The notes under the pieces: generated by a model
Told to the model about the DNA's origin: nothing
What the model saw: only the letters and a program-made list of their open reading frames with translations
Databases searched by the model: none
Part shown: positions 1 to 64,000 of the stretch, one piece after another
Position numbering within the stretch: the first letter of the stretch is position 1
Layout of the letters: every line of letters starts with the position of its first letter
Assembly: GCA_963715495.1 (NCBI GenBank)
Contig: OY970247.1
Location: 2,132,219-2,196,218, forward strand
DNA from: an uncultured Solirubrobacterales bacterium
GTDB taxonomy: Bacteria > Actinomycetota > Thermoleophilia > Solirubrobacterales > Solirubrobacteraceae
Reading direction: 5' to 3'
Length of the DNA stretch: 64,000 nucleotides
Made by a program: the position numbers and the translations under genes

Positions 1-69
1 AAGGTTCCGGCGACCCATCGATCCGCCGCTTCGGCGTCTCCGCGAGACGGCGCCCACGCGGTGGCGTGA
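1..69 (+). CDS. 3' end of an upstream gene (partial), probably part of the hydrogenase maturation operon
   Basis: Frame 1 is open from base 1 (KVPATHRSAASASPRDGAHAVA*); its TGA (67-69) overlaps the next ATG (TGATG). Confidence 0.35.
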   Translation, partial: KVPATHRSAASASPRDGAHAVA

Positions 70-1262
70 TGCCGGCGATCGCGCTCGAGGCGGCTGAGCG
101 GCGGCGGATCGCCGGCGAGACGTTCTTCGGGAGCCAAGCCGAGCGGATCGCGCGGCTCTGTCACCGCATGGCCGAGCGCTTCGCGCGCGGCGGACGGCTC
201 GTGGCGTTCGGAGACGGGCCGCTCGCGCGCTCGGACGCGCGCCACGTGGCGGTGGAGTTCGTCCATCCGGTGATCGTCGGCAAGCGGGCGCTCCCCGCGC
301 TGGCGCTGACCGCCGAGGGAGGTCCGGTGGGAGAGCAGGTGGCGCTGCTCGTCGAGCGCGAGGACATCGCGCTCGCCTTTGGCGAGCACCGCGAGACGGT
401 CGCGGCGCTGCTGACGGCGCGTGAGCGCGGCTGCCTGACGCTGTCGGTCTCGCGCGTCGGCGCGGAGTGGGAGCTCGTCCCCGACGAGGAGGATCCGTTC
501 ATCGCCCAGGAGCTCGTGGAGACCCTCTATCACGTGCTGTGGGAGCTCGTGCACGTGTTCTTCGAGCACCGTGGGCTGCTCGAGGGGCGTAGCGAGAAGA
601 TCGTCCACGACACCGGAGCATCGAGCTTCCTCTACCCGTTCCTCGGACAGCAGGAGCAGGATCTCGAGTCGGTCGTCGCCGATGTGCGCGCCTCGGTGCT
701 CGACAAGTCCGCTGAGGTGGCCGCACTGCGCGCGCAGACTCTCGGCGAGGGCGAGTACGAGTTGCGCGAGGCCGCGGCGGCGCTGCGGGCTCGGTTCGAC
801 GCCGGCGGGCGAGTCCTGGCGCTCGGCAACGGCGGGTCGGCCACGGACGCGATGGACGCCGTCGCGGATCTGCGCTTCCCGCCCGCCGATTGGCCGTCGC
901 GGGCGGCGATCGACCTGACCGAGGATCCCGGCATCCTCACGGCGATCGCTAACGACGTGGGTGAGGACTCGATCTTCTCGCGCCAGGTGATCGCCCACGG
1001 GCGCCCCGCGGATGCGTTGCTCGCCTTCTCCACCAGTGGTGGCTCGCGTAACGTGCTGAGCGCCCTGTCCGAGGCCCGCCGCCGCGGGATGCTGACGGTC
1101 GCTCTCGTCGGCTACGACGGTGGGCGGATCGTCGCCGAGGCCTTGGCAGACCACGTGATCGTCACCCACTCCGAGCACATCCCGCGCATCCAGGAGGCGC
1201 AGGCCAGCGCCTGGCACGTGCTGCGCGAGTTGGTGGAGACGGCGGGAGAGGCCCACCCATGA
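69..1262 (+). CDS. Tandem SIS-domain protein (GmhA/phosphoheptose isomerase-like), hydrogenase-maturation associated
   Basis: C-terminal domain has GNGGSATDA, TAIANDVG, FSRQ, FSTSGGSRNV and RIQEAQ motifs; N-terminal SIS-like repeat is degenerate (GDGPLARSDARHVAVEF). ATG at 69 is coupled to the upstream stop. Confidence 0.85.
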   Translation: MPAIALEAAERRRIAGETFFGSQAERIARLCHRMAERFARGGRLVAFGDGPLARSDARHVAVEFVHPVIVGKRALPALALTAEGGPVGEQVALLVEREDIALAFGEHRETVAALLTARERGCLTLSVSRVGAEWELVPDEEDPFIAQELVETLYHVLWELVHVFFEHRGLLEGRSEKIVHDTGASSFLYPFLGQQEQDLESVVADVRASVLDKSAEVAALRAQTLGEGEYELREAAAALRARFDAGGRVLALGNGGSATDAMDAVADLRFPPADWPSRAAIDLTEDPGILTAIANDVGEDSIFSRQVIAHGRPADALLAFSTSGGSRNVLSALSEARRRGMLTVALVGYDGGRIVAEALADHVIVTHSEHIPRIQEAQASAWHVLRELVETAGEAHP

Positions 1263-1720
1263 GAATCCTCGGGGAGCACTCCACTCCGCGGGAGATCGCG
1301 CACGCCGGCGTGCGCGGAGCGATCGCCGCGATGGCGATGACCGGGATGCGCACGCTCACGGTCAATCTCGGCCTCGTCGAGCAGCCCCCGCCGCACGCGA
1401 TGCTCAAGCAGAAGGCGGCGGCCCTGCTGCGGCGTGTCCCGCGCCGGCGTCGGCGGTCGGCGATCGAGCTCGCCCACTGGAGCTATGGCGCGGCGGGCGG
1501 CATCCAGTTCGCGTTGCTTCCAGAGGCGATGCGCCGGCAGCCCTGGGCGGGTCCGGTCTACGGTTTGGCCCTGTGGCTTGGCTTCGAAGCGGTGCTCGCG
1601 CCGGCCCTGGGACTCAAACATGCAGGCAAGCCCCGACCGACCGAGCGCGCCGCGCTCGCGGCCGACCACCTCCTCTACGGCCTGGTGCTCTCAGAGATCC
1701 GGCGGCGCCCGCAGGCATGA
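1259..1720 (+). CDS. Small membrane protein (DUF1440-like) with two H-x2/3-YG helix motifs
   Basis: ATGA overlap with the SIS gene; hydrophobic helices; AHWSYG and DHLLYG motifs. Confidence 0.7.
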   Translation: MRILGEHSTPREIAHAGVRGAIAAMAMTGMRTLTVNLGLVEQPPPHAMLKQKAAALLRRVPRRRRRSAIELAHWSYGAAGGIQFALLPEAMRRQPWAGPVYGLALWLGFEAVLAPALGLKHAGKPRPTERAALAADHLLYGLVLSEIRRRPQA

Positions 1721-1748
1721 GCCCGACCGCCGCGGCGACGGTGGTTCG

Positions 1749-4194
1749 GTGAGCAGCGTCGACGCGGCCTCGGAGCGCTCCAGCGTGAGACGACGTGTAC
1801 GCGTGCGAGTGGAGGGTGTGGTGCAGGGCGTCGGCTTTCGCCCCCATGTGTATCGCCTCGCCGAGGAGCTTGGGCTCGACGGTTATGTGCTCAATGACGT
1901 TCGTGGCGTGATGCTCGAGGTCGAGGGGACCCCGACGGCAGTGGAACGCTTCCTGGAGCGTCTTGTCGCCGAGCCCCCGCCGCTGGCCACCATCGAGAGT
2001 GTCAAGCCTCACGAGCTTGCTCCCACCGACCGGCCGGGCTTTCAGATCGCCCCCAGCCGGGACGCGGGCGAGCGATCGGGACTCCGCCGCCAGGCGCTGG
2101 TCTCGCCAGACACCGCCACCTGCACCGACTGCCTCGCCGAAATGCGCGATCCGCACGACCGTCGCTATCGCTATCCGTTCATCAACTGCACCAACTGCGG
2201 ACCGCGCTTCACGATCGCCACGGGTGTCCCCTACGACCGCCCGCTGACGACGATGGCGGGCTTTGCCATGTGCAAGCACTGCCGCGCCGAGTACGAGGAC
2301 CCCGGCGACCGGCGCTTTCACGCCCAGCCGAACGCATGCCCGGTTTGCGGACCGCGCGCGCGGCTGCTGGGGCCGGATCTGCCCGAGCGCGCCGGCGCCC
2401 GCCACGTGAGGGAGGAAGAGGGCACGAGACCTGTCGACGATGCCGTCCGCGCGGCCGCCGAGGCGCTCGCCGGAGGCCTGATCGTGGCGGTGAAGGGGCT
2501 CGGCGGCTTCCATTTGGCCTGCCGCGCCGATGCGAGCGCGGCGGTGGAAACACTGCGCGCACGCAAGCGCCGTGAGGACCGGCCGTTCGCCCTGATGGCT
2601 CCCGGCGTGGCCGCGGTACGCACGCTGATCGAGCTGGACACAGGTGCGCAGGCGCTGCTGGAGGACCCGCGCGCGACCGATCGTGATCGCCCGCCGTCGC
2701 GCCGGAGCTCGCGTGGCCGAGGCCGTTGCCCCCAACTGCCCGGACCTCGGAGTGATGCTGGCGTACACGCCACTTCACCATCTGCTCTTGGCCGATCTCG
2801 GCGAGCTCGGCGAGCCGGCAGGCGAGTCCGGTCAGTGCCTGGTGATGACCAGCGGCAATCTCTCTGACGAGCCGATCGTCTACGACGACGAGGACGCCAT
2901 CGCGCGGTTGAGAGGCATCGCCGACGCGTTCCTGCTCAACGACCGTCCGATTCACATGCGCACCGACGACTCGGTCCTGCGTCATACGACGGCCGGCCCG
3001 CTGATGATGAGACGCTCGCGTGGCTATGTGCCGGGCGCGATCGGACTGCCTGCGCCCGCCCTTCGTCCGCTGTTGGCGTGCGGCGCGGAGCTGAAGAGCA
3101 CCTTCTGCGTCGCCAGGCACGAGCAGGCCTGGGTGAGCCATCACATCGGCGACCTCAAGAACTTCGAGACGCTTAGCTCGTTCCGCGATGGTGTCGAGCA
3201 CTTCCAGCGGCTGTTCGCCGTGACTCCGGAGGTGATCGTCCACGATCTGCATCCCGACTATCTCTCGACGGCCTACGCGCTGGAGCGCGCGAGCGGCGAT
3301 GGCGCCTCAGACGATGCGCCGATCGAGCTGATCGGCGTGCAACACCACCATGCCCATCTCGCCGCATGCCTCGCCGAGCACGGCGAGAGCGGTCCCGCCG
3401 TGGGGGTGATCTTCGACGGCAGCGGCTACGGAACCGACGGCACGGTGTGGGGCGGCGAGCTGCTCGTCGGCGATCTGCGTTCCTGCGAGCGCGCCGGCCG
3501 GCTGCGCGCCGTGCGGCTGCCCGGAGGCGATCGGGCTGTGCGCGAACCCTGGCGCATGGCCTGCGCTTGGATGGTCGAGGCCCATAAGGGCGAGGGGTCT
3601 CATGATGATGATCATCATCATTCGCCGGCCCTCCCGACCCCGCTGTCGGGTCTCGTTGCGCCGGATCGCTGGGAGACGATCGCGCGGCTGGCAGTCAGCG
3701 AGCTGGCACCGGTCACGACCAGCATGGGTCGTCTGTTCGATGCGGTCGCCGCGATGTGCGGCATGCGCGCCACCGTCACCTATGAGGGCCAGGCGGCGAT
3801 CGAACTCGAGGGCGCCGTGGACGCTGACGAGCGCGGCGAATACACGATCGCCCTCAAAAGTCGCGACGGCATGCTCGAGCTCGACCCACGGGAGGCGGTG
3901 TCCGAGGTCGTGCGCGAGCGAACGGCGGGCGTGCCGGCCGGGACTGTCGCCGCGCGCTTTCACTCGGGGGTCGCGCGGGCAGCCGTCGAGGCCTCGCGGC
4001 AAATCGCCGCGGCGCGCGGGCTTGAAACGGTCGTCCTGTCCGGGGGCGTGTTCCAGAACCGGGTGCTGCTGGAACGCACGGTGAGCGGCCTGCGCGGCGC
4101 CGGGCTGCGTGTGCTCTACCCGCAGCTGCTGCCGGCGAACGACGGTGGGATCAGCTATGGCCAGGCGGCGGTGGCAGCGGCCCGGCTGTCCTGA
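1749..4194 (+). CDS. hypF: Carbamoyltransferase HypF, one +1 frameshift at about 2670 as sequenced
   Basis: Acylphosphatase-like VEGVVQGVGFRP, two CxxC..CxxC Zn fingers (CTDC..CTNCGPRF; CKHC..CPVCGP) and KGLGGFHLAC lie in one frame; MTSGN, QHHHAH, FDGSGYG, TSMGRLFD and LSGGVFQN..NDGG lie in the next frame. Junction is GAG GAC CCG [C] GCG CGA CCG ATC. Confidence 0.92.
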
Positions 4195-5310
4195 TCTGCG
4201 CGCTCCAGCGTTCCTCGATGTGACCAAAGCGCCAGATCGACAGAGCCACGACCCAGGTCAGGACGAACATGCCGACGATGATGACGCCCAGCTCGTTGAT
4301 GTTGATGTTCTCGAACCAGCTCCAGAACGGGCCCTGAGCGTTGAGGTGTTGCGCGACGATGCCGCCCAGCTCGATCGTGCCTATCACCAGCGCGACGATC
4401 ACCGACAGGCCGGTGATCGTGATGTTGTAGAAGACCTTGCGCACCGGCTCAGAGAACGCCCAGCCGTAGGCGAAGTTCATGAACGAGCCGTCGATCGTGT
4501 CCAGCAGCGACATCCCCGCGGCGAACAGGACCGGCAGGCACAGGATCGCGTAGAAGGGCAGGCCGGCGCCGGCGGCGCCGGCGGCGAGGAACAGCAGCGC
4601 CACCTCGCTCGCGGTGTCGAAGCCGAGGCCGAAGAGCAGGCCGATCGGGTACAGCTGGGAGGGCTTGGTGACGGTTCTCGTCATCCGCCCGAAGAAGCGG
4701 TTCATGAGACCGCGACTGTTCAGCCGCTCATCCAGCGCCTGCTCGTCATAGGCGCCGCGACGCATCTCGACAAACACGTTGACGATGCCTACGAGGATCA
4801 CCGCGTTGAGCGCCGCGATCACGTAGAGGAAGCCGCCGGACACGAGCGTGCCGATCCAGCCCGCCAGGAGATGCAGGCTGGAGCCGTGGTCGCTGACGGG
4901 GCCCGACAGCGACTTGACGCCGATCGCGAGCAGGAAGGCGAGCAGGAAGACGATCGTGGAGTGGCCGAGCGAGAACCAGAAGCCGGTGCTCAGCGGGCGA
5001 TTGCCTTCGGCCATCAGCTTGCGCGTGGTGTTGTCGATCGCCGAGATGTGGTCGGCATCGAAGGCGTGGCGCAGGCCCAGGGTGTAGGCGGTCAGCCCAA
5101 TCCCGACCGTGAGGGGCCCCGCGCCGCCCGGGTGGGGGTGCTTGGGCGCCACCAGGAAGATCAGGGTCAGGAAGCCGACCACGTGCAGGCCGATGACGAC
5201 CAGCGCCATCATCGCCAGGGTTCGTCGTTGGCCGGCGTCGAGCGAGCCCAGCGCCTGACGCAGGCTCACTTTGCCGGCGGTTGGAGCGGGAGTGCAAGAC
5301 GCTACGCTCA
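4151..5310 (-). CDS. NiCoT family (HoxN/HupN/NixA) high-affinity nickel/cobalt permease
   Basis: RHAFDADHI signature, FSLGHSTIV, GFDTASE, multiple TM helices; GGAG RBS before ATG 5310; converges on hypF with a 44-nt overlap. Confidence 0.92.
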
Positions 5311-5342
5311 TCTCCGCCCACGAGGCTAGCGCCATACGTTTG

Positions 5343-5858
5343 CTATTGCAAGTCAATCTCAGTTACTCGTAGGGGCGGGGCCGCGGAAGCGCAGCCGGCG
5401 CACAAACCCACGATCGGAAAGTGGGTGAAGCGCGCGCTGTATCCGAACTGTCTGTCGATCAAAGCACGCACTTCGTCGAGCTCGGTCGGGGAGACGGCGC
5501 GCGTCACGGTGCAGCGTTCGCAGTAGAGGTACTCGCGCTCGCCCTCGCCCACCAGCGCGTACAGCCCCGGCCCGTGCCCGAGGTGCACGTGACGGACGAT
5601 GCCGGCGTGCTCGAAGGCCTCCAGGTTGCGGTAGACCGACCCGGCGTCAAGGGATGCCCGCTCGCCCACCGCCCGGACAATCCCCTCCACCGCCAGCGGC
5701 CCATCGGCGGCGAACAGCGCCCGCAAGATCAACCGCCGAGCCATCGTCACGCGCAAGCCTCGAGCGCGCAAAGCCGCGACGGCGCTGTCGATGTCCTCGA
5801 ACTGCACACGCGGGACGGAGGGCGAGAGCGTCACGGCTTCATCGTAGTGAGAGAACAT
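5343..5858 (-). CDS. Fur-family metalloregulator (Zur/Nur-like); start may be GTG 5834
   Basis: GLRVTMARRLIL, SVYRNLEAFE, VHLGHG, two CxxC motifs (CERC, CAGC); directly upstream of the NiCoT gene. Confidence 0.88.
   Translation of the reverse strand: MFSHYDEAVTLSPSVPRVQFEDIDSAVAALRARGLRVTMARRLILRALFAADGPLAVEGIVRAVGERASLDAGSVYRNLEAFEHAGIVRHVHLGHGPGLYALVGEGEREYLYCERCTVTRAVSPTELDEVRALIDRQFGYSARFTHFPIVGLCAGCASAAPPLRVTEIDLQ
5347..5361. promoter_or_regulatory. Candidate Fur/Zur-type 7-1-7 operator upstream of NiCoT
   Basis: TGAGATTGACTTGCA on the minus strand matches TGAAAATNATTTTCA at 10 of 14 positions; AT-rich patch about 40 nt before the NiCoT ATG. Confidence 0.35.
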
Positions 5859-6014
5859 CCCATCACTGCGGGCCCATTAAAAGCCTTCCGCAACGCCGAC
5901 GGCTGCGATGAGCGGCGCCGACTGCAAAGCGATGAAAGAATTGGCTTGCGGCTCACCCATCCAATCAGCCCGAGCCGGGACCCGTCGAAATCCGTGAGGC
6001 CGCCCGCGGGGGGT

Positions 6015-7340
6015 TTACCCCTGATTTCCCCGGGCGATCTTGCGCAGGTCGATCGTCTCGTCATACACCTTCGGATCGACGCCCTCCTCCAGCGCGATCT
6101 CGCGCAGGGGGCGCCCGGTGGCGGTGGCCTTCTGGACGATGACCGTCCCCTTGTCGTAGCCGATCGCGCCGTTCAGCGCCGTTGCGACGGCGAGCGTTGC
6201 GCCCGCGGAGGCTGCGGTACCCGCCTTGTTGACCTGAATGCCGTCGACGCACTTCTCCGCCAGCGCGCGCGATGCCGTCGTGAGCAGGTGCAGCGACTGC
6301 AGCAGGTTGCGCGCGATCAACGGGATGCGGACGTTCAGCTCGAACTGGCCCTGCATCCCGCCGACCGTGATCGCGGTGTCGTTGCCGATCACCTGGGCGG
6401 AGACCTGCAATACGACCTCGGGGAGCACGGGGTTGACCTTGCCGGGCATGATCGAGGAGCCCTTCTGCAGCTCAGGCAGCAGGATCTCGCCGATGCCCGC
6501 GCGCGGGCCGGAGCCCATCAGCGCGAGATCGCCTGCGATCTTCGTCAGCGACACGGCCACCACCTTCAGCGCGCCCGACAGCTCGACCAGCGCGTCGCGG
6601 TTGGCCTGAGCCTCGAACGGGTCGACCGGCGGCGCGATCTGCTTCAGGCCCGACTCCTTCTTCAATCGTGCGCGCACCTTCTCGGCGAACTTGGGATGTG
6701 TGTTCAGGCCCGTCCCCGTGGCGGTGCCCCCCAGGGGGATCTGCCCGACGTGCACGAGCGCCGATTGGACCCGCTCCTGCGCGAGCGCCATCTGCGCCCG
6801 GTAGCCCGCGAACTCCTGGCCGAGCGTCACCGGCACCGCGTCCATCAGATGCGTGCGCCCGGACTTGACGACGTTCTCAAAGCTCTTCGCCTTGCGCGCG
6901 AACGAGCGCTCCAACTGTTTGAGCGCGGGCAGCAGCTCGTTCTGGGCAACATCCAGCGCGGCCAGGTGCACGGCCGAGGGGAACACGTCGTTGGATGACT
7001 GGCCCATGTTGACGTGATCGTTGGCGTGCACCTTCTCGCCCGCCAGCGTTGCGATCACCTCGTTCGCATTCGTGTTCGTCGAGGTTCCCGAGCCCGTCTG
7101 GAACACATCGATCGGGAACTGCCCGTCGTGCTTGCCCGCGGCGATCTCGGCCGCGGCTTGCTCGATGCGCGTGGCGCTCTGTTTGGGGAGCAGACCCAGC
7201 TCGCCGTTGACCGCCGCCGCCGCGCCCTTCACGCGCGCCAGCCAGCGCACCACCGACACGGGCACCCGCTCGCCCGAGATGGGAAAGTTCTCGACGGCCT
7301 TGGCGGTCTCTGCACCCCACAACGGCTGCTTATCCGGCAT
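6015..7340 (-). CDS. fumC: Class II fumarate hydratase
   Basis: FQTGSGTSTNTN, MGQSSND, KSGRTHLMDA, GSSIMPGKVNP signature. Confidence 0.93.
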   Translation of the reverse strand: MPDKQPLWGAETAKAVENFPISGERVPVSVVRWLARVKGAAAAVNGELGLLPKQSATRIEQAAAEIAAGKHDGQFPIDVFQTGSGTSTNTNANEVIATLAGEKVHANDHVNMGQSSNDVFPSAVHLAALDVAQNELLPALKQLERSFARKAKSFENVVKSGRTHLMDAVPVTLGQEFAGYRAQMALAQERVQSALVHVGQIPLGGTATGTGLNTHPKFAEKVRARLKKESGLKQIAPPVDPFEAQANRDALVELSGALKVVAVSLTKIAGDLALMGSGPRAGIGEILLPELQKGSSIMPGKVNPVLPEVVLQVSAQVIGNDTAITVGGMQGQFELNVRIPLIARNLLQSLHLLTTASRALAEKCVDGIQVNKAGTAASAGATLAVATALNGAIGYDKGTVIVQKATATGRPLREIALEEGVDPKVYDETIDLRKIARGNQG

Positions 7341-7404
7341 CTCTCTCGGGTCTCCTTGATCGGACGTTCGCTTGGTCGGGACGTTCGCGCGGAAACCCTA
7401 TCCC

Positions 7405-8244
7405 CTATCCGCAGAACGCAACCAGCTCCCGCGCAAGCCCCACCGGATCGTCGTAGGCCATCAGAAACCCCGTGCTGGGCAGCACCCTCAGCTGGGCGTT
7501 GGGCAGCAGCTTCAACGCCTCTTCCGCCGGGACGAGCGGGTGCAACCGATCCTGGTCGGCCCACAGCAGCAGGACGGGCATGTCCAGTCGCGGGTACAGC
7601 TCCAGCAGGTCCTCGCGCGCACCGAGGGGCCACGCCCGCGCGCACTTCGCCCATGAACGCGCCAGCGCGGTGTTGCCGGGGACGTCGGCGAACGCATGCC
7701 TGAACAGATCGCGCGTCGCCGGGTTTCCGCGCACCGACAGCCTCAATCCCCGCTCGGGACTGAAGACCGTGCGCGCACCGTATCCGGCCAGGCGGTCCAG
7801 GCCGGGGATCGCGCCCGCCATCACCGCCGCGCGCAACGTGGACCGCTCCCACGCGCGCTCGGGCGGGGCGTGCAGCCGGTTGGACATCAGCACCAGCCGG
7901 CTCGGTCGCAGGCGCTGAGTCGCGACCGCATGCAGCACGACCTCCGCCCCCGCGCCATGCCCGCCGATCAGCGGACTCGGCCCGAGCACGTCCGCGGCAA
8001 AACCGCCCAGGACCTCCGCGAACCAGTCCAGCGTGTACGGATGTCCGGGGTCGTCCTCGGAGTCGCCATGCAGCGGCAGATCCGGCAGGACCACGCGGAA
8101 GTGAGCCGCCAGCTGCTCGACCGACGGCTCCCACTCCTTGTGCGAGAGCATCGCCGAGTGGATCAGCGCCAGCGGCCGGCCCGTCCCGCGCTCGCGGTAG
8201 GCGATGCGAGTGCCGTCCGGATGGTGGTAGAGCCGCAGTCGCAT
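7405..8244 (-). CDS. Alpha/beta hydrolase fold protein lacking the catalytic nucleophile
   Basis: PLALIHS, VVLPDLPLHGDS, MPVLLLWADQDRLHP; nucleophile elbow reads GHGAG rather than GxSxG. Confidence 0.85.
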   Translation of the reverse strand: MRLRLYHHPDGTRIAYRERGTGRPLALIHSAMLSHKEWEPSVEQLAAHFRVVLPDLPLHGDSEDDPGHPYTLDWFAEVLGGFAADVLGPSPLIGGHGAGAEVVLHAVATQRLRPSRLVLMSNRLHAPPERAWERSTLRAAVMAGAIPGLDRLAGYGARTVFSPERGLRLSVRGNPATRDLFRHAFADVPGNTALARSWAKCARAWPLGAREDLLELYPRLDMPVLLLWADQDRLHPLVPAEEALKLLPNAQLRVLPSTGFLMAYDDPVGLARELVAFCG

Positions 8245-8416
8245 CTCTCGATGATCGTAGGCCTCAGGCGCGCCTCATCGCCTCCCGCGTCGCCACCTTC
8301 GGCGCGGTTCCTGCGCCTGCAACGCGCCTGGCGTAATGCACCCCCCGTTGCGAGGGTTGTGATCGGGCCGCGCAAACCTCAGCATCTCTACCTATGAGTC
8401 CGTCAAGGCGAACCCT

Positions 8417-9280
8417 ATGAGCTCGATCCGCACAAACGCCGCCGCCGCGATGCTGGGAGTCAGCCCGAACACGCTGCGCAGCTGGGAGCGGCGGTTCGGC
8501 TACCCGATGCCCCAGCGCACCGAGGGCGGACACCGCCAGTTCGAGCTGACCGAGATCGAGACCCTGCGCCAGGCGTTCGCCGAGACGCACGACATCGCCT
8601 CGGCCGTGTCGATCGTCCGCGAGCGTGGCGAGGGACCCTCCTCCCCCGCGCGCCTGCAGTCCGCGCTGGCGACGTTCGGAGAGGAGGCCGCCGACCGCCT
8701 GCTCGAAGAGAGCCTCGCGGTGCGCTCGGTCGAACGCACCGTCGAGTCCGTCCTGCTGCCTGCCGTGGAGCTGCTCGAGGACGGTTCGTCCGAGCGCGCG
8801 TTCGCGCAGCGTTACGCAACCGGCTGGCTCGCCGCCGCGACCCGTGTGGCCCCCCCGGCCTCGCGCGATGAGAGCGCGCTGATCTTCGACGGTTCGCGCC
8901 CGAGCAATCTCGACGCCCTGCACGTGCAGGCGCTGGAGCTGTTCCTGCGCCGGGGCGGCCTGCGCGTGCTCACGCTTCCGGTCGAGCTGGACGCCGACCG
9001 CGTCGGCAGCGCGCTGCGCGCGCTGCGCCCGGGCGCGATCGTGCTCGCGGGCTCCGGCACAAATGCCTCAGCCGACGTCCTGGGGCGGCTCGTCTACGCC
9101 TCTCGCCAAGCCGAGCCCGGTGTCGATGTCTTCGACTACCGCTGCGCCCTCCCCGAGACGGGCGCTTCGACCGTCAAGCGCATCGGGCCCGGCCCGACCG
9201 CCGCCGCCGAGCAGCTGCGCGAGCGACTCACGGGCGTGGTGCCGGCGCATCCCGCGGTCGCTGCGGCCCACATCTCTTAA
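8417..9280 (+). CDS. MerR-family regulator with a degenerate cobalamin-binding-like C-terminal module (CarH/LitR architecture)
   Basis: MerR HTH GVSPNTLRSWERRFG..RTEGGHRQF, helical cap, Rossmann-like C-terminus; no ExH or WxnEH motifs. Confidence 0.8.
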   Translation: MSSIRTNAAAAMLGVSPNTLRSWERRFGYPMPQRTEGGHRQFELTEIETLRQAFAETHDIASAVSIVRERGEGPSSPARLQSALATFGEEAADRLLEESLAVRSVERTVESVLLPAVELLEDGSSERAFAQRYATGWLAAATRVAPPASRDESALIFDGSRPSNLDALHVQALELFLRRGGLRVLTLPVELDADRVGSALRALRPGAIVLAGSGTNASADVLGRLVYASRQAEPGVDVFDYRCALPETGASTVKRIGPGPTAAAEQLRERLTGVVPAHPAVAAAHIS

Positions 9281-10666
9281 GGCGTATCCCGCTGGGCCCG
9301 CACGTCTGATCGCACCCGGTTCTTCTGGACCCTGCTCGCAACCAGAGAGAACGTATCCCGGGTCCTCGGCGCGAGCAGTAGCGCAGTTCACACCGTCGTG
9401 TTCGCGAGCGGGCCCGGCGTGAAAGATGCGGCCACGGAAGACGACGAAGTTGATTGACGTCACGATGAGTATCGTCGTCAGGTAGACGACCTCCACGGGA
9501 ACGCCCAAGAGACCCGGGAGTCGAGCGGTACTGAGAGCTGTGACTCCGTACTGGGTGCCGGCCACCAGCAGATAGCGAGCGACCTGACGATGGGCGGGCA
9601 AGGCGAACTGGCCGGGATGCCTCCAGACGAACAGGCGTTGAAGCGTGAAGTGGAAGACCATCCCCAAGGCGAACCCGATCGCAAGCGCAATCTGGAAGGG
9701 CACGGCGAGCTCACTGTGAAGCAACGTCGTGGTCGTCAGGTAGACGAGCGCGACGAAGCCGCCCGACAGCACGAAGCGCAAGCCCTGACCGAGCAGTCCC
9801 GACTTGGGTGAGCGGATGTCGCGCAAGATCCTACGCGTCGCATGCAACGGCCTCCACGAGGTGGCCGCGGACTCAGACATACCCGGTCGCATCGGCAGGC
9901 GTTGTCCGCGACGTGCCGCGCCGCGCGCGGTATTCGGTGGAGCCGTGCGCAGAAAAGCGTCGGTCTCATACAGCGCCGCCGGCGTTCCGATCTCATAGAA
10001 CCGTTTCGTTGCCGCGACGCCGCACAGCTCTCCGCGACGCGCCAAGCGCCCATAGAGAATCGCGAGATCGCGCTCGCCTTCGGGGGCCGCCTCGACGGCG
10101 CAGGCCCGCAGCCCGCCGAGGCCATAGTCGATCCAGCGCATCGCCGACGTCGGAGCGTGCTTGTCGTATGCCACGACGCGGCCGCGTTCGTAGACGGCGT
10201 TCGAGATATCCCAGCGGCCGTCGTTGCGAAGCACAGTCATCAGCGCGGGAAGCCCGCTCCCACGCCAGGCCTGGTCGGCTGCGGCGTAGTCGATGCGCAG
10301 ATAGGAGTCGCCGTAGAGCACGAGGAAGCGCTCACCAAGCAAGGGCAGCGCGCGCCGCACGGCTCCGAGTGTCCCGTCGAGGTCGGGAGCGTCGAAGCTG
10401 TAAGCGATGCGTACCCCGAAGCGCTCCTCGCCGATCCGCTCGACGATCATCTCACCGCGGTAGCCGACGCACAGCACCACCTCCCGCGCCCCGTGGGTTG
10501 CCAGCAGGCGCAATTGATGGATCAGAAACGGCTCGCCCGCGACGTCCAGCAGCGGCTTGGGGACATCGCGCACGCGCGTGCCCAGGCGCGTGCCCAGCCC
10601 TCCGGCGAGGATGCACACGGGCGGCAGGCCGTCGATGGAGCTACCGCCGCTCACCGGGCTACTCAT
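9068..10666 (-). CDS. Sugar-1-phosphate nucleotidyltransferase (HddC-like) in frame with a GtrA-family flippase domain
   Basis: LAGGLGTRL..PKPL, LYGDSY, EIGTP (about 10666-9950), then a four-helix GtrA-like domain RFVLSGG..FHFTLQRLFVW..NFVVFRGRIF (about 9790-9420) with no stop between; internal ATGs at 9892 and 9880. The C-terminal tail overlapping the MerR gene is doubtful. Confidence 0.75.
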   Translation of the reverse strand: MSSPVSGGSSIDGLPPVCILAGGLGTRLGTRVRDVPKPLLDVAGEPFLIHQLRLLATHGAREVVLCVGYRGEMIVERIGEERFGVRIAYSFDAPDLDGTLGAVRRALPLLGERFLVLYGDSYLRIDYAAADQAWRGSGLPALMTVLRNDGRWDISNAVYERGRVVAYDKHAPTSAMRWIDYGLGGLRACAVEAAPEGERDLAILYGRLARRGELCGVAATKRFYEIGTPAALYETDAFLRTAPPNTARGAARRGQRLPMRPGMSESAATSWRPLHATRRILRDIRSPKSGLLGQGLRFVLSGGFVALVYLTTTTLLHSELAVPFQIALAIGFALGMVFHFTLQRLFVWRHPGQFALPAHRQVARYLLVAGTQYGVTALSTARLPGLLGVPVEVVYLTTILIVTSINFVVFRGRIFHAGPAREHDGVNCATARAEDPGYVLSGCEQGPEEPGAIRRAGPAGYALRDVGRSDRGMRRHHARESLAQLLGGGGRAGPDALDGRSARLGEGAAVVEDIDTGLGLARGVDEPPQDVG

Positions 10667-11747
10667 CCCAGCCATGATGGGACTCGATGATGTACTTGGG
10701 CCGATCTCGAGACTCGTCGTAGATTCGTCCGACGTACTCGCCGATCACGCCCAGCGAGAGCATCTGGATGCCGCTGAAGAACGACACAATGAGCACAATC
10801 GTGGGATTGCCGACCGGAAAGGGGATGCCACCGATCTTCAGTCCCAGGTAGGCGAGCGCCAGAGTGAAGGCCAGTCCCGCCAGGATCATCCCGACCAGCG
10901 AGATCAGGTGCAACGGGTAACGCGAGAACCCAACGATGCCGTTCAGCCCGATCGCCAGCGAGCCCCAGAAGCGGTTGTACTTGCTCGAGCCGGCAGCCCT
11001 GGAGTCGCGATCGTACGGAACGCTGGATTGAGGAAACCCGACCAGGCCGACCAGGCCCCGCAGAAATCCATGGCCCTCCTTCAGGGCAACCACGTTGTCG
11101 ACGACGCGGCGGCTCATCAGGCGGAAGTCGCCCGTGTTGCGTGGAATGTCGACGTCTGCGATGCGTTTGATCACGCGATACCCGGCGGCGGCGACGATGC
11201 GCTTGGGGATCGTCTCGCCCGCGCGCGTGCGCCGCTGCGCGTAAACGACATCGTCGCCTGCACGCCAGCGCGCGACGAGCTCGGGGATCAGCTCGGGAGG
11301 ATCCTGAAGATCGCAGTCGATCACCACCACCGCGTCACCCGAGGCGGCCTCGAGGCCCGCGATGGTTGCCATCGGCTGGCCGAACCTGCGGGAGAAGCGC
11401 AGCATCTTCACTCGCGGGTCCTCCTCGCGCAGGCCCAAGATCGTCTCCTCTGTGCGATCGGTGCACGGATCGACGCTGAAGACCAGCTCCCACTCCATAT
11501 CGATGCCCAGCATGACGTTCGTGAGACGCTCGTAGACTCGCCGGATGTTGTCCTGCTCGTTGTAGGTGGGGACGACGATGCTGAGCATCTGAGCGGCGGA
11601 TCCACCGTCTGGGCGCACCGTCCGCTTCGTCGCGGAGCCGGCCCTGCGCTCGGTCGAGCTCACCGGTCGCCTCGCGGATCTCACCGTCCTTCCCGCAGAG
11701 CTCACCGTGCGTCCAGCCGAGGTCGTCGTGCGTCCCGCCATGCTCAT
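10659..11747 (-). CDS. GT2 polyprenyl-phosphate glycosyltransferase (GtrB/YkcC/ArnC-like)
   Basis: VVPTYNEQ, FSRRFGQ, IDCDLQDPP, GDFRLMSR, two C-terminal TM helices, EYVGRIY.E..RP.Y. Confidence 0.9.
   Translation of the reverse strand: MSMAGRTTTSAGRTVSSAGRTVRSARRPVSSTERRAGSATKRTVRPDGGSAAQMLSIVVPTYNEQDNIRRVYERLTNVMLGIDMEWELVFSVDPCTDRTEETILGLREEDPRVKMLRFSRRFGQPMATIAGLEAASGDAVVVIDCDLQDPPELIPELVARWRAGDDVVYAQRRTRAGETIPKRIVAAAGYRVIKRIADVDIPRNTGDFRLMSRRVVDNVVALKEGHGFLRGLVGLVGFPQSSVPYDRDSRAAGSSKYNRFWGSLAIGLNGIVGFSRYPLHLISLVGMILAGLAFTLALAYLGLKIGGIPFPVGNPTIVLIVSFFSGIQMLSLGVIGEYVGRIYDESRDRPKYIIESHHGWDE
11610..11741 (-). repeat. Imperfect 21-nt coding repeats (AGRTTTS/AGRTVSS/AGRTVRS/ARRPVSS...) at the GT2 N-terminus
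   Basis: Heptapeptide periodicity visible in the translation. Confidence 0.65.
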
Positions 11748-12686
11748 CGGCTCTCCTCCAAACGCGAGAGCACCGTCAGGCCGCGAGCCCCAAACGGCAG
11801 CCGCACGCCGCCGGAGAGCAATGCCTCCTCGACACGACAGGCGATGCGACCGAAGAGCGAATCGCTCGTACGCTCGATATCGCTCATCACCTTGCGTTCG
11901 AGCGCCCGCCCCCGAAGGTGCGCGTGGCGGCGTCGATTGCGCTGCTTGACGGCCCAGAACGCCGGGTAGAGGAACGCCCCCAGGTGGATGTCCTCGACTA
12001 CCCGCAGCCCCACATTCCCGGCCTTTCGAGCGAGCTCGCCTCGAGCGTAGCGGCGCTCGTGACCGAGGAAGCGGTCATAGCAGTCGTAGTTGCCCGGGCC
12101 CACAGGGACGACGATCACCGCGTGGGCGCCGGGGCGCAAGATTCGGGAGATCTCGGCGAGCGCCCGTTCGTCGTCGGGCACGTGCTCGAGCAGGTTCGCG
12201 CTCACGGCCGCGTCTACGCTCGCGTCCGGGAGTGGCAGCATGCACACATCGGCTTGGAGCAGCAGCGCGTCCGGGACGTTTTCATGCGCCTTGCATAGCC
12301 CGCTTGCCACGAGATCCACGCCGATCAGGGTGGCGTCGGGGAGGAGACTCCTACGCAGATCTTCGAGCAGGTACCCGGTCGAGCAGCCGAGATCGATGAG
12401 CGTGGGCGCCTGGGGGAGCCGCCCGAGCCGGGCGAGCATCGCGCGACGAGTCCAAACGTCGATGAAGTGTGTACGGCTGCTCTCCTGGTGAAGCTGCTCG
12501 AGGTCCGTCCGACCAGTTGACCGCATGCCTGGCGTGGACGTAGCTGAGAAAGGGTTGGCGAACATCGTCCTCCTCGGTCACCCAGCCCTCGTCGAACGGC
12601 GGAACGCGCTGGGCGCCCGGTGGCGAGCGCAGTCCCGCCGGCGTGCCGCTCATCGAGACGGCGGCGCTCATAGGAGAGCTCTTCAT
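11744..12686 (-). CDS. Class I SAM-dependent methyltransferase, one +1 frameshift at about 12507 as sequenced
   Basis: ATG 12686 overlaps the SDR stop (ATGA) and reads ..QPFLSYVHARHAVNWSD; the next frame gives DLEQLHQESSRTHF..IDLGCSTG..LLEHV. Junction is TGG TCG GAC [G] GAC CTC GAG. Confidence 0.8.
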
Positions 12687-13525
12687 GCGTGCACCTCCGC
12701 CGGGACGGCGGTGAAGAGCATGTCGTCCACCCGCCTGAGCGTCGCGAAGTCGGGCTCGGCGGCGAGCCGGCGACGGAAGCCCGCGTCGCGCCAAGGGTCC
12801 CAGCGGGCGGAGATCAGCTTGCCTGTGAACGAGGTGTCGGCGTTGTTCTCGAGCAGCAGACAGACGAGCTCGGCCGCCTCGCCAATCGGGTCTCCGCCCT
12901 GCTGCAGCTCGGCACGCGTACGATCGAAGTAGTCGGCGCCCGCCAGTTCGCGACCGGCCGCAATCGTGCTCTGGTGAATGCCTGTCGCCACAAACCCGGG
13001 GGCGATGCAGTTGACCCGCACACCGTCGCCCGCCAGCTCGGCCGAGATGTTCTCGGTGAGACGTGCGACGGCTGCCTTGGATGCCGCGTAGGCATCGAAG
13101 CGAGGCAGCGGCCCGGTCGCTCCCCCGCCGCCGAACGTCACGACGGCGCCTGCACTCGCGCTCAGCCCGGGCAGGCAGGTGTGAATCGCGAGCAGCGTCC
13201 CGACGACGTTGATCTCGAGCGTGTGGCGAAAGTCCGCCGGCGTGTAACTCCCGATCGGACCGATCGGGTCGAGCACCGCGGCTGCGCACACCAGCCCGTG
13301 TGTATCCCCCAGGCTGGGCGCGAGCCGCTCCCAGGCAGCTTCGTCGCAGACGTCCAGCGCGAAGACCGCGTGTCCATCGCCGGGAAGCTCGCGGCGAGCC
13401 TGCTCGAGCGCATGCTCGCCGCGAGCGAGCAGCGTCACGCGCCATCCACGCTCCGCGAGCATGACCGCGATCGCGCGCCCGATGCCCCGCGATCCTCCGG
13501 TGATGAGCACGCCACGGTCACTCAC
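12683..13525 (-). CDS. Short-chain dehydrogenase/reductase (SDR)
   Basis: TGGSRGIG, YAASK, VNCIAPG. Confidence 0.92.
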   Translation of the reverse strand: MSDRGVLITGGSRGIGRAIAVMLAERGWRVTLLARGEHALEQARRELPGDGHAVFALDVCDEAAWERLAPSLGDTHGLVCAAAVLDPIGPIGSYTPADFRHTLEINVVGTLLAIHTCLPGLSASAGAVVTFGGGGATGPLPRFDAYAASKAAVARLTENISAELAGDGVRVNCIAPGFVATGIHQSTIAAGRELAGADYFDRTRAELQQGGDPIGEAAELVCLLLENNADTSFTGKLISARWDPWRDAGFRRRLAAEPDFATLRRVDDMLFTAVPAEVHA

Positions 13526-13585
13526 GCGACCACCGCCCGTCTCATGTGACCACCGCCTGTCTCACGCGACCACCGCCTGTCTCAT
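13521..13585. repeat. 20-bp tandem repeat x3 at the Gfo/SDR junction, encoding two 7-aa coupled mini-ORFs
   Basis: ctcacgcgaccaccgcccgt / ctcatgtgaccaccgcctgt / ctcacgcgaccaccgcctgt. Confidence 0.9.
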
Positions 13586-14590
13586 CTCCGCGTAGGGACT
13601 CGCGGCATAGGCAGCCTCGATCTGCTCCCACACATACCGCGCGTCGTGCAGATCGCCGCGCAGCAGACGCGCATCGCCGGCATCGATGGCATCCGTAAAG
13701 CTCGTCCACTCCCGCGCCCACGAGTCGTCCTCGTCGGGGTAGGTGAGCTCCTCGACGTCCGGCGGCCCCAGCTTCGGTCCCATCCGGTAGATCCGCAGCC
13801 GCTGAGGCCCGTAGCTGCGCACCAGCCCGTTCACTTCGAGCTTCGCCTCGCGGCAGTAGATCTCCAGCGAGAACAGGTTCTTCCACTCGGTCCAGCTCAC
13901 GTGCAGCATCGCCCAGGGATCGACGCGCGAGCTCGCATCGCCCAGCAGCAGCGCCGCGCTGTCCTCCACGGGCGTATCCCAGAACTGAGTGCGCAGCAAC
14001 GCGGAGTGCAGCGGCAACGGGCCGGCGAGCCAGTGACTCAGATCGAGCAGGTGCGTACCCTGGTCGACCAGCTCGCCGCCGCCCGAGCGCGCAGGCTCGG
14101 CACGCCACTCGCGGTCATAGCCGAGGCGACCGCCGTGCCCGTAGCGCGCGCACACGTGCATGAGCGTCCCATGACATCCGCAACGGAGCTCCTCGGCGGC
14201 GCGAGCGATCCCCGGGTGAAAGCGGTGGTTGAATCCCACCTTGACCAGGCATCCACTGGCGCGCTGGCACTCGATCAGACGGTCGACCTCGGCGGTGGAC
14301 AGCCCCGCCGGCTTCTCCACGAGCACATGCGCTCCGGCGAGCAGCGCCCGCTCGGCGATCCCCGCCAGCTGGTCATGAACGGTGGATACGACGACGACTT
14401 CCGCGCCGACCGCAAGCAGCTCGTCCAGGGTGGCGCACGCAGTGGCGTCATAGCGCCCGGCGAAGCTGTTGGTGACGTCGGCGTTCACGTCATAACAGGC
14501 GAGTAGGGCGTCGTCCGGCGCGAGCGCCGCCGCGCGCTTGGCTCCGATCAGCCCGCAGCCGACGATGGCCACACCCAGAGGGCGTCTCAT
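13562..14590 (-). CDS. Gfo/Idh/MocA family oxidoreductase
   Basis: VGCGLIG, HVLVEKP, VGFNHRF, GGELVDQGTHLLD. Confidence 0.92.
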   Translation of the reverse strand: MRRPLGVAIVGCGLIGAKRAAALAPDDALLACYDVNADVTNSFAGRYDATACATLDELLAVGAEVVVVSTVHDQLAGIAERALLAGAHVLVEKPAGLSTAEVDRLIECQRASGCLVKVGFNHRFHPGIARAAEELRCGCHGTLMHVCARYGHGGRLGYDREWRAEPARSGGGELVDQGTHLLDLSHWLAGPLPLHSALLRTQFWDTPVEDSAALLLGDASSRVDPWAMLHVSWTEWKNLFSLEIYCREAKLEVNGLVRSYGPQRLRIYRMGPKLGPPDVEELTYPDEDDSWAREWTSFTDAIDAGDARLLRGDLHDARYVWEQIEAAYAASPYAEMRQAVVA

Positions 14591-15573
14591 GCGTACTCGC
14601 CCGCATAGGCGCCGCCGAACTCGAAGTCGAACGTCAGCTCAGGCGCGCCGGCGGCCGCCATCGCCTGCCTGGTGTCCTCCGGCCGGCGGCTGTATACGAG
14701 CAGGAACCCGCCGCCGCCGGCGCCCACCAGCTTGCCGCCGATCGCGCCGCTGCCGCGGGCGAACGTATAGAGCCGGTCGATGCGCTCGTCGGTCATCCCC
14801 GGTGAGCGATTGCGCTTGTGTTCCCAGTGCTCGTGCATGAGCTCGGCGTAGCCCTCGAGGTCTCCCTCGCCCAGCAGCCGGTAGATCTCGCGTCCGAGCT
14901 CCTTGGTGCGGTGCAGGTTCTCGAGCATCTGCTCGTCGCCCGCCTTCGAGCGCGCGTCCTGATCGGCGAGCATCTTCGAGGCCGAGCGCGCCTCGCCGGT
15001 GTAGAACAGCAGCAGTTGATCGCGCAGGTGCCTGAGCACGGTCGAGTCAAGCTCTAGTGGCTCGACGTCCACCTCCCCGCCGGGACGGAAGGTGTAGGCG
15101 CAGATTCCCCCGTGGGCGGCTACGTAAGGGTCCTGCTTGCCCACCGGCTCGCCGAGCGCTTCCATCTCGATCCCGCACGCGGCCTCGGCGAGGTCCCTGG
15201 GGCTGATCGAGGTGTGACGGGCTCGGATCAGGCCCTTGATCAGGCAGACCGTGTAGGCGCCCGAGGAGCCCATGCCGGTCCCGGCGGGCACGTCGGCGAC
15301 CGAGGCGATCTCCAGCGGACTGCCGCACCAATGGCGCCGCAGACCCTCGCGCAGGATCGGATGACGGATCTGCTCGATCTCGTCGACCTCCTCGAGCTCT
15401 GAGTACTTCATGCGATAGCGACGCTGGAAGACCGTGTGCGTAAGCATGTAGACGTACTTGTCGATCGCTCCGGACACGAGGAATCCACCGTGCTCGCGGT
15501 AGTAGGAGGGCAGGTCGGTACCCCCACCGCCGAGGGAGATCCGCAGCGGCGCGCGGCTGAAGATCACGCTCAT
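14587..15573 (-). CDS. hddA: GHMP-family sugar kinase (heptose-7-phosphate kinase HddA-like)
   Basis: RAPLRISLGGGGTD, PAGTGMGSSGA, GKQD, GGKLVGAGGGGF; ATG 15573 overlaps the epimerase stop. Confidence 0.88.
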   Translation of the reverse strand: MSVIFSRAPLRISLGGGGTDLPSYYREHGGFLVSGAIDKYVYMLTHTVFQRRYRMKYSELEEVDEIEQIRHPILREGLRRHWCGSPLEIASVADVPAGTGMGSSGAYTVCLIKGLIRARHTSISPRDLAEAACGIEMEALGEPVGKQDPYVAAHGGICAYTFRPGGEVDVEPLELDSTVLRHLRDQLLLFYTGEARSASKMLADQDARSKAGDEQMLENLHRTKELGREIYRLLGEGDLEGYAELMHEHWEHKRNRSPGMTDERIDRLYTFARGSGAIGGKLVGAGGGGFLLVYSRRPEDTRQAMAAAGAPELTFDFEFGGAYAGEYA

Positions 15574-16619
15574 CGTGCCCGCTCCACACCGCCCAGCGCA
15601 GCGTCTGTGCCGCCCGACCCGACCGCGCACTCCAGCTCGCGTCGATCGACTCCGGCCACCCGCTCCCGCCAGGCGTACTCGTTTGCGTCGAGCCACTCCA
15701 GCGTGCGCAGCACCGCTTGGCGGATCGTCAGCCGCGGGCGCCATCCGAGGCTGCGTACACGACCGACGTCCAGATGGATCAGCGGGCTGTCGCCGGCCCA
15801 ACCGCGACGCCCGCCGGTGTGCTCGATCTCCGGCGAGAGCGAGAGATGCTCGGCGATCATGCGCACCGAGTCATCGACGAGCATGGTCTCCTGCACGCCG
15901 AGGTTGTAGATGTGAGCGCCGGGCTCGGAGTGGTGACGCTCGGCGGCCGTCAATATCGCGGAGAGGCAGTCTTGGATATACAGATAGGACTTCTCCTGGC
16001 GACCGTCGCCGAGCACCCGCAGGCGCGTCGGATCGCGCTTGAGCGAGCAGTAGAAATCGGAAACGTGTCCGTGCGTGTAGCGCTCGCCCAGGATCGAGAC
16101 AAAGCGACAGATCAGGCCGGTGAAGCCGTAGCCGGCCGCATATGCGGCGATCAGGCCCTCGCCCGCGAGCTTGGACGCGCCGTAGAGCGAGGTCTGAGTC
16201 GGAAAGGGAACGTCCTCGGGTGTCGGGAACATCTCGGGCTCGCCGTAGACCGAGCCGGTCGAGGCGAACGCGATCCGCTTCACCCCCCGGGCGCGCATCG
16301 CCTCGAGCACGTTTGACGTGGCGATCGTGTTCTGCTCCAGGTCGCGCCGCGGATGCTCGAGGCCCCTGCGCACATCGGCGTTGGCTTGCAGGTGAAAAAC
16401 CCAGTCGCAGCCCTCGAGGGCATCCTCGAGCACGGCCGGGTCGAGCACATCTCCCTCGACGAGCCTCGCCCGTCCCGCACTCAACACGTCGGCCACGAAC
16501 TCGCGCCGACCCGTGCGAAAGTCGTCGACGATCACGACGTCGACGCCCTGGGCGCACAGTCGATCGGCGAGGTTGCTGCCGATGAACCCGGCGCCGCCGG
16601 TGACACACGCCCGTCTCAC
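15570..16619 (-). CDS. NAD-dependent nucleotide-sugar epimerase/dehydratase
   Basis: VTGGAGFIGSNL, ASTGSVYG, YGASK; start taken as GTG 16619. Confidence 0.9.
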   Translation of the reverse strand: MRRACVTGGAGFIGSNLADRLCAQGVDVVIVDDFRTGRREFVADVLSAGRARLVEGDVLDPAVLEDALEGCDWVFHLQANADVRRGLEHPRRDLEQNTIATSNVLEAMRARGVKRIAFASTGSVYGEPEMFPTPEDVPFPTQTSLYGASKLAGEGLIAAYAAGYGFTGLICRFVSILGERYTHGHVSDFYCSLKRDPTRLRVLGDGRQEKSYLYIQDCLSAILTAAERHHSEPGAHIYNLGVQETMLVDDSVRMIAEHLSLSPEIEHTGGRRGWAGDSPLIHLDVGRVRSLGWRPRLTIRQAVLRTLEWLDANEYAWRERVAGVDRRELECAVGSGGTDAALGGVERAR

Positions 16620-16681
16620 GGTCGGGACCCGAACACGCTCGCGGGACGGGGCTCGGCTGCTGCACGGGCGGTCGGCATCAT

Positions 16682-17401
16682 CTACAGCGCGAAGCCCGCT
16701 GCCGCCGCGTCGTCGTGGAACATCCGAACCGTCTCCAGCGAGTATTGCTCCAGACCCTTGCCGAGGCAGTCGAGCTTCTTGAGTAGGTCGTGGGTGAAGG
16801 TGATGATGTGACAACCGACCCGATCGGCCTGCACCAGATTGAGCACCTCGCGCGGCGAGGCCCAGATCAGCTCCGAGCGTCGAGCCTGCGCCATGATCTC
16901 CACCGAGCGAGCCATGATCGGCATGGGATCGACGCCGGCGTCGGCGATGCGCCCGGCAAAGACAGAGATATATGAAGGCGCTCCATGTTCAACGGCCGCG
17001 GTGATCAGTTCCACCTGCGCAGTGGTGAACAGTGCAGTGACATTGACTTTTACACTGTCTTCGGAGAGCTCGCGAACGAGCGACGCCAGCGATTCCCCCC
17101 GAGTCGTGGTGACCGGAATCTTGACGTACACATTCTCCCCCCAGGAGGCGATCAGACGAGCTTGACGCTCGATCCCGCCCAGGTCGTCGGCGAAAACCTC
17201 AAAGGAGATCGGATGGCTCGTCACATGCTCCAGCAGGCGCCGGGCGAACTCGGCATAGTCCGTCAGCCCCGCCTTGCGCATGAGCGTCGGGTTCGTGGTG
17301 AACCCCTGGACCCGGGGGTCGGCCGCGAGGGTCAGGATGCCATCAAGGTCCGCCCCATCGGCGAAAATTCGTGTCGAGATCTTGTCGAGCATTTGTGCCA
17401 C
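16682..17401 (-). CDS. tal: Transaldolase-family protein, cluster-dedicated
   Basis: IFADGAD, GFTTNPTL, VYVKIPV (Schiff-base Lys), VNVTALF, YISVFAGR. Confidence 0.88.
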   Translation of the reverse strand: MAQMLDKISTRIFADGADLDGILTLAADPRVQGFTTNPTLMRKAGLTDYAEFARRLLEHVTSHPISFEVFADDLGGIERQARLIASWGENVYVKIPVTTTRGESLASLVRELSEDSVKVNVTALFTTAQVELITAAVEHGAPSYISVFAGRIADAGVDPMPIMARSVEIMAQARRSELIWASPREVLNLVQADRVGCHIITFTHDLLKKLDCLGKGLEQYSLETVRMFHDDAAAAGFAL

Positions 17402-17491
17402 TCACCGGAGGGGACCTTAACAAGATCTCTTTTGATCTAAATGTTTCTGATATTTGCCCTGTTGCCCCCTTATCTGCTCTCATGATTTCCC

Positions 17492-19423
17492 GTGATCGAA
17501 AAATTGACCTCATCCTCCGCAAAGCTGGTGCTTTCCCGTCAGACTGCCCGCCCGTCGACGGGCCGGCACTCCACCGCTCTATCCACGGCTATATCACCAC
17601 AAGTGTCTCCGACCGGCAGCCGCCCAGACGACTCAGCCGAGGGTCATGATCGCCTGAGAGGGCTGCGAGTCGACGCGCTCGCGGCGACGGCCGCCGTGCT
17701 CGTGGTGGTGGCGCCGCTGCTGTTCACCGACTCGGGCTTTGCCGGCGACTTCACCAACCACCTGTGGCTCGTCTGGGTCGAGGGCAAGGCCCTCGCGCAG
17801 GCGGGGCACCCCAGCTACTTCATCAACGCGAGAGGCGTGGGCATGTTCTACCCCTTCTTCGCTTTCTACGGAGGAACGCTTTACGTGATCACCGGCGCGA
17901 TAGCCGATCTGACCGGCGATCCCGTGAGCGCCTTCGTCGGCGTCACGGTACTGGCCGTCGCGGGCTCCTACGCGGGGGTGCTGTGGCTCGGACGAGAGTT
18001 GGGCCTGAGGGGCTGGACCGCGCACGCGCCGGCCCTCGTCGTCGTCACCAGCGCTTACTACATCACGAACCTGTACGGGCGCGCCGCGTGGCCGGAGTTC
18101 ATGGCCACCGCGGTGCTCTCACCGCTCATCGCCAGTGGGGTGCACTTGGCGCGCGCGAAGACATGGCGAGCGTGGCCCGTGCTGGTGTTCGTGGTGTCCG
18201 CGGTGATCTTCACCGGGAGCCACAACATCACCTTGATATGGGGCTCGACGATGGTCGCGCTGGCGCTGCTCATCGCATGGCTCGTGTTTGGCGCCCCACG
18301 GCGCCTGCCCTACCGCCGCCTCGCCCAGGTCGGAGGGCTCGGGGTGGTGGCCGTGCTCGTCAACGCCTGGTTTCTGCTCCCCGACCTCGCCTACGCGAGG
18401 AACGTCGTGATCGGCAGCAGGCCTTCGAGCAGCACGGCGACGTTTTTCAACACGCCCGGCGTGCTGCTCGATCCCCTGCGTCTCGTGCCCAGCCTGTCGA
18501 CCACCCCGGCGCTCTACGTCCAAGCGCCCGACTGGTTCCTGGCATGGGGGCTCGTGGCCGGGGCGCTGCTGCTGTGGCGCCGGTCGGCGAGCCGGCGCCT
18601 GCGTCGTGCCTGGATCGGCGTGGCGGTCCTGGTCGCGCTGGTGCTGGGCATGATCATGGTGAAACCGTTTTTGAATGCCGTGCCGTTCCCTTACGACGAG
18701 ATCCAGTTCGGCTACCGACTCGGCAGCTACCTCTTCTATGCCGTCGCCGTACTTGTGCTCGTCGGCGCGCTGGCGCTTGCGCGGGCGACCCCCACAGGCT
18801 CGCAGCTCACCGTCAAAGGGTTGCGCCTTGCGCTGATCGGCGTCTGCGTCATCAGCCTTGGGCTGTGCGTGTGGCAGCTGTGGGTTCCCAACCCGCTGAT
18901 GGCGGGCTCATACAAGCATCGCCGGGAAGCCCTGGTGAGTGTGAACACCCTGCCTCAAAGCTGGTATGACCCCGAATCCTATCGCGATTTGAAGGCCCCA
19001 CAGGTGGCGGCGTCGCTGAAACGCCTCCTGATCATCCAACCGAGCTGGGTGCGGGGAGATCGTGTCGACGCCTGGCTGGAAGTCCCGCCCGGGTCGGCGC
19101 CGATCCAGACCAACATCAGCGCGGGAGGGTATTTCGTGCACATCTCCGGTCTGGAACGAGTGGGCCGAGGCTACTCTGACGACGTCGTGGTACGCCGGAT
19201 CCACGGCGGCAGCGGTCCCGTGCACGTCGTGGTGGAAACGACGCACAGCCTCACCATCGGCGTGGCCCGGGCATTGAGCATCCTGGCGATCCTCGTCCTC
19301 CTCGTCATCCTCGCCGTGCTCCTCATCCGCGACGTGCGTGCGCGAGCGCGCAAGCGATCACGACCCCGATCCGGCTCGACCTCGGCGGCGCAACAGCTGA
19401 GCGACTCCGTGGGCAAGATCTGA
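17492..19423 (+). CDS. Polytopic membrane protein, putative GT-C glycosyltransferase; start uncertain (possibly GTG 17603)
   Basis: About 12 TM helices, D-x-x-N-H loop after TM1 (GDFTNHLW), YPFFAFYGG, YYITNLYGRAAWPEF, soluble C-terminal domain; paralogous to 24047-25822. Confidence 0.7.
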   Translation: MIEKLTSSSAKLVLSRQTARPSTGRHSTALSTAISPQVSPTGSRPDDSAEGHDRLRGLRVDALAATAAVLVVVAPLLFTDSGFAGDFTNHLWLVWVEGKALAQAGHPSYFINARGVGMFYPFFAFYGGTLYVITGAIADLTGDPVSAFVGVTVLAVAGSYAGVLWLGRELGLRGWTAHAPALVVVTSAYYITNLYGRAAWPEFMATAVLSPLIASGVHLARAKTWRAWPVLVFVVSAVIFTGSHNITLIWGSTMVALALLIAWLVFGAPRRLPYRRLAQVGGLGVVAVLVNAWFLLPDLAYARNVVIGSRPSSSTATFFNTPGVLLDPLRLVPSLSTTPALYVQAPDWFLAWGLVAGALLLWRRSASRRLRRAWIGVAVLVALVLGMIMVKPFLNAVPFPYDEIQFGYRLGSYLFYAVAVLVLVGALALARATPTGSQLTVKGLRLALIGVCVISLGLCVWQLWVPNPLMAGSYKHRREALVSVNTLPQSWYDPESYRDLKAPQVAASLKRLLIIQPSWVRGDRVDAWLEVPPGSAPIQTNISAGGYFVHISGLERVGRGYSDDVVVRRIHGGSGPVHVVVETTHSLTIGVARALSILAILVLLVILAVLLIRDVRARARKRSRPRSGSTSAAQQLSDSVGKI

Positions 19424-19963
19424 GGCTGCCAGATCGGGGTTTGCTTGACCCGAGCGCTTCCGAATGCTGTTGGGATGCTCGAGCAGCACCGTCCGGCACC
19501 CGGCGGCTTGACCGGCGGCGACATCGGCATCGGTGTCTCCGACCATCCAGCAAACGCCCAGATCGAGCTCCAGCGCACGGGCCGCGTCAAGCAGCATCCC
19601 GGGGGCCGGCTTACGACAAGCACACGGCCCGGAGAGCTCGGGCACGATCCCATCCGGGTGGTGCAGGCACAGGCGCGAGGTCTCCAGACGCACGCCCGCC
19701 TGCGCCAGCAGCTCGATCACCTGCGCGTGCACGGCTCCAAGACGCTCGACGGTGACCTTGCCCTTCGCGGCCGCCGGCTGATTGGAGACGCACACCAGCG
19801 CGAAGCCGGCCCCCATGAGCCCGCGCGCAGCCTCAGCCGCCCCCGCCACCAAGCGCACGTCCTCGACCTTCAGCGGCGACTCCCATGCGCCGGAGGATGG
19901 ATCGGGAACGAGCTCGTTGAGAACGCCGTCTCGATCCAGGAACACCGCCGCAGTGCCGCTCAC
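19358..19963 (-). CDS. gmhB: HAD-IIIA heptose 1,7-bisphosphate phosphatase
   Basis: FLDRDGVLN, VSNQP, CLHHP..CACRKPAPGM, WMVGD...D. Confidence 0.9.
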   Translation of the reverse strand: MSGTAAVFLDRDGVLNELVPDPSSGAWESPLKVEDVRLVAGAAEAARGLMGAGFALVCVSNQPAAAKGKVTVERLGAVHAQVIELLAQAGVRLETSRLCLHHPDGIVPELSGPCACRKPAPGMLLDAARALELDLGVCWMVGDTDADVAAGQAAGCRTVLLEHPNSIRKRSGQANPDLAASDLAHGVAQLLRRRGRAGSGS

Positions 19964-19982
19964 CACGCCGCACCAGACGCGC

Positions 19983-20627
19983 TCACCGCTCGCCGACGCC
20001 GGAGAGATCGGCGGCATCGGCATCGGCGGTGAGCGACTCCCAGTGGCCCCGCTTGACGGCCAGGCCCGGGTGGGAGACCAGGGCGTGCCATACGACCGCC
20101 TGGAAGGACTCGACCAGCGGCGTGCGCAGCTCGGGCGGGGGCCCGATCAGAATCGCGACGTTCGCGAGCCGGGCGAGCGTTCCGCCGGGAGCGCCGACCA
20201 CGCCGTAGATCGACGCGCCGGCCTCGCGCGCGGCCTCCATCGCGGCCACCAGGTTCGTCGAGACGTTGCGCTCACGCGAGCCGCCTCCAACCGAGAAGAC
20301 GAGCAGCGCGTCGCGCTCGGACAGGCGGGAGACCGCGAGCCACGCGCTGAACGATGTCTCCCAACCATCGTCGTTGGTGCGCGCCGTGAGCTCTGAGACG
20401 TTGTCGGTGGGCGTGTAGCTCTCCAGCAAGCAGAGCTTGCGGAAGTCGTTGACCGCATGCGAGGCGTGGCCGGCGCCACCCCCGACGCCGAGGATGAACA
20501 GCCGCCCGCCGCGGTCGCGCACCTCGGCCAGACCACTGGTCATGGCGTCAAGCTGCACCGGGTCGATTGCACGCGCCAGGTCCGCGGCGGCGGCGAGATA
20601 CGTGGAGCTGTGATCGGTTGCGCTCAT
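19983..20627 (-). CDS. gmhA: SIS-domain phosphoheptose isomerase (GmhA-like)
   Basis: LGVGGGAGHASHAVNDFRK, LTARTNDDG, FSVGGG, TPLVESFQ. Confidence 0.85.
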   Translation of the reverse strand: MSATDHSSTYLAAAADLARAIDPVQLDAMTSGLAEVRDRGGRLFILGVGGGAGHASHAVNDFRKLCLLESYTPTDNVSELTARTNDDGWETSFSAWLAVSRLSERDALLVFSVGGGSRERNVSTNLVAAMEAAREAGASIYGVVGAPGGTLARLANVAILIGPPPELRTPLVESFQAVVWHALVSHPGLAVKRGHWESLTADADAADLSGVGER

Positions 20628-20674
20628 CGCTGGTCTGGCCGATCGTAAATCGATCTCGTCGTTGATTCCACTTA

Positions 20675-20693
20675 TTGAAGACATTGTTTTCAA
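20675..20693. promoter_or_regulatory. AT-rich 9-1-9 imperfect palindrome between divergent gmhA and ileS
   Basis: TTGAAGACA-T-TGTTTTCAA. Confidence 0.4.
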
Positions 20694-20763
20694 CTGGATT
20701 TCGACTTAAATCTCATGAGCGTGTCGATCGGGCCCATCGTCACAGGCGGGTCGCGCACCTACA

Positions 20764-23700
20764 ATGAGCCGCCCCGTGACGGCCCCATCACGAAACCCGC
20801 TGATACCCCCGCGCAAGATCGATCCCAAGCAGGATCTGCCCGCGCTGGAGCGTGAAGTGCTGGAGCGCTGGCGCGAGCGCGACGTGTTCGCCGAGTCGCT
20901 GCGGATGCGCGAGGGTGCGCCGCGGTGGGTGTTCTACGAGGGTCCCCCCACCGCCAATGGTCCTCCGGGCTCCCATCACGTGCTGTCGCGCGTGTTCAAG
21001 GACATCTATCCGCGCTACCAGACGATGCGCGGGCGGCTGGTGCAGCGCAAGGGCGGCTGGGACTGTCACGGGCTGCCGGTGGAGATCGCGGTTGAACGGC
21101 AGCTGGGAATCACGACCAAGGCCGAAATCGAGGACGAGCGCATCATCGGGATCGAGCGGTTCAACGCCGAGTGCCGCGAGTCCGTGTTCGCCTACCTGCA
21201 GGAGTGGAATCGTCTGACCGAGCGGATCGGCTTCTGGATCGACCTCGACGACGCCTACCGGACGCTGGACGAGTCCTACATCGAGTCGGTGTGGTGGGCG
21301 CTCTCGGAGATCGACCGGCGGGGGCTGCTGTACGAGGGACACAAGGTCGTGCCGTACTGCTACCGATGCGGGACGGCGCTGTCCTCGCACGAGGTCGCGC
21401 TCGGGTATCAGGACGTGGTCGACCGGACCGTGTATGTGCGGTTGCCGGTGCACTCCCCCGCTGCGCCGCTGCAAGCTGCAGACAAGCTGCTGATCTGGAC
21501 TACGACCCCGTGGACGTTGCCGGGCAACGTCGCGGTCGCGGTCGGGCCTGAGGTCGAGTACGTGCGGGCCAGACATGGCGACGAAACGCTCGTGCTCGCC
21601 GCGGCGCTGATCGAGAAGGTGCTCGGCGACGGGGCCAAGGTGCTCGATCGCTTTCCGGGCAGCAAGCTGGTCGGACAGCGGTACGAGGGCCCGATCTTTC
21701 TCGAAGGACCGCATGGCGCCGCCAGTCTGGACGACAGCTTTCCAATCGTCGCCGGAGACTTCGTCACGACCGATGACGGCACGGGAATCGTCCACCTGGC
21801 GCCGGCGTTCGGCGAGGACGACTTCAGAGTCGCCGCGGCGGTCCCCGAGGTGCACTTCGACCCAACCGACCCGCATACGCTCTTTAACCCGGTGCGGCCC
21901 GACGGCACGTTCGACCAGCGCGTGCGCGGATACGAGGGTCGCGAGTACGACGGGCGGGTTGTCAAGGACCCGGATGTCACAGACGATCTGATCGACGACC
22001 TGGACAAACGCGGGCTGTTGCTGAGAGAGGAGCGCTACGAGCACTCCTACCCGCACTGCTGGCGGTGCGAGACACCACTGATCTACTACGCAAAGAAGTC
22101 CTGGTACATCCGCACGACGGCGGTGCGCGAGCAGATGCTTCAGGCGAACGAGACGGTGGACTGGCACCCGCCGGGCGTCAAGCACGGGCGGTTCGGGGAC
22201 TGGCTGTCCAACAATGTGGACTGGGCGCTGTCGCGCGAGCGCTACTGGGGCACTCCCCTGCCGGTGTGGCGGTGCGGGCGGGGGCACACGCACACGATCG
22301 GCTCGTTCGCGGAACTGGCCGAGCTTTCGGGGGTCGCGTCGACGCTCGCCGACCATCACCGCCCGTATGTCGACGACGTGGAGTTCCCGTGCCCCCACCT
22401 CCAGGACGGCGCACCCGCGGCGTGCGGAGAGCCGATGAGGCGCGTGCCGGAGGTGATCGACGTGTGGTTTGACTCGGGCGCGATGCCGTTCGCCCAGCAC
22501 CACAGTCCGTTCGAGCACGAGCAGGAGTTCACGCAAAACTATCCGGCGGACTTCATCTGCGAGGCGCAGGACCAGACGCGGGGCTGGTTCTACTCGCTGC
22601 TGGCGATCGCGACGCTGCTGGAGCGAGAGGCGCCGTACCGCAACGTGGTGTGCCTCGGACTGATTCTCGACTCCGACGGCCAGAAGATGTCCAAGTCCAA
22701 GGGCAACACGGTCGAGCCGTGGCAGGTGCTCGACACATACGGCGCGGACGCGTTCAGGTGGTACTTCTTCACCTCCAAGCAGCCGTGGGACGGCTACCGC
22801 TTCTCCGCGGAGACGATCGGCGAGGGCGTGCGCCTGTTCCTCAAGCAGCTGTGGTCGACCTACTACTTCTACGTGCTCTACGCGCACGCCTCAACGCAGG
22901 AGCTGACGGACCCGGCGCGGGCACAGAGCGACGGATCGCAGGCCGGCGGAGCCTCGACCGCGGGCGCCGACGACGCGCTGGACCGCTGGGCGCTGTCGCG
23001 CACGGCGGGCACGGCGGAGCTGGTGGCGAAGCGCCTCGACGCCTATGACACGACGTCGGCGGGCAGGGCGATCGCGGGTCTCGTAGACGAGCTGTCGAAC
23101 TGGTACGTGCGTCGCTCGCGCAGGCGCTTCTGGGACGGCGATCCGGCGGCGTTTCAGACGCTGCGCACATGCCTTCTGACGGTGGCGAAGCTGCTGGCGC
23201 CGTTCTGCCCGTTCGTCGCGGATGAGATCTACGACAACCTCGACGGAGCGCTTGCGAGCGTGCACCTGTGCGACTTCCCAAGCGCCGAGGACGTCGGCGC
23301 GCGCGATGAGCAGCTCGAGCGGTCGATGGCGCTGGCGCGGGAGACCGTGCGGCTGGGGCTGGGCGCGCGCGGCAAGGCGAAGATCAAGGTGCGCCAGCCG
23401 CTCGGCGAGGCGGTCGTGGTCGCGGACGGGCGCGAGCGCGAGGCGATCGAACGGCTGGCGGATGTGGTGCGCGAGGAGCTGAACGTCAGGCGCATGCGGT
23501 TCGTGGCGGCCGCGGATGAGCTGGGCAGCTATGAGGTGAAGGCCAACTACAGGACGCTCGGCCCGTTGTTCGGCAAGGACATGCCGCTGGCGGCCGAGGC
23601 GATCGCGTCACTCGACCCCGCGCGGGTGGCGCATGCGCTGCGCGACGGCGGCGAGATCGGCATCTCGGTGGGCGCGCGCGAGCACACGCTGACGGCGGAA

Positions 23701-24093
23701 AACCTGATCCTCACGATGCGAGCGCCCGACGGCTACAGCGTGGAGCGCGAGGGCGCGCATGCGGTTGCGCTGGACTTGGCGATCGACGACGACCTGCGCC
23801 GCGAGGGCCACGCACGCGAGATCGTGCACGCGGTCCAGAACGCGCGCAAGACGGCCGGGCTGCAGGTGGAGGACCGGATCGAGCTGGCCCTGTACGGCGC
23901 CCCGGAGATCAGCGACGCGGCGGCCGCCCACCGCGACTACATCGTGGGCGAGACGCTCGCGGCGGCACTGGACCTCGGCGACCGCGCCGCGCTGCAGAGC
24001 GCGGCGATGGACTACTCAGAGCAGGCCGAGATCGACGGCCTCGATCTCACGATCGCCCTGTCGCGCCGGCTCGGCTCTGACGCGCACGACTGA
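20764..24093 (+). CDS. ileS: Isoleucine--tRNA ligase (long type-2-like form)
   Basis: EGPPTANGPPGSHH (HIGH variant), GWDCHGLP, WTTTPWTLP, GTGIVH.APAFG, DWALSRERYWG, DQTRGWFY, KMSKSKGN. Confidence 0.95.
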   Translation: MSRPVTAPSRNPLIPPRKIDPKQDLPALEREVLERWRERDVFAESLRMREGAPRWVFYEGPPTANGPPGSHHVLSRVFKDIYPRYQTMRGRLVQRKGGWDCHGLPVEIAVERQLGITTKAEIEDERIIGIERFNAECRESVFAYLQEWNRLTERIGFWIDLDDAYRTLDESYIESVWWALSEIDRRGLLYEGHKVVPYCYRCGTALSSHEVALGYQDVVDRTVYVRLPVHSPAAPLQAADKLLIWTTTPWTLPGNVAVAVGPEVEYVRARHGDETLVLAAALIEKVLGDGAKVLDRFPGSKLVGQRYEGPIFLEGPHGAASLDDSFPIVAGDFVTTDDGTGIVHLAPAFGEDDFRVAAAVPEVHFDPTDPHTLFNPVRPDGTFDQRVRGYEGREYDGRVVKDPDVTDDLIDDLDKRGLLLREERYEHSYPHCWRCETPLIYYAKKSWYIRTTAVREQMLQANETVDWHPPGVKHGRFGDWLSNNVDWALSRERYWGTPLPVWRCGRGHTHTIGSFAELAELSGVASTLADHHRPYVDDVEFPCPHLQDGAPAACGEPMRRVPEVIDVWFDSGAMPFAQHHSPFEHEQEFTQNYPADFICEAQDQTRGWFYSLLAIATLLEREAPYRNVVCLGLILDSDGQKMSKSKGNTVEPWQVLDTYGADAFRWYFFTSKQPWDGYRFSAETIGEGVRLFLKQLWSTYYFYVLYAHASTQELTDPARAQSDGSQAGGASTAGADDALDRWALSRTAGTAELVAKRLDAYDTTSAGRAIAGLVDELSNWYVRRSRRRFWDGDPAAFQTLRTCLLTVAKLLAPFCPFVADEIYDNLDGALASVHLCDFPSAEDVGARDEQLERSMALARETVRLGLGARGKAKIKVRQPLGEAVVVADGREREAIERLADVVREELNVRRMRFVAAADELGSYEVKANYRTLGPLFGKDMPLAAEAIASLDPARVAHALRDGGEIGISVGAREHTLTAENLILTMRAPDGYSVEREGAHAVALDLAIDDDLRREGHAREIVHAVQNARKTAGLQVEDRIELALYGAPEISDAAAAHRDYIVGETLAAALDLGDRAALQSAAMDYSEQAEIDGLDLTIALSRRLGSDAHD

Positions 24094-25822
24094 GACGAAT
24101 CCCGCGCGCGGCGATCAACGCCAGCCCGACGACCAAGACGACGAGTGCGATCAGGCTGACCAGCTGCCCGGCGACGACGGGGAGGTGATTGGCCGGCGCG
24201 ACCGAGATGGTGGCGGTCGACGCGGATGCACTTGTGCCGCCGGCCGATCCGCCGGCGTCAGGCGTCACTTCAAGCACATCGTCGGCCCGGAGATCCGTGC
24301 CCACGATCTTGGCGCCCTTGACATCCACCAGGTCCGATCCGGCTCGGATGTTCGTCGCCACCAGTCCTTCGGGCGGCACCCGCACGACCTCTGACAGGCG
24401 GCCATCACTTGCGACGCTCGCGATCGGGAAGTCGACCCTTGGTAGCGGTTGACTGTTGATCGGTAGCCGTCCGTCGACGTAGTCGAGCTGCCCTTCCCGT
24501 TGATGTACGGGCGTGTAGTAGGAGGCCAGCGCCGAGCTGCGACTCCTGCCGTCGGGGTGGACGCCCGTCTGTTCGATGGCTCCTATCACCGACACGACGG
24601 CTATCGGCGCGAGCAGCCACGTCCAATACCGTAGGCGGCGGCCTCCGCCGCCCGCCATGACGAGGACGGCCAGCATCGCGCCGCTGATGCCCAGCAGCAC
24701 GAAGCTCTCGAGTCGAAAGCCGAACTGCAGCGTCGCGTAGACGCGTGGAAGAGCGAGGATCAACCCGGCGTGTGTCATGGTCACCAGCAGCAGAACCGTC
24801 GTTCCGGCAATTACCAGGAGAGCCCGCATCCAGGCTCCCGTTCTCCGATTAAAAGCCAGCATGGCGATGCTCGCGAGGACCCACCCAACCGCGAGAATCG
24901 GCAGCGAGAGGGTCACGATGCTGCCGGACGCCCTCGCGCGCGAGAGGGTGAACAGGTGTCGAGCGGCGACCGTGAACATGGTCTTCTGCAGCAGCGCTCT
25001 GAAGGTGGGGTAGGACCTTGCGATGACCGTGTGTGACTCGTAGGCGGCGGCCGGCAGTAGAAACCAGGCGCTGACGAGCAGCGCGGGAATTATCAGCGCA
25101 GCCACGCGGAGCACTCCGGCCCGCGTTACGTTCCGACGAGCCTCGGGCACGCATAGGAGGATCGCAACAGCCACGATGATCAAGATCGTGGAGCCCCAGA
25201 TCATCGTCAGCAGGTGGCTCCCGAAGAAGACGACGCTGCCGGCGATTAGTGCCAGCGCGGGTCCAAAGCGCAGCTGAGGCCCGCGCAACACGCTGAGTCC
25301 CGCGGCGATCATCAGCGGCATCATCGAGACCGCGAGGAACTCCGGCCAGTCGCCGAGCGCGTAGATCGTCGTGAGGTAGGAGGCAGACGTGACGAACACG
25401 AGACCCGGGACGTGCGCCGGCCAGCCCCGCACGCCGAAACCGCGCGCGAGCCAGTACCAGCCGCCGTAGGCGGCGGTGAAGCCCAGCAGATAGGTCAGGA
25501 TGTACGTCGCCAGTGGGGAGTTGCCCAATACGAGCGACAGCGTCCCGGCGAGGGCGTAGATGGTTCCGCCGTAGAACGCGTACACCGGGTAGAAGATGCC
25601 GTTGGAGTAGTTGAGAAAGAGGCTGGGCAGGTGGTGGGCGCGGATCGCGAGACTCTGGTGCCACAGATACCAGAGGTGGTTCAGCCAGTCGTTGTTGAAT
25701 GTGGCATTGGTGAACAGCAGGGGCCACGCGACCGCGGCGAGCACGACCAGCGCGCCCCCGGCTTCGATGGCCGATCGCGCCGACGGCGGCCCCGGCCGGC
25801 TCACCAGGTTCTCGAGCGGCAT
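24047..25822 (-). CDS. Polytopic membrane protein, putative GT-C glycosyltransferase, paralogue of 17492-19423
   Basis: NNDWLNHLW, YPVYAFYGG, YLTTIYALGDWPEF, FFGSHLLT, LQFGFRL align with the paralogue. Confidence 0.7.
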   Translation of the reverse strand: MPLENLVSRPGPPSARSAIEAGGALVVLAAVAWPLLFTNATFNNDWLNHLWYLWHQSLAIRAHHLPSLFLNYSNGIFYPVYAFYGGTIYALAGTLSLVLGNSPLATYILTYLLGFTAAYGGWYWLARGFGVRGWPAHVPGLVFVTSASYLTTIYALGDWPEFLAVSMMPLMIAAGLSVLRGPQLRFGPALALIAGSVVFFGSHLLTMIWGSTILIIVAVAILLCVPEARRNVTRAGVLRVAALIIPALLVSAWFLLPAAAYESHTVIARSYPTFRALLQKTMFTVAARHLFTLSRARASGSIVTLSLPILAVGWVLASIAMLAFNRRTGAWMRALLVIAGTTVLLLVTMTHAGLILALPRVYATLQFGFRLESFVLLGISGAMLAVLVMAGGGGRRLRYWTWLLAPIAVVSVIGAIEQTGVHPDGRSRSSALASYYTPVHQREGQLDYVDGRLPINSQPLPRVDFPIASVASDGRLSEVVRVPPEGLVATNIRAGSDLVDVKGAKIVGTDLRADDVLEVTPDAGGSAGGTSASASTATISVAPANHLPVVAGQLVSLIALVVLVVGLALIAARGIRLSRARQSRAGATGRS

Positions 25823-25900
25823 GCCGGCGGCGTCTCAGCCACCCCAGTCGGCGCACGCTACGGCGCCGCCGGTAGCGATCGAGCTCGGCAGGGTTGATGG

Positions 25901-26000
25901 TTTATCTCGAATAGATAAAACATATCTACACTGCAGCGCGTGTTGTCGCTGTATATGTAAGCAACCGCCGCAGCGTGAATTAACGCAGTTACAGCGACAA
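25901..26000. promoter_or_regulatory. AT-rich intergenic element with two inverted repeats upstream of the GT-C paralogue
   Basis: TTTATCT-N5-AGATAAA (25901-25919); TTGTCGCTGTA (25943-25953) with TACAGCGACAA (25990-26000). Confidence 0.45.
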
Positions 26001-26065
26001 TTCAACGGATATGCTCGGAGCTTGAATGTCTCCGACTTGAGGGCGCGGCATAGCCGCCGGCACGG

Positions 26066-26392
26066 CTATGCCAGCGCCGGCTCCAGCTCCTGCTCCAGCT
26101 TCCTCTTGGGGTAAGCCCCGACGACGGTCTTGACCGGGGAGCCGCCCTTGAAGAGAATCAGCGTCGGGATCGAGAGGACCTGAAAGCGAGCGGCGGTCTG
26201 CTGGTTCTCGTCGATGTTGAGCTTGACGATGCGTAGGTCGGGGCGCTCACCGGCGATCTCCTCGAGCACGGGGGCCACGACGCGGCAGGGACCGCACCAG
26301 GGCGCCCAGAAGTCGACGAGCACGGGGGTCTCGGACTCGACGACCTCGGCGTCGAAGTTGGTGTCGGTGACTTCGCTGAGGGTGCCTGCCAT
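26066..26392 (-). CDS. trxA: Thioredoxin
   Basis: [16 protein letters not shown]; 108 aa from ATG 26392. Confidence 0.95.
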
Positions 26393-26411
26393 GGTGGTCT
26401 CCTTGGGTATC

Positions 26412-26441
26412 GCGTTCTGAAGCGTTCTGAAGCGTTCTGAA
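26412..26441. repeat. 10-bp perfect direct repeat x3 (GCGTTCTGAA) upstream of trxA
   Basis: Seen directly in the sequence. Confidence 0.9.
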
Positions 26442-26516
26442 GGGCTACCCATCACTATACAAAATGAAGGAAGGGGCGCCGGGGTCGGCCACGGCAGCGC
26501 CGATGATCACCGCACC

Positions 26517-26650
26517 GTGACGGTCCAGCCTTCGGACCGATCGGAGATCGTCGCGATCTCCGATCGGCCGGCACACGATCGGCGAGCGCTTGTCTTGGGT
26601 CAGCGAACGGTGACGACCCAGCCTTCGGACCGATCGAAGATCGGCCAGCG
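26517..26650. repeat. Palindromic/direct repeat element with CCGATC-GGA-GATCGG core and a long hairpin
   Basis: About 34-nt direct repeat at ~26517 and ~26609; GATCGGAGATCG-tcg-CGATCTCCGATC stem; related copy at 37047-37069. Confidence 0.7.
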
Positions 26651-27364
26651 AACGATGGGGGGATGGATCCCGGTCAAAGCGGTGAACAGGTGCGGGGAGA
26701 CGTAGACCTCGATCAAGGCGGCGATGACGAGGATGGGCACGGCGATGGCGACCGTGACGAAGGTGGCAGCAAGGAGCTGCTCCCACTCGCCCCGACGGCT
26801 GGCGATGATCCAGGCGGCCAAAGGCAGGAACAGGGCGATCAGCTCGGGGATCGCGTGCGGGAGCGCGCCGAGCAGGAGCAGCGCCGGGGAGACGTGTAGG
26901 AAGTGAGCGACGCCGGCGAGGGTGTGGCCGAGCACGTAGGCCTGGACGGACAGCGAGAAGGCGGTGGCGCAGACGACGAAGGCGATCGCGATGCGCCCGC
27001 CGTGCTCGTGGACCCAGCGCGAGAGGCCACTGTGAGAGGACGCCTGCAAAGGCAGGGAGCTGCCGGCGATGAATCCCGCCACGCAGGCCATCGCGTGGAG
27101 GGTGAGCACGAGCATGTTGTGACCGAGCACGTTGAGCACATCGGCGCCGTCGCCGACGGCGAAGGGAGGTCCGAGGGTGACGATCTGCACATAGTCCGTA
27201 GAGAGCGCGGAGACGACGAGGACCGCGACGAGCAGCCCGAAGGCCGCGAGCGAGGAGCCGGCGACCCAGCGGCCGAGGATCGAGCCGGGATGGAGCTGCC
27301 AGTCGCGGAGCGTCGCGCGGGTGTGGCGCACCCCGTGCGCGAAGGCGTAGGCCGAGGCATCCAT
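26600..27364 (-). CDS. Stage II sporulation protein M-like (DUF95) membrane protein
   Basis: HNMLVL, LPHAIPE, ALIEVYVSP and TM helices; ATG 27364. Confidence 0.7.
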   Translation of the reverse strand: MDASAYAFAHGVRHTRATLRDWQLHPGSILGRWVAGSSLAAFGLLVAVLVVSALSTDYVQIVTLGPPFAVGDGADVLNVLGHNMLVLTLHAMACVAGFIAGSSLPLQASSHSGLSRWVHEHGGRIAIAFVVCATAFSLSVQAYVLGHTLAGVAHFLHVSPALLLLGALPHAIPELIALFLPLAAWIIASRRGEWEQLLAATFVTVAIAVPILVIAALIEVYVSPHLFTALTGIHPPIVRWPIFDRSEGWVVTVR

Positions 27365-27390
27365 CCCCAGTGCATCGGCCGGGAGGCGGC

Positions 27391-28113
27391 CTAGCTGAAG
27401 CGAAGGAGCGGAACGAGCCACATCGCCTCGGCGGCGATGCGCCAGGACATCTTGCTCTGGCCGCGCTCGCGGTCGCGAAAGACGATCGGGATCTCGACGA
27501 CGCGAAAGCCGGCCTGGACGGAGCGGTAGGTGAGCTCGACCTGGAAGGCGTAGCCCTGGGAGCGGACCGAGTCGAAGTGGATCGCTTCGAGGACCTCGCG
27601 GCGGAAGCACTTGAAGCCGCCTGTCAAATCGCGTATGTGCAGGCCGAGCACCACTCGCGCGTAGGTGGAGCCACCCTCGGAGATGAGACGGCGCAACAGC
27701 CCCCAGTCGGTGACGCCGCCGCCGGGAACGTAGCGTGAGCCGAGCGCGAGGTCGGCGCCGGAGCGGACGGCGTCGAGCAGGCGGGCGAGGTCGGCGGGGT
27801 CGTGGGAGAAGTCGGAGTCCATCTCGAAGACGTAGGCGGCCCCATGGTCGAGCGCGTGGCGAAAGCCGGCGAGATAGGCGGGGCCGATACCGTTCTTTTC
27901 GGTGCGATGGAGCACTCGTACCCAGTCGTGCTCGGTGGCGAGGCGGTCGGCCAGCGCGCCGGTGCCGTCGGGGGAGCCGTCGTCGACGACGAGGATGCGA
28001 AACCCGTCCGGCGCAGCCCGCGCGAGGACCTCGCCGGCGGCGGCGGCGATGGCCTCAACGTTCTCGGCCTCGTTGTAGGTGGGGAGGATCAGCCAAGGGA
28101 GTTGCTCGGGCAT
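27391..28113 (-). CDS. Polyprenol-monophosphomannose synthase (Ppm1/DPM1-like GT2)
   Basis: ILPTYNEAEN, VDDGSPDGTG, FEMDSDFSHDP, DLTGGFK, GYAFQVE, GQSKMS. Confidence 0.9.
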   Translation of the reverse strand: MPEQLPWLILPTYNEAENVEAIAAAAGEVLARAAPDGFRILVVDDGSPDGTGALADRLATEHDWVRVLHRTEKNGIGPAYLAGFRHALDHGAAYVFEMDSDFSHDPADLARLLDAVRSGADLALGSRYVPGGGVTDWGLLRRLISEGGSTYARVVLGLHIRDLTGGFKCFRREVLEAIHFDSVRSQGYAFQVELTYRSVQAGFRVVEIPIVFRDRERGQSKMSWRIAAEAMWLVPLLRFS

Positions 28114-28134
28114 GGGCTGGCGTACCCTAGAGCA

Positions 28135-29904
28135 GTGGACCTGCCGAACGGCGCGATCGCGGACGCGCTCGAAGAACTGGGGGATCTGTACGAGCTCGAC
28201 GGGGCGATCGTGCATCGCGTGCTGGCATACCGGACGGCGGCCAAGACTGTTCGCGAAGCGCCGATGTCGGTGGGCGCGCTGGCGCGCGAAGGGCGCGCGG
28301 TGCAGCTGACGGGGATCGGAAAGACGCTGCAGGAGAAGATCGAGACGCTGCAAGGGACGGGGGCGATCCCGGCGGCGGAGAAGCTGAAGGCGAAGTTCCC
28401 GCAGGGGCTGATCGAAATCACGCGACTGCCGGGAATCGGCGCAAAGCGGGCGCGGCTGCTGCATGCGGAGCTTCAGATCGACTCCCCGCAGGCGCTGCGC
28501 GAGGCGGCGCTGGCGCAGCGCGTGCGAGAGGTGAAAGGGCTGGGGCCGAAGTTCGAGGAAAGCGTGCTGAGCGCGCTGGAGCGGGCGGCCGCAGATCCGA
28601 GCGAGGGCAACCGGGCGAGGCTGCTGCTGCCGCAGGCGCTCGAGCTGGGCGAGGCGCTGGCAGAGGGGCTGATGGAAGGCGGTGCGGGCGAGGTCGGCGC
28701 GATCGTGAAGGTGGCGGGGTCGGCAAGACGGATGGCGGACAGCGTGAAGGACATCGACCTGATCGCGGTCACGAAACGGCCGGTCGCGCTGGCAAAGAGG
28801 CTGGAGCAGCTGGCGGAGATCGAGAGCGTGTCCTCGGCAAGTGGGGTCGGCGCGAAGGGGCGCGCGCACTCTGGTGTGGGCGTCGATCTGAGGATCGCGA
28901 AACCAAAGCAGCTGGGGAACCTGTGGCAGCACTTCACGGGCTCCGGCAGGCACAACGCGGCGCTGCGCGAGATGGCGGTGCGACGCGGGCTGCACGTATC
29001 CGAGTACGGCGTGCTCGACGACAAGGACGGGCGTCGCACGAAGGCGTGTGAGACCGAGCGAGAGGTGTATGAGCTGCTGGGGATCGCATACATCGAGCCG
29101 GAGTTGCGAGAGGACCGCGGCGAGCTGCAGGCGGCCATGTCGGCGGGCGGGAGTGGCCTGCCGAAGCTGATCGAGCAGAAGGACATAAAGGGAGAGTTGC
29201 ACTGTCACACGATCGCCTCGGACGGGAAGAACACGATCGCGGAGATGGCAAGGGCGGCGAAGGAGATGGGGTATGAGTACGTGGCGATCACAGATCACTC
29301 GGCGACGCACGGGTTCGGCAATGACGTGTCACCGGACGAGCTGAGAAGGCAGATCGAGCGGGTGCGCGAGGTGGACGAAAAGCTCGAGGGAATAAAGGTG
29401 AAGGCGGGCAGCGAGGTGAACATCCTGCCGGATGGAGAGCTCGACTACGAGGACGAGCTGCTGGCAGAGCTGGACTGGGTGGTGGCAAGCGTGCATACGG
29501 CGTTTGGGATGGGTGAAGAGGCGATGACGAAGCGGATGGTGAGCGCGATCGAGCACGGGCTGGTAGACGCGATCGGACATCCGACGGGCAGGATGATCGA
29601 GAAACGCGAGCCGTATGCGATCGACCTGGGAACGGTGTTCGAGGCGGCGGCAAGGACGGGGACGCTGCTCGAGATAAATGCGAATCCGGACAGACGCGAC
29701 CTGTCAGACGTGCACGCGCGAAATGCGGTCAGGGCGGGGGTGACGATCGTGATCGACTCCGACGCGCACAAAACCGTGACGCTGGCGAACATGCGCTGGG
29801 GCATCGCGACCGCCAGGCGGGCGTGGCTGACGAAGGGGGACGTCGCGAACACGAAACCGTGGCACGAGCTGGAGAGGCTGCGCAAACGCAATCGCGCAAA
29901 ATAG
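28135..29904 (+). CDS. polX: DNA polymerase X with C-terminal PHP domain
   Basis: HhH LPGIGAKRA, KDID and VDLR catalytic Asps, HFTGS..HN, PHP motifs HCHTIASDG, TDHS, HPTGR, DSDAH. Confidence 0.92.
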   Translation: MDLPNGAIADALEELGDLYELDGAIVHRVLAYRTAAKTVREAPMSVGALAREGRAVQLTGIGKTLQEKIETLQGTGAIPAAEKLKAKFPQGLIEITRLPGIGAKRARLLHAELQIDSPQALREAALAQRVREVKGLGPKFEESVLSALERAAADPSEGNRARLLLPQALELGEALAEGLMEGGAGEVGAIVKVAGSARRMADSVKDIDLIAVTKRPVALAKRLEQLAEIESVSSASGVGAKGRAHSGVGVDLRIAKPKQLGNLWQHFTGSGRHNAALREMAVRRGLHVSEYGVLDDKDGRRTKACETEREVYELLGIAYIEPELREDRGELQAAMSAGGSGLPKLIEQKDIKGELHCHTIASDGKNTIAEMARAAKEMGYEYVAITDHSATHGFGNDVSPDELRRQIERVREVDEKLEGIKVKAGSEVNILPDGELDYEDELLAELDWVVASVHTAFGMGEEAMTKRMVSAIEHGLVDAIGHPTGRMIEKREPYAIDLGTVFEAAARTGTLLEINANPDRRDLSDVHARNAVRAGVTIVIDSDAHKTVTLANMRWGIATARRAWLTKGDVANTKPWHELERLRKRNRAK

Positions 29905-29988
29905 TGCGGGCAACGGTGGGTGACCCGGAAGCTCCGCACCTTCGTAGGACGTTGCCGGCGCCGGTCACGGCACGTAGTGGCGCTCGTG

Positions 29989-31011
29989 TCAGAAAACGGA
30001 GTGGGACAGCAGGCGTGGGAGCAGATCCTCCCGCGCGATGCGGTCGCCGGCGGCGCGGCCAAAGGACGAAAGCAAGGATCCGGCACGGGCGGAGTAGTCG
30101 GGCGCGGGATCGTCGAGCGCGGTGCGAAGCGCAGTGCCGAGATCGTCAGTGACGAGGCGTGGGTCCAACGCGCGAGCGAGAGGCAAGGCGGCGTACGGTC
30201 CGGGGGCGGGCGTGGTGACCAGCAGGCAGCCGTCGGCCAGAGCCTCCAACTGGGCGAGGCCGTAGTCCTCGCGGCGGGGAGCACAGGCGAAGACACGAGC
30301 GCGGCGCAAAAGGGCGCGGTACTCGTCGGGCGGGAGCGGGCCGGTGACGCGAATGCCGTCGTCCGTAAGTGAGATGCCTGAGCGGGCGAGCTCGGACGGC
30401 GCAGCGCCGGCCACGAATAGCTGCTCGTCGGGCAGGCGAATACGCAGCCAGGCGGAGAGCACGCGGTCGATGCCCTTCTTGAGGGGGTTGGCGGCGTATG
30501 TGATCGCAGCGATGTCGCGAACTGGGGCCGGTGGACCGGAGGGTTCGACCGGGACCGGCAGGACGAGCGCGCGGTTTCCGGCGCGCGCGGGTGCAGGCGC
30601 CTCGGCAAGACCGCCGTCGCCCCAGGGCAGCAACAGCGATGCTTGAGCCAGGCGCCGGCGCTCCAGCGGGCGCTGCCAGAGACCGTGTCGCCCAGGGCGG
30701 TTGCCGGCAGAGGGAGCATCGAAGCGGATCGCGCCCGGACGGGGCCAGAAAAGCGAGGAGGTGGTGCTCGAATAGATCACCGCCCGCGGACGGTGCTCGA
30801 CCAGCCCGGTGACAGCCGCGCGACGAGCGGCGAGAGCCCAGGCAAGGTCGGTCAGCGCAAGCGTGCGCACGGGGCGTGGCGGCGAAGCGCCAACGAGGGC
30901 AACGGATGCGCCGGCGCGGCGCAGGGAGTCGGCGAGCTCGGTGTCGGCCGCGCGCAGCCCGGAGGTCGAGCCGAGCGAGACGATCAGGATGTCCACGGAG
31001 CCGTCCCCCAC
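29989..31011 (-). CDS. Glycosyltransferase (GT-B fold, GT4-like)
   Basis: KKGIDR, REDYGLAQLEALADG donor-binding motif. Confidence 0.75.
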   Translation of the reverse strand: MGDGSVDILIVSLGSTSGLRAADTELADSLRRAGASVALVGASPPRPVRTLALTDLAWALAARRAAVTGLVEHRPRAVIYSSTTSSLFWPRPGAIRFDAPSAGNRPGRHGLWQRPLERRRLAQASLLLPWGDGGLAEAPAPARAGNRALVLPVPVEPSGPPAPVRDIAAITYAANPLKKGIDRVLSAWLRIRLPDEQLFVAGAAPSELARSGISLTDDGIRVTGPLPPDEYRALLRRARVFACAPRREDYGLAQLEALADGCLLVTTPAPGPYAALPLARALDPRLVTDDLGTALRTALDDPAPDYSARAGSLLSSFGRAAGDRIAREDLLPRLLSHSVF

Positions 31012-31102
31012 GCCCGTAACGACCTCCGTGGCCACGGGCGTCGAGCTTGTGCACGCAGCGGGCAAGGCAACCCTCGATCGGGCTCGGTCACCTCACAGTC
31101 CA

Positions 31103-31648
31103 TCAGGTGACGGCGCCGTTGGTGCGTTCATGACGCAAAGCTTTGAAACCGGGCGTGCGCTGCAGCGCGATCGGCTGAAAGGGAGAGGTGCGGATCACGT
31201 AGAAGCAGACACCGTCACGCTCCTCGATGGCCGCGACAGCGGCGTCTTGACGGCGCCAGGCGAGCGCCCAGATAACCGCGAAGCCCACGGCGATGCCGGG
31301 AATCTGCGGCGCGAGAAACGCGAGACCGCCGGCGATCAGGGTGAACATCAGCAACGGCCAGAGGCGGTTGAGCAGGATCGCGCTGGGGTGATACTCGGGC
31401 ATGGCGGTGCTGGACCGCGCGCCGGCGAGCAGACGGGCGATCGGCGGGCTGGTCTCGGCCCGGCGGCCGAGACGCAACCCGATCAGGACGGCGAGTATCC
31501 ACCAGCCGACGGCGACCCCCATGAGGCGCTCCTGGAAGCTCGCGGTCATGTTAGAGCCGGTGACGGCGAGCACGGTGACCGTGGCGAGCGCGGTCGCGGC
31601 GCCCGCGCTGAGCATGACGGTGGTCTTGAGAAAATCGACGAAGCGCAC
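31103..31648 (-). CDS. Hypothetical membrane protein
   Basis: Four hydrophobic segments; in an operon-like run with otsB and the GT. Confidence 0.65.
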   Translation of the reverse strand: MRFVDFLKTTVMLSAGAATALATVTVLAVTGSNMTASFQERLMGVAVGWWILAVLIGLRLGRRAETSPPIARLLAGARSSTAMPEYHPSAILLNRLWPLLMFTLIAGGLAFLAPQIPGIAVGFAVIWALAWRRQDAAVAAIEERDGVCFYVIRTSPFQPIALQRTPGFKALRHERTNGAVT

Positions 31649-31665
31649 GCGTCAGCGGTCCCGAG

Positions 31666-32466
31666 CTACAGCAGCGCCTCGAGCAGGCCCCGCACCCCGC
31701 CGGCGCCGTCGACGGTGAGGTCGGCTTCGGACGCCAACTCCGGGGGGGTTTCGTCGGAGCCGACCGCCACGCAGAGGGCGCGCTCCAGCTCGCCTGCCCG
31801 CACGAGCTCGCGCAGGCCGCGGAAGGCATCTAGATCGGTGGTGTCGTCGCCGACGTACACAGCCGCCGACACGGGTTGGCCGCGCAGGAGCGCGGCGATA
31901 CCGAGACCCTTGTGCAGATCGACCGGCGGGCGTACCTCCAGGACCTTGCGCCCCCAGTGCACGGCGAAGCCCTGCTCATCGGCGTCATGGGCGATCTCCG
32001 CGGCGGCCGACGCGGCGGCCTCCTCGTCGGGCGCGCCGCGCCAGTGGAAGGCCGCGATCGTGTCCTTGTCCTCGCTGCGTATGCGAATGCGCTGGCGCTC
32101 GGGGGTGTGTGCGGCGACCGCGAACGCGCGCACCCGCGACGCCCAGGCGGCGACGTCGGGGTCGACCTCGGGGCGGGTCGCGCCGGGCAGCAACAGCTCG
32201 CCGCCGTGGTTGCCGATGTAGGCGATCGTCCCGATCGCGACGATCTGACGGGCGGTGCTCGCGCGGCGGCCGCTGACGCAGCCGACGATGCGATAGCGCT
32301 TGGCGATCTCGATCAGCAGCGAGCGCGTGGCCTCGGGGACGTGCGCGTCAGCGGCATGGCGAACGATTGGCGCGAGGGTGCCGTCGATGTCGAGCAGCAC
32401 CGCTGCGTGGCGTGGGTCGGAACGGAGCGGCTCGAGCGCCTCCACGAGCGTCGCGGCGGGTGACAC
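31666..32466 (-). CDS. otsB: Trehalose-6-phosphate phosphatase
   Basis: LLDIDGTLAPI, VSGR, GRKVLEVRP, YVGDDTTD. Confidence 0.9.
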   Translation of the reverse strand: MSPAATLVEALEPLRSDPRHAAVLLDIDGTLAPIVRHAADAHVPEATRSLLIEIAKRYRIVGCVSGRRASTARQIVAIGTIAYIGNHGGELLLPGATRPEVDPDVAAWASRVRAFAVAAHTPERQRIRIRSEDKDTIAAFHWRGAPDEEAAASAAAEIAHDADEQGFAVHWGRKVLEVRPPVDLHKGLGIAALLRGQPVSAAVYVGDDTTDLDAFRGLRELVRAGELERALCVAVGSDETPPELASEADLTVDGAGGVRGLLEALL

Positions 32467-32633
32467 GACACTAGTATGGCGCGCACCGTGGCCGACCCGA
32501 GCTCGTGCAAAGGATTTACCTGCACGCGAACTCTCAAAACCATACCGATCCCCGCCGGATCCACGCCCCGACAAGCACGCGTCCACCCGTCGGAATGAGT
32601 CCGCGCACGGCGATTGAGGGAGGATCCAAAGCG

Positions 32634-32996
32634 GTGTCCGGGCGAACCCTGAAGCTGATGACGATCGGAACCGCCGCGGGCCTGTTCAGCGGCCTGTTCG
32701 GCGTCGGCGGCGGGACTGTGATCGTGCCACTGCTGGTGTTCTGGCTGGGCTACGGGGAGCGCGAGGCGACGGGAACCTCGCTCGCGGCGATCGTGTTCAT
32801 CGCCGGGTTCGCGGCCGCGGTGCAGGGTGCGTACTACGACAATGTGCACGTGCTCGACGGCCTGCTCGTCGGGATTCCCGCCGTGGGGGGCGTGCTGCTG
32901 GGGACGTGGCTGCAGCAGCGCATGCACGTGCGGGCTATATCGCTGCTGTTCGCTGCGGTGCTGGTGGCCTCGGCGATCGAGCTGCTGGTGCAATGA
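32634..32996 (+). CDS. Half-size TSUP (TauE/SafE) family transporter, subunit 1
   Basis: SGLFGVGGG..VP, ATGTSL, four TM helices; GAGGGAGG RBS. Confidence 0.82.
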   Translation: MSGRTLKLMTIGTAAGLFSGLFGVGGGTVIVPLLVFWLGYGEREATGTSLAAIVFIAGFAAAVQGAYYDNVHVLDGLLVGIPAVGGVLLGTWLQQRMHVRAISLLFAAVLVASAIELLVQ

Positions 32997-33215
32997 TCTG
33001 GGCGGTCCTGATCGGCACGCCCGCGAATGTCATCGGGGGACTGGTGCAATGATCTGGCTCGTCTTGATCGGCGTGGCCGCCGGCGTGCTCGGGGGACTTG
33101 CAATGATCTGGGCGGTCCTGATCGGCACGCCCGCGAATGTCGTCGGGGGACTGGTGCAATGATCTGGCTCGTCTTGATCGGCGTGGCCGCCGGCGTGCTC
33201 GGGGGACTGCTGGGC
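32993..33215 (+). repeat. ABAB tandem duplication (110-bp period) of the TSUP2 start, creating 19-aa and 37-aa coupled mini-ORFs
   Basis: ATGs at 32993, 33049, 33103 and 33159; A = MIWAVLIGTPANV(I/V)GGLVQ*, B = MIWLVLIGVAAGVLGGL. Confidence 0.88.
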
Positions 33216-33557
33216 GTGGGTGGAGGCGTGCTGTTCGTGCCGGGCCTGGTGATCGTCATCGGGTTGACCCAGCACGAGGCCGAGGCGACCTCGCTGCTGG
33301 CGATCGTGCCCGTGGCACTGGTGGGGGCGCTGAGCCAGAACCGTTACGGCAACGTGCGCCGCGGCGACGCGCTGGTGATGGGCGTGGTGTCGATCGCCGG
33401 GGTCACCGGCGGGGTGGCGCTGGCGAACGCGCTCTCGGGCGCGACCCTGCGTGTGGCGTTCGCGGCGCTGATCCTGCTGATCGCCGGGCAGCTGGTGCGC
33501 AAGGCACTGCGCGACGATGGCAGTGACGCGAGCCGGGAGGAGCTCGGATCGGGGTGA
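33159..33557 (+). CDS. Half-size TSUP (TauE/SafE) family transporter, subunit 2
   Basis: GGLLGVGGG..VP, AEATSL, four TM helices. Confidence 0.82.
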   Translation: MIWLVLIGVAAGVLGGLLGVGGGVLFVPGLVIVIGLTQHEAEATSLLAIVPVALVGALSQNRYGNVRRGDALVMGVVSIAGVTGGVALANALSGATLRVAFAALILLIAGQLVRKALRDDGSDASREELGSG

Positions 33558-33631
33558 TCCACGAAGAGGGCGCGAGCCGTAGTAGCAGTTATGAGGATCA
33601 CCCCTGAGAATGGTCTAGACTGAGAGAAGAT

Positions 33632-33898
33632 ATGGGACTAGATAATCCACTTCACATCGCATTTCTGGTCGTGATCCTGCTGCTCGTATTCGGAGCCAAG
33701 CGCCTCCCGGAGATGGGTCGCTCGATCGGCACCGGAATGCGCGAGTTCAAGTCTTCGGTGACCGGCGAGACGCCTCAGCCGCAGCCGACACTCACCGCGA
33801 GCGCCCCCCAGCAAGAGGCGCAGACGCCCGTCCAGGCCCCGGTAGCCCAGCCCGTGGCAGCGCCAGTCGTGCCACCGGATCAGCCGCCCGCCTCCTGA
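33632..33898 (+). CDS. tatA: Twin-arginine translocase TatA/TatE
   Basis: TM helix, FGAKRLPEMGRSIG.GMREFK, Pro/Gln-rich tail. Confidence 0.92.
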   Translation: MGLDNPLHIAFLVVILLLVFGAKRLPEMGRSIGTGMREFKSSVTGETPQPQPTLTASAPQQEAQTPVQAPVAQPVAAPVVPPDQPPAS

Positions 33899-34088
33899 CG
33901 TCTTCACCAACGCGTGACGCCCGGCAATAATGCCTGGCAAGCCGATCCTGTCTGTGTCTGCCCTTGGAGCCTGAGGCTTGGCGGAGTCTCCTGTCTCGAC
34001 GTCTGATGTTCGACGGTTTACCGCCGGATGCATCCGCCCGGGTCTACCGCCGGATGCGCCCGCCCGGTCTACCGTCCCCCTGGCGGGT

Positions 34089-35036
34089 CTACCCGCGGTG
34101 CAGGATCGGGCCGGTGTCGACAGCTTCGAAGGCGGAGCCGGGGACGCGCTTGATCTGTTCGAGGTCGTCGTCGTTCCAGCGCGGAGCGGGCGCGCCGGTG
34201 ATGTACCAGGAGGAGCCGTTGTCGGCGACGATCAGGCCGTAGCGCTTGAGCGCGCGCAGAACGATCAGCGACTCGCCGTGGAAGCCGGCGAGGCTGTAGC
34301 CGGCGCGCAACCGCAACCGCAGACCCATCGGCGGCAAGCTCGGGTCGGAGCTGTCAGAGGCGAAGTGGGTCGCCGGGTGGATGTAGCCGCGCTGGGTGCG
34401 CGCGACGGTCACGCGCAGCGCATGGTCGATCCGGCCGGCGGCGACCTCTGGATAGCGAACGAGCAGCGGGAAGATCGGCAGGCCGGCGGCGTCCGCCGAG
34501 GTCCAGCCTTCGGGGCGCAGAGCGTTGGAGCGCAGATTGAACATCGCACCCGAGCCCGCTCCCCAGCCGAGCCCGCCGCGGCGGGCCGCGTACAGCTCAT
34601 ACAACTTGCAACTGCCTGTCTGCAGCACAAGCACGTGCCGGTCGCCTTCTTCGCCTGCCCCCTCCACGGGCGCGTTTGGCGGGATGGGGTAGGGCCCCGG
34701 ATCTGATTCTTCGCCGAATTCGGTGAAGGAGACCGGCACCTTCGGCTGACGAGGCCCGACGACCGTGTAGGGGATGCCGTAGCTCGGGTTCGTGCCGAAG
34801 TCCGGGTGCAGATGGCCGCTCAGGCCGATGCTCGCGATGTAGGCGGCCGAGCGCGGGTCGACCGCAGCGTGGGAGATGTCCTGATTGAGGGGGTTGCTCG
34901 CGGGGAACAGCGGGCAGGAGTACTCGCGTGGGCCGGCGACGGGCGGCGTGCGTGCGAGAGCCGAAGCGCCCCATGTCGCTATCGCAAGAACCGTCGCAAC
35001 GACGACGACGACCGTACTCTCACGATGCGCTCCCAC
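34089..35036 (-). CDS. Secreted conserved hypothetical protein; start approximate
   Basis: Signal-peptide-like N-terminus; GDRHVLV, WTSADAAGLP, HALRVT, ALKRYG..ADNGS motifs. Confidence 0.7.
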   Translation of the reverse strand: MGAHRESTVVVVVATVLAIATWGASALARTPPVAGPREYSCPLFPASNPLNQDISHAAVDPRSAAYIASIGLSGHLHPDFGTNPSYGIPYTVVGPRQPKVPVSFTEFGEESDPGPYPIPPNAPVEGAGEEGDRHVLVLQTGSCKLYELYAARRGGLGWGAGSGAMFNLRSNALRPEGWTSADAAGLPIFPLLVRYPEVAAGRIDHALRVTVARTQRGYIHPATHFASDSSDPSLPPMGLRLRLRAGYSLAGFHGESLIVLRALKRYGLIVADNGSSWYITGAPAPRWNDDDLEQIKRVPGSAFEAVDTGPILHRG

Positions 35037-35046
35037 GCGGGCAATG

Positions 35047-35412
35047 TTAGGGCCCGTCGACGGAATGAACCGATGAGTCCGGCAGAACCGCCGGGCGCGA
35101 CTCTGCCAGCAGCTGGGCGCCACAGTGCCAGCAGTAGGCGGCCCCACGACTGTGGACCGCGCCGCAGGAGCGGCACTGACCGTGGACGCCGTCCTGCGCG
35201 CCGGCGAGCTGGCGCTGGATCTCGTCGAACTCGGCGTCGGCCTCCTGCAGCTCGGCGGCGCGGCGGGCGAGCACGTCCAGGCGGTAGTGGTCGCGGATCG
35301 CCATTTCGTAGGTGAGCCCGCCGAGGTCCCAGGTCAGCGCGGCGACGCGCTGGGCCAGCTCATGGCGGCGGCGGCGCAGATCGGCCGCGGGCAGCAGTGC
35401 GAGCGTTCCCAT
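35047..35412 (-). CDS. Coiled-coil plus zinc-ribbon protein
   Basis: CRSCG..AYCWHCG; abuts the upstream gene. Confidence 0.7.
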   Translation of the reverse strand: MGTLALLPAADLRRRRHELAQRVAALTWDLGGLTYEMAIRDHYRLDVLARRAAELQEADAEFDEIQRQLAGAQDGVHGQCRSCGAVHSRGAAYCWHCGAQLLAESRPAVLPDSSVHSVDGP

Positions 35413-36092
35413 CAGCCACCCGTTTCGATCGGCTGGGAGCCAAGCTTGTTGACTTCTTCCTCGTGCTTGCGGCCGGTTGTGTTGCCGAGTTTCTGAAGTT
35501 TGGTCGAGTTCACTTTGACCGCTTTGGGAGGCGGGGCTTTTTCGATCGCCTTCGCTTCCTGCACTTCATGCGCTTCGGTTTTGGCGGCTGCCTTGCTCGA
35601 TGCGGCGCTCGGCGTGGACTTGGTGGGGGTGGCGCTTGGTGCTGTGGCGCCGGCCGTCGTCGTGCCCGCAGCCGACGCGAGCGGCGTAGTGGCAGCGGCG
35701 GCCGAGCCCAGGCCCTCGACCCGGAGCACCTGCTGGCTGGGGGCTTTGCTCTGGGTGACCCAGTGGCCGACCAGCAGGCCGACGACGATCGCGAGCAACA
35801 GCACCGACAGCAGGCCGAACAGGCCCGAGTAGCGGCGTAGCATCCAGGCGTACGCCCCGGTGGTGGGCTCGATCACCGGGGCATACCCGGGCGGGAGCGT
35901 CGCAACCGGGCCCTGGCCGCCGGCATAGGGCTGGGCTTCGGCCTGGAGCACGTCCAGGAACGCGAGCCGCACGGGCGAGGCGGGCTGGCCGCAGGCAAGG
36001 CAGTAGCGCTGGTCGGGCGCGAGCGGGGACGAGCAGTTCGCGCAGCTTGCGCCGGGCTGCTCGGACTCGGAGGGGACGGGCGCCAGGCTCAT
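35412..36092 (-). CDS. Zinc-ribbon membrane protein with Ala/Thr-rich extracellular tail
   Basis: CANC..YCLACG, one TM helix; ATGA overlap with the pstB stop. Confidence 0.7.
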   Translation of the reverse strand: MSLAPVPSESEQPGASCANCSSPLAPDQRYCLACGQPASPVRLAFLDVLQAEAQPYAGGQGPVATLPPGYAPVIEPTTGAYAWMLRRYSGLFGLLSVLLLAIVVGLLVGHWVTQSKAPSQQVLRVEGLGSAAAATTPLASAAGTTTAGATAPSATPTKSTPSAASSKAAAKTEAHEVQEAKAIEKAPPPKAVKVNSTKLQKLGNTTGRKHEEEVNKLGSQPIETGG

Positions 36093-37216
36093 CCGAACGT
36101 GCCTTGGACGTAGTCGCGCGTGCGCTGGGCACGCGGTTGCTCAAACACCTCGGCGGTGGTCCCGTACTCGACGAGATCGCCGAGGTACATGAACGCGACC
36201 TTGTCGGCGACCCTGCGCGCCTGGGCGAGGTTGTGGGTGACGATCACGACCGCCAGCTCGCGGCGCAGCTCGCCGATCAGCTGCTCGATCACGCCCGTGG
36301 AGATCGGATCGAGGGCGCTGCACGGCTCATCCATCAGGAGCACCTCCGGGCGGGGGGCGATCGCGCGGGCGATGCACAGCCGTTGCTGCTGGCCGCCGGA
36401 CAGGCGCAGCGCGGGACGGTCGAGATCGTCGCGGACCTCCTCGTAGAGCCCGGCGCGGCGCAGCGCGTCGACCACCAGGGGCTCCAGCTCGCGACGTCGC
36501 GGGCGCTTGCGCGACTGCTCGCGCAGGGCGAAGGCGACATTGTCGAAGATCGACATCGGAAACGGGTTGGGCTGCTGAAAGACCATCGCGACGCGCGCGC
36601 GCAGGGTCGTGTCGGCCAGCTCGTGGATGTCCTCGCCGTCGAGCAGCACCCGCCCGGCGCGCGCGGCGCTGGGGGTGAGCTCGGTCAGGCGGTTGAGCGT
36701 GCGCAGCAGGGTCGTCTTGCCGCAGCCTGACGGCCCGATCAGCGCGAGCACCTCGCCCTGGTGGATCGACAGCGAGACCGACTTGACGGCAGGCTTGCCG
36801 CCGTAGGCGATGCTGACCTCGCTCAGGCGCAACCGCTCGGGGCCAGCCGTGGACGGCGCGGGCTCGCGCAGCGGGTTGCGCTCCTTCAGCGGCGGCGCGA
36901 TCGGCACGGGCGGCCGGTCGAGCACGATCGTGCGCACCGGCGGCGGCACGGGCGCGGGGTACGCGCCATCTGGCGCGTGCATGCGCGCGGCCCCACGCGC
37001 CGCATCCGGGTCATATGGCGCGGGGGTTGCAAGGTCTTGTTCTCTTGACCGATCGGAGATCGGCCAGCGTCCGCGCAGGCCGTGCGGGGGCAGAGCCGAC
37101 GGGTGCGGGGCGTCCAGTCCCGCTTCCAGGCGCGCTTTCTTTGCTTGCTCGCGGGCGCCGGCGCGTTCGCTTGCGGCAAAGCTGAGTGGCTCTAGCAGCA
37201 GCTCGTCAGGGCTCAT
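36089..37216 (-). CDS. pstB: Phosphate ABC transporter ATPase with about 105-aa Pro/Ala-rich N-terminal extension
   Basis: GPSGCGKTT, FQQPNPFPMSIFDNV, LSGGQQQRLCIARA, MDEPCSALDP, VTHN. Confidence 0.9.
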   Translation of the reverse strand: MSPDELLLEPLSFAASERAGAREQAKKARLEAGLDAPHPSALPPHGLRGRWPISDRSREQDLATPAPYDPDAARGAARMHAPDGAYPAPVPPPVRTIVLDRPPVPIAPPLKERNPLREPAPSTAGPERLRLSEVSIAYGGKPAVKSVSLSIHQGEVLALIGPSGCGKTTLLRTLNRLTELTPSAARAGRVLLDGEDIHELADTTLRARVAMVFQQPNPFPMSIFDNVAFALREQSRKRPRRRELEPLVVDALRRAGLYEEVRDDLDRPALRLSGGQQQRLCIARAIAPRPEVLLMDEPCSALDPISTGVIEQLIGELRRELAVVIVTHNLAQARRVADKVAFMYLGDLVEYGTTAEVFEQPRAQRTRDYVQGTFG

Positions 37217-37441
37217 CGGACACTTTCTCCATCAAACCAGTTTTCTCGATAGAAACGATGAGATTACCCACATTTTGCGTTCGTTGGGGAAAACCTCGAG
37301 AAACTCGCACGCCGAACATCGCTCGAGACGGAGACTTCGCCTCCACGGGCACGCAGGACAAGCTGGTCAAGAATGAAAGGCCCACCCACCCCGCGTGGCG
37401 TGCTACGCACGCGAGCGACCGAGGACGCCGATCCAGCGCCG

Positions 37442-38419
37442 TCATGCGTGGTCGTGGCCGATGCGGTCGACGAGCAGGTTCAGACCCAGCACGAACAGCA
37501 GCAGCACGAACGCCGCCGCGTAGGCCTTCTGCGGCGCCGCGCCTTCGCCGGCGGGGGAGTTGTCGTACACGTAGCTGGTCAGCGTCGAGCCCGTCCCGCG
37601 CAACAGGTTCACGACGGGGACGGGCCCCTGCGTTTCGATGTGCAGGGTCTCGCCCAGCAGGAGCAGCACGATCGCCGTGTCTCCGATGATGCGGCTGACG
37701 CCCAATGTGACGCCCGTGGCGATGTTCGAGCGCACGCTCGGCAGCAGCACCCTGCGGATCGTCGCGATCCGGGTCTTGCCCAGCGCGAACGCCGCCTCGC
37801 GCATGTGCGCGGGCACGGCCTGCAGTCCGTCCCTCGTGGCGGTGAACAGGGGCGGCAGGGCGATCAGCGACATCATCGCCCCGGCCGCGATGAACGAGCG
37901 GCCGTACACCCCTCCGCCTTCGGCGCGAAACGACAGCGGCGCGAACAGGCTCAGCTGGAAGATCGCCAAGCCGAACAGCGCGAGCACGATGTCGGAGGTT
38001 CCCGCGATGATCTCGATGCTCGACTCGACCACGCGCGCCAGGGATTGTCGAGCCCGCCCACCCTGCCCGTACTCGACGATCCAGATCGCGCTGCTGACGG
38101 CCAGCGGGACCGCGAGCAGGATGCCGATCGCGGTCAGCAGCAGGGTGCCGATCAGGGGATCGAGAATGCCCCCGGTCTCACTTTGCGACGTGCTGATCGC
38201 GGGACGCGTGAACAGCAGGCCCGGACGCAGGTACTGGATCCCGCGATAGCCCATGTAGATCATGATCGCCGCGGCGATCAGGCACAGCCCGATCCCGGCC
38301 GTCCACGCGCAGAGCAGCACCAGCCGGTCACGCCGGCGCCAGCTCCAGGGCGAGGACCGTCGTCCGCCTTTGGCGCTCAGCGGCGGGCCCGTCTGTAGGT
38401 CGGGGGCGAACACGCTCAT
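37442..38419 (-). CDS. pstA: Phosphate ABC transporter permease PstA (divergent)
   Basis: GGILDPLIGT, EAA.ALG..R..TIRRV.LP (EAA loop). Confidence 0.82.
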   Translation of the reverse strand: MSVFAPDLQTGPPLSAKGGRRSSPWSWRRRDRLVLLCAWTAGIGLCLIAAAIMIYMGYRGIQYLRPGLLFTRPAISTSQSETGGILDPLIGTLLLTAIGILLAVPLAVSSAIWIVEYGQGGRARQSLARVVESSIEIIAGTSDIVLALFGLAIFQLSLFAPLSFRAEGGGVYGRSFIAAGAMMSLIALPPLFTATRDGLQAVPAHMREAAFALGKTRIATIRRVLLPSVRSNIATGVTLGVSRIIGDTAIVLLLLGETLHIETQGPVPVVNLLRGTGSTLTSYVYDNSPAGEGAAPQKAYAAAFVLLLFVLGLNLLVDRIGHDHA

Positions 38420-38523
38420 CTCCAAAACCCCTCTATGTCGCGACCGCGCCGGCATGGGCGCACAGGGCAAGCTGGCCCACAGGACGCGAGTGAGCACATC
38501 AGTGTGCTCGGCACACGTGCTGG

Positions 38524-38553
38524 CCGATTGAAGGTCGCGTGACCTTCAATCGG
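38524..38553. terminator. Perfect 13-bp hairpin between pstC and pstA (terminator or mRNA-stabilising stem)
   Basis: CCGATTGAAGGTC-gcgt-GACCTTCAATCGG; no U tract. Confidence 0.55.
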
Positions 38554-38585
38554 TAAGGACGCCGATCCAGCGCCGCCATGTGCGT

Positions 38586-39569
38586 TCATGCCCGCACCTG
38601 GTACTTGCGCAGCGGCAGCTTGATCAGATAGCCGGCGATCGACAGCACGAACGCGGAGAACAGCAGCAGCGCGGCGAACGCGTACAGGGTCGAGTTCAGC
38701 GCCGGAGCGCCGACGCCTTCGTGGTAGTCGACGATCGCCGAGGCCAGCGTGCGCAGCGGCTCATAGAAGAAGGTGGGCAGCCCGTGGGACAGGTTCGGCG
38801 TGAACGAGCGTCCGCCGGAGACCATCTGGATCATCACGGCCTCGCCCAGCGCCCGCGCGGTCGCGAGCACGGCCGCGGCGACGATCGCCGGGCGTATCGC
38901 TCGCAGGGTCACCGCCAGCACCGCCCGCAGCGGGTTGAGGCCGAGCGCGACGGCCCCCTCCCGCCAGGACCTTGGCGCGGAGATCAGCGCCTCGCAGATC
39001 AGCGCGATCATGATCGGGGTGATCATCACGGTCAGGATCACGACCACGACCCCCAGACCGGCGCCGGTGAGCTCGACGGAGTTCTGCACGGAGGCCTTCT
39101 GCGAGGCGCTGACCAGGTGGTTGCCCACGAACGGCACGAGCACGAGCACGCCGATCAACCCGTAGATGACCGAGGGGACTGACGCAAGCAACCGGATGAC
39201 GGGGATCGCCACCTTGCGCAGCCGCGCCGGGGCGAGCTCGACGATGAAGATCGAGGAGAGCACCGCGATCACCACACCCAGGACGACCGCGAAGCTCGTG
39301 CTCAGCAGCGTGCCGTAGACCAGCGGCCAGGCGGTCAGGTGATAGGCCGCGGCGGGCGGGTTGACGCTCGTGGCCTGCATGTTCGCGATCTGCGTTTCCA
39401 GGCTCCCCCCAGGCCCCAGCCAGCTGAGGCCGTTGTGCTCGAAGATCGGCCACGCGCGGATGCCGACGAACACGACCATCGCGATCACGCAAGCGCCCAC
39501 GAGCAACGACACCGCGCCGAGCATGCGCTCGGCGCGGTGATCGGGCCACGGCTGTTTCAGCCACTTCAT
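38586..39569 (-). CDS. pstC: Phosphate ABC transporter permease PstC (divergent)
   Basis: PLVYGTL, ASVPSVIYG, EGAVALG, ARALGE. Confidence 0.85.
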   Translation of the reverse strand: MKWLKQPWPDHRAERMLGAVSLLVGACVIAMVVFVGIRAWPIFEHNGLSWLGPGGSLETQIANMQATSVNPPAAAYHLTAWPLVYGTLLSTSFAVVLGVVIAVLSSIFIVELAPARLRKVAIPVIRLLASVPSVIYGLIGVLVLVPFVGNHLVSASQKASVQNSVELTGAGLGVVVVILTVMITPIMIALICEALISAPRSWREGAVALGLNPLRAVLAVTLRAIRPAIVAAAVLATARALGEAVMIQMVSGGRSFTPNLSHGLPTFFYEPLRTLASAIVDYHEGVGAPALNSTLYAFAALLLFSAFVLSIAGYLIKLPLRKYQVRA

Positions 39570-39629
39570 GGGCCAGGGGTTACGCGGTGTCTCAGCACAG
39601 GTGACTTGAGTTGATCGAGCGCAAATGGC

Positions 39630-40472
39630 TCAGTTGATCGGTATCCACTGGCTGGCGATGATCTTGCGGGCGGCCGATGATTTGCTGATCCACGAGATGA
39701 ACGACGCGACGAAGCTCGTCGCCGGGCCTCTGGTCACCTCGTAGAACCGCGCGATGCCGGCGTACTGCCCGGAGGTCGCGGTCGCCTTGTTGCAGGCCAC
39801 GCCGTTGTAGGCGACCGAGTTCAGCGAGCCGAGAGCGGCCTGGTAGTTGGACAGGAAGCCGATCCCGTTCGGATCGTTTTCGACCGCTTGGCGCAGCAGA
39901 CCCTCTGAGGACTGTTCGGAGGCGAGCGATGAGACTTTCTTGCCTTCCAAGAGCAGCGTCTGAAAGCTGGTCAGCACCCCCGCGACCGAGGTGCGGCTGA
40001 TCAGGTCGATCGTGCCGCCGGCGGTCGCGCCGGGAACCTGGCTCCAGCTGCGAATCTTGCCGGTGAAGACCGACACCAGCAGCGACGGAGTGAGGTTGCT
40101 CAGCGTGTTGGCTTTGTTCGTGACCACGCAGATGCCGTACTTGGCGACCGGGTAGAAGACGAGGCCCTTGGGGTCGGTGGGCAGGGGATCGCGCGATACG
40201 TCGCCGATCGAGACGCGGCTGGCGGCCACGTCGTTGATGCCGATCTGCGCCCCGCCCTGGGCGATCTTGAACTTGACCGTGTGCGGTTTGAGCTTGACGT
40301 ACTTCTGGGCGAGCAGGGACACGAGCGGATAGGACGCCGTGGCGCCGCTGATCGAGATCGTGGGGGCCGCCAGCGCGGTCGAGGTCGCCGCCGTGGCGAT
40401 CCCGAGCACGCCCACCGCGGCTACGGCGATGGCGAGGCTTCGTAGGCGTCTAAGACGGCGATTTGGGTTCAT
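39630..40472 (-). CDS. pstS: PstS-like substrate-binding protein with altered ligand motifs
   Basis: Signal peptide, ISGATASYPL, QGGAQIG, SRTSVAGV, PNGIGF, RFYEVTRG; first gene of the pst operon. Confidence 0.78.
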   Translation of the reverse strand: MNPNRRLRRLRSLAIAVAAVGVLGIATAATSTALAAPTISISGATASYPLVSLLAQKYVKLKPHTVKFKIAQGGAQIGINDVAASRVSIGDVSRDPLPTDPKGLVFYPVAKYGICVVTNKANTLSNLTPSLLVSVFTGKIRSWSQVPGATAGGTIDLISRTSVAGVLTSFQTLLLEGKKVSSLASEQSSEGLLRQAVENDPNGIGFLSNYQAALGSLNSVAYNGVACNKATATSGQYAGIARFYEVTRGPATSFVASFISWISKSSAARKIIASQWIPIN

Positions 40473-40534
40473 GGACGGGGACTCCGTTTCAGGTGGTTGA
40501 CAACGTGGCGGCAAGGAACCTACCATAATCCTCA

Positions 40535-40552
40535 TTATCTTGATCAGGATAA
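40535..40552. promoter_or_regulatory. Near-perfect 18-bp palindrome in the divergent pstS promoter region
   Basis: TTATCTTGATCAGGATAA (16/18 self-complementary) in an AT-rich spacer. Confidence 0.45.
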
Positions 40553-40598
40553 GCTAGTTTATGAAGAAGGCGCGCCGCTCCCAGGACGACCCAAGTCC

Positions 40599-41612
40599 AT
40601 GACCACTCCACCAGACACCCCCACACCCCCGACCGGCGACAGCCCGGCGCACGGCGGAGCACCCGCTCCGGGCGTCCCGCGTCTGCCTTCGCTGCGCGTC
40701 ACCGCGGCGCTGGCGGCGGGGATGCTGGCCATCGGCGTGGCCGTCGGCGCGGCCATCGGGCCCACGCCCAGCACCACGTTTGCGGGCGAGCGGGTTCCGT
40801 TGTTGCTCCCATCCATCGCCGCGCTTGCGGTGGCGGGCGCCGGCAATCACGCGAGCACGACGACCGTCAAACCACCGCCGGTCACACCTCAGGCGACGCC
40901 GTCCGCGAGCACCGGCGCCGACAATTCAAGCGCTGCCGCGACGCCATCGGTCAAATCGAAAACACCGTCGAGCGCCGGCATGTCTCCGACTTCGTCTCCC
41001 AAGCCGTCCAAGACGCTCTCCCCCACCACCGGCACCGGCGGCGGCGGCGGCGCCAAGCAGATCACGCTCCCACCGGTCACGAGCGTGTGGCTGATCACCC
41101 TCTCCGGCGCAACGTTCGCGCAGGCCCTGGCCCAGCCGGCCGCCGCCCCCTACATCGACTCCCAGCTGGTGCCTGCGGGCGCGCTGTTGAGCGGTTGGTC
41201 TTCGCTGGCCGGCAGTGGGCTTGCAAGTGAGGCCGGGCTGCTCGCGGGAGCGCCGCCACAGACGTTGAGCTCGATCGTCCAGCCGCCGTGCCCCGAAGGC
41301 GCGGCCGGCGCCCAATGCAAGCCCGAAACCGCGGGGGCGCTGACCGCGGCCGACGAATTCCTCAAGCAGACGGTTCCGTCGATCACGTCCAGCCTCGCCT
41401 ACCGCGAACACGGCCTGATCGTCATCACGTTCGGCGCGATCGGCAACGCCACCGCGTCCAGCCTGCCCACCGGCGCGTCGACCGCGACGCTCTCCAGCCA
41501 GCCCCCGGTGGGTGTCCTGCTGATCTCGCCGTTCGCCCACCCCGGCTCGCGCCCCACGACGGCCTATGACCCGACTTCACCCAAGCAGAGCCTCTCGGGG
41601 CTTCTGCACTGA
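40599..41612 (+). CDS. Membrane-anchored Pro/Ser/Thr-rich protein with a degenerate phosphoesterase-like C-terminal domain
   Basis: TM helix, low-complexity linker, VWLITL, GLIVITF, VGVLLISPF..PG. Confidence 0.6.
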   Translation: MTTPPDTPTPPTGDSPAHGGAPAPGVPRLPSLRVTAALAAGMLAIGVAVGAAIGPTPSTTFAGERVPLLLPSIAALAVAGAGNHASTTTVKPPPVTPQATPSASTGADNSSAAATPSVKSKTPSSAGMSPTSSPKPSKTLSPTTGTGGGGGAKQITLPPVTSVWLITLSGATFAQALAQPAAAPYIDSQLVPAGALLSGWSSLAGSGLASEAGLLAGAPPQTLSSIVQPPCPEGAAGAQCKPETAGALTAADEFLKQTVPSITSSLAYREHGLIVITFGAIGNATASSLPTGASTATLSSQPPVGVLLISPFAHPGSRPTTAYDPTSPKQSLSGLLH

Positions 41613-41659
41613 CGTGACTGCACCCGCAGTCAATACCAACCCAACGAAGGAGACCCACG

Positions 41660-42349
41660 TTGCACGCACTACGACATCCCGCCCACCGCAAAGCCACGTG
41701 GTGGCTGGTCGCGCTCGTGGGCTGCTCCCTCGTAGCCCTGTCGCTCGCCATGCCGGCGATCAGCCGCGCGGAAGAAGCCAACCCCAACAACTACTCCTGC
41801 TTCGGCAGCATCGCCGCCGGAAAGCCGGAAGTGGGCAGCGAAGAACAGCAGGTGGCATATACGTTCCACTGCAACGGTCCGATCACCGGCTATCAGCTGC
41901 AATCGCAGATCCCCGTGGTGGGCGTGGAGGCCGCCCCGCTGGTGACCAACATCCCGTCGGGCACTCCCGTGTCCGACACGTTCTCCTGCTCCAGCGAAGT
42001 CCCGGGCTACGCCGACAACTGCGTCGGCTCGACCAAGGCGTGGTATGAGACGATCGCCGGACAGTTCTCGATCGCCTCCAAGCTCTGCGTCGAGCCGCGG
42101 GTAGACCCGCTGCTGACGGTCACCTACGCATATCTGGAAAAAGGCGTCGTCACCCAGGCGATCTCCGGACCATTTGACCTGGGTCGCCCGACGGGTTGCC
42201 CACCCAGCGCCAACTCGGGCGGCACTCGCCTGAACCCCAGGCCGGTCCCGCTGGCTGCCAACGGCAAGCACAAGGGCAAGGGCAACGGCAAAGGCAAGAA
42301 GCCCGACGGAAAGAAAAGGGGCGACAAGGGAGCGTCAAAGAAGCAGTAG
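41660..42349 (+). CDS. Secreted Cys-containing hypothetical protein with Lys-rich tail
   Basis: GAAGGAG RBS, signal peptide, six Cys in the mature region, polybasic C-terminus. Confidence 0.72.
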   Translation: MHALRHPAHRKATWWLVALVGCSLVALSLAMPAISRAEEANPNNYSCFGSIAAGKPEVGSEEQQVAYTFHCNGPITGYQLQSQIPVVGVEAAPLVTNIPSGTPVSDTFSCSSEVPGYADNCVGSTKAWYETIAGQFSIASKLCVEPRVDPLLTVTYAYLEKGVVTQAISGPFDLGRPTGCPPSANSGGTRLNPRPVPLAANGKHKGKGNGKGKKPDGKKRGDKGASKKQ

Positions 42350-42387
42350 GGCCGGCTGACAGACACGCTCGGTGGACCGCGTGCGGT

Positions 42388-42572
42388 GCGCGCGGTCCCC
42401 GAGCGCTTGCCGGCGAACTGCACCTGTGAGCGGCGCGCGCGGTCCCCGAGCGCTTGCCGGCGAACTGCACCTGTGAGCGGCGCGCGCGGTCCCCGAGCGC
42501 TTGCCGGCGAACTGCACCTGTGAGCGGCGCGCGCGGTCCCCGAGCGCTTGCCGGGAACTGCACCTGTGAGCG
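42388..42572. repeat. 47-bp tandem repeat x4 (VNTR/MIRU-like)
   Basis: GGTCCCC recurs at 42394, 42441, 42488 and 42535; the last copy has a 1-nt deletion; no spacers. Confidence 0.92.
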
Positions 42573-42597
42573 CTTCGCGCGCTCTACGATCCCAGGG

Positions 42598-43917
42598 GTG
42601 AGTCCAGCGGCGAGCGGCCAGACCAATCCCCCGCATCGAGGCAGAGGGGTGCGGTTGCTCGCGATCGCCACGACCCTCGGCCTGCTCGCCGGCTGTGGCT
42701 CGGCCACGGCCACGCACAGCGCCGCAACCGCGACGGCGGCCCTTTCTGCGACCAGAACGTCCTCGGGCACGCCCGCCGGCGCACCTGTCTCCACGACCGC
42801 GCCGGCGTCTGCGAGCTGCGCGTCGACGGTCGCGGGCACGCTCGGCACGGTTGCCGCGCGCGTCTACCACGAGGCCGCAACCGGCGGCGACGTCGCCCAG
42901 GCGGTCCATCGCATGCAGAGCTCGAGCGCGCTCGTCGCGGCGGTCAACAGCGGCAACGCGGCCGCCGCCCGTACCGCGCTGCAGGGGCTGCTGGTGGGCC
43001 AGATCGTCCGCGTCGAGGTCGTGCGGGATGGTCATGTGTTCGCACAGGCGGGCTCCGGCACGGCGATCGCACCCGTGCGCGGCTCGATCCCGGGCACGCG
43101 GGCAAGCTTCATCCTGTCGACCCAATCCGACCGCACCTACCTGCAGGTCGTCCACCAGGTCACCGGCGCGCAGGTGCTGTTGCTCGGCGGCTCACACCGC
43201 ATCGCCGGCACGATCGGCGGCGCGCCGCCCGCGGGCGCGCCCGCCCAAGGACCACTCACCATCGCCGGCCACAACTATGAGTCGTTCACGCTCCCCGGCG
43301 CCGTGTACCCATCCGGCCCCCTGCACATCTTGCTGCTCGTCCCGTCCGCGACAATTGCCTGCCCCGGCTCCCCCGCCCAGACGCGCGTGGAAACGCTCGG
43401 GCACGTCGGCGAACGCATCTACCAGGAGGAGCTCCACAGCGCGGACGTCACAGCAACGCTGCGTCACATCGAAAACTCAGCCGCATTCCGGAGCGCTGTG
43501 GCCGCCGGCGACGAAAGCGCCACGCGCGCGGCGATCATCGAATTCTTTGGCCAGCACATCCACGTCGTCCGCGTCCGCGTCACGATCGGCGGGCACCTGC
43601 TCGTGGACGAGGGCGGACCCTTCGTGCTCGCCCCCGTGCGCGGCGTCGTGCGCAGCGGCGGGCGCGTCGTCGGCAACTTCGAGATGGCGATCCAGGACGA
43701 CGCCGGCTACCTCAAGCTCGCCCACCTGTTCACCGGCGCCGAAGTCCTCATGCGCAGAGGCGCCGGCCAGGTGATGGGCACGCTCTCGCCCGGACCGGCG
43801 GCCGTGCCAGATCGTGGCCCCGTCTCCTACCGCGGGCGCTCCTACCAGGCATATTCGTTCTCAGGCGAAGCGTTCCCGAACGGCCCACTGCGCATCTCGT
43901 TGCTGCTGCCCTCCTGA
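42598..43917 (+). CDS. Lipoprotein with two internally duplicated (Cache/PAS-like?) domains
   Basis: LLAGC lipobox, Ser/Thr/Ala linker, repeated TLG.V..R.Y.E...AVxxG...VRVxV..G...APVRG modules. Confidence 0.7.
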   Translation: MSPAASGQTNPPHRGRGVRLLAIATTLGLLAGCGSATATHSAATATAALSATRTSSGTPAGAPVSTTAPASASCASTVAGTLGTVAARVYHEAATGGDVAQAVHRMQSSSALVAAVNSGNAAAARTALQGLLVGQIVRVEVVRDGHVFAQAGSGTAIAPVRGSIPGTRASFILSTQSDRTYLQVVHQVTGAQVLLLGGSHRIAGTIGGAPPAGAPAQGPLTIAGHNYESFTLPGAVYPSGPLHILLLVPSATIACPGSPAQTRVETLGHVGERIYQEELHSADVTATLRHIENSAAFRSAVAAGDESATRAAIIEFFGQHIHVVRVRVTIGGHLLVDEGGPFVLAPVRGVVRSGGRVVGNFEMAIQDDAGYLKLAHLFTGAEVLMRRGAGQVMGTLSPGPAAVPDRGPVSYRGRSYQAYSFSGEAFPNGPLRISLLLPS

Positions 43918-43935
43918 ATCGAAGACAGCAGGCTG

Positions 43936-45750
43936 CTACGACAACAGGCTGCTGGTCATCCGCTCGATCTCCGCGATCGAGGTCAGCCCCGCACGCACCT
44001 TTGCCAGGCCGTCATCGCGCAGTCGCGCCATCCCCGCCTCCTCGGCGGCTGCGGCGATCGCGTCGACGGACCCGTGCTCGAGCACCAGCGTCCTGATCCG
44101 CTCGTCCACCGACATCACCTCGTACAACCCCACACGCCCGCGGTAGCCGCTGCCGCCGCAGCGCGAGCAGCCCACCGCCTCCAGCGGCTCCGCCCCGGTC
44201 AGACCATGCTCCGCCAACACCGCCTCGGACAGCTGTTGAGGGCGCTTGCAGTGACTGCACAGCATCCGCACGAGCCGCTGCGCCACCACGCAGTCGATCG
44301 CGGAGGACACCAGGAACGGCTCGATGCCCATATCCATCAGCCGCCCCAGCGCACTCGGCGCGTCGCGTGTGTGCAGTGTCGAGAGCACGAGGTGGCCGGT
44401 GAGCGCCGCCTCGACCGCGATGTGCGCAGTCTCGCGGTCGCGGATCTCCCCGACCATGATCACGTCGGGATCGGCCCTCAGCATCGAGCGCAGCCCCACG
44501 TCGAAGGTGACCCCAGCCTTGGGAGCGATCTGCATCTGCTTGACGCCCGCCATCCGCTGCTCGACCGGGTCCTCGATCGTGAGGATGCTGCGCTCGCCGT
44601 CATTGAGCACGGTCAGCGCCCCGTACAGCGTCGTGGACTTGCCCGAGCCCGTGGGCCCGGTCACGAGCACTGCGCCGTTGGGCTTGTTGATCGCGCGCTC
44701 GAACCGACTCAGCTCGTCCGGTCCCATCCCCAGCGACTCCAGGTCCTGAACCGTCACCCCCTTGTCGAGGATCCGCAACACAACGCCCTCGCCGTACACC
44801 AGCGGCAACGACACCACCCTGATGTCCACGCGCCTGCCCTCGACCGTCAGGGCGAAGCGACCGTCCTGGGGCACGCGCCTCTCCGCGATGTCCAGATCGC
44901 CCATGATCTTGATCCGCGACACCACCCCCACCGCCATCCGCCGCTTGACCGTGGCCGCCGGCGCCAGCACCCCGTCGACGCGGAACAGCACCTTCGCGTC
45001 ACCCTCTTCCGGGCTGATGTGGATATCCGAGGCGCCCTGCTGCACCGCCTGGGCGATGATCGAGTGCACCAGCTTGATGATCGGCGCGTCGCGATCGGCC
45101 TCCTCCAGCAGCGTCGCCTGCTCGTCCTCGGCGTCGGCGTCAGACCCCTCTTCGAGGATGTCTTCGATCGACCCTTCCATCCCCGCCAGCTTCGTAAGCA
45201 GCAGACCAAGGTCCTCGACCGACGCCACCGCCGCACGCACTCGCCTGCCGGTGATCATCGCGACGTCGTCGATCGTCAGCACATTCGTCGGGTCTGCCAT
45301 CGCCAGCAGCAGCGTCCCGTCCTCGGCGAACCCGACCGGCACCGCCCTGTAGCGCTTGGCGGCCTCGGCGCCGATCAGGTGCACGGCGCCCATGTCCAGG
45401 TCGTACACCGACAGGTCGATGTAGTCCAATCCGAACCGCTCCGCCACCACGCGCGCAAGCTGGTCGTGGCGCAGCACGCCCTGTTCGACCAGTACCTCCC
45501 CCGTCGGGCGGCCCCGCTCGCGCGCGACCCTGACCGCCTCCTCGACCGTATCGCGGTCGGCGAACCCGAGATCGACGACCACTTCGCCGATCATCCGGCT
45601 TCCGCGCCCAGCCTTGCGCGCGGGATACACGCCCTTGCTCGCGCGCTCGGAGCCGCGCCGCTCCACGAGCGGCATGGGGCGCCCCTCCTCGACCGAGACC
45701 CGGCGACTGTGCTCCTCTGGCGAGCTGGGATGCTCGTCAGCGGTTGGCAT
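43936..45750 (-). CDS. GspE/PulE/PilB family assembly ATPase
   Basis: DIAERRVPQDGR, GPTGSGKSTT, TIEDPVE, RADPDVIMVGEIRD, LTGHLVLSTLH, CxxC..CxxC Zn motif, GYRGR. Confidence 0.92.
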   Translation of the reverse strand: MPTADEHPSSPEEHSRRVSVEEGRPMPLVERRGSERASKGVYPARKAGRGSRMIGEVVVDLGFADRDTVEEAVRVARERGRPTGEVLVEQGVLRHDQLARVVAERFGLDYIDLSVYDLDMGAVHLIGAEAAKRYRAVPVGFAEDGTLLLAMADPTNVLTIDDVAMITGRRVRAAVASVEDLGLLLTKLAGMEGSIEDILEEGSDADAEDEQATLLEEADRDAPIIKLVHSIIAQAVQQGASDIHISPEEGDAKVLFRVDGVLAPAATVKRRMAVGVVSRIKIMGDLDIAERRVPQDGRFALTVEGRRVDIRVVSLPLVYGEGVVLRILDKGVTVQDLESLGMGPDELSRFERAINKPNGAVLVTGPTGSGKSTTLYGALTVLNDGERSILTIEDPVEQRMAGVKQMQIAPKAGVTFDVGLRSMLRADPDVIMVGEIRDRETAHIAVEAALTGHLVLSTLHTRDAPSALGRLMDMGIEPFLVSSAIDCVVAQRLVRMLCSHCKRPQQLSEAVLAEHGLTGAEPLEAVGCSRCGGSGYRGRVGLYEVMSVDERIRTLVLEHGSVDAIAAAAEEAGMARLRDDGLAKVRAGLTSIAEIERMTSSLLS

Positions 45751-45866
45751 GGTGACATTGCCCATCACCGAATCATCGGCATCGTGAGTGTTCGTCTTGA
45801 CCGGTTCGGCGCTGCCCGGAGCCAGGTCAGGAACACCTGACAGCAGGCTCGCTCACATCATGTACC

Positions 45867-46742
45867 GTGATCATCGTGCCGCCCCTCATCTGGGATCGCC
45901 GGCCTGACGAACTCAGGGGCCCCGCCATGATCTGCGCGTTCCAGGGATGGAACGACGCCGGCGACTCCGCCTCCAGCGCGGTCGCTTTCCTCGCATCGGC
46001 TCTGAACGCCCAACGCTTCGCGCGGATCGACTCGCAGGAGTTCTACGACTTCCAGGCCAACCGTCCCTGCATCCGGCTGAGCGAGGGCAGCGCCGAAGAG
46101 ATCGTGTGGCCGACCGTCGAGGTGTTCGAGGCGTTCGCCCCGCGCGCGACTCGCGACCTCGTGCTCGTTCAGGGAGTCGAGCCGTCGATGCGCTGGCGTG
46201 CCTTCAGCGCGCACCTGGTCGACCTCGCCGAAGCGCTCGGCGTGCAGGTGATCGTCTCACTTGGCGCGCTCCTCGGCGACGTCGCCCACTCCCGTCCCGT
46301 GACGATGACCGGATACGCCTCGGACTCCTCGCTGGTGCAGCGGCTGGGCATCACGCCCTCCACCTACGAGGGGCCCACCGGGATCGTCGGCGTGCTCCAC
46401 TCCACCTGTATCGAGGCCGGCCTGCCATCGGCCAGCCTGTGGGCGGGCGTCCCCCACTACGTGGCCGCCGCCGCCAACCCCAAGGCCGCACTCGCGCTCG
46501 TACGCAGGGTCGAAGGTCTCGTCGGAGTCTCGGTCGACGTCTCCGAGCTCGAGCTGGCGTCCGCCGACTTCGAGCGCCAGGTCGGTATCGCGGTACAGAG
46601 CGATCCCGACATCCGGGCCTTCGTCGAACGCCTGGAGCAGGAAGCCGACACCGAGGCGGAGCTGTCGCCCAAAGAGGTCCCCGACGGGGACGTCCTCGCG
46701 CGGGAATTTCAGCGCTTTCTGAAGCAGCGCGGCATCAGATGA
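45867..46742 (+). CDS. PAC2 family (proteasome assembly chaperone-like) protein
   Basis: AFQGWNDAG, YDFQANRP, YEGPTGIVG, VPHYV..NPKA. Confidence 0.88.
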   Translation: MIIVPPLIWDRRPDELRGPAMICAFQGWNDAGDSASSAVAFLASALNAQRFARIDSQEFYDFQANRPCIRLSEGSAEEIVWPTVEVFEAFAPRATRDLVLVQGVEPSMRWRAFSAHLVDLAEALGVQVIVSLGALLGDVAHSRPVTMTGYASDSSLVQRLGITPSTYEGPTGIVGVLHSTCIEAGLPSASLWAGVPHYVAAAANPKAALALVRRVEGLVGVSVDVSELELASADFERQVGIAVQSDPDIRAFVERLEQEADTEAELSPKEVPDGDVLAREFQRFLKQRGIR

Positions 46743-46756
46743 TGTTCCGGGCGGCG

Positions 46757-46885
46757 CATCCCCGCCCCACTTCCACGCCCAGTACAGCGAGCACTGGGCG
46801 CAAATCGGCATTGCCGAGCAAGTAGTGCGTTGGCTGATTCAGCGCTCGGCCGCCGGGCAGACGATGCGAAAGTCGCAGATTGAAC
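46757..46885. repeat. Chimeric duplication scar: copy of 47102-47174 fused to copy of 47581-47638
   Basis: About 72 nt near-identical to the DUF4160 interior, followed by 58 nt identical to the DUF2442 end/nuclease 3' end. Confidence 0.9.
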
Positions 46886-47047
46886 GGCGCAGGGACGGAC
46901 ATTTTCATCCGGCCGAAAACCCGCTTCGCGGACCGGCCGGCCTGAAAAGTCCGCCCTGCTTGGCTGGGGCGGCGAGACCCCACTGCCGGGGGTCGTCAGC
47001 GTCGTCGAACCTGTCCCGTTCCGGCCCCATGGTCGGAGTAGGAAGCA

Positions 47048-47308
47048 GTGCCTCGAGTCAGCTACTTCTACGGAATCGTCATCTGGATGTACCGGCCGGA
47101 TCATCCCCCGCCCCACTTCCACGCCCAGTACAGCGAGCACTGGGCGCAAATCAGCATTGCCGAGCAAGTAGTGCTCGGCGGCTCGCTGCCGCCCCGTACG
47201 CTGCGCCTGGTCACCGACTGGGCGCTGATGCACCAAGCGGAATTGCAAACCAACTGGGATCTCGCCCAGACGCTCCAGTCCCTTGTCCCGATCGACCCGC
47301 TGCCCTAG
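47048..47308 (+). CDS. DUF4160-family protein (putative toxin-antitoxin component)
   Basis: MPRVSYFYGIVIWMY..DHPPPHFHAQY..W...HQAEL..NW. Confidence 0.85.
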   Translation: MPRVSYFYGIVIWMYRPDHPPPHFHAQYSEHWAQISIAEQVVLGGSLPPRTLRLVTDWALMHQAELQTNWDLAQTLQSLVPIDPLP

Positions 47309-47320
47309 CATGAGCAACGC

Positions 47321-47590
47321 ATGACGCTGCGCATAACCACAGTCGAGCCGCTGGACGGCCACAACCTGCGCCTGACCTTCAACGACGGCTTGGTCCGAGA
47401 CGTCGACCTCTCCCCGTTGCTGCACGGACCACTGGGCGAGCCGCTGCGCGATCCCGACTACTTTCGCCGAGTCCGCGTAGACGAGAAGGCACGGACGATC
47501 GTCTGGCCCAACGGACTGGACCCCGACCCCGACATGCTCCACGACGACTACGAGGCCTCCAGACAGCCAGCCGCAGCGCACGTTGGCTGA
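47321..47590 (+). CDS. DUF2442-family protein (putative partner)
   Basis: L.LTFNDG..RDVDL..L...YF.RV....TIVWPNGLD.DPD.L. Confidence 0.85.
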   Translation: MTLRITTVEPLDGHNLRLTFNDGLVRDVDLSPLLHGPLGEPLRDPDYFRRVRVDEKARTIVWPNGLDPDPDMLHDDYEASRQPAAAHVG

Positions 47591-47591
47591 T

Positions 47592-49166
47592 TCAGCGCTC
47601 GGCCGCCGGGCAGACGATGCGAAAGTCGCAGATTGAACAGGCCGCCTTCGACGGGGTCGGCTCGAATCGCTGGCCCATGATGCCCTCGCCGACCTCGAGC
47701 ACGGTCGCGGTCACTCGCTCCTCGTCGGTGTCTCCCGGCAGCGTCACCTTGAGATCGTCGAGCACGTAGTAGTACGCCCTGCCCGCCGCCTCCAGCTCCC
47801 ACGACTCGCGCGCCGCCAGCGCGTACAGCGACAGCTGGACGTCGTCCCGCAGCTGCTCCGCCGTCTTGGGACGGGATGTCTTGTAGTCGATCAGCTCATA
47901 CCTTTCGCCCTGGTCCGCGTCCTGCCCGCGCCCGCGTGCAGCCGGTAGGCGGTCGACGCGGTCCACGCGCCCGCGCAGATGGTGCGGTCCGATTCGGAAC
48001 GAGAACTGGCGCTCGAACCACACAAGCTCAGAGTCCTGGCCGTGCAGCCGCGCGTGGTAGCGCTCGAGCGCCACGCGCGCCTTCGTGCGCAGCTCGCGCT
48101 CGGACTCCCCGTCACGGAACCCGCCTCGCCGCCAGCACGTGTCAAGCAGGTCCAGCAGCTGCGCGAGCGTCTCCCCGCCCGCGGAGTGATAGCGCTCGAG
48201 CACCTGGTGCACGACGATCCCGAACCGCTGCCCCAGCGTCGGCTCGGTCGGGATGCGCAGCACCCGCGCGAACTTGTACCTCAGTGGACAGCTGCGGTAC
48301 GTCTCGATGTCCGATGCCGACAGCGCCAGCCCTCCGCCCTTGCGCGGCAGAAACGGTCCCAGCGACGGCTCCCCCCTGGGGGTGCTCGCGCGCGTGACGG
48401 CGGCCACCGAGCCGCCGTCCGCGGCCGAGCCGAGCTCGAGGAGTGTCTCCTCCAGCGGCGAGCTCTGCAGGATCTCGCGCTGCAGCGCGGTGCTCGCCGC
48501 CAGCAGTCGCGCGCTTACGTCCGCCAGTGAGTCCTCGACGCTCTGCCCCGCCGGGCGCTGCGCGAGCGCCGAGAGCTTGAGCAGCTCCAGATAGCGCACC
48601 ACACCGTGCGCGATGTCCATGTCGGTATCCAGCCGCAGCTCGCTCAGGCGCGCACCGATTCGCAGCACGTCTGCCAGCACATCCTCCTGCACGATCCGCT
48701 GCGTCGCCCGCAGCGCCTCGTCCGCGCCATCGGGCCCGTCCGGCCCCGATTGGCTTCCGCGGCCTTCGCGCTCGGCGCCCAGTGCCGCGCGCGCGAGCAG
48801 GTCCGGTCGGGCCGCGTCCAGCGCCGCAGTCGCGGCCCGATGCAGCTCGAGGAAGCGCTGAATCCGCTCGCGCGCCTCGGGCGGCACCTGTGGAGACTCG
48901 ATCGCCGACCCCAGCGCCGCAACCATGTCCAGCTTGCGCCGCCTCGCGATTTGGATCACGCGCGCGAGATCGACCTGACGCAGCTCGATCGGCGGCCGCG
49001 CCAGCGCGCGCACCACCGCCGAGGCGTCTCCCGGATCGGAGAGCAGCCGTGTCCACGCGACCACGTCTCTGACCTCCGCCCGCTCCATATCCGGCGGTGA
49101 GCGCCGTTCGCGTTCGGGCTCCGCGCTCACCGGCGCGAGCAGATCCTTATCTGGCGTTGTCGGCAC
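47592..49166 (-). CDS. Helicase-less UvrD-2B-like region plus RecB/AddB-type PD-(D/E)XK nuclease with four Cys; possibly a remnant; start may be ATG 49088
   Basis: LSASDIETYRSCPLRYKF, LRGRVDRVD, IDYKTS, QLSLY, CSICDFRIVC; no Walker A/B motifs. Confidence 0.75.
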   Translation of the reverse strand: MPTTPDKDLLAPVSAEPERERRSPPDMERAEVRDVVAWTRLLSDPGDASAVVRALARPPIELRQVDLARVIQIARRRKLDMVAALGSAIESPQVPPEARERIQRFLELHRAATAALDAARPDLLARAALGAEREGRGSQSGPDGPDGADEALRATQRIVQEDVLADVLRIGARLSELRLDTDMDIAHGVVRYLELLKLSALAQRPAGQSVEDSLADVSARLLAASTALQREILQSSPLEETLLELGSAADGGSVAAVTRASTPRGEPSLGPFLPRKGGGLALSASDIETYRSCPLRYKFARVLRIPTEPTLGQRFGIVVHQVLERYHSAGGETLAQLLDLLDTCWRRGGFRDGESERELRTKARVALERYHARLHGQDSELVWFERQFSFRIGPHHLRGRVDRVDRLPAARGRGQDADQGERYELIDYKTSRPKTAEQLRDDVQLSLYALAARESWELEAAGRAYYYVLDDLKVTLPGDTDEERVTATVLEVGEGIMGQRFEPTPSKAACSICDFRIVCPAAER

Positions 49167-49177
49167 GCTCCTAGGAT

Positions 49178-50347
49178 ATGTCCATGGCCGTTACGCGCGC
49201 GATCGACTGGGACACGGCTCAGCGAGTCGGCGAGCTGATCGCCGGCTCCCCTCCCTACGGCGGCGTCCTCGGCCGGTCTGTGCAGCCGCTTGCACACGAC
49301 TTCGCGCGGCGCGTCAGCGCCTACACCGGCTTGAAGCTACCCGCTGAGCTGCCGCCCTTGGAGATGGTCGATCGGCCGGGCTGGATCGCCGCGAACCTGC
49401 AGACGATGCGACCTCTGCTGGATCCACTGCTCGAGCGCCTCAGCGGCGAGAGCGAGCCCGGCGCCGAGCACACCGGCGAGCAGGGCGGCGTCGTGAGCGC
49501 CCTCGGAGGTCTGCTGTCGGGCCCACTGCGCACCGTGTCCGGCCATCTGCTCGGCGCCCAGCTGGGTGGGGTGACGGGCATGCTGTCCCAGCGCGTGCTC
49601 GGCCAGTACGACCTCTCCCTGCTCGACGCCTCAGCGCCGTCGCGCCTGCTGCTGCTCGCGCCGAACCTCGCCGCGGCCGCCGGCAACCTGGGGATCGACC
49701 GCGACGAACTGATCGCCTGGGTGGCGATCCATGAGATCACCCACGCCGTGCAGTTCTCCGGCGCGCCGTGGCTGCGTGACCATCTCGGAGGAATGCTCCG
49801 CGAGCTGCTCGACGGGCTGCAGATCGGGCCCGCCGGGGGATCTGCGGACGAGGACTCGACCGAGGACGGCGGCTCCTCCTGGCTGCCTGACCCGCGCGAG
49901 CTGCTCGACCGCGCGCGCGACGGTGAGCTGCGAGTCCTGATCGATCGCGCCCGCCACGGCGAACTGCTGCGGATCACGCTCGGTGAGGATCGTTGGCAGC
50001 TGGTCGAGCGCATGCAGTCGGCGATGTCCCTGATCGAGGGTCACGCCGAGCACACGATGGACGCGGTCGGCGTCGAGGTGCTGCCTTCGCTGCCACGCCT
50101 GCGCGCCGCGATGACCAGACGGCGACAGTCCCATCGCGGGCTGCTCTGGCAGGTGCTGGAGCGGCTGCTGGGGCTGGAGCTGAAGATGCGCCAGTACGAG
50201 GTCGGACGAGGCTTCTGCGACGCGGTCGTCGATGCGGGCGGCCCTGAGACGCTCGCCGTGGCGTGGCGCTCGCCCCAGGAGCTGCCCACCGCGGCGGAGC
50301 TGGCCGAGCCCGCGCTCTGGCTGCAGCGCATCCGCGCCCCAGCTTGA
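49178..50347 (+). CDS. Zinc-dependent metalloprotease (zincin-2/DUF2342-like)
   Basis: VLGQYD, WVAIHEITHAVQF, MSLIEGHAEHTMD, KMRQYE.G..F. Confidence 0.85.
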   Translation: MSMAVTRAIDWDTAQRVGELIAGSPPYGGVLGRSVQPLAHDFARRVSAYTGLKLPAELPPLEMVDRPGWIAANLQTMRPLLDPLLERLSGESEPGAEHTGEQGGVVSALGGLLSGPLRTVSGHLLGAQLGGVTGMLSQRVLGQYDLSLLDASAPSRLLLLAPNLAAAAGNLGIDRDELIAWVAIHEITHAVQFSGAPWLRDHLGGMLRELLDGLQIGPAGGSADEDSTEDGGSSWLPDPRELLDRARDGELRVLIDRARHGELLRITLGEDRWQLVERMQSAMSLIEGHAEHTMDAVGVEVLPSLPRLRAAMTRRRQSHRGLLWQVLERLLGLELKMRQYEVGRGFCDAVVDAGGPETLAVAWRSPQELPTAAELAEPALWLQRIRAPA

Positions 50348-50355
50348 CGCGAACG

Positions 50356-50369
50356 CGAACGCATGTTCC
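50356..50369. promoter_or_regulatory. Candidate Gram-positive LexA (SOS) box
   Basis: CGAAC-GCAT-GTTCC fits CGAACRNRYGTTYC. Confidence 0.35.
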
Positions 50370-50464
50370 TGATGTTACAAGCGTGCCGCCGAAAATGCCG
50401 CTTCTTCACAGGGATTTCACCGGATCCGAGTATCCGCGTGTAACGATCTCTGTGGATCGGGTTA

Positions 50465-50478
50465 CAAACACGTGTTCG
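50465..50478. promoter_or_regulatory. Candidate Gram-positive LexA (SOS) box
   Basis: CAAAC-ACGT-GTTCG, one mismatch to CGAAC-N4-GTTCG. Confidence 0.35.
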
Positions 50479-50560
50479 GTGCTAACGTCGGTATCGAACC
50501 TCGAGCAAGCAAACCCGCACCTCCTCGCACAGGCGAGGAAGAAGAGGAGACCCCCTCCAG

Positions 50561-51070
50561 ATGCCAACTGCCAACACGACCTCCCCCCGCAGCCCCAAAA
50601 CGGGCGCGAAATCAGCCGCAAAAGCCAAAACCGCCCCTCGAGCCTCGAGCGCCAACGCGCGTAGCCGTAGCGCCACACAGACCAAGTCGACCCACGCAAA
50701 GGGCGCACGCACGCGGGCTGTCCATCAGACCGAGTCGGCCGTCCGTCAAGCCGAAACCGCCACGCGCGAGACCGCCGGCGTCTTCGGCGACTACGCCGAG
50801 CGCGCCGTCCTGATCCCCGTCGGCGCGGCTCTGATCGCCCGCGAGCGGGTGGTCTCGGGCGTGAACGACACGATCTCGAGCTATTCGAGCACCTCCAAGG
50901 CCCAGGCGCAACTGCGCAAGTTCGAGCGCCGCGGCAACACCGCTCGCAAGCGTCTGGAGCGTGAAGTTCGCAAAGCACGCACGAGCGTCGAGCGCGAGCT
51001 GCGCAAGCGCCGTCAGGACGGCGCCGAGCTCGCAGACCGTCTCCAGGGGCGCATCCAGAGCCTGGTCTAA
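50561..51070 (+). CDS. Basic coiled-coil protein (HBHA/phasin-like)
   Basis: GAGGAG RBS, Lys/Ala/Arg/Ser-rich N-terminus, amphipathic helical C-terminus. Confidence 0.65.
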   Translation: MPTANTTSPRSPKTGAKSAAKAKTAPRASSANARSRSATQTKSTHAKGARTRAVHQTESAVRQAETATRETAGVFGDYAERAVLIPVGAALIARERVVSGVNDTISSYSSTSKAQAQLRKFERRGNTARKRLEREVRKARTSVERELRKRRQDGAELADRLQGRIQSLV

Positions 51071-51196
51071 GTCCACTCCCCCAGCTTCCCCCGCCCCGGA
51101 CCGAGGAGAGCCGGGGACACCGCCGCCGAAGGCGGTGGTCGGGACAGTCTGCCGGCCTCATATTCCGCCGGTGGAAGGTAGGACCCTCTCCTCCCT

Positions 51197-51231
51197 AGCC
51201 CTCGGAGCGACCCCCGCTCCGAGGGCTTTTT
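51197..51231 (+). terminator. Intrinsic terminator
   Basis: AGCCCTCGGAGCG-acccc-CGCTCCGAGGGCT followed by TTTT. Confidence 0.85.
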
Positions 51232-51536
51232 CGTGGAAGAGCGTATTTGTCTCAAATCGCCTGTTCTGTTTCGGAGAAATGTTTCTGACTACACGAGCCC
51301 TATGACTTCGGTAAAAGCCCTGGAAAATCGGCTGGCACCTGACTCAGCGAGCATCATCCATATCTATGTAAGCGCCCCGCTAAAGTCAGCGCAATAGAAT
51401 TTGCTGTATATATTTTTGATGATCGTTTTAATGGTCGGCTTGACTGTAAGATCAGAGCAAGTACGCGATCTAGAGGGTGCTTCGCTTCCGGATCTACCGC
51501 AGACAACACTCTACAATCTCTGAAGAGGCTAGGCCA

Positions 51537-51746
51537 ATGTCAATCCAAGAGATTCAGCGTCAACAGGCAAAGGCGATGCCGCACGCGGACCTGAAGCCCT
51601 ACGCCGGACAGTGGGTTGCCCTCAGAGACGGCTATGTCGTGGCCAGGGATCTTGATAGCGTAGCCCTCCGCAACCAGCCTGAGGTCAAGGAGAGTGACAC
51701 CCTCATGCTCGTACCGGACCAAGACGTCAACGTTCTAATCCTCTAG
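51537..51746 (+). CDS. DUF5678-like small protein
   Basis: YAGQWVAL.DG.VVA motif; follows an AT-rich spacer. Confidence 0.65.
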   Translation: MSIQEIQRQQAKAMPHADLKPYAGQWVALRDGYVVARDLDSVALRNQPEVKESDTLMLVPDQDVNVLIL

Positions 51747-51752
51747 AGCGCC

Positions 51753-52157
51753 GTGCCCTCGGCGACACTCCCGTACTCCAACCCCTTCGGAACAGGGAGC
51801 CGTCCATATCTAGCCCTGACGCTCACAGGCGTCAACAGCACGTCGCACAGCATCGTGGGGCTTCTCGACACGGGTGCCGATATCACGGCGTTGCCGGTAG
51901 GGCACGCTGCGCTCATGGGCTACGGTCTCGAGCTGCTCGAGCAGACAACCATCGGGACCGCGGATGGCCCAGGCGTGGCGTTTCGTGCGATGCGGCAATC
52001 GACCGCCATCGTGGCCGGTTTGCCATCTGTGTCGATCAGCCTGCGGCCGATCTTTGTCCCCGGCGCCCAGACGCCGCTTTGGGGGCGCACCGATGTGATG
52101 CGCCCGTTCAAGGTGCTTTTCGACGATACGGACGAAGCCTTCACGCTCCACTGGTAG
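51753..52157 (+). CDS. Single-domain retropepsin-like (clan AA) aspartyl protease
   Basis: LLDTGADIT catalytic motif, LWGR.D C-terminal motif. Confidence 0.8.
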   Translation: MPSATLPYSNPFGTGSRPYLALTLTGVNSTSHSIVGLLDTGADITALPVGHAALMGYGLELLEQTTIGTADGPGVAFRAMRQSTAIVAGLPSVSISLRPIFVPGAQTPLWGRTDVMRPFKVLFDDTDEAFTLHW

Positions 52158-52212
52158 CCAGTTCGTGGCCCCCTGCCGGTCGTTATGGAGGGACCGGCAA
52201 AGGTTTGCCACA

Positions 52213-53421
52213 ATGAGCGTCGTGACCGACAAGCAGCAGATCAGCAAGGCCCTGGAGGTTGTGATCGACCCCGAGCTGCGACGCTCGATCGTCGAGCTCG
52301 ACATGGTGCGCTCGATCGACGTCTCATCCAACGGCGTCGTCGACGTAACCGTCTCGCTGACCACGCCCGGCTGCCCGATCAAGGGCCACTTCCAGACCGC
52401 GGTCGCGCAGGCCGTCTCAGCGCTGGAGGGGGTGACGCACTGCAACGTGTACTTCGACGTGCTCGACGACACCCAGAAGGCCGCCCTGCAGCAGAAGCTC
52501 GGGCGCGGCAGCCTTCCCGACGGGGCGCTCGCACGGGTCGCCAATGTGCTGTGCGTCGGATCCGGCAAGGGCGGCGTCGGCAAGTCGACGCTGACCGCCA
52601 ATCTCGCCGCGGCGCTGGCCGCCGAAGGCAAGCACGTGGGCATACTCGACGCGGACGTCTGGGGCTACTCGATCCCGCGCATGTACGGGCTCGGATCCAC
52701 CCGCCCACCGGTGTCGGCAGAGCGCAAGATCCTCCCGCTGGAGGCACACGGCGTGAAGGTGATGTCGATCGGCTTCTTCGTCGCCGAGGATGCCGCCGTG
52801 GTCTGGCGCGGGCCGATGCTGCACAAGGCCCTCACCCAGTTCCTGCAGGACGTCGACTGGGGCGTTCTGGACCACCTGCTGATCGACCTGCCGCCAGGCA
52901 CCGGCGACGTCTCGATGACGCTCGCCCAGCTGCTCCCCCAAGCCCGGTTCGCAATCGTCACGACTCCCCAGCCGACCGCCCAGCGGGTCGCCCGGCGCGC
53001 CGCCGAGATGGCGCACAAGGTCTCGCTCGAGATCTGCGGGATCATCGAGAACATGTCCGGCTTCACCACGCCCTCCGGCGAGCGCTTTCAGATCTTCGGC
53101 GAGGGCGGCGGTCAGGAGCTCGCCGACGAGCTCGACGTGCCTTTGCTCGGTAAGGTTCCACTGACGATGCCCCTGCGCGAGCACGCCGATAACGGTGTTC
53201 CGCTCGTGATCGAGGACCCCGACGACCCCGCCTCCCAGGCGATCCGCCACGCCGCCCGCGGCCTGATCGCGATGGCCGCGCCGGCGACGCTACCGGTCCT
53301 GCCGACGCTGCCCATCCTCCCACTGGTTCAGGTCGCCGCCGGAGCGGCAATGGCGCCCGCCGCCGCTTCCGCGCCCGGAGCGGAGCGAAAACCTGCGGGC
53401 ATGTCGCTGCCGATGGCTTAG
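52213..53421 (+). CDS. mrp: Mrp/ApbC/NBP35 Fe-S cluster carrier ATPase with N-terminal MIP18/DUF59 domain
   Basis: DPELRRSIVEL, GSGKGGVGKST, DADVWGYS, VVWRGPML, DLPPGTGD, ENMS. Confidence 0.92.
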   Translation: MSVVTDKQQISKALEVVIDPELRRSIVELDMVRSIDVSSNGVVDVTVSLTTPGCPIKGHFQTAVAQAVSALEGVTHCNVYFDVLDDTQKAALQQKLGRGSLPDGALARVANVLCVGSGKGGVGKSTLTANLAAALAAEGKHVGILDADVWGYSIPRMYGLGSTRPPVSAERKILPLEAHGVKVMSIGFFVAEDAAVVWRGPMLHKALTQFLQDVDWGVLDHLLIDLPPGTGDVSMTLAQLLPQARFAIVTTPQPTAQRVARRAAEMAHKVSLEICGIIENMSGFTTPSGERFQIFGEGGGQELADELDVPLLGKVPLTMPLREHADNGVPLVIEDPDDPASQAIRHAARGLIAMAAPATLPVLPTLPILPLVQVAAGAAMAPAAASAPGAERKPAGMSLPMA

Positions 53422-53500
53422 CCCGCGGTTGCGGGGGCCGATTTTTCCAGCGACATCCTGCTCGTTTGTCAAGCTCAACCTACTGAGAGGATCGTCGTAT

Positions 53501-55027
53501 ATGCCTGTACAGGACCAAGAAGAGGAGCAGCTGGCGACTCCACCGGACGGCGTAGTCGAGATCGACGAACGGCGTGCCAAGATGGAGCGGCTGCGCGCGG
53601 AAGGGATCAACCCGTATCCGCACGTAAGCCTGCCCGATCGCACCCTGATCGCCGAAGTACTCGCCGCGCACGATCCGTCACAGCTCGCGCAGGGTGAGCA
53701 CCCTGAGCTGCGCTACCTGCTTGCCGGCCGTCTGATCTCCAGACGCGGGCATGGCAAGACGTCGTTCCTGGACCTGCGCGACCTGTCGGGATCGATCCAG
53801 ATCGTCGTCCGTTACGACACGCTCGGCGAGGAGTCCTACGACCGGATCATGAGCCTCGACATCGGCGACATCGTCGACGTCGAGGGCTGCGTGTACAAGA
53901 CCCAGCGGGGGCAGCTGGCCCTGGAGGCGAGCGAGTGCACCCTCCTCACCAAGACGCTGCGCCCGCCGCCCGACAAGCATCACGGGCTCGGCGACACCGG
54001 CACGCGCTACCGCTACCGCGAGCTGGACCTGATCGCCAACGACGAGACGCGCGATCTGTTCGTGATGCGCGCGAGGATCGTGGCGGCGATCCGCGGCTGG
54101 CTTGACGAACGCAACTTCGTGGAAGTGGAAACCCCCGCTCTGCAGTCGCTCGCGGGCGGCGCCGGGTCCCGACCGTTCACGACGCACCACAACGCGCTCG
54201 ACCGCGACCTGTACCTGCGCATCTCGGTGGAGCTGTTCCTCAACCGCTGCATCGTGGGGGGCCTGGAGAACGTCTACGACATGGGCAAGGTATTCCGCAA
54301 CGAGGGCATCTCCCCGAAGCACAGCCCGGAGTTCACGATCATCGAGTTCATGATGGCCTACGCCGACTACTACGACGTGGCCACCGCCACCGAAGAGATG
54401 TTCAGAGACGTCGCTCAGCGGGTGCTCGGCAGGACCGAGATCCAGCGGGGCGGAGAGACGATCGACCTGGCCAAGCCGTGGCGGCGGATCACGATGCGCG
54501 AAGCGATGCTCGACGCCACCGGCATCGACTTCATGGGCGAGAACCGCGACGCCGTGACGGCTCAGATGAAGGAGGCGTTGCAGGAACGCATCCACCCGGC
54601 GACGACCTGGGCGGAGCTCGTGCTCGCCGTCTACAGCAAGCTGATCGAGCCGCACATCAACCAGCCGACGCATGTGTTCGACTTTCCCTTGGAGCCGTTC
54701 CCGATCACCAAGCGCCACGCCGAGCACCCCGAGCTGGCCGAGCACTTCGACGCGGTGATCGGCGGCATCGAGCTCGTCAGCGGCGACACCGAGCTGAACG
54801 ACCCCGTCGATCAGTGGCAGCGCTTCGTCGACCAGCGCAAGCGGCGCGCCCTCGACGACGGCGACGTGCCCCACCCCAACGACGAGGAGTACGCGCGCGC
54901 GATCGAGTACGGCTACTCGCCGACCGCCGGCGGCGGGATGGGCGTCGATCGGCTGATCATGATCCTCACCGAACGCGACACGCTGCGCGAGGTGATCCCG
55001 TTCCCGATCGTCAGGGAGCTGAGATGA
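53501..55027 (+). CDS. lysS: Class II lysyl-tRNA synthetase paralogue with anticodon OB-fold and a remodelled amino-acid pocket
   Basis: GRLISRRGHGKTSF, PDKHHGL, EVETP, RPFTTHHNALD, FRNEGIS, PEFT, ELNDP, G.G.DRL; pocket reads EFMMA, EHFD and ELVSGDTE. Confidence 0.88.
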   Translation: MPVQDQEEEQLATPPDGVVEIDERRAKMERLRAEGINPYPHVSLPDRTLIAEVLAAHDPSQLAQGEHPELRYLLAGRLISRRGHGKTSFLDLRDLSGSIQIVVRYDTLGEESYDRIMSLDIGDIVDVEGCVYKTQRGQLALEASECTLLTKTLRPPPDKHHGLGDTGTRYRYRELDLIANDETRDLFVMRARIVAAIRGWLDERNFVEVETPALQSLAGGAGSRPFTTHHNALDRDLYLRISVELFLNRCIVGGLENVYDMGKVFRNEGISPKHSPEFTIIEFMMAYADYYDVATATEEMFRDVAQRVLGRTEIQRGGETIDLAKPWRRITMREAMLDATGIDFMGENRDAVTAQMKEALQERIHPATTWAELVLAVYSKLIEPHINQPTHVFDFPLEPFPITKRHAEHPELAEHFDAVIGGIELVSGDTELNDPVDQWQRFVDQRKRRALDDGDVPHPNDEEYARAIEYGYSPTAGGGMGVDRLIMILTERDTLREVIPFPIVRELR

Positions 55028-56607
55028 GCTCCAACAAGCTCGACCTCGACCCCGGCGTGATCGCGTCTTGCCGGGCGGCCGCCACCCAGATCGCCGGGCA
55101 GGTCGCCGCGGAGATCGATGGCAAGACGACCGTCTCGGTCGAGCGCACGCTCGCGCGCCTGCTGGGCGTGGACGGCGCCAACGAGCTGGACGCGCCGCTG
55201 CCGAACGTGCTCGTCGACCATGTGCGCGACCGCGGCGAGCTGGGCAGCGGCATCGCCTACTGGCTGGGCAACGCGCTCCTGCACGACGAGTCGCCTGGCT
55301 CGCCGCAGCGGATCGCCGAGGCCGTCAACTCGGGTGAGCTCGACCTGTGCGCGCTGCCCCGTGCCCAGGACGACGCGATCCGCGAGCGGATAACCCACGA
55401 GTGCGATCGTCGGCTGGGCGAGATCGGCACGCGTATGGCCGAGCGCCGCGAGCTGCGCGAGCGTCTGGGCGAGCGCCCGCCGCCCCTGCGTTACGTGCTG
55501 ACCGCCACCGGCAACGTCTACGAGGACGTCGTCCATGGGCTCGCCGTGGCAGAGGCCGGCGGGGACATCATCGCGGTGATCAGATCAACCGCGCAGAGCC
55601 TGCTCGACTACGTGCCGTACGGCCCCACGACCGAGGGCTACGGCGGCACGTTCGCCACGCAGGCCAACTTCCGGATCATGCGCACCGCGCTGGACGAGTT
55701 CTCCGAGCAGCACGGCCGCTACGTGCGCCTGTCGAGCTTCTGCTCGGGCCTATGCATGCCGGAGATCGCCGCGATGGGCGCGATCGAGGGCTTTGACAAC
55801 ATGGTCAACGACGCGCTGTACGGGATCCTCTACCGCGACATCAACCCCGTCCGCGGCCTGATCGACCAGCGCGTCTCGCGGATGGTCAACGGCTGGTTCG
55901 GGGTCGTGATCAACACCGGCGAGGACAACTACCTGCGCACCGCCGACGCAATCGAGGCGGCGCCGTCGGTGACCGCCTCGCAGTTCATCAACCGCCAACT
56001 CGCCCTGGACTCGGGCGTGCTCGACGAGCAGATCGCGCTCGGCGACGCGTTCGAGATCGACCCCCCGATAGTCAACAGCCTGCTGTTCGAGTGGGCCCAG
56101 GCGCAGCTCACGCGGGAGCTGTTCCCAGACTGTCCGGTCAAGTACATGCCCCCCACGCGCCACATGGACGGCAACCTGTTCCGTACGCACGCCACCGACT
56201 CGCTGTTCAACCTCGTGACGGTCGCCACCGGACAGGGCATCCAGACGATCGGGGTGCCGACCGAGGGGATCTTCACACCCCACGTGCACGACCGCGTGAT
56301 CGGCCTGGAAAACGCCAACTACGTGTTCGACTCCGCCCGCGACCTCGGCGAGGAGATCGAGTTCAAGCGGGGCGGCATCGTCCAGACGCGCGCCCAGGAG
56401 GTGCTGGCCGGGGCCCACGAGCTGCTGCAGCGGATCGCCGACATCGGTCTGTTCGCGGCGCTCGGGGAGGGCGTGTTCGGCGATGTCCATCGCCACGCCG
56501 ACGACGGTCGCGGGATCGAGGGGATCGTCGAGACCGATGCCGGCTACCTCAACCCCGCGACCGAGCTGATGAGGGGAGCATCATCGTCGTCGCCGAGCCA
56601 TGTCTAG
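55024..56607 (+). CDS. kamD: Lysine 5,6-aminomutase alpha subunit (PLP-binding TIM barrel)
   Basis: TTVSVERT, ATGNVYED, IRSTAQSLLDYVP, SGLCMPEIA, NDALYGIL.RD, NTGEDNY, KYMPPT; ATGA overlap with the LysRS paralogue. Confidence 0.92.
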   Translation: MSSNKLDLDPGVIASCRAAATQIAGQVAAEIDGKTTVSVERTLARLLGVDGANELDAPLPNVLVDHVRDRGELGSGIAYWLGNALLHDESPGSPQRIAEAVNSGELDLCALPRAQDDAIRERITHECDRRLGEIGTRMAERRELRERLGERPPPLRYVLTATGNVYEDVVHGLAVAEAGGDIIAVIRSTAQSLLDYVPYGPTTEGYGGTFATQANFRIMRTALDEFSEQHGRYVRLSSFCSGLCMPEIAAMGAIEGFDNMVNDALYGILYRDINPVRGLIDQRVSRMVNGWFGVVINTGEDNYLRTADAIEAAPSVTASQFINRQLALDSGVLDEQIALGDAFEIDPPIVNSLLFEWAQAQLTRELFPDCPVKYMPPTRHMDGNLFRTHATDSLFNLVTVATGQGIQTIGVPTEGIFTPHVHDRVIGLENANYVFDSARDLGEEIEFKRGGIVQTRAQEVLAGAHELLQRIADIGLFAALGEGVFGDVHRHADDGRGIEGIVETDAGYLNPATELMRGASSSSPSHV

Positions 56608-57469
56608 TCCACCGCCCGCATCCTCCTCGCCGTCCGCATCCTCCTCGCCGTCTCCACCGTCGGCGCAGTCCGCGTCGCCCGTACAATCCGCGTCGCCCGA
56701 GCTCTCCGCAGGCTCCCGCCGAGAGGTCGACCTGGCGCAGGTCAAGCCCTATGCCGATCATCTCGGCGACGGGATCGTCCAGTTCAGCTTCACGCTGCCC
56801 GTCCCCTACGGCCTGGCGGCGCGTAAGGCCGCGCAGGAGCTGGCCGCGAAGATGGGCTTCGAGCACCCCGAGGTCGTCCACTATCAGCGCCTGACCGATG
56901 GATACACGTACTTCGTGATGTTCGGGCAGTGCACAAGCACGGTCGACTACGCGTCGCTTAGCGACGAGGGGTTCGACATCGAGTACATGAGCGAGGACGA
57001 GATCGAAGCGTTCGCGCACGAGCGCATCGGCCGCCCGGTCGTGGTCGTCGGCGCTGCCACCGGCACCGACACGCACAGCGTCGGCATCGACGCGATGCTC
57101 AACCTCAAGGGCTTCCACGGTCACCACGGCCTGGAGGGGTACAAGTCTTTTCAGACGCACAACCTCGGCAGCCAGGTGCCCAACAGCGTGCTCGTCTCCA
57201 GAGCGATCGACCTCGACGCCGACGCGATCCTCGTCTCCCAGACCGTCACCCAGCAGAACCTGCACATCTCAAACCTGACGGAACTCGTCGAGATCGTCGA
57301 AGCGGAGGGGCGGCGCCGGCAGCTGATCCTCACCTGCGGAGGCCCACGCGTATCCAACGAGCTCGCCAAGGAGCTCGGCTACGACGCGGGGTTCTCAAAG
57401 GGAACCTACCCGCATCACGTGGCGAGCTTCATCGTGCGCGAGCTGGCCGCGCGGCTGGCGGACGAGTAG
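56600..57469 (+). CDS. kamE: Lysine 5,6-aminomutase beta subunit (B12-binding), with Ser/Pro-rich N-terminal extension
   Basis: KPYADHLGDGIVQFSFTLP, DTHSVG (DxHxxG), NLKG (PLP Lys), SQTVTQ, CGGPR, GYDAGF. Confidence 0.92.
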   Translation: MSSPPPASSSPSASSSPSPPSAQSASPVQSASPELSAGSRREVDLAQVKPYADHLGDGIVQFSFTLPVPYGLAARKAAQELAAKMGFEHPEVVHYQRLTDGYTYFVMFGQCTSTVDYASLSDEGFDIEYMSEDEIEAFAHERIGRPVVVVGAATGTDTHSVGIDAMLNLKGFHGHHGLEGYKSFQTHNLGSQVPNSVLVSRAIDLDADAILVSQTVTQQNLHISNLTELVEIVEAEGRRRQLILTCGGPRVSNELAKELGYDAGFSKGTYPHHVASFIVRELAARLADE

Positions 57470-57471
57470 TA

Positions 57472-58482
57472 GTGCTGTCGGAGCTGATCGCCTCGGCGCG
57501 GAGGGTGGCACTTGTCGGTCTGGCGAAGAACACCGGCAAGACTGAGACGCTCGCGGCGATCCTGGCGGAGTACGCACAGGCTGGGCGAATCGTGGGAGTC
57601 ACCTCGATCGGCCGCGACGGCGAGGAGCACGACGTGATCGACGCGCGCATCGATAAGCCGCGGATCAATCTTCAGGCGGGCAGCCTCGTGGCGAGCACGG
57701 GGGCGCTCCTACGGTCGAGCGGCGTCGCGCACGAGCGGCTGGCACAGACCGGGATGAGGACCCCACTTGGTGAAGTCGTCGTCGCCAGGCTCTCGGAGCG
57801 GGGGGCCGTCGAAGTCGCCGGCCCGAGCGCAGCCGAGGACGTACTCGCCGTGAGTGAAACGATGGCGGGCCTCGGCGCCGAGCAGGTGCTGATCGACGGT
57901 GCGATCGACCGCCGCGCGGCCTCCTCGCCTGAGGTCGCCGACGGCCTCGTGATGGCCACGGGCGCGATCCTCGACGAGGACATCGAGCGAGTCGTGGCGG
58001 CTACGAAGGACGCGGTCGATCTGGTCAGGCTGCCCGAAGCCGAGGACCGCGTGCCCGAGGACGAGCGGGTCCTGCTCGCACGGCAGCTGGTCCTGAACAG
58101 CGAGCCCGCGGAGATAGCCGCGCTGCTGCGAGAGCACCCGCGAGCGAGCACGCTCGTTGCAGACGGAGCTCTCGGCGAGCGCTTTCTCGAGGGCCTGCTG
58201 ACGGCTCGAACCGAGCGGGCCGGACGCACGCTGAAGATCGTCGGCGGCGACCCGACGAAGGTGTTCCTATCGCGCCGTGGCCCAGACTGGTATCGGCGTC
58301 AGGGGCTTGAAATCGAGGTCCTGCGCACGATCGAACTGAAGGCGCTCACGGTCAACCCTGTGGCGCCGCAATCGCACCGCTTTGATTCAAAGCGGCTACG
58401 CGGGCTGCTCGAGACGGCCATCCCGGACATACCCGTCCTGGACGTGCTCGACCAGAGCTACCACGCCACGCCCGGGTCCTGA
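57472..58482 (+). CDS. KamB-like accessory protein of the 5,6-aminomutase (P-loop-like)
   Basis: LVGLAKNTGKTETL, TSIGRDGE, TPLGEV, VEVAGP, IDGAIDRRA..SP.VADG..ATGA; this family sits next to kamDE in lysine-fermentation clusters. Confidence 0.72.
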   Translation: MLSELIASARRVALVGLAKNTGKTETLAAILAEYAQAGRIVGVTSIGRDGEEHDVIDARIDKPRINLQAGSLVASTGALLRSSGVAHERLAQTGMRTPLGEVVVARLSERGAVEVAGPSAAEDVLAVSETMAGLGAEQVLIDGAIDRRAASSPEVADGLVMATGAILDEDIERVVAATKDAVDLVRLPEAEDRVPEDERVLLARQLVLNSEPAEIAALLREHPRASTLVADGALGERFLEGLLTARTERAGRTLKIVGGDPTKVFLSRRGPDWYRRQGLEIEVLRTIELKALTVNPVAPQSHRFDSKRLRGLLETAIPDIPVLDVLDQSYHATPGS

Positions 58483-58536
58483 GCCGGTCCGATCCGGCGT
58501 TGCACGTGCGGGCGCGGGGGCCGTCGACGTGAAGAC

Positions 58537-58806
58537 CTACTTGTTGGCGTTGGCGAAGTAGTCGGAGTTGATCTGGGAAAACTTCTGCCACTCCTCCGGG
58601 AGCTGGTCCTCGGCGAAGCACGCGTCCACCGGACACGCCTCGACACAGGCGTCGCAGTCGATGCACTCCTCGGGGTCGATGTAGAGCATCTCGGCGGCGT
58701 CGTATCCAGGCTCGTCGGGCGTCGGGTGGATGCAGTCGACAGGACACACCTCGACGCAGGAGTTGTCCTTGGTGCCGATGCACGGCTCGGCGATCACGTA
58801 GGCCAT
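58537..58806 (-). CDS. fdxA: Dicluster (7Fe-type) ferredoxin
   Basis: YVIAEPC..KD.SC.EVCPVDCI; IDPEECIDCDACVEACPV. Confidence 0.92.
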   Translation of the reverse strand: MAYVIAEPCIGTKDNSCVEVCPVDCIHPTPDEPGYDAAEMLYIDPEECIDCDACVEACPVDACFAEDQLPEEWQKFSQINSDYFANANK

Positions 58807-58867
58807 TCGCTTCTTTCTTGGGTTGGTTTTGCGGGGTCTTCCTCGGGAGACGCATATTGTACGAAGC

Positions 58868-59758
58868 ATGCTGCTCCTTACCGGCGCGACCGGCCAGGTG
58901 GGCTCGGCGCTGCTGCGCCGGCTCGTGGACGACGGGTGCGACGTGCGCTGCCTGGTCCGCGACCCGCGCCGGCTGGGAACCCAGCGCGTGCGTGTGCAGA
59001 TCGCGCTCGGAGACCTGACCGACCCGCCTTCGTTTCGCAACGCGCTGCGGGGCGTGGACACGGTCGTGCACCTGGCCGCGTCGATCCGCGACCAGCCCGG
59101 CGGCTCGATCGAGGAGCTGAACGGAATCGCCACCTGGCGCATCGTGCAAGCCGCGCAGCGAGCCGGGGTGGGGCGGTTTGTGTTCTTCTCGACGCTCGAC
59201 GCCTCCTCCCATCACCGCACGCGCTTTCACCGGGCGAAGGCGCTCGCGGAGCAGGCTGTGCGCGAGGCGGACCTGGACTGGACGGTGTTCGCCCCCTCGA
59301 TCGTCTACACCCCCGGTGACGCGTGGCTGACGTTGCTGGAACGTCTGGCGCTGCTGCCCCTGATGCCGATGTCGGGAATGGGGCGTGCGCGCTACCAACC
59401 GATCTGGGCCGAGGACGCCGCCGCGTGCGTGATGGCGGCCCTACGCTCGCCGGCAAGCGAACGCCAACGGTACGAGCTCGCGGGCCCCGAGACGCTGACG
59501 CATACGGAGATCGTCAGGCTCGTGCTCGACTCGCTCGATCGCCCGCGTCCGCTGGTGAAGCTACCCACGCCGATCGTCTCGCGGGCGCTGCGCCTACTGG
59601 AGGCGACGATCGGCGTCGAGCGCGCGTTTGCGACCTGGGACGAGGCCGAGCTGATGGAGTGCTCGATGCTCGCACGGTCCGGTGCCGGCGACGCGGAACA
59701 CCTCGGGGTGACGCCCAAGGCGATGCGGGCCGTCTTGGATCCCGCCCACCCCGGCTGA
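58868..59758 (+). CDS. Atypical SDR / NAD(P)-binding protein (NDUFA9/NmrA-like)
   Basis: TGATGQVG, VVHLAAS, FHRAKALAE, YQPIWAED. Confidence 0.82.
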   Translation: MLLLTGATGQVGSALLRRLVDDGCDVRCLVRDPRRLGTQRVRVQIALGDLTDPPSFRNALRGVDTVVHLAASIRDQPGGSIEELNGIATWRIVQAAQRAGVGRFVFFSTLDASSHHRTRFHRAKALAEQAVREADLDWTVFAPSIVYTPGDAWLTLLERLALLPLMPMSGMGRARYQPIWAEDAAACVMAALRSPASERQRYELAGPETLTHTEIVRLVLDSLDRPRPLVKLPTPIVSRALRLLEATIGVERAFATWDEAELMECSMLARSGAGDAEHLGVTPKAMRAVLDPAHPG

Positions 59759-59857
59759 TCAGCGCTCCCTCACTCTCGACCTTCTGTTCGACCACCGCTG
59801 AAGCAGCCTCACGTACACCCACCGTAAACGCAGGCGTCCGGGCAGCGGCCGCTGGGA

Positions 59858-61301
59858 TCAGGCCGCCGTGCCCAGCGCGGGCGCCCGCCGCCCAGCCCAG
59901 GGCAATGCCTCTTCCAGCTGCGAGGCGAGCGCGAGCAGCGCGGCCTCGCCGGCTGGGCGTCCGACGATCTGCACGGCCAACGGCAGCCCGTCGTCGCCCT
60001 CGAACAGCGGCAGCGAGATCCCGGGCTGCCCGGTGGCGTTGAAGACGGGGGTAAACGGCGTGAACAGGCCGGAGCGAGTGAATGTGGACATCGGTTCGGG
60101 CGCGGCCGTGTCGAGCGTGCCCAACGGCAGCGGGCGCTCGGCCAGCGCCGGCGTGAGCAGCGCGTCGTAGGGGGACAGGAAGGAGACCAGGCGCCGCGTG
60201 TAGCGCCTGCAGCTGCACGACAGCCGCCATGCCCTGCACGGCGCCCAGTTTCTGGATCATCGAGTAGATCGCCCAGCTCATCGGCTCCATGTCCTCCTCG
60301 GCCGGCTCGCGCCCGGCGACGGCGCCGGAGTAGGCGATCGACAGCGCGATGTGGTTGGAGAACACCGCACCGAACAGCTCCTGCAAGCCCTCGATCCGCC
60401 ACGGCGGATCGACCTCCACGACCTCGTGCCCGAGCGAGCGCAGCAGCTCGGCCGCGTCGGCGACGGCCCGCGCCGCCATCGGATCGACGACGGCCTCGGC
60501 GATCGGCGCCAGCGTGGTGGCGGCGATCCGCAGCCTGCCGGGAGCCCCCGCGGCGCTCTGCGCGAACGGCTCGCTCGGCGGCGGCGCCCAGGTGGCGTCG
60601 CCCGGCTCATAGCCCGCGAGCACGTCGAGGATCGCAGCGGTGTCGGCGACGGTGCGCGTGAGCATGCCGTCGATCCCCAGCGACGAGTCGCCGAGTTCCG
60701 GTGCGGCGGAGATGCGCCCGCGACTGGGCTTGAGCCCCACCAGCCCGCAGCAGGCGGCGGGGATGCGGATCGAGCCGCCGCCGTCGTTGCCGTGGGCCAC
60801 CGGCACCATGCCAGCGGCCACTGCCGCCGCCGCGCCGCCGGAGGAGCCGCCGGGGGTGCGTCCGAGATCCCACGGGTTGCGCGTCGGCCCGAAGATACGC
60901 GCCTCGCTCGTCGGCAGGATGCCGTACTCGGGCAGCGTGGTCGTGCCCACGATCACGAACCCCGCGTCGCTTCAGGCGCCGCGTGACGTTGTGGTCGTAG
61001 TCGCACATGTTCTCGGCCATCAGCGCGCAGCCGTAGGTGAGGCGCAGCCCCTGCACGGGTCGGTTGTTCTTGATCGCGATCGGCACGCCCGCGAACGGGC
61101 GCTCATCGCCCGGGTCGATCTGCTCGGCTGTGGCCAGCGCGCCGCTCGGCGTCGATGTCGACGAAGGCGTTGAGCGCCGGGTTCAGCTCCTCGATCCGCT
61201 CCAGGGAGATCTCGACGAGCTCCCGTGCGGAGATCTCCCCTGAGCGCACCATCCCCGCCAGCTCGGTGGCGGGTGCGAAACATCAGATCGCCGTCGGACA
61301 C
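59858..61301 (-). pseudogene. Amidase-signature family protein with four +1 frameshifts as sequenced
   Basis: GGAGGAGG RBS and GTG 61301; PIAIK, GGSSGG, GNDGGGSIRIPA, FTPVFNATGQP distributed over five frame segments, with breaks at about 61279, 61143, 60970 and 60204. Confidence 0.8.
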
Positions 61302-61505
61302 GGCTCCTCCTCCGGTGTCGGGGCCGACGAGCCGGCCCGCTCGCGGCAGCCTAGAGCACCAGCGCTCGGACGTCGTCCTGGGTCCACGCGGCGACGGTTG
61401 GGGCATGTGCGGGCACGGGGAGCCGCGGGAGGAATTCCTGCGACGATATGCGCCTGCCCACAAGGCAGCCACCCCGTCAAGCAGCGAGCCCAGAAAGCGA
61501 GTGCA

Positions 61506-62642
61506 ATGAGCGAGGTTCACTCTCCCACCGCCCCATCCGTGAGCACCCCCACCCCGACGACCTCCGGCGAGGTTCAGTCGGGCCTGGAAGGCGTCGTCGC
61601 CTTCGCCACCGAGATCGCAGAGCCGGACAAAGCCGGAGGCGCGCTGCGCTACCGCGGCGTCGACATCGAGGACCTGGTCGGCGCGGTCCCCTACGAGCAG
61701 GTCTGGGGCCTGCTGGTGGACGGGCGCTTCAAACCGGGCCTGCCGCCCGCCGAACCGCACATGCTGACCGTGCGCTCGGGCGATCATCGCGTCGACGTGC
61801 AGTCGGCGCTGGCGATGTTGGCGCCCGAGTGGGGATTTGGCCAGCTGATCGACATCTCCGACGAGGAGGCTCGCGACAACCTCGCGCGCGCCTCGGTGAT
61901 GGCGCTGTCGTTCGTGGCCCAGTCCGCACGCGAAGCAGGCCAGCCGCCGGTGCCCCAGGCAGAGGTCGACGAGGGAGGCACGATCCCTGAGCGATTCCTG
62001 ATCCGCTGGCGCGGCGAGGCCAACCCCGATCACGTCAAGGCGATCGACGCGTACTGGGTCTCGGCGGCCGAGCACGGCATGAACGCCTCGACGTTCACGG
62101 CCCGGGTCGTGGCCTCCACAGGCGCCGACTGTGCCGCCGCGCTGTCCGCGGCGGTGGGGGCGCTGTCCGGCCCACTGCACGGCGGCGCCCCCTCGCGCGT
62201 GCTGAAGATGCTCGATGAGGTCGAACAAAGCGGCGACGCGGAGAAGTGGGTATCGGACGCCCTCGATCGCGGCGAGCGCTTGATGGGCTTCGGTCACCGC
62301 ATCTACCGCGCCGAAGATCCGCGCGCGCGCGTCCTGCGACGGACCTGCAGCGAACTGGGCTCGCCGCGCTTCCAGGCCGCCGAGGCGCTGGAGAAGGCGG
62401 CGCTCGCGGAGCTGCATGCGCGCCGGCCCGACCGCGTGCTCGCCACGAACGTCGAGTTCTGGTCGGCTGTGGTGCTCGACCTGGCGGAAGTCCCGCCGGA
62501 CCTGTTCACACCGATGTTCACGTGCGCCCGCGTGGCGGGCTGGTCGGCGCACATCCTCGAGCAGAAGCGCGAGGCCAAGCTGATCCGTCCGACGGCGAAC
62601 TACGTGGGCGAGCCGCCGAGGCCACTCAGCGCTGTCTCCTGA
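61506..62642 (+). CDS. Citrate synthase (short actinobacterial CitA/GltA2 type)
   Basis: GLEGVVA, LRYRG, AEHGMNASTF, GPLHGGA, MGFGHRIY..DPRA, NVEFWSA, R..GW.AH. Confidence 0.92.
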   Translation: MSEVHSPTAPSVSTPTPTTSGEVQSGLEGVVAFATEIAEPDKAGGALRYRGVDIEDLVGAVPYEQVWGLLVDGRFKPGLPPAEPHMLTVRSGDHRVDVQSALAMLAPEWGFGQLIDISDEEARDNLARASVMALSFVAQSAREAGQPPVPQAEVDEGGTIPERFLIRWRGEANPDHVKAIDAYWVSAAEHGMNASTFTARVVASTGADCAAALSAAVGALSGPLHGGAPSRVLKMLDEVEQSGDAEKWVSDALDRGERLMGFGHRIYRAEDPRARVLRRTCSELGSPRFQAAEALEKAALAELHARRPDRVLATNVEFWSAVVLDLAEVPPDLFTPMFTCARVAGWSAHILEQKREAKLIRPTANYVGEPPRPLSAVS

Positions 62643-62832
62643 CAGACGATTGAAAGAGAGCCCGGCATCCTTGCCGAACCCTCTGGGGGCCTATCGGCCA
62701 AAAGGCACGCCCCGCTCAAACGGACGGCGGGGCGCTCGGCGAATGGTTGATTCTCCGCCTTACGTCTGACGTGCCACTGCCGGGCACGTCCACGGCATTC
62801 CTCTCAAAAGACGTTCTTGGAGACCAGCCAGG

Positions 62833-63432
62833 TCATGCGTGGGTCGGCTCCGGCTCGCCCTTGAACAGCCACGGGTTGCGCTGGCCGATGACGGAGCCGC
62901 GGAAGCGCTTTTGCCCTCCGTACACGACCCAGGTCGTGTCGACCGCGCCGTAGCACTCCTGCACGCGAAGGAGGTCCGGGTGTTCGTGTGCATAGTGAAG
63001 GTGCGTCAGACCGGCGTCGTAGGCGCCCGCGAGCAGGTGGCGCGCGACGACGGGCTTGGACGGCTCGTCAATGATCGTGGGCCAGCGCGTCAGGTCGGTG
63101 TAGCCGCGGGTCGCCGACACGATGCCGAGACTCGTCGGATCGCTGACATCGGTGCGGATCAGCAGCGCCAGCTCCTTGGTGGGATAGAGGAACGTATCGA
63201 TGACGAAAACCTCGTCGTAGTAGCGCTCCGTCACGAGGTGGACATGCAGGTGCGCGCTGCACTGCACGAGGAAGGTGTCCGTCCGACCGCGGACCTGCTC
63301 GATCCCGTCCAGCAGGTCTTCGACCAGAACGACGTCAAAGGAGGTGATCCCCTGAAACTCGAGATAATGGAGCAGGGCGTTCTCATGACAGGTGCCGGAC
63401 GGTCCGAGCGTGATGAATGTCGGGCGAGTCAT
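62833..63432 (-). CDS. Prephenate dehydratase/decarboxylase-like (PBP2-fold) protein without ACT domain
   Basis: TLGPSGT.H, YDAGLT, W.VYG resemble the PheA catalytic domain and BacA; ATGA overlap with the chorismate mutase. Confidence 0.5.
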   Translation of the reverse strand: MTRPTFITLGPSGTCHENALLHYLEFQGITSFDVVLVEDLLDGIEQVRGRTDTFLVQCSAHLHVHLVTERYYDEVFVIDTFLYPTKELALLIRTDVSDPTSLGIVSATRGYTDLTRWPTIIDEPSKPVVARHLLAGAYDAGLTHLHYAHEHPDLLRVQECYGAVDTTWVVYGGQKRFRGSVIGQRNPWLFKGEPEPTHA

Positions 63433-63734
63433 GTCTCGCTCCCCTGTGGCGTGGCGGACGGTGCGCCGATGAGCTCATCCTCCATTCTGCACGTGGCGTC
63501 GATCAGCAGCTCGAAAAGATCGGCCGTGAAATCCGGGGGCAGCCGGACCTCGGCGCCGCGGGCGAGATAGCGTGCCCGCACCTCGGCGACGCGATCGGGT
63601 TGCATCATCGGGATCTCGTGCGTGCGCTTGTAGCCTGCGACTTCCCGGCAAATCTGAAAGCGCTCGCCGAGCAGCCGCGCGATCTCCTCGTCGAGCACGT
63701 CCAGGCGGTGGCGGAAGGGCTCCAGGCCGTTCAT
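63429..63734 (-). CDS. AroQ chorismate mutase, PapB/CmlD-like (4-amino-4-deoxychorismate mutase-like)
   Basis: R..LD..D..I..L..ERF..C..V..YK...IPMMQPDR..CRMED; GGAGG RBS. Confidence 0.8.
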   Translation of the reverse strand: MNGLEPFRHRLDVLDEEIARLLGERFQICREVAGYKRTHEIPMMQPDRVAEVRARYLARGAEVRLPPDFTADLFELLIDATCRMEDELIGAPSATPQGSET

Positions 63735-63886
63735 GTCCTGCCGCCTCCCAGCGGCTGAATGCTCGACGCGCCGGGCGGCGGCTCGACCCGAGGCGGCTCG
63801 ACCCCGGACGCGCTCTGACGCGATGTGCTCTGACGCGGCGCGCTCTGAGTCACACCTCGCTGCTCGATCGTCGACATGAGACTCAC
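63731..63886 (-). CDS. Putative 51-aa repetitive mini-ORF bridging two genes
   Basis: GTG overlaps the upstream TGA and its TGA overlaps the chorismate mutase ATG; QSAPR/QSTSR/QSASG and VEPPR/VEPPP repeats. Confidence 0.3.
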   Translation of the reverse strand: MSLMSTIEQRGVTQSAPRQSTSRQSASGVEPPRVEPPPGASSIQPLGGGRT

Positions 63887-64000
63887 GATAGAACCCGCCG
63901 CATCCGCGGGCCGAGCGACTCAAAGCCGTTGCCCAGGTAGAAGGCCTCGGTCGCCCCGAAGCGGGCGAAACGCTCCCGCGGCAGCCCTACCTCAACGCGC
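63883..64000 (-). CDS. 3' end of an unidentified upstream gene (partial)
   Basis: Only frame open to the window edge: RVEVGLPRERFARFGATEAFYLGNGFESLGPRMRRVLS*. Confidence 0.6.
   Translation of the reverse strand, partial: RVEVGLPRERFARFGATEAFYLGNGFESLGPRMRRVLS

Follow-up and report, generated by a model that had tools for sequence, protein, structure and literature searches.

Genes for sugar-phosphate and nucleotide-sugar enzymes lie beside genes for membrane glycosylation in a Solirubrobacterales (Actinomycetota) genome, raising the question of what sugar they build and where it is delivered. The island occupies positions 9068-20693 and 24047-25822 of the window, the 64,000-nucleotide stretch of DNA that was analysed. 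It is interrupted by the IleRS gene ileS (20764-24093), a housekeeping gene that is not a member of the system. Pfam and NCBIfam profile searches recovered every gene class named in a first-pass annotation, each at its given position, with the correction that GtrA is not a gene of its own but a domain of the nucleotidyltransferase gene. That annotation proposed a higher-carbon sugar pathway wired to an extracytoplasmic glycosylation machine, and this interpretation is supported in every part that sequence tools can address. Most likely, an unusual seven- or eight-carbon sugar is built by these enzymes and attached to the cell surface.

The transaldolase and the distribution of the island

The long operon of the island opens with a transaldolase gene (16682-17401, minus strand). 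Its product scores 325.5 bits against TIGR02134, above the cut-off of 281.95, conserves the Schiff-base Lys as well as the Glu and Thr, and carries Phe instead of Tyr at the position separating transaldolases from FSA aldolases. Because the host genome encodes a second, unrelated ordinary transaldolase elsewhere, the island copy appears to be dedicated.

The same-genus genome G083 possesses the fumC-abhydrolase-ileS-trx-polX-GT4 backbone without the cassette or the membrane protein M591, and its ileS-trx gap is just 100 bp; the island is thus accessory. Among 61 sampled genomes of the family, the transaldolase occurs in six and the membrane protein M643 in two, both of which also have the transaldolase. 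The same 13-gene module, including both membrane protein types, is found in other Solirubrobacterales, at locus L094 in a pur-gene context and at locus L092 in another, so that the set has been passed on as a whole in three distinct contexts. More widely, among species-representative genomes the 80 best loci with this transaldolase were surveyed within a radius of 10 kb, revealing SIS isomerase genes in 62, GmhB genes in 60, kinase genes in 51 and nucleotidyltransferase genes in 46. At least three of these four core genes are present in 51 of the 80 loci, across at least nine phyla. This linkage in most loci and many phyla, together with the recurrence of the module in other contexts, indicates that the clustering is not due to chance. 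Two loci (L004 and L005) contain the transaldolase, GT2 and GT-C genes with no kinase, SIS or phosphatase gene nearby, and short-range linkage is therefore not obligatory.

It is very improbable that the transaldolase is no more than a neighbour of the glycosylation genes, serving the pentose-phosphate pathway as a housekeeping enzyme. Such a role would suit a protein that exceeds the equivalog cut-off and shows unusual conservation, with 82-93% identity over more than 120 protein clusters of Solirubrobacterales, but the gene is missing from G083 and from 55 of the 61 family genomes, and another transaldolase is available in the host. Furthermore, it is linked across phyla to SIS, phosphatase and kinase genes, and relatives contain fusions of two types, HAD-TAL and TAL-SIS.

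Pathway enzymes and the identity of the sugar

The SIS-domain protein (19983-20627, minus strand) is a distant relative of GmhA and a putative ketose-phosphate isomerase; it scores 39.7 bits on TIGR00441 against a cut-off of 209, its PDB matches are exclusively GmhA, and H, D, E and H occupy the metal and catalytic positions. Compared with GmhA, six extra residues are inserted in its phosphate loop. The GHMP kinase (14587-15573, minus strand), an HddA/WcbL-like candidate anomeric kinase of sugar phosphates, starts at an ATG at 15573 that overlaps the epimerase stop. It reaches 133 bits on the HddA model NF049969, below the cut-off of 600, and its best PDB matches are the heptose-7-phosphate kinases 3k85 (E 3e-42) and WcbL 4usk. 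The GmhB-like HAD-IIIA sugar-bisphosphate phosphatase (19358-19966, minus strand, start refined) scores 115.5 bits on TIGR01656, above the cut-off of 84.15, and 113.7 on the GmhB model PRK08942, below the cut-off of 178.

The nucleotidyltransferase (9068-10675, minus strand) is a fusion, with an NTP_transferase domain at residues 22-133 (E 1e-12) and a GtrA_DPMS_TM domain at residues 300-414 (PF04138, 52 bits against a cut-off of 26.1). It scores 76.7 against a heptose-equivalog cut-off of 300. Its best PDB matches are MurU 4y7t and HddC 5xhw, and because MurU is matched at least as well as HddC, the family does not allow the nucleotide to be assigned as GDP.

Four further genes, all on the minus strand, would tailor the product. 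The extended-SDR, GalE-like epimerase (15570-16619; Pfam Epimerase, E 3e-49), whose start was refined to a GTG at 16619, has archaeal-type 4-epimerases as its best solved relatives (3ehe at 253 bits, also 8rdg and 3icp). The Gfo/Idh/MocA oxidoreductase (13562-14590; PF01408 and PF22725) matches PDB entries that include sugar 3-dehydrogenases and 3-ketoreductases, and orthologues with 45-49% identity lie within the cassette in other phyla. A classical SDR (12683-13525; adh_short, E 2e-36) accompanies the cassette in 23 of the 80 loci, and a class I SAM-dependent methyltransferase (11744-12565; Methyltransf_11, E 2e-20) is also part of the module in L092 and L094.

The GDP-D-glycero-alpha-D-manno-heptose pathway of Aneurinibacillus, Campylobacter, Burkholderia and Yersinia uses GmhA, HddA/WcbL, GmhB and HddC. 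The island shares these four enzyme families, and members of that pathway are the best solved relatives of its kinase, isomerase and nucleotidyltransferase. However, the island adds a dedicated transaldolase, its product would pass to a lipid-phosphate carrier instead of cytoplasmic Leloir transferases, and its four core enzymes all fall far below the curated heptose-equivalog cut-offs, suggesting that the substrate may not be a heptose. At present a modified heptose has about an even chance, an octose is a clearly weaker candidate, and some other sugar takes the remainder.

An octose of the lincomycin type would arise if the transaldolase joined a C3 unit to ribose-5-phosphate, yielding octulose-8-phosphate and ultimately an NDP-octose. 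Sedoheptulose-7-phosphate (S7P) is a central metabolite and a second transaldolase is present, yet the transaldolase is almost invariably linked to the pathway and sometimes fused to SIS or HAD domains, which favours this reading, as do the scores of the core enzymes and the insertion in the SIS phosphate-binding loop. The heptose enzymes among the best solved relatives and the missing LmbS-like aminotransferase argue against it, as does TIGR02134, the family to which the ordinary transaldolase of Staphylococcus and other bacteria is assigned. By listed role, and in favour of an octose, the enzyme-class set matches that of the lincosamide GDP-octose pathway (LmbR, N, P, K and O, followed by M, L, Z and S; PMC4351081, PMC12945683), a likeness of enzyme class alone that comprises transaldolase, isomerase, kinase, phosphatase, nucleotidyltransferase, epimerase and Gfo-type dehydrogenase. 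By this analogy, the SIS enzyme, kinase, phosphatase and nucleotidyltransferase might act like LmbN, LmbP, LmbK and LmbO, and the epimerase and Gfo enzyme like LmbM and LmbL/Z, assignments that are as tentative as the octose itself. The island differs from the lincosamide pathway in its wiring to envelope glycosylation and in having no thiol-conjugation genes, no antibiotic context and, in Pfam searches, no LmbS-like aminotransferase.

The membrane proteins

The GT2 (10659-11747, minus strand) had been named as a polyprenyl-phosphate glycosyltransferase, and its profiles agree with a GtrB/ArnC-type enzyme. PgfS is its best model (239 bits, missing the cut-off of 500), followed by ArnC (140 bits), both over the full length; among solved structures it matches Synechocystis GtrB 5ekp (251 bits), ArnC (137) and DPMS (82). 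Two transmembrane helices lie at its C-terminus (residues 281-299 and 317-335).

M643 (17603-19423, plus strand) is divergent from the transaldolase operon, and M591 (24047-25822, minus strand) lies across ileS; in L092 and L094 the M591 orthologue directly adjoins the SIS gene. The two are paralogues (31% identity, E 4e-60), the sole two members in the host genome, and a Pfam search assigned neither to a family. The suggestion that both are GT-C-like is borne out by AlphaFold2 models. For M643 (pLDDT 83.5, pTM 0.87) every one of the 15 best PDB matches is a GT-C protein (AftA, STT3, AftD, AglB, ArnT, DPY19, PMT), and the same holds for the 11 best of M591 (pLDDT 77, pTM 0.83; ArnT, AglB, AftD, ALG12, STT3, DPY19, AftA). 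In both proteins the first outside loop contains a conserved Asp, which in M643 is invariant and lies in the motif D-F-T-N-H-L-W. These models support M643 and M591 as predicted GT-C fold glycosyltransferases. Their nearest solved folds, mycobacterial AftA and AftD together with ArnT, use polyprenyl-phosphate sugar donors; the resemblance is distant (12-18% sequence identity, modest Foldseek TM-scores of 0.27-0.45), and the modelled periplasmic domain of M643 and M591 differs in that a small beta-sandwich precedes a C-terminal anchor helix.

Connection of the pathway to glycosylation

It could be argued that two unrelated systems are neighbours here, the GT2, GtrA and GT-C proteins adding a common hexose or amino sugar to the envelope while a Leloir transferase uses the higher-carbon NDP-sugar elsewhere, or the latter is a soluble metabolite. 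A GtrB-like GT2 lies within 10 kb in just 18 of the 80 best transaldolase loci, the GT-C pair occurs with no sugar genes within 10 kb in L091 and L093, and in L086, from another phylum, the same sugar cassette lies alongside a Wzy_C protein and GT4 transferases and lacks a GT2. Nevertheless, this arrangement is unlikely. The pathway nucleotidyltransferase is fused to GtrA both here and in L094 (455 aa), and the whole 13-gene module moves as a unit, as expected from the wiring originally proposed. The GT2 and methyltransferase genes belong to the operon and overlap at their start and stop codons, and such 4-nt overlaps, which are operon signs, occur at the GT2/methyltransferase, Gfo/GHMP kinase and GHMP kinase/epimerase junctions. 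In Pfam searches the island revealed no glycosyltransferase besides the GT2, and a separate GtrB/GtrA pair elsewhere in the host genome could serve ordinary sugars.

Thus, the island probably makes a modified higher-carbon NDP-sugar that is loaded onto a lipid, flipped and attached outside the membrane by the GT-C pair. From enzyme families and gene order we infer that, in the cytoplasm, the dedicated transaldolase would supply a ketose phosphate, either S7P from fructose-6-phosphate and erythrose-4-phosphate or, less likely, octulose-8-phosphate from a C3 donor and ribose-5-phosphate. The SIS enzyme would convert it to an aldose phosphate, the kinase would phosphorylate C1, the phosphatase would remove the terminal phosphate and the nucleotidyltransferase domain would form the NDP-sugar. 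The epimerase, Gfo enzyme and SDR would then alter its stereochemistry, and at a stage that is not fixed an O-methyl group is probably introduced by the methyltransferase. At the membrane, the GT2 would transfer the sugar to polyprenyl phosphate, the GtrA domain would help to flip the lipid-linked sugar, and the GT-C pair would pass it to one or two acceptor sites on a wall glycopolymer or surface protein. The host had been taken to be monoderm, consistent with the finding of no LpxC match in its 94%-complete, single-contig genome. An earlier remark on ALPK1 ligands seems to have no bearing on an actinobacterium from soil.

As anticipated, a literature search yielded no account of a heptose or octose donor linked to a lipid. 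Although delivery by this route is well established, the cargo and two transferases are previously undescribed. Three-component glycosylation of the GtrA/GtrB/GtrC type is known from Shigella and Salmonella O-antigen glucosylation, CsbB/GtcA/YfhO and ArnC/ArnEF/ArnT; pentofuranose systems have been reviewed (PMC11127046). The island resembles these in its GtrB-type GT2 with two C-terminal helices, its GtrA-family domain and its GT-C transferases. In contrast to their hexose, pentose or amino-sugar pools, its donor would come from a dedicated transaldolase-initiated C7/C8 pathway; its GtrA is fused to the nucleotidyltransferase, and its two paralogous GT-C proteins belong to a family without a Pfam model. 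The Streptococcus mutans Pgf system (PgfS, PgfM1, PgfE, PgfM2), on whose PgfS model the GT2 scores best, and Paenibacillus alvei WsfC/WsfD likewise pair two large membrane proteins with an epimerase in a Gram-positive bacterium. Their cargo pathway is entirely different, and M643 matches WsfD weakly (E 8e-4).

Gene organization and accessory status of the island

The clustering of the genes in this island (window positions 9068-20693 and 24047-25822) is meaningful, as revealed by its accessory status, its recurrence as a module and the cross-phylum linkage of its transaldolase. The host genome is a single contig of 3.17 Mb, the window has a GC content of approximately 68% and the nearest named protein relatives belong to Solirubrobacteraceae and to Solirubrobacterales metagenome bins. 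No match to LpxC was found in the host genome; this fits a monoderm actinobacterium and is consistent with the type of host assumed in the first-pass annotation.

Genes were called by third-position GC, with starts refined afterwards, and those of the island (including M591) are arranged in four transcription units. The longest, a minus-strand operon running from 17401 to 9068 with several 4-nt overlaps between start and stop codons, encodes the transaldolase, epimerase, GHMP kinase, Gfo/Idh/MocA enzyme, SDR, methyltransferase, GT2 and a nucleotidyltransferase-GtrA protein. Divergent from it is the gene for M643 (17603-19423, + strand), a 606-aa membrane protein, while the genes for the SIS isomerase and then the GmhB-like phosphatase make up a short minus-strand pair (20627 down to 19358). 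The gene for the second membrane protein, M591 (24047-25822, - strand), is separated from the rest of the island by the housekeeping gene ileS (20764-24093, + strand). All of the gene families named in the first-pass annotation are present in the island according to Pfam and NCBIfam; GtrA is present as a domain and not as a separate gene, since it comprises residues 300-414 of the nucleotidyltransferase protein. The final ~120 residues of this protein look disordered, and its gene (9068-10675, - strand) converges with a MerR-family gene (8417-9280, + strand), the two 3' ends overlapping by approximately 210 nt.

A genome of the same genus that lacks the island (G083) possesses the same backbone as that found here (fumarase, alpha/beta hydrolase, ileS, thioredoxin, PolX and GT4), with 1.7 kb of unrelated DNA at the site of the 12-kb cassette and 100 bp at the M591 site. 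No island remnants were found in the 1.7-kb gap by tblastx or blastn. The MerR-family gene is also missing from G083. The kinase is found in 4 of 61 genomes in the class and family samples, the transaldolase in 2 of 61 in the class sample and 6 of 61 in the family sample, and M643 in 2 of 61; these two genomes also possess the transaldolase. The island is accessory, being present or absent among close relatives, and this distribution provides natural controls for envelope chemistry. Because ileS is found at the same position in G083, it lies outside the system and was ruled out as a member. Its product, IleRS, carries a C-terminal DUF5915 domain and scores approximately 800 bits against the MupA/MupB models (cut-off 1900); ileS is not one of the MupA/MupB genes for mupirocin resistance.

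The full 13-gene module is found again on other Solirubrobacterales contigs, among purine-synthesis genes in locus L094 and in other surroundings in locus L092. In both of these an M591-type gene (57-62% identity to M591) directly adjoins the SIS gene, and M591 is therefore part of the system despite the intervening ileS. The nucleotidyltransferase-GtrA fusion is also found in L094. Two further Solirubrobacterales loci (L004 and L005) combine the transaldolase with GT2 and GT-C genes at the ileS locus but have no kinase, SIS or phosphatase nearby, and in another two (L091 and L093) the GT-C pair lies far from any sugar genes, which argues that the parts of the system are modular.

At the start of the window, an open frame (3-1262, + strand) contains a second GmhA-like SIS domain (120 bits to TIGR00441, under the cut-off) and adjoins a HypF carbamoyltransferase and a NicO nickel transporter (2629-4194 and 4151-5362). 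This region looks like a hydrogenase-maturation neighbourhood unrelated to the island.

The membrane half and the predicted lipid-linked step

The island GT2 matches Synechocystis GtrB (5ekp) over its full length at 251 bits, ArnC at 137 bits and dolichyl-P-mannose synthase at 82 bits, and it possesses the two C-terminal transmembrane helices (residues 281-335) typical of the GtrB/ArnC/DPM1-like class. The GtrA domain, within a fusion protein of 535 aa, scores 52 bits against PF04138 (cut-off 26.1). M643 and M591 are 31% identical (E 4e-60), are the sole two members in the genome and match no Pfam family. AlphaFold predicted both structures with good confidence (pLDDT 83.5 and pTM 0.87 for M643; 77.3 and 0.83 for M591), and Foldseek comparisons to the PDB returned exclusively GT-C glycosyltransferases among the top 15 matches of M643 and the top 11 of M591 (AftA, AftD, STT3, AglB, ArnT, DPY19, PMT and ALG12), with modest TM-scores of 0.27-0.45. 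GT-C enzymes have their catalytic acid just after the first transmembrane helix. An aspartate just after TM1, in the first extracytoplasmic loop, is invariant in the family alignments of both M643 and M591. Because the top matches are all GT-Cs and this aspartate occupies the catalytic-acid position, a GT-C fold is not lacking from either protein, and their earlier description as GT-C-like is borne out. Together M643 and M591 define what the models predict to be a GT-C family without a Pfam model.

Known three-component systems that glycosylate through a lipid carrier handle hexoses, pentoses and amino sugars. All three sequence-testable features of such GtrA/GtrB/GT-C systems are found in the island, which would thus be one of them functionally, with a predicted lipid-linked step. 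It differs from the described systems in its cargo pathway, in the fusion of GtrA to the nucleotidyltransferase, in its use of two paralogous GT-Cs and in the GT-C family itself. Searches of the searchable literature turned up neither a lipid-linked donor that carries a heptose or octose, in agreement with the lack of a described precedent claimed at first pass, nor a heptose cluster that contains a transaldolase.

Another GtrB-like GT2 is encoded elsewhere in the genome (G000:C1:2944369-2945833, outside the window); it is 42% identical to that of the island and adjoins a stand-alone GtrA gene. The host thus has a separate lipid-carrier glycosylation pair, which would leave the island pair free for a special sugar.

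The most economical reading of the island is a two-part machine, one part cytoplasmic and the other in the membrane, the substrates and acceptor throughout being those that we infer. In the cytoplasm, the transaldolase would synthesize a ketose phosphate, the SIS enzyme would isomerize it, the GHMP kinase would phosphorylate the anomeric position and the HAD phosphatase would remove the terminal phosphate. Nucleotide activation by the nucleotidyltransferase would be followed by tailoring, in which inversion of a second centre could be the joint work of the Gfo enzyme and the SDR, and O-methylation of the sugar is the probable role of the class I methyltransferase. The GtrB-type GT2 would then place the sugar on polyprenyl phosphate to give a predicted lipid-phosphate-sugar intermediate, the GtrA domain would assist in flipping the lipid-linked sugar and the two GT-C paralogues would carry out the final transfer outside the membrane. 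Three features argue that the sugar part is wired to the membrane part: the nucleotidyltransferase and GtrA are fused, the GT2 gene lies within the operon and the island encodes no other glycosyltransferase.

Heptose or octose as the probable product

The island transaldolase scores 325.5 bits against TIGR02134, above the cut-off of 281.95, and its alignment to 1vpx and 3s0c reveals that the Schiff-base lysine (K in VKIP) and the catalytic glutamate (E in FEV) and threonine (T in NVT) are retained. An FSA-type (fructose-6-P) aldolase is rejected because the position that discriminates TAL from FSA holds a phenylalanine (F in VFAGR). A housekeeping role was likewise ruled out by a second copy in the genome, a patchy presence, absence from G083 and fusions to pathway domains. 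More specifically, the host genome contains a second, ordinary transaldolase, so the island copy is a dedicated one. Representative proteins drawn from the whole protein universe include transaldolases fused to HAD domains (P0242, P0247, P0264 and P0282) and one fused to SIS (P0250). The ordinary transaldolase (G000:C1:2711770-2712795, outside the window; Pfam 286 bits) lies within a 689-aa open frame and may be fused to another enzyme. A word-indexed homologue search with the island transaldolase returned only relatives of 81-100% identity. Among P0261, P0383 and P0318 are clade transaldolases fused to GIY-YIG/NUMOD3 homing-endonuclease modules and one fused to a Radical_SAM_2 and PDZ module.

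Compared with the GDP-D-glycero-alpha-D-manno-heptose pathway, the island enzymes fail all four equivalog tests (GmhA, HddA, GmhB and HddC). The SIS enzyme scores 39.7 bits against TIGR00441 (GmhA; cut-off 209.45) and is only a distant GmhA relative, the kinase 133 bits against NF049969 (HddA; cut-off 600), and the phosphatase 113.7 and 89 bits against the GmhB models PRK08942 (cut-off 178) and TIGR00213 (cut-off 149.6), passing only HAD-IIIA/histidinol-phosphatase domain models. The nucleotidyltransferase scores 76.7 bits against NF049965 (HddC; cut-off 300) over its N-terminal half only, and 82.9 bits against MurU. Scores this far under the curated cut-offs in all four core enzymes favor a product other than a heptose, an octose of the lincomycin type being one example. 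In the SIS enzyme the metal and catalytic positions of GmhA are retained (H, D, E, H), and the 6-residue insertion in its phosphate-binding loop relative to GmhA points in the same direction as the scores. So does the dedicated transaldolase, which would be superfluous for the supply of S7P; by contrast, Sasaki and colleagues are said to have found in 2012 that LmbR uses a C3 donor and ribose-5-P to form octulose-8-P. However, heptose enzymes are the best solved relatives of three of the core proteins: the heptose kinases 3k85 and WcbL for the kinase, GmhA for the isomerase and HddC, alongside MurU, for the nucleotidyltransferase. The epimerase has its nearest relatives among archaeal-type NDP-sugar 4-epimerases (3ehe, 253 bits), and the relatives of the Gfo enzyme include sugar 3-dehydrogenases and 3-ketoreductases.

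The overlap with lincomycin octose logic noted at first pass holds at the level of enzyme class: the set of the lincosamide GDP-octose pathway, in which the roles of the Lmb genes have been listed (PMC4351081, PMC12945683), is complete in the island (transaldolase, isomerase, GHMP kinase, HAD phosphatase, nucleotidyltransferase, epimerase and Gfo-type dehydrogenase). The island differs from this pathway in having no LmbS-type aminotransferase, the step toward an amino-octose, as no aminotransferase domain was found among its genes. On balance, we give a heptose roughly an even chance of being the sugar and regard an octose as a possibility of lower but appreciable probability. A tentative proposal is that the transaldolase-SIS-kinase-phosphatase-nucleotidyltransferase cassette makes an NDP-octose, carried here on polyprenyl phosphate to the surface by the new GT-C family. 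If an octose is indeed the product, a non-Kdo eight-carbon sugar would be a common envelope constituent in many phyla, and the ancestor of the lincosamide octose pathway would have been identified in primary metabolism, so that the lincomycin sugar could be traced to a primary pathway of the envelope.

Distribution of the sugar cassette across phyla

Species-representative genomes were scanned with the transaldolase alignment, and neighbours within 10 kb of the best 80 loci were identified by tblastn. These 80 loci are distributed among Actinomycetota, Acidobacteriota, Alpha-, Beta-, Gamma- and Deltaproteobacteria, Chloroflexota, Myxococcota, Planctomycetota, Spirochaetota, Patescibacteria and others; no Streptomyces lincosamide locus was among the loci returned by the scan. 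The transaldolase is accompanied within this distance by SIS (62 of 80), the phosphatase (60 of 80), the kinase (51 of 80) and the nucleotidyltransferase (46 of 80), and less frequently by Gfo (25), the epimerase (24), the SDR (23) and a GtrB-like GT2 (18). Of the four core genes, three or more are found in 51 of these 80 loci, and many of the remaining loci are short contigs. The sugar half of the island is thus a conserved, uncharacterized cassette that spans at least nine phyla, and its product, once solved, would annotate hundreds of genomes.

The usual gene order in the other phyla is epimerase, UDP-glucose-dehydrogenase-like gene, Gfo, kinase, nucleotidyltransferase, SIS, phosphatase and transaldolase. 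Where these cassettes include a GtrB-like GT2, large unannotated polytopic membrane proteins often adjoin it, and these are candidate GT-Cs. Pfam searches of 10 such proteins gave no GT-C-family match for 9 of them (8 were without any match and one matched Polysacc_synt_3) and a weak YfhO hit for one.

The cassette can also feed ordinary Leloir GT4 enzymes, which together with a Wzy_C protein take the place of the GT2 in an Acidobacteriota locus (L086). In this locus, a UDP-glucose/GDP-mannose-dehydrogenase-family enzyme is fused to an SDR (L086:3789-6074, + strand), a hint that the sugar may take a uronic-acid form in other phyla. Other loci have room for one gene between the epimerase and the SDR, and this space may be occupied by the same dehydrogenase-family gene, L086 being the one locus scanned for it.

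What the first reader, a model, noticed from the sequence alone, without database searches (positions are those of the whole stretch)
53501..58482. LysRS paralogue translationally coupled to a B12/PLP lysine 5,6-aminomutase: candidate non-canonical diamino-acid make-and-activate system
Seen: lysS-like, kamD, kamE and kamB-like genes form a tight run (ATGA overlap at 55024-55027, 8-nt overlap at 56600-56607, 2-nt gap before 57472), just downstream of an Mrp/ApbC gene. Established: KamDE converts D-lysine to 2,5-diaminohexanoate and L-beta-lysine to 3,5-diaminohexanoate in anaerobic lysine fermentation, normally alongside kamA, kdd, kce and kal. None of those is in this window, and I know of no aaRS in such operons. 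EpmA, the known beta-lysine-activating paralogue, lacks the anticodon domain, which this protein keeps. Inference: the mutase makes an isomerised lysine that the paralogue adenylates and loads on a tRNA or another acceptor (cell wall, lipid, protein, natural product), or the pair clears such an analogue.
Basis: partly seen in the sequence, partly recalled or inferred. Interest (0 to 1): 0.9.

Follow-up and report, generated by a model that had tools for sequence, protein, structure and literature searches.

The report
LysRS paralogue coupled to lysine aminomutase
A soil actinobacterium has its normal lysyl-tRNA synthetase plus two extra copies with a conserved, remodelled lysine pocket, each joined to a B12-dependent lysine 5,6-aminomutase operon that lacks the rest of the lysine-fermentation pathway. 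I found no paper describing this module, which either shields lysine charging from the lysine isomer the mutase makes or activates that isomer.

Summary
Window 53501-58482 encodes a full-length class II LysRS, KamD, KamE and KamB with the stated overlaps.

- **Extra copies.** The genome (Solirubrobacterales, 3.17 Mb) also has a housekeeping lysS in the clpC-lysS-dus block. A second module (kamD-kamE-LysRS) lies 138 kb away.
- **Missing pathway.** KamA, Kdd and KamC were not found.
- **Conserved linkage.** LysRS lies beside KamD in 43 of 48 actinobacterial KamD loci, in three gene orders. It is beside none of 32 classical Kam loci.
- **Rebuilt pocket.** All linked paralogues share N271S, Y280M, R412H, E414D, N424S and F426D. 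ATP-site, Glu240/278/428 and anticodon-domain residues are kept.
- **Strong constraint.** The paralogues are more conserved than the housekeeping enzyme.

The functional link is well supported, but its direction is open. I favour (about 0.4) a lysine-charging, analogue-proof LysRS made together with a mutase that produces the alpha-amino isomer 2,5-diaminohexanoate.

New evidence bears on both readings:
- Near-identical pockets occur beside a DABA-type aminotransferase and on phage-like contigs.
- A related paralogue lies in a lysC-asd-tRNA-Lys context.
- ArgRS-like paralogues, one with a private tRNA(UAA), flank the second module or lie nearby.

The scan noted the same system in another genome (e1-5281628). 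No paper found describes it.

The parts
52213..53421 (+). Mrp/ApbC Fe-S carrier ATPase. It is a conserved upstream neighbour and probably not part of the module.
   Evidence: PF10609 304 bits plus PF01883. It lies upstream of the LysRS paralogue in 33 related loci, but at variable distance (0.1-4 kb) with other genes inserted in some. A terminator-like hairpin follows its stop codon (not above the shuffle expectation).
53501..55027 (+). LysRS paralogue 'type A': a full-length class II lysyl-tRNA-synthetase-like enzyme with a rebuilt amino-acid pocket.
   Evidence: TIGR00499 498.5 bits; OB anticodon domain and class II core present. In E. coli LysU numbering the pocket carries N271S, Y280M, R412H, E414D, N424S, F426D, S427T and L474G, while G216, E240, R262, E264, H270, F274, E278, E421, E428 and R480 are kept. 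It is 44-49% identical to the housekeeping copies of this and related genomes.
55024..56607 (+). KamD, lysine 5,6-aminomutase alpha subunit (PLP/TIM-barrel).
   Evidence: NF052384 763 bits. The top solved 5,6-LAM alpha chain (8t0v) aligns over residues 2-517. R184, Y263, R268, D298, N299 and K370 (1XRS numbering) are retained. Its start overlaps the LysRS stop as ATGA.
56600..57469 (+). KamE, lysine 5,6-aminomutase beta subunit (B12-binding and PLP-lysine).
   Evidence: NF052385 353 bits; PF16554 and PF02310. The sequence shows the DxHxxG motif (DTHSVG) and a Lys 11 residues after the His, the recalled spacing of His133/Lys144 (read directly). It overlaps the KamD stop by 8 nt.
57472..58482 (+). 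KamB, aminomutase reactivase subunit. Its usual partner KamC was not found in the genome.
   Evidence: NF052386 278 bits. No match to KamC (NF052383) in the genome. A 2-nt gap follows the KamE stop.
58537..58863 (-). Ferredoxin gene on the opposite strand, convergent with KamB. It marks the 3' end of the operon.
   Evidence: Fer4 family hits; convergent orientation.

Best explanation
The four genes form one module. KamDE, with KamB, isomerises alpha-lysine to 2,5-diaminohexanoate. The substrate is D-lysine by analogy with the studied enzyme, possibly L-lysine.

The product is an alpha-amino acid that resembles lysine and ornithine, so it could enter a canonical LysRS site. The co-translated LysRS paralogue still charges tRNA-Lys with L-lysine. 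Its side-chain pocket has been rebuilt at the positions that decide analogue discrimination, so lysine charging stays faithful whenever the mutase runs. In this reading it is an immunity or fidelity synthetase.

Shown here: the gene linkage, the rebuilt and invariant pocket, the retained catalytic and tRNA-binding residues, and the absence of the classical pathway. Inferred: the substrate and product of KamDE in this clade, that the paralogue still uses lysine, and that the isomer threatens the housekeeping enzyme.
For: - **Catalytic and lysine-anchoring residues kept.** The ATP and alpha-group residues are retained, along with the three Glu residues (240, 278, 428) that anchor lysine's charged groups by recall of the LysU structures. 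Glu428 pairs with the epsilon-amine.
- **tRNA-Lys recognition kept.** Of 20 OB-domain columns conserved in 85 canonical LysRS, 17 are unchanged in all five paralogues compared, including R77, R82, F89 and Q100. tRNA-Lys therefore remains the likely acceptor.
- **No alternative acceptor found.** There is no tRNA or riboswitch in or beside either module. The genome has only the two ordinary tRNA-Lys genes. No MprF-type or FemAB transferase was found.
- **Same pocket in other contexts.** A nearly identical pocket (S271, L280, H412, D414, S424, D426, E428) lies next to a DABA-type class-III aminotransferase. No KamD was found in that genome (G377). The M280/H412/D414/S424/D426 pocket also occurs on two phage-like contigs. 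One common substrate, lysine, is the simplest explanation.
- **A relative in a lysine context.** A related paralogue in Conexibacter sits in a lysC-asd operon beside tRNA-Lys(UUU). Module B lies next to lysA.
- **Known discrimination sites.** Mutations Y280F and F426W in E. coli LysRS change discrimination against thialysine (PMC12546413, citing Ataide 2007).
- **Distribution fits.** In the same class, KamDE that sits with Kdd (the beta-lysine route, whose intermediates are beta-amino acids) has no extra LysRS.
- **Strong constraint.** Between the same genome pairs the paralogues are 74-83% identical, against 69-75% for the housekeeping LysRS.
- **Precedent.** Extra copies of a target synthetase in producer gene clusters are an established self-resistance pattern, including a LysRS for cladosporin (PMC10320164).
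Against: - Tyr280 and Asn424 are invariant, and position 426 always aromatic (Phe or Tyr), in the 85 canonical LysRS compared; all three are replaced in the paralogues. One replacement introduces a new Asp inside the pocket. That is a larger change than usual for resistant synthetases, which mostly keep substrate contacts.
- Sister subfamilies of the same paralogue superclade have other pockets, lie in amino-acid-tailoring contexts, and sometimes have an adjacent tRNA. That pattern looks like activation of non-canonical amino acids.
- There is no evidence that 2,5-diaminohexanoate accumulates, that it is toxic, or that the housekeeping LysRS accepts it.
- Under this reading the purpose of making the isomer is unexplained.
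- The studied KamDE works about 1500-fold better on D-lysine than on L-lysine (PMC3958899). I did not look for a lysine racemase.
Confidence: 0.4

Rival explanations
1. Make-and-activate. KamDE makes an isomerised lysine, most likely 2,5-diaminohexanoate. The paralogue adenylates it and either loads it on tRNA-Lys for an unknown tRNA-dependent acceptor, or releases it as the six-membered lactam. In the second case it acts as an ATP-dependent lactam synthetase or clearance enzyme.
For: - The side-chain pocket is rebuilt at residues that are invariant or always aromatic in canonical LysRS (Y280M, N424S, F426D). The ATP site is intact, and the changes are invariant over 42 linked paralogues (36 type A, 6 type B; A and B about 61% identical).
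- A new Asp midway along the pocket could pair with an amine moved from C6 to C5 (inference).
- The LysRS stop and KamD start overlap, and the adjacency is kept through three gene orders and a module duplication.
- The paralogue superclade contains other subfamilies with different pockets next to other amino-acid-modifying genes. Two of them have an adjacent tRNA.
- Known precedents pair an amino-acid mutase with a dedicated synthetase-like enzyme: EpmB/EpmA and PylB/PylS.
- The actinobacterial KamD clade differs from classical KamD at 38 group-specific positions, several next to active-site residues.
Against: - The anticodon-binding residues for tRNA-Lys are kept and there is no private tRNA. 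A loaded isomer would therefore enter translation at Lys codons unless something intercepts it.
- No FemAB or MprF domain is present in the genome, and no transferase gene lies between Mrp and the convergent ferredoxin gene.
- Esters and adenylates of 2,5-diamino acids cyclise readily. By recall, canonical LysRS edits ornithine this way.
- Almost the same pocket is found next to a different enzyme, with no KamD found in that genome, and on phage-like contigs with no KamD in the parts read.
- Glu428, the partner of lysine's terminal amine, is retained.
Confidence: 0.33
2. Ordinary second LysRS, like LysS/LysU. The paralogue is simply a differently regulated lysine-charging isoform. Its adjacency to kamDE reflects shared regulation by lysine supply, not any dealing with the mutase product.
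For: - It scores above the lysS equivalog cut-off.
- Module B lies next to lysA, and the Conexibacter relative lies in lysC-asd next to tRNA-Lys.
- Some single-copy LysRS already carry S271, D414 or M280.
Against: - The full combination of changes occurs only in this clade among 150 representatives at 50% identity, and in none of 32 virus-borne LysRS.
- The adjacency to kamDE is kept through rearrangements and duplication.
- Class relatives that have KamDE with Kdd have no such copy.
Confidence: 0.1
3. Part of a larger tRNA-dependent system. The KamDE product is loaded on a dedicated tRNA by the ArgRS-like paralogue that flanks module B, or by the LysRS paralogue. It is then used for a natural product, or at the almost unused UUA codon read by the private tRNA(UAA).
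For: - An ArgRS-like paralogue lies directly beside KamD in module B, in L042 and L043, and in Conexibacter and Thermoleophilaceae loci.
- A second ArgRS-like gene, 8 kb from kamB, is directly preceded by a 73-nt type-I tRNA with anticodon UAA. This pair is conserved in five related genomes.
- TTA is the rarest sense codon (51 of about 611,000), and no long-arm tRNA-Leu(UAA) was found.
Against: - The tRNA-bearing ArgRS-like operon carries chorismate-pathway genes, not kam genes. In G403, and seemingly in G404 (different contigs), it lies far from the kam module.
- The private tRNA's anticodon differs between genera (UAA against UGU), which argues against a fixed codon meaning.
- Two of the eight TTA codons seen in orthologue sets fall at Leu-conserved columns, and the other six at variable columns where some orthologues have Leu.
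- No tRNA lies beside module B.
Confidence: 0.07
4. EpmA-like protein modification. The paralogue transfers the isomerised lysine to EF-P or another protein, lipid or cell-wall acceptor.
For: - EF-P in this genome has a KPGKGG loop with the modifiable Lys position.
- EpmA is a LysRS paralogue that works with a lysine aminomutase.
Against: - The paralogue keeps the anticodon domain with its RNA-contact residues, which EpmA lacks.
- Its EpmA family score is far below the cut-off (186 against 287).
- No KamA/EpmB family gene is present, nor MprF or FemAB.
Confidence: 0.04

Closest known systems
EpmB/EpmA (YjeK/PoxA-GenX) EF-P beta-lysylation
   Same: A lysine aminomutase is paired with a class II LysRS paralogue, and the two genes are often adjacent.
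   Different: - EpmB is a radical-SAM 2,3-aminomutase; here the mutase is the B12/PLP 5,6-aminomutase.
- EpmA lacks the anticodon domain and keeps a lysine-like pocket for beta-lysine; this paralogue is full length with a different pocket.
- No KamA/EpmB family gene is in the genome.
Self-resistance synthetase copies in producer gene clusters (for example the LysRS copy for cladosporin; IleRS2 for mupirocin)
   Same: A second copy of the target synthetase is encoded beside the genes that make a compound acting on that synthetase. The housekeeping copy is retained elsewhere.
   Different: - Here the 'compound' would be a plain isomer of the substrate, made by a single enzyme.
- No exporter or tailoring genes are present.
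- The pocket itself is rebuilt, rather than peripheral residues.
- Resistance is inferred, not shown.
Pyrrolysine cassette (pylB lysine mutase, pylS synthetase, pylT tRNA)
   Same: A lysine mutase that makes a methyl-ornithine isomer is encoded with a dedicated class II synthetase. 2,5-diaminohexanoate is 5-methylornithine, while PylB makes 3-methylornithine.
   Different: - There are no pylC/pylD-like genes and no dedicated tRNA beside the module.
- The synthetase derives from LysRS (class IIb) with the tRNA-Lys anticodon domain kept.
Classical lysine fermentation cluster (kamA, kdd, kce, kal, kamBCDE)
   Same: KamD, KamE and KamB are true family members with intact cofactor sites.
   Different: - KamA, Kdd and KamC were not found in the genome.
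- The classical clusters examined here (32 loci of Bacillota and Bacteroidota, plus family f7 of the same class) have no LysRS nearby.
- The KamD clade here differs from classical KamD at 38 group-specific positions.
LysX (MprF-LysRS fusion) and LysS/LysU duplicates
   Same: All are additional class II LysRS copies in one genome.
   Different: - There is no MprF domain, either fused or elsewhere in the genome.
- By recall, LysS and LysU share the canonical pocket; the housekeeping copies and the LysU chain compared here are canonical.

Membership tests
Class II lysyl-tRNA synthetase (TIGR00499 lysS_bact) | Whole-protein score above the curated equivalog cut-off | tested here: met
   498.5 bits against a cut-off of 427.6. 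The genome search gives 498.1 bits.
Class II lysyl-tRNA synthetase (TIGR00499 lysS_bact) | N-terminal OB anticodon-binding domain with conserved tRNA-Lys contact residues | tested here: met
   PF01336 47.9 bits. Of 20 conserved OB columns, 17 are unchanged in all five paralogues compared. In this window copy the one change among them is E138Q.
Class II lysyl-tRNA synthetase (TIGR00499 lysS_bact) | Motif 2/3 and Mg/ATP residues (R262, E264, H270, F274, E421, R480 in LysU numbering) | tested here: met
   All are retained in every type A and type B copy except one frameshifted locus. E414 is Asp.
Class II lysyl-tRNA synthetase (TIGR00499 lysS_bact) | Canonical lysine side-chain contacts Y280, N424 and F/Y426 | tested here: not met
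   They are M, S and D in all 42 linked paralogues. Y, N and F/Y occur in the six housekeeping copies and in the 85 full-length representatives chosen for having the canonical pocket.
Class II lysyl-tRNA synthetase (TIGR00499 lysS_bact) | Charges tRNA-Lys with L-lysine | not testable with these tools
   This needs an enzyme assay or complementation.
Lysine 5,6-aminomutase KamDE (NF052384 / NF052385) | Scores above the equivalog cut-offs for both subunits | tested here: met
   763 against 600 and 353 against 280. The second pair scores 749 and 341.
Lysine 5,6-aminomutase KamDE (NF052384 / NF052385) | PLP-site residues in KamD; B12 DxHxxG motif and PLP-lysine in KamE | tested here: met
   R184, Y263, R268, D298, N299 and K370 are present (residue roles from PMC3958899). 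DTHSVG, with Lys 11 residues after the His, is read in KamE.
Lysine 5,6-aminomutase KamDE (NF052384 / NF052385) | Reactivase pair KamB plus KamC | tested here: not met
   KamB is present (278 bits). KamC gave no match in the genome.
Classical lysine fermentation pathway | KamA (lysine 2,3-aminomutase) and Kdd (3,5-diaminohexanoate dehydrogenase) present | tested here: not met
   There is no TIGR00238 or NF052381 match, and no tblastn hit with the Caloranaerobacter or Thermotalea genes. The Kdd model rang in no control genome, but it did score the Caloranaerobacter Kdd. One BKACE-family gene lies about 2 Mb away. Kal was not tested.
EpmA (TIGR00462 genX) | Core-only LysRS paralogue without an anticodon domain, score above the cut-off, partner EpmB | tested here: not met
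   186 bits against a cut-off of 287; the anticodon domain is present; there is no KamA/EpmB family gene.
LysX (NF002821) | N-terminal MprF lysyl-phosphatidylglycerol synthase domain | tested here: not met
   440 bits against a cut-off of 742, matching only the LysRS part. No PF09924 domain is in the genome.
Self-resistance (immunity) synthetase | Extra copy of the target enzyme beside the biosynthetic genes, with the housekeeping copy elsewhere | tested here: met
Self-resistance (immunity) synthetase | The extra copy is insensitive to the product while the housekeeping copy is sensitive | not testable with these tools
   This needs enzyme kinetics or growth tests.
Pyrrolysine-type cassette | Dedicated tRNA encoded with the synthetase | tested here: not met
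   No tRNA or Rfam hit lies in window 49000-60000 or around module B.

The most novel reading that the evidence does not exclude
KamDE makes 2,5-diaminohexanoate (5-methylornithine). Synthetase paralogues with rebuilt pockets load it on tRNA: the LysRS-derived one here, the ArgRS-like one beside the second module, or both. This would feed either an undescribed tRNA-dependent biosynthesis or, with the private type-I tRNA(UAA) encoded 8 kb away, insertion at the almost unused UUA codon. The second case would be a natural counterpart of the pyrrolysine system in Actinomycetota.
Probability: 0.08. Interest if true: 0.95.

Novelty: new variant of a known kind. Interest (0 to 1): 0.68.

Why it matters
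Synthetase paralogues coupled to amino-acid mutases are known only for beta-lysylation of EF-P and for pyrrolysine.

This is a third such pairing. The LysRS paralogue is abundant in soil metagenomes: the best 120 database clusters are all at least 81% identical to it. It uses the B12/PLP 5,6-aminomutase outside its only known role, anaerobic lysine fermentation.

- If the paralogue is an analogue-proof LysRS, it gives a natural solution to lysine/ornithine-analogue discrimination. It also flags 2,5-diaminohexanoate as a physiologically relevant metabolite or antimetabolite in aerobic soil actinobacteria.
- If the paralogue activates the isomer, it is a new natural enzyme for a non-canonical diamino acid, of direct use for genetic-code engineering.

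Either way, the LysRS-derived paralogue superclade found here has several pocket types and contexts. It is a ready set of candidates for new amino-acid specificities.

Tried and rejected
- **Riboswitch or T-box control.** No Rfam hit at E <= 1 around either module, apart from one chance-level sRNA match.
- **Dedicated tRNA beside the module.** None found. The genome has two ordinary tRNA-Lys genes.
- **Lipid or cell-wall acceptors.** No MprF C-terminal domain and no FemAB family gene.
- **Classical catabolism.** KamA, Kdd and KamC were not found.
- **Sense-codon recoding at TTA.** Only 8 TTA codons in 85,828 orthologue codons. Two lie at Leu-conserved columns and the rest at variable columns with TTG or TCA neighbours. 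This gives no support.
- **LysRS paralogue charging the private tRNA(UAA).** Unlikely, because the OB residues that by recall contact U35 (such as F89 and Q100) are unchanged.
- **Phage LysRS in general sharing the pocket.** Rejected: 32 LysRS genes on IMG/VR contigs are all canonical. A single-sequence pattern scan with the phage-like homologue found nothing.
- **Literature.** No paper in the library combines '6-aminomutase' or 'diaminohexanoate' with lysyl-tRNA synthetase. The 40 best-ranked of the 71 papers that mention the aminomutase showed nothing on it by title or abstract.
- **Mrp/ApbC as a functional partner.** Judged to be synteny only, because its distance to the LysRS paralogue varies and other genes intervene in several genomes.
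- **Not run.** Structure prediction, because the tool returns no coordinates from which to inspect the pocket.

Full report
**1. What is there**

Window 53501-58482 holds four co-directional genes.
- A full-length class II LysRS: TIGR00499 498.5 bits against a cut-off of 427.6, with the OB anticodon domain and the class II core.
- KamD: NF052384, 763 bits.
- KamE: NF052385, 353 bits.
- KamB: NF052386, 278 bits.

Mrp/ApbC ends at 53421. A 79-nt spacer follows, with a weak terminator-like hairpin and a Shine-Dalgarno-like GAGAGG before the ATG at 53501. A convergent ferredoxin gene closes the operon. The first ~45 residues of KamE are a Ser/Pro-rich extension outside the family model, so its start is uncertain.

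**2. The genome**

Related loci come from Solirubrobacterales MAGs. The assembly is one 3.17-Mb contig at about 68% G+C. It encodes three class II LysRS above the equivalog cut-off.
- One (528 bits) lies beside clpC and a dus-like gene (dus read by eye).
- One is the window copy.
- One (461 bits) lies 138 kb further on, directly downstream of a second kamD-kamE pair.

Module A is therefore LysRS-kamD-kamE-kamB. Module B is kamD-kamE-LysRS. Module B is preceded on the other strand by an ArgRS-like gene and a lysA-like gene.

No KamA-family protein, Kdd or KamC was found, either by family models or by tblastn with the Caloranaerobacter and Thermotalea genes. A single BKACE-family gene lies about 2 Mb away. 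The classical fermentation pathway is therefore not present.

**3. Conservation of the linkage**

Among the 48 actinobacterial KamD loci fetched:
- 38 have LysRS-KamD-KamE(-KamB);
- one has LysRS-KamB-KamD-KamE;
- four have KamD-KamE(-KamB)-LysRS;
- one is cut off at the contig end;
- four lack a LysRS within 7 kb (two Conexibacter, one Thermoleophilaceae, one Micromonospora).

None of the 32 Bacillota or Bacteroidota loci, which carry the classical kdd-kamA-kamBCDE arrangement where examined, has a LysRS nearby.

In a sample of 401 genomes of the class, KamD is nearly universal in one family (f7; 61 of 63). There it sits with Kdd, and those genomes mostly have a single LysRS that is not adjacent in the cases checked.

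Five related genomes each have a housekeeping LysRS plus one or two linked paralogues. In one of them, the paralogue of a type A cluster has decayed to a fragment where a type B cluster abuts it.

The KamD tree shows that the Solirubrobacterales copies group separately from classical KamD. Module B is an old duplicate, and later rearrangements kept the adjacency.

**4. The pocket**

I mapped the paralogue on E. coli LysU (1E1O) through the HMMER alignment.

Every type A copy (36) and every type B copy (6) carries N271S, Y280M, R412H, E414D, N424S, F426D, S427T and L474G. The six housekeeping copies from the same genomes are canonical. G216, E240, R262, E264, H270, F274, E278, E421, E428 and R480 are retained.

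Of 109 columns conserved in 85 canonical LysRS, 25 differ in the paralogues, mostly in the catalytic domain. In the OB domain, 17 of 20 conserved columns are unchanged in all five paralogues compared, including R77, R82, F89 and Q100.

Between the same genome pairs, the paralogues are 74-83% identical and the housekeeping enzymes 69-75%. The paralogues are therefore under at least equal constraint.

The full signature is absent from the remaining representatives at 50% identity and from 32 LysRS genes on IMG/VR viral contigs.

Positions 280 and 426 are documented determinants of analogue discrimination. Y280F and F426W make E. coli LysRS reject thialysine (PMC12546413, citing Ataide 2007). That these residues contact the lysine side chain is recalled from the LysU and human LysRS structures and was not recomputed here.

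**5. Phylogeny and relatives**

Types A and B form one clade (support 100). That clade lies inside a supported (99) superclade of LysRS paralogues, which is sister to the housekeeping LysRS of Solirubrobacterales (FastTree, 108 rows).

| Branch | Pocket | Context |
|---|---|---|
| 'Type C', family f2 | F280, A412, G424, G426, D428 | Among housekeeping genes |
| P0129 | Other | Argininosuccinate synthase and lyase, AstA/AstB genes |
| P0136 | Other | ThiS/ThiF-type genes; tRNA directly upstream |
| P0134 | Other; core-only protein | tRNA-Lys directly downstream |
| Basal A/B branch (G377 and metagenome contig P0131) | S271, L280, H412, D414, S424, D426, E428 | Next to a DABA-type class-III aminotransferase; no KamD found in G377 |
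| Two phage-like contigs (43-50% identical to type A) | M280, H412, D414, S424, D426 | Phage genes |
| Conexibacter relative | I280, W412, A424, A426 | lysC-asd operon beside tRNA-Lys(UUU) |

**6. The mutase**

KamD keeps the PLP-site residues. KamE keeps the B12 motif and the PLP-lysine (residue roles from PMC3958899).

The studied enzyme has these kcat/Km values (PMC3958899, Table 1):

| Substrate | kcat/Km (M^-1 s^-1) |
|---|---|
| D-lysine | 630 |
| L-beta-lysine | 480 |
| L-lysine | 0.4 |

Without KamA, beta-lysine is not made here. The likely reaction is therefore alpha-lysine to 2,5-diaminohexanoate.

The actinobacterial KamD clade differs from classical KamD at 38 group-specific positions. 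Several lie next to active-site residues, among them 1XRS positions 235, 236, 267, 302, 338 and 367. A shifted substrate preference is possible but unproven.

**7. Interpretation**

The functional tie between paralogue and mutase is strongly supported. The open question is whether the rebuilt pocket accepts the isomer or excludes it.

For exclusion, with lysine still the substrate:
- the tRNA-Lys recognition residues and Glu428 are retained;
- the module has no private tRNA and no transferase;
- nearly the same pocket appears beside a different enzyme, with no KamD found in that genome, and on phage-like contigs with no KamD in the parts read;
- a relative lies in a lysine-biosynthesis and tRNA-Lys context;
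- by recalled chemistry, activated 2,5-diamino acids form six-membered lactams, as canonical LysRS does with ornithine;
- only the alpha-route, whose product is an alpha-amino acid, carries the extra LysRS, while the beta-route with Kdd does not.

For acceptance:
- the changes are drastic, at Tyr280 and Asn424 (invariant in canonical LysRS) and at the always-aromatic position 426, and include a new Asp;
- sister subfamilies look like activators of unusual amino acids;
- EpmB/EpmA and PylB/PylS are precedents.

I put the analogue-proof reading at about 0.40. Make-and-activate, including lactam formation or clearance, is at about 0.33. A plain isoform is at about 0.10, a larger tRNA-dependent system at about 0.07, and EF-P-type transfer at about 0.04.

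**8. Surroundings**

The genome has a canonical ArgRS (397 bits) and two divergent ArgRS-like paralogues of 68 and 88 bits.
- One is the divergent neighbour of kamD in module B. Homologues also sit beside KamD in L042, L043, Conexibacter and Thermoleophilaceae.
- The other starts about 8 kb downstream of kamB and is directly preceded by a 73-nt type-I tRNA with anticodon UAA. This pair is conserved in five related genomes.

The operon of the second paralogue continues with a fused PabA/PabB-type aminodeoxychorismate synthase, a GNAT, a chorismate mutase (window 63429-63923) and a 199-aa ORF (window 62833-63432). In another genus the orthologous tRNA has anticodon UGU.

It is a neighbouring system and probably a separate one. 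Its link to KamDE through the second ArgRS-like gene keeps the most novel reading alive.

**9. Novelty**

No paper in the library couples the 5,6-aminomutase or diaminohexanoate with LysRS. The scan itself noted the same system in another genome (e1-5281628) and concluded that the paralogue activates an isomer. My additional relatives shift the balance towards a lysine-charging, analogue-proof enzyme.

I class the finding as a new variant of a known kind: a synthetase paralogue tied to an amino-acid-modifying enzyme, or a self-resistance synthetase.

**10. Limits**

- All functional statements are inferences from sequence.
- The trees are FastTree only.
- Gene calls in loci were made with a GC3 filter.
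- The class-wide searches scored at most three candidates per genome.
- Kal and a lysine racemase were not searched for.

Noticed in passing
window 62833-63923 (- strand), continuing beyond the window to G000:C1:2196616-2200645 (L138:6617-10646): An operon of this order: private tRNA(UAA), ArgRS-like paralogue (HIGH motif kept; 88 bits to argS), fused PabA/PabB-type aminodeoxychorismate synthase (755 aa), GNAT, type II chorismate mutase, and a 199-aa ORF with no family hit. The tRNA is 73 nt with a short variable arm. It looks like a dedicated tRNA-plus-synthetase-like system for a chorismate-derived amino acid. The tRNA-synthetase pair is conserved in five related genomes.
   Followed up: partly
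G000:C1:2321699-2329231 (L006:5697-13238), outside the window: A second module in this order: lysA-like and ArgRS-like genes on the minus strand, then kamD, kamE and a type B LysRS paralogue on the plus strand. The kamE and LysRS reading frames overlap; KamB is absent.
   Followed up: yes
whole genome G000: TTA is by far the rarest sense codon: 51 of about 611,000 codons in 1737 stringent ORFs, roughly 17 times rarer than the next rarest of the 21 codons tabulated. The only tRNA with anticodon UAA is the short-arm private tRNA; no long-arm tRNA-Leu(UAA) was found by ARAGORN.
   Followed up: partly
L136:10258-10330 (G341) against L138:10574-10646 (G000): The orthologous private tRNAs share acceptor stems and T arms, and nearly the same D arm, but carry different anticodons (UGU against UAA). 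The anticodon seems free to change.
   Followed up: partly
L104:3592-3664 with gene 3682-5124; L147: gene 6001-7155 with tRNA 7226-7296; L188: gene 1859-3349 with tRNA 3366-3438: Other LysRS-derived paralogues with altered pockets have a tRNA gene directly adjacent. The tRNAs are tRNA(UCU) before P0136, tRNA-Lys(UUU) after the core-only P0134, and tRNA-Lys(UUU) after the Conexibacter paralogue.
   Followed up: no
L102:8001-9449 and L143:3668-5023 (metagenome contigs): Two phage-like contigs encode LysRS homologues with the M280/H412/D414/S424/D426 pocket. One contig also carries tail-collar, Acb1 and Thy1 genes, and both have many small ORFs. All 32 LysRS genes on IMG/VR contigs are canonical.
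   Followed up: partly
L045:5190-11572 (Thermoleophilaceae MAG): Here an ArgRS-like gene, kamD, kamE and kamB are followed by a PLP enzyme related to capreomycidine synthase VioD and guanitoxin GntC (below their cut-offs). It looks like a small pathway for a non-canonical basic amino acid.
   Followed up: no
window 59514-61086 (- strand): The amidase gene appears split over frames. Only residues 1-209 of the 480-aa ORF match the family (profile positions 94-302), and the rest reads as out-of-frame sequence. It is either a pseudogene or carries indel errors from the long-read assembly.
   Followed up: no
window 56600-56737: KamE begins with a ~45-residue Ser/Pro-rich stretch that the second KamE of this genome lacks. 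It is either a linker-like extension or untranslated spacer.
   Followed up: no
G000:C1:1972917-1973009 and 2697481-2697576: ARAGORN reports a 93-nt 'tRNA-Gly(acc)' and a 96-nt tRNA with a four-base anticodon (ggag). Both are odd and were not examined.
   Followed up: no

What the first reader, a model, noticed from the sequence alone, without database searches (positions are those of the whole stretch)
54210..54960. Amino-acid pocket of the LysRS paralogue is systematically rewritten
Seen, compared with recalled E. coli LysS/LysU motifs: RIAPELYLKR becomes RISVELFLNR, HNPEFTMMELY becomes HSPEFTIIEFM (Tyr280 to Met, codon 54350), SPLA becomes FPIT, DRFE becomes EHFD, EIGNGFSE becomes ELVSGDTE (Asn424 to Ser; Phe426 to Asp, codon 54785), GLGIG becomes GGGMG, and the anticodon-domain TGE becomes RGQ. 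The motif-2 Arg (FRNE), the three substrate Glu residues and the motif-3 Arg remain. Established: Tyr280, Asn424 and Phe426 line the lysine side-chain pocket. Inference: ATP chemistry is kept but the pocket is reshaped, and the new Asp could bind an amine at C5 rather than C6, matching the mutase product.
Basis: partly seen in the sequence, partly recalled or inferred. Interest (0 to 1): 0.75.

Follow-up and report, generated by a model that had tools for sequence, protein, structure and literature searches.

The report
Rewired LysRS copy paired with aminomutase
A second, full-length lysyl-tRNA synthetase whose lysine pocket is rebuilt is welded to a B12 lysine 5,6-aminomutase in one soil actinobacterial genus and in several phage-like genomes. 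It probably loads the mutase's lysine isomer rather than lysine, and I found no description of such a pairing in the papers searched.

Summary
The gene at 53501-55027 is a complete class II LysRS. It keeps G216, E240, R262, E278, E428 and the motif-3 Arg (E. coli numbering) but carries Y280M (54350), N424S (54779) and F426D (54785).

This is not lineage background. The genome has a canonical LysRS elsewhere, and 26 of 26 near-complete genomes of the genus have a LysRS match to it. Among 144 other LysRS rows, none has Ser at 424 and 143 are aromatic at 426.

- All 83 orthologues carry M/S/D, and all 80 related loci keep LysRS'-kamD-kamE-kamB wherever the contig reaches.
- The same pocket sits beside kamDE in a second cluster of this genome and in three phage-like lineages.
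- Three genus members swap kamDEB for a diaminobutyrate-type transaminase, and their LysRS' switches to L280/A219.
- The altered-pocket enzymes form one clade, and their KamD forms its own clade.

My best reading (about 0.45) is a synthetase retuned to its partner's diamino acid (2,5-diaminohexanoate), probably still acting on tRNA-Lys. No biochemistry, acceptor or pocket geometry was tested. The main rival is an analogue-proof lysine enzyme. The same window's operon was noted earlier in this scan (e1-5279055).

The parts
53501..55027 (+). LysRS' : full-length class II LysRS paralogue (508 aa; ATG start after GAGAGGA)
   Evidence: It matches Pfam tRNA-synt_2 and the OB-fold tRNA_anti-codon domain. 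TIGR00499 scores 498.5 against a cut-off of 427.6, and EpmA scores 186 against 286.9. It is 37-44% identical to E. coli and housekeeping LysRS. The AlphaFold model's best Foldseek matches are LysRS-lysine complexes.
53720..53947 (+). OB-fold anticodon-binding domain, kept intact
   Evidence: PF01336 covers residues 74-149. R76, R77, K81, F84, D89 and Q95 (E. coli numbering) are invariant in 83 orthologues. The same Arg/Phe/Gln columns are invariant across the phage-like copies. dN/dS is 0.27.
54218..54247 (+). RISVELFLNR (canonical RIAPELYLKR); E240 equivalent kept, A238S and K244N
   Evidence: K244 is invariant in 144 of 144 other LysRS rows and is N in 9 rows of the altered clade.
54350..54352 (+). 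Met284, equivalent of Tyr280
   Evidence: ATG. It is M in 83 of 83 orthologues and in 6 of 6 phage-like proteins of these lineages, but L in the 4 L-type copies (3 shown beside the transaminase).
54698..54709 (+). FPIT (canonical SPLA); S397F
   Evidence: Position 397 is S or T in 122 of 144 other LysRS rows and F or W in 14 of 20 altered-clade rows.
54779..54793 (+). Ser427-Gly-Asp429-Thr-Glu431, equivalents of N424, G425, F426, S427, E428
   Evidence: S and D are invariant in 83 orthologues and E428 is kept. Neither S424 nor D426 occurs in 144 other LysRS rows.
54929..54952 (+). GGGMGVDR, motif-3 region (L474G; motif-3 Arg484 kept)
55024..56607 (+). kamD, lysine 5,6-aminomutase alpha subunit; its start overlaps the LysRS' stop (ATGA)
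   Evidence: NF052384 scores 763 against a cut-off of 600, and PF09043 matches. It belongs to a separate KamD clade shared with the phage-like copies (branch length 0.88, support 100).
56600..57469 (+). kamE, B12-binding beta subunit (8-nt overlap with kamD)
   Evidence: NF052385 scores 352.6 against a cut-off of 280; OAM_dimer and B12-binding domains match.
57472..58482 (+). kamB-like reactivase subunit
   Evidence: NF052386 scores 278 against a cut-off of 210. It is present in all bacterial modules and was not found near the module in the phage-like loci examined.
52210..53421 (+). Mrp/ApbC Fe-S carrier gene: a conserved upstream neighbour, probably not part of the module
   Evidence: It also flanks the transaminase variant of the locus. 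A weak terminator-like site lies at 53426-53440.

Best explanation
The gene encodes a neofunctionalised class II lysyl-tRNA synthetase, here called LysRS'. It keeps ATP chemistry, alpha-amino/carboxylate binding and the tRNA anticodon-binding domain. Its side-chain pocket no longer fits lysine.

It works as a make-and-activate pair with the translationally coupled, B12/PLP-dependent lysine 5,6-aminomutase KamDE. With no KamA-family lysine 2,3-aminomutase found in the genome, KamDE would turn alpha-lysine into 2,5-diaminohexanoate. LysRS' would adenylate that isomer and most likely esterify it to tRNA-Lys or a tRNA-like acceptor.

Shown: the residue changes, their invariance, the co-inheritance with kamDE in bacteria and phage-like genomes, and the pocket switch when the partner enzyme changes.

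Inferred: the substrate identity, the role of Asp429 and Met284, the tRNA acceptor, and what the product is used for.
For: 1. Pocket: Y280M, N424S, F426D, S397F, L474G and K244N, with the catalytic and alpha-group residues kept. S424 and D426 are absent from 144 other LysRS rows.
2. Purifying selection: M/S/D are invariant in 83 orthologues. dN/dS is 0.16 in the catalytic domain and 0.27 in the OB domain.
3. Non-redundancy: a canonical LysRS exists in this genome, and 26 of 26 near-complete genomes of the genus have a LysRS match to it.
4. Linkage: there is an ATGA overlap with kamD. All 80 loci keep Mrp-LysRS'-KamD-KamE-KamB as far as the contig reaches. A second kamD-kamE-LysRS' cluster lies in the same genome.
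5. Independent recurrence: copies only 41-55% identical, with the same M/S/D/E pocket, sit directly before kamD-kamE in phage-like contigs L170, L213, L214, L209 and L206 (phage family hits).
6. Module co-evolution: KamD of these modules forms its own clade, apart from 29 actinobacterial KamD that have no LysRS within about 8 kb.
7. Natural swap: in three genus members the same locus carries a diaminobutyrate-transaminase-family gene instead of kamDEB, and LysRS' has L280 and A219 instead of M280 and S219.
8. The altered-pocket enzymes are one clade (support 98) with diversified pockets (MSDE, LSDE, Q240-SSDE, FSCD, FGGD, ITVC), which suggests exploration of several substrates.
9. No KamA/EpmB family gene was found in the genome, so beta-lysine is unlikely to be the mutase substrate.
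10. Anticodon-binding residues are invariant, including in the phage-like copies.
Against: - No assay, docking or pocket geometry was possible. The AlphaFold model has low confidence in the active-site loops and its coordinates were not readable.
- From general chemistry (my knowledge, not tested here): delta-amino acyl adenylates and esters such as ornithine cyclise readily to lactams, so a stable 2,5-diaminohexanoyl-tRNA is chemically awkward.
- No dedicated tRNA was found. Only tRNA-Lys CTT and TTT exist in the genome, and none lie in the window or in the phage-like loci.
- No MprF-type or FemAB-type user of an aminoacyl-tRNA is in the genome, so the downstream use is unknown.
- Relatives of this KamDEB clade exist without an adjacent LysRS'. 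Genus g312 has a different-pocket copy elsewhere. G676 has none, though it is only 82% complete.
- One phage variant (L168) has LysRS' without kamDE nearby.
- Changes at Y280 and F426 are also known to give lysine-analogue resistance while keeping lysine activity (PMC12546413, citing Ataide 2007).
- Met at 280 alone occurs in a few ordinary LysRS.
Confidence: 0.45

Rival explanations
1. Analogue-proof lysine enzyme. LysRS' still charges tRNA-Lys with lysine, and its pocket was remodelled to exclude the lysine isomer that KamDE produces. It would then be a self-resistance or host-takeover copy, like the resistant synthetase genes found in antibiotic gene clusters.
For: - It is a second synthetase copy placed next to an enzyme that makes a substrate analogue.
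- The changed positions 280 and 426 are the ones where engineered changes make E. coli LysRS resistant to thialysine (PMC12546413).
- E428, the epsilon-amine partner, is kept.
- The tRNA-binding domain is kept.
- It scores above the curated LysRS cut-off.
Against: - The changes are drastic (aromatic to Asp; Asn to Ser), not conservative.
- The clade includes members that have lost both acidic pocket residues, or E240.
- The pocket co-varies with a partner that makes a much shorter diamino acid, which is not an obvious LysRS poison.
- The sensitive canonical LysRS is kept alongside it.
- Host and phage messages share one tRNA-Lys pool, so a phage gains no obvious selective advantage.
Confidence: 0.2
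2. Same substrate, different acceptor. LysRS' activates the mutase product but passes it to a protein, a small molecule or its own side-chain amine (lactam formation) rather than to tRNA. This would be an EpmA-like ligase or amide synthetase.
For: - The aminomutase-plus-LysRS-paralogue logic of EpmB/EpmA (bioRxiv 10.64898/2026.07.07.736966).
- No dedicated tRNA and no known aminoacyl-tRNA-using transferase was found.
- The lactam-forming tendency of delta-amino acyl adenylates (general chemistry, my knowledge).
Against: - EpmA lost the anticodon-binding domain. Here that domain and its Arg/Phe/Gln anticodon-contact residues are invariant in bacteria and phage-like copies and are under purifying selection.
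- The EpmA model scores below its cut-off.
Confidence: 0.15
3. Non-catalytic partner. LysRS' acts as a regulatory, substrate-sensing or reactivating subunit of KamDE, in the way HisZ serves HisG, and makes no aminoacyl product of its own.
For: - Translational coupling and strict co-inheritance.
- Phage-like modules lack KamB but always carry LysRS'.
Against: All catalytic residues (motif 2 Arg, motif 3 Arg, E240, E278) and the tRNA-binding residues are invariant. That is more conservation than a regulatory role would need. LysRS' also pairs with an unrelated transaminase.
Confidence: 0.07
4. An ordinary redundant LysRS duplicate whose pocket differences are neutral drift, with the neighbourhood a coincidence.
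For: It passes the NCBIfam LysRS equivalog cut-off. Many bacteria carry two LysRS genes.
Against: The substitutions are invariant in 83 orthologues and unseen in 144 other LysRS rows. The gene pairing recurs in distant lineages.
Confidence: 0.03

Closest known systems
EpmA (PoxA/GenX) with EpmB: the EF-P beta-lysylation system
   Same: A class II LysRS paralogue is teamed with a lysine aminomutase. The mutase makes a lysine isomer and the paralogue activates it with ATP and ligates it to a macromolecule.
   Different: EpmA lacks the anticodon-binding domain and acts on EF-P. Its partner is a radical-SAM 2,3-aminomutase. Here the enzyme is full length with an intact OB domain, the partner is a B12/PLP 5,6-aminomutase, no KamA/EpmB family gene is in the genome, and the EpmA model scores below its cut-off.
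Canonical class II LysRS (E. coli LysS/LysU; TIGR00499)
   Same: Same architecture, class II motifs, ATP and alpha-group residues, and anticodon-binding residues. It scores above the curated cut-off.
   Different: Y280, N424 and F426 are replaced, as are S397, L474 and K244. It is never the only LysRS in the genome.
PylRS with PylBCD (pyrrolysine)
   Same: A synthetase for a lysine-derived non-standard amino acid is encoded beside the enzymes that make it, one of which (PylB) is a lysine mutase.
   Different: The pyrrolysine system has a dedicated suppressor tRNA and an unrelated synthetase lineage. No dedicated tRNA was found here.
Self-resistance synthetase copies in antibiotic gene clusters (for example mupirocin-resistant IleRS, indolmycin-resistant TrpRS; from my knowledge)
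   Same: An extra synthetase gene sits beside genes that make a compound resembling its substrate.
   Different: As I recall, those copies keep the cognate amino-acid pocket. This one has non-conservative changes in it, and its relatives show a variety of pockets.
LysX (MprF-LysRS fusion of mycobacteria)
   Same: A second LysRS in Actinomycetota dedicated to a non-translational use of the aminoacyl-tRNA.
   Different: LysX has a canonical pocket and a fused lipid-transferase domain, as in the G676 copy. Here there is no such domain, none is found in the genome, and the LysX model scores 440 against a cut-off of 742.

Membership tests
Class II lysine-tRNA ligase (TIGR00499 / PRK00484) | Profile score above the curated cut-off over the full length | tested here: met
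   TIGR00499 scores 498.5 against 427.6, and NF001756 scores 553 against 468.
Class II lysine-tRNA ligase (TIGR00499 / PRK00484) | Class II catalytic residues (motif 2 Arg, motif 3 Arg) and alpha-group binders G216, E240, E278 | tested here: met
   All are present and invariant in 83 orthologues.
Class II lysine-tRNA ligase (TIGR00499 / PRK00484) | OB-fold anticodon-binding domain with conserved Arg/Phe/Gln | tested here: met
   PF01336 matches. R76, R77, K81, F84 and Q95 are invariant.
Class II lysine-tRNA ligase (TIGR00499 / PRK00484) | Lysine side-chain pocket Y280, N424, aromatic 426, E428 | tested here: not met
   The residues are M, S, D, E. Three of four are replaced, against 0 of 144 other LysRS rows with S424 or D426.
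Class II lysine-tRNA ligase (TIGR00499 / PRK00484) | Forms Lys-tRNA-Lys and serves translation | not testable with these tools
   This needs enzyme assays or complementation. A canonical copy coexists in this genome, and 26 of 26 near-complete genomes of the genus have a match to it.
EpmA / PoxA / GenX | Catalytic domain only, with no anticodon-binding domain | tested here: not met
   The OB domain is present.
EpmA / PoxA / GenX | Profile score above the cut-off | tested here: not met
   TIGR00462 scores 186 against 286.9.
EpmA / PoxA / GenX | Partner lysine 2,3-aminomutase (EpmB, KamA family) | tested here: not met
   TIGR00238 has no match in the 3.17-Mb single-contig genome, while the control rings in 9 of 14 genomes.
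LysX (MprF-LysRS) | Fused or co-encoded lysyl-phosphatidylglycerol synthase domain | tested here: not met
   PF09924 has no match in the genome, and NF002821 scores 440 against 742.
Lysine 5,6-aminomutase KamDE (the coupled partner) | Alpha and beta subunit profiles above their cut-offs, with a B12-binding domain | tested here: met
   NF052384 scores 763 against 600, NF052385 scores 352.6 against 280, and PF02310 matches. Substrate stereochemistry was not tested.
Dedicated non-standard amino-acid coding system (PylRS-like) | A dedicated tRNA encoded with the synthetase | tested here: not met
   There is no tRNA in the window or in the phage-like loci. The genome has only tRNA-Lys CTT and TTT and no suppressor.
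Self-resistance synthetase paralogue | Keeps the cognate amino-acid specificity while excluding the analogue | not testable with these tools
   Sequence alone cannot decide. Non-conservative pocket changes and clade diversity argue against it.

The most novel reading that the evidence does not exclude
LysRS' is a natural synthetase for a non-standard amino acid, 2,5-diaminohexanoate (5-methylornithine), which is isobaric with lysine. It loads this onto ordinary tRNA-Lys. Bacteria of this genus, and cells infected by the phages that carry the module, would then place a lysine isomer at lysine codons or feed it into an unknown tRNA-dependent pathway. Sister enzymes of the clade would do the same for other diamino acids such as 2,4-diaminobutyrate.
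Probability: 0.2. Interest if true: 0.95.

Novelty: new variant of a known kind. Interest (0 to 1): 0.8.

Why it matters
- If the enzyme activates the mutase product, it would be a naturally evolved full-length synthetase for a lysine isomer. It would also be a B12-dependent counterpart of the EpmA/EpmB logic that kept its tRNA-binding domain.
- Its presence in phage-like genomes suggests a new kind of translational or metabolic manipulation of the host.
- The clade's varied pockets would offer ready-made scaffolds for genetic code expansion with diamino acids.
- Because the isomer has the same mass as lysine, any incorporation into proteins would have been missed by routine proteomics.
- If instead it is an analogue-proof LysRS, it points to 2,5-diaminohexanoate as a natural antimetabolite.

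Tried and rejected
- Literature: three full-text searches linking LysRS or aminoacyl-tRNA synthetases with 5,6-aminomutase or diaminohexanoate found nothing relevant. The primary papers on the LysRS pocket (Ataide 2007) are not held, so the roles of Y280, N424 and F426 rest on my memory plus a review (PMC12546413).
- Viral collections: IMG/VR scans with the window protein, the phage-like protein and an alignment found no member of the clade; all 34 viral LysRS found are canonical. A GenBank phage search found matches of 37% identity or less.
- Other pocket types: a search for the Q240-type relative (P0133) in 401 Actinomycetota genomes found nothing. Contexts of P0126, P0133, P0144 and P0192 could not be looked up under the tool rules.
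- Regulation: no riboswitch or T-box lies upstream, and no sigma-70-like promoter was found.
- Users and acceptors: no tRNA in the window, no MprF C-domain or FemAB family in the genome, and no KamA/EpmB.
- Structure: the AlphaFold2 model scored pLDDT 75.8, with the active-site loops below 50.
- Phage records: the full records behind the phage-like loci are not held, so their tRNA content and hosts are unknown.
- Rejected readings: EpmA-type, LysX-type and plain duplicate (see the membership tests).
Full report
**What is at the coordinates**

The ORF at 53501-55027 (+) has an ATG start behind GAGAGGA. It encodes a 508-aa protein with a class II core (PF00152) and an N-terminal OB-fold anticodon-binding domain (PF01336). 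It scores above NCBIfam's LysRS equivalog cut-off (498.5 against 427.6). It scores below the cut-offs for EpmA (186 against 286.9) and LysX (440 against 742).

Its stop overlaps the start of kamD (ATGA at 55024-55027). The run continues with three further genes, all above their curated cut-offs:
- kamD, 55024-56607
- kamE, 56600-57469
- a kamB-like reactivase gene, 57472-58482

An Mrp/ApbC gene lies upstream. It is followed by a weak terminator-like site. No riboswitch or T-box was found.

**Checking the observation**

I fetched E. coli K-12 lysS and aligned it with the window protein. The named codons are exact: 54350 ATG is the Tyr280 equivalent and 54785 GAC is the Phe426 equivalent. In addition, 54779 AGC is the Asn424 equivalent. 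G216, E240, R262, E278, E428 and the motif-3 Arg are kept.

One item is not paralogue-specific. In 'TGE to RGQ', the Arg is also in the housekeeping enzyme. The Gln is in 78 of 83 orthologues but not in the genome's second divergent copy.

**Is it lineage background?**

No. The 3.17-Mb genome has three class II LysRS genes:
- A canonical one, reading RIATELYLKR, EFY, EIANAFSE.
- The window copy.
- A second divergent copy with the same M/S/D/E pocket.

In a sample of the genus, 26 of 26 near-complete genomes have a LysRS match to the canonical copy. Most have both a canonical copy (66% identity or more) and a divergent one (45-55%).

I scored the window protein against one representative per 50%-identity cluster of 1.84 billion proteins and took the best 150. 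Adding local copies gives 144 rows outside the paralogue clade. In these rows, position 426 is F, Y or W in 143. Position 424 is Asn in 130 and never Ser, Gly or Thr. Position 280 is Tyr in 134.

**Conservation**

All 83 orthologues recovered carry M280, S424 and D426, together with the kept catalytic residues. The OB-fold residues R76, R77, K81, F84, D89 and Q95 are invariant. Pairwise dN/dS is 0.16 for the catalytic domain and 0.27 for the OB domain. Both domains are therefore under purifying selection.

An AlphaFold2 model has mean pLDDT 75.8, with the active-site loops below 50. It matches LysRS-lysine complexes best.

**Linkage with kamDE**

All 80 related loci from species genomes (Solirubrobacteraceae MAGs, 77-92% identity) keep Mrp-LysRS'-KamD-KamE-KamB wherever the contig reaches. 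This genome also holds a second cluster, kamD2-kamE2-LysRS'2.

By contrast, 30 kamDE loci from other Actinomycetota families have no LysRS within about 8 kb. Their KamD is 45-50% identical to ours. In the order-level sample, this KamD type occurs in only 3 of 93 genera.

**Recurrence in phage-like genomes**

- **Family 1 (proteins P0273, P0277, P0278; loci L214, L213, L170).** The proteins are 41-47% identical to ours and have the same M/S/D/E pocket. Each lies directly upstream of kamD and kamE, in contigs of dense same-strand small ORFs. Those contigs carry tail-fibre and collar protein families, HNH and AAA genes; ThyX is in the related L168/L169 loci.
- **A sibling variant (L168).** It has LysRS' without kamDE nearby.
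- **Lineage 2 (P0343, locus L209).** The order is LysRS', an 86-aa ORF, kamD, an HNH gene, kamE. Erf and ParB-like phage families lie nearby.
- **Lineage 3 (P0130, locus L206).** LysRS' is followed by a kamD that is 70% identical to ours, cut off by the contig end.

KamD from all these modules forms a clade. A branch of length 0.88 (support 100) separates it from 29 ordinary actinobacterial KamD. The two genes have therefore travelled and evolved together.

**A natural swap**

Three members of the genus lack kamD: G627, G507 and G705. At the same Mrp-to-epimerase locus they carry LysRS' coupled to a class III aminotransferase of the diaminobutyrate-2-oxoglutarate transaminase family. TIGR00709 scores 405 against a cut-off of 401.6.

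In these copies the pocket reads L280 instead of M280 and A219 instead of S219. All 85 bacterial and 6 phage-like M-type proteins (most with kamDE shown beside them; P0139's locus L168 lacks it) have M280 and S219. The pocket thus tracks the partner enzyme. This is the strongest comparative argument that LysRS' recognises its partner's product.

**A wider clade**

On a tree of 85 LysRS sequences, the altered-pocket enzymes form one clade (SH-aLRT 98). The housekeeping enzymes of the order lie in the other, canonical part of the tree.

| Pocket (positions 280/424/426/428) | Where seen |
|---|---|
| M-S-D-E | window copy, second copy, phage-like lineages |
| L-S-D-E | the transaminase-linked copies |
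| S-S-D-E or S-S-D-D, with E240Q | P0133, P0144 |
| F-S-C-D | P0126 |
| F-G-G-D | genus g312 |
| I-T-V-C | P0192 |

Genomes of genus g312 carry the same KamDEB clade, with the F-G-G-D enzyme unlinked from it. G676 has kamDEB but only canonical LysRS and a LysX; it is 82% complete.

**Mechanism**

No KamA/EpmB-family gene is in the genome. Beta-lysine is therefore an unlikely substrate, which leaves alpha-lysine and the product 2,5-diaminohexanoate. That 5,6-aminomutase accepts DL-lysine is from my memory of the enzyme literature and is not tested here.

Keeping G216, E240, R262 and E278 argues for an L-alpha-amino acid activated with ATP. Keeping E428 and gaining Asp at 426 argues for a cationic side chain held nearer to C-alpha. 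Met at 280 and Gly at 474 would make room for a terminal methyl. These atomic roles are inference.

The invariant anticodon-binding residues argue for a tRNA-Lys-like acceptor.

Against this reading:
- Delta-amino acyl esters tend to form lactams (general chemistry).
- No dedicated tRNA exists.
- No MprF-type or FemAB-type user was found.

**Rivals**

The main rival is a lysine-keeping, analogue-excluding enzyme. Positions 280 and 426 are where thialysine-resistance changes map (PMC12546413). However, the changes here are non-conservative, the clade's pockets are varied, and the pocket co-varies with a transaminase partner.

An EpmA-like non-tRNA ligase is weakened by the conserved OB domain (EpmA background: bioRxiv 10.64898/2026.07.07.736966). 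A purely regulatory subunit and a neutral duplicate are both unlikely, given the invariance of the catalytic residues.

**Novelty and limits**

I found no paper describing a LysRS paralogue linked to 5,6-aminomutase. In logic the system is closest to EpmA/EpmB, but it fails that family's defining features.

Nothing here is biochemical. The substrate, the acceptor and the biological purpose, in the bacteria and especially in the phage-like genomes, remain open.

This report agrees with it and extends it.

Noticed in passing
outside the window: G000:C1:2319500-2332600 (locus L151): This is the second module, kamD2-kamE2-LysRS'2. Next to it on the opposite strand are a 514-aa protein with only an ArgRS-type class I catalytic-domain match, a methyltransferase, and LysA-like and DapD-like genes, with a DapC-like gene beyond them on the + strand. 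A P450 lies just downstream. It looks like a small biosynthetic cluster built around lysine-pathway paralogues and two synthetase-like proteins.
   Followed up: partly
loci L165 (G627), L211 (G507), L212 (G705): In three genomes of the same genus, kamDEB is replaced by a diaminobutyrate-transaminase-family gene at the same locus. The LysRS' there has L280 and A219.
   Followed up: yes
loci L156-L158, L166 (genus g312): A further LysRS paralogue with pocket F280/G424/G426/D428 lies between prmC/lgt-like genes and an SDR gene, far from the kamDEB of the same genomes.
   Followed up: partly
locus L209:12858-13310: An HNH endonuclease gene is inserted between kamD and kamE in one phage-like contig, and an 86-aa ORF sits between LysRS' and kamD.
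   Followed up: no
loci L168, L170, L213, L214: In the phage-like family the LysRS'-kamDE module sits downstream of large proteins with Acb1 and cREC_REC domain hits and an AAA ATPase, among many small ORFs. This may be an accessory or counter-defence region.
   Followed up: no
window 51477-52157: Two small ORFs lie upstream of the Mrp gene. The second contains an LLDTGAD motif reminiscent of retropepsin-like aspartic proteases. No family search was run.
   Followed up: no
outside the window: G000:C1:2697481-2697576, 1972917-1973009, 1274475-1274554: ARAGORN reports three odd tRNA calls: one with a four-base anticodon (ggag), a 93-nt tRNA-Gly(acc), and a second, 80-nt tRNA-His. They may be false calls.
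   Followed up: no
proteins P0133, P0144, P0192, P0126 (no loci): Other members of the altered-pocket LysRS clade have lost E240 (Gln) or both acidic side-chain binders (I-T-V-C). Their genomic neighbours could not be looked up.
   Followed up: partly
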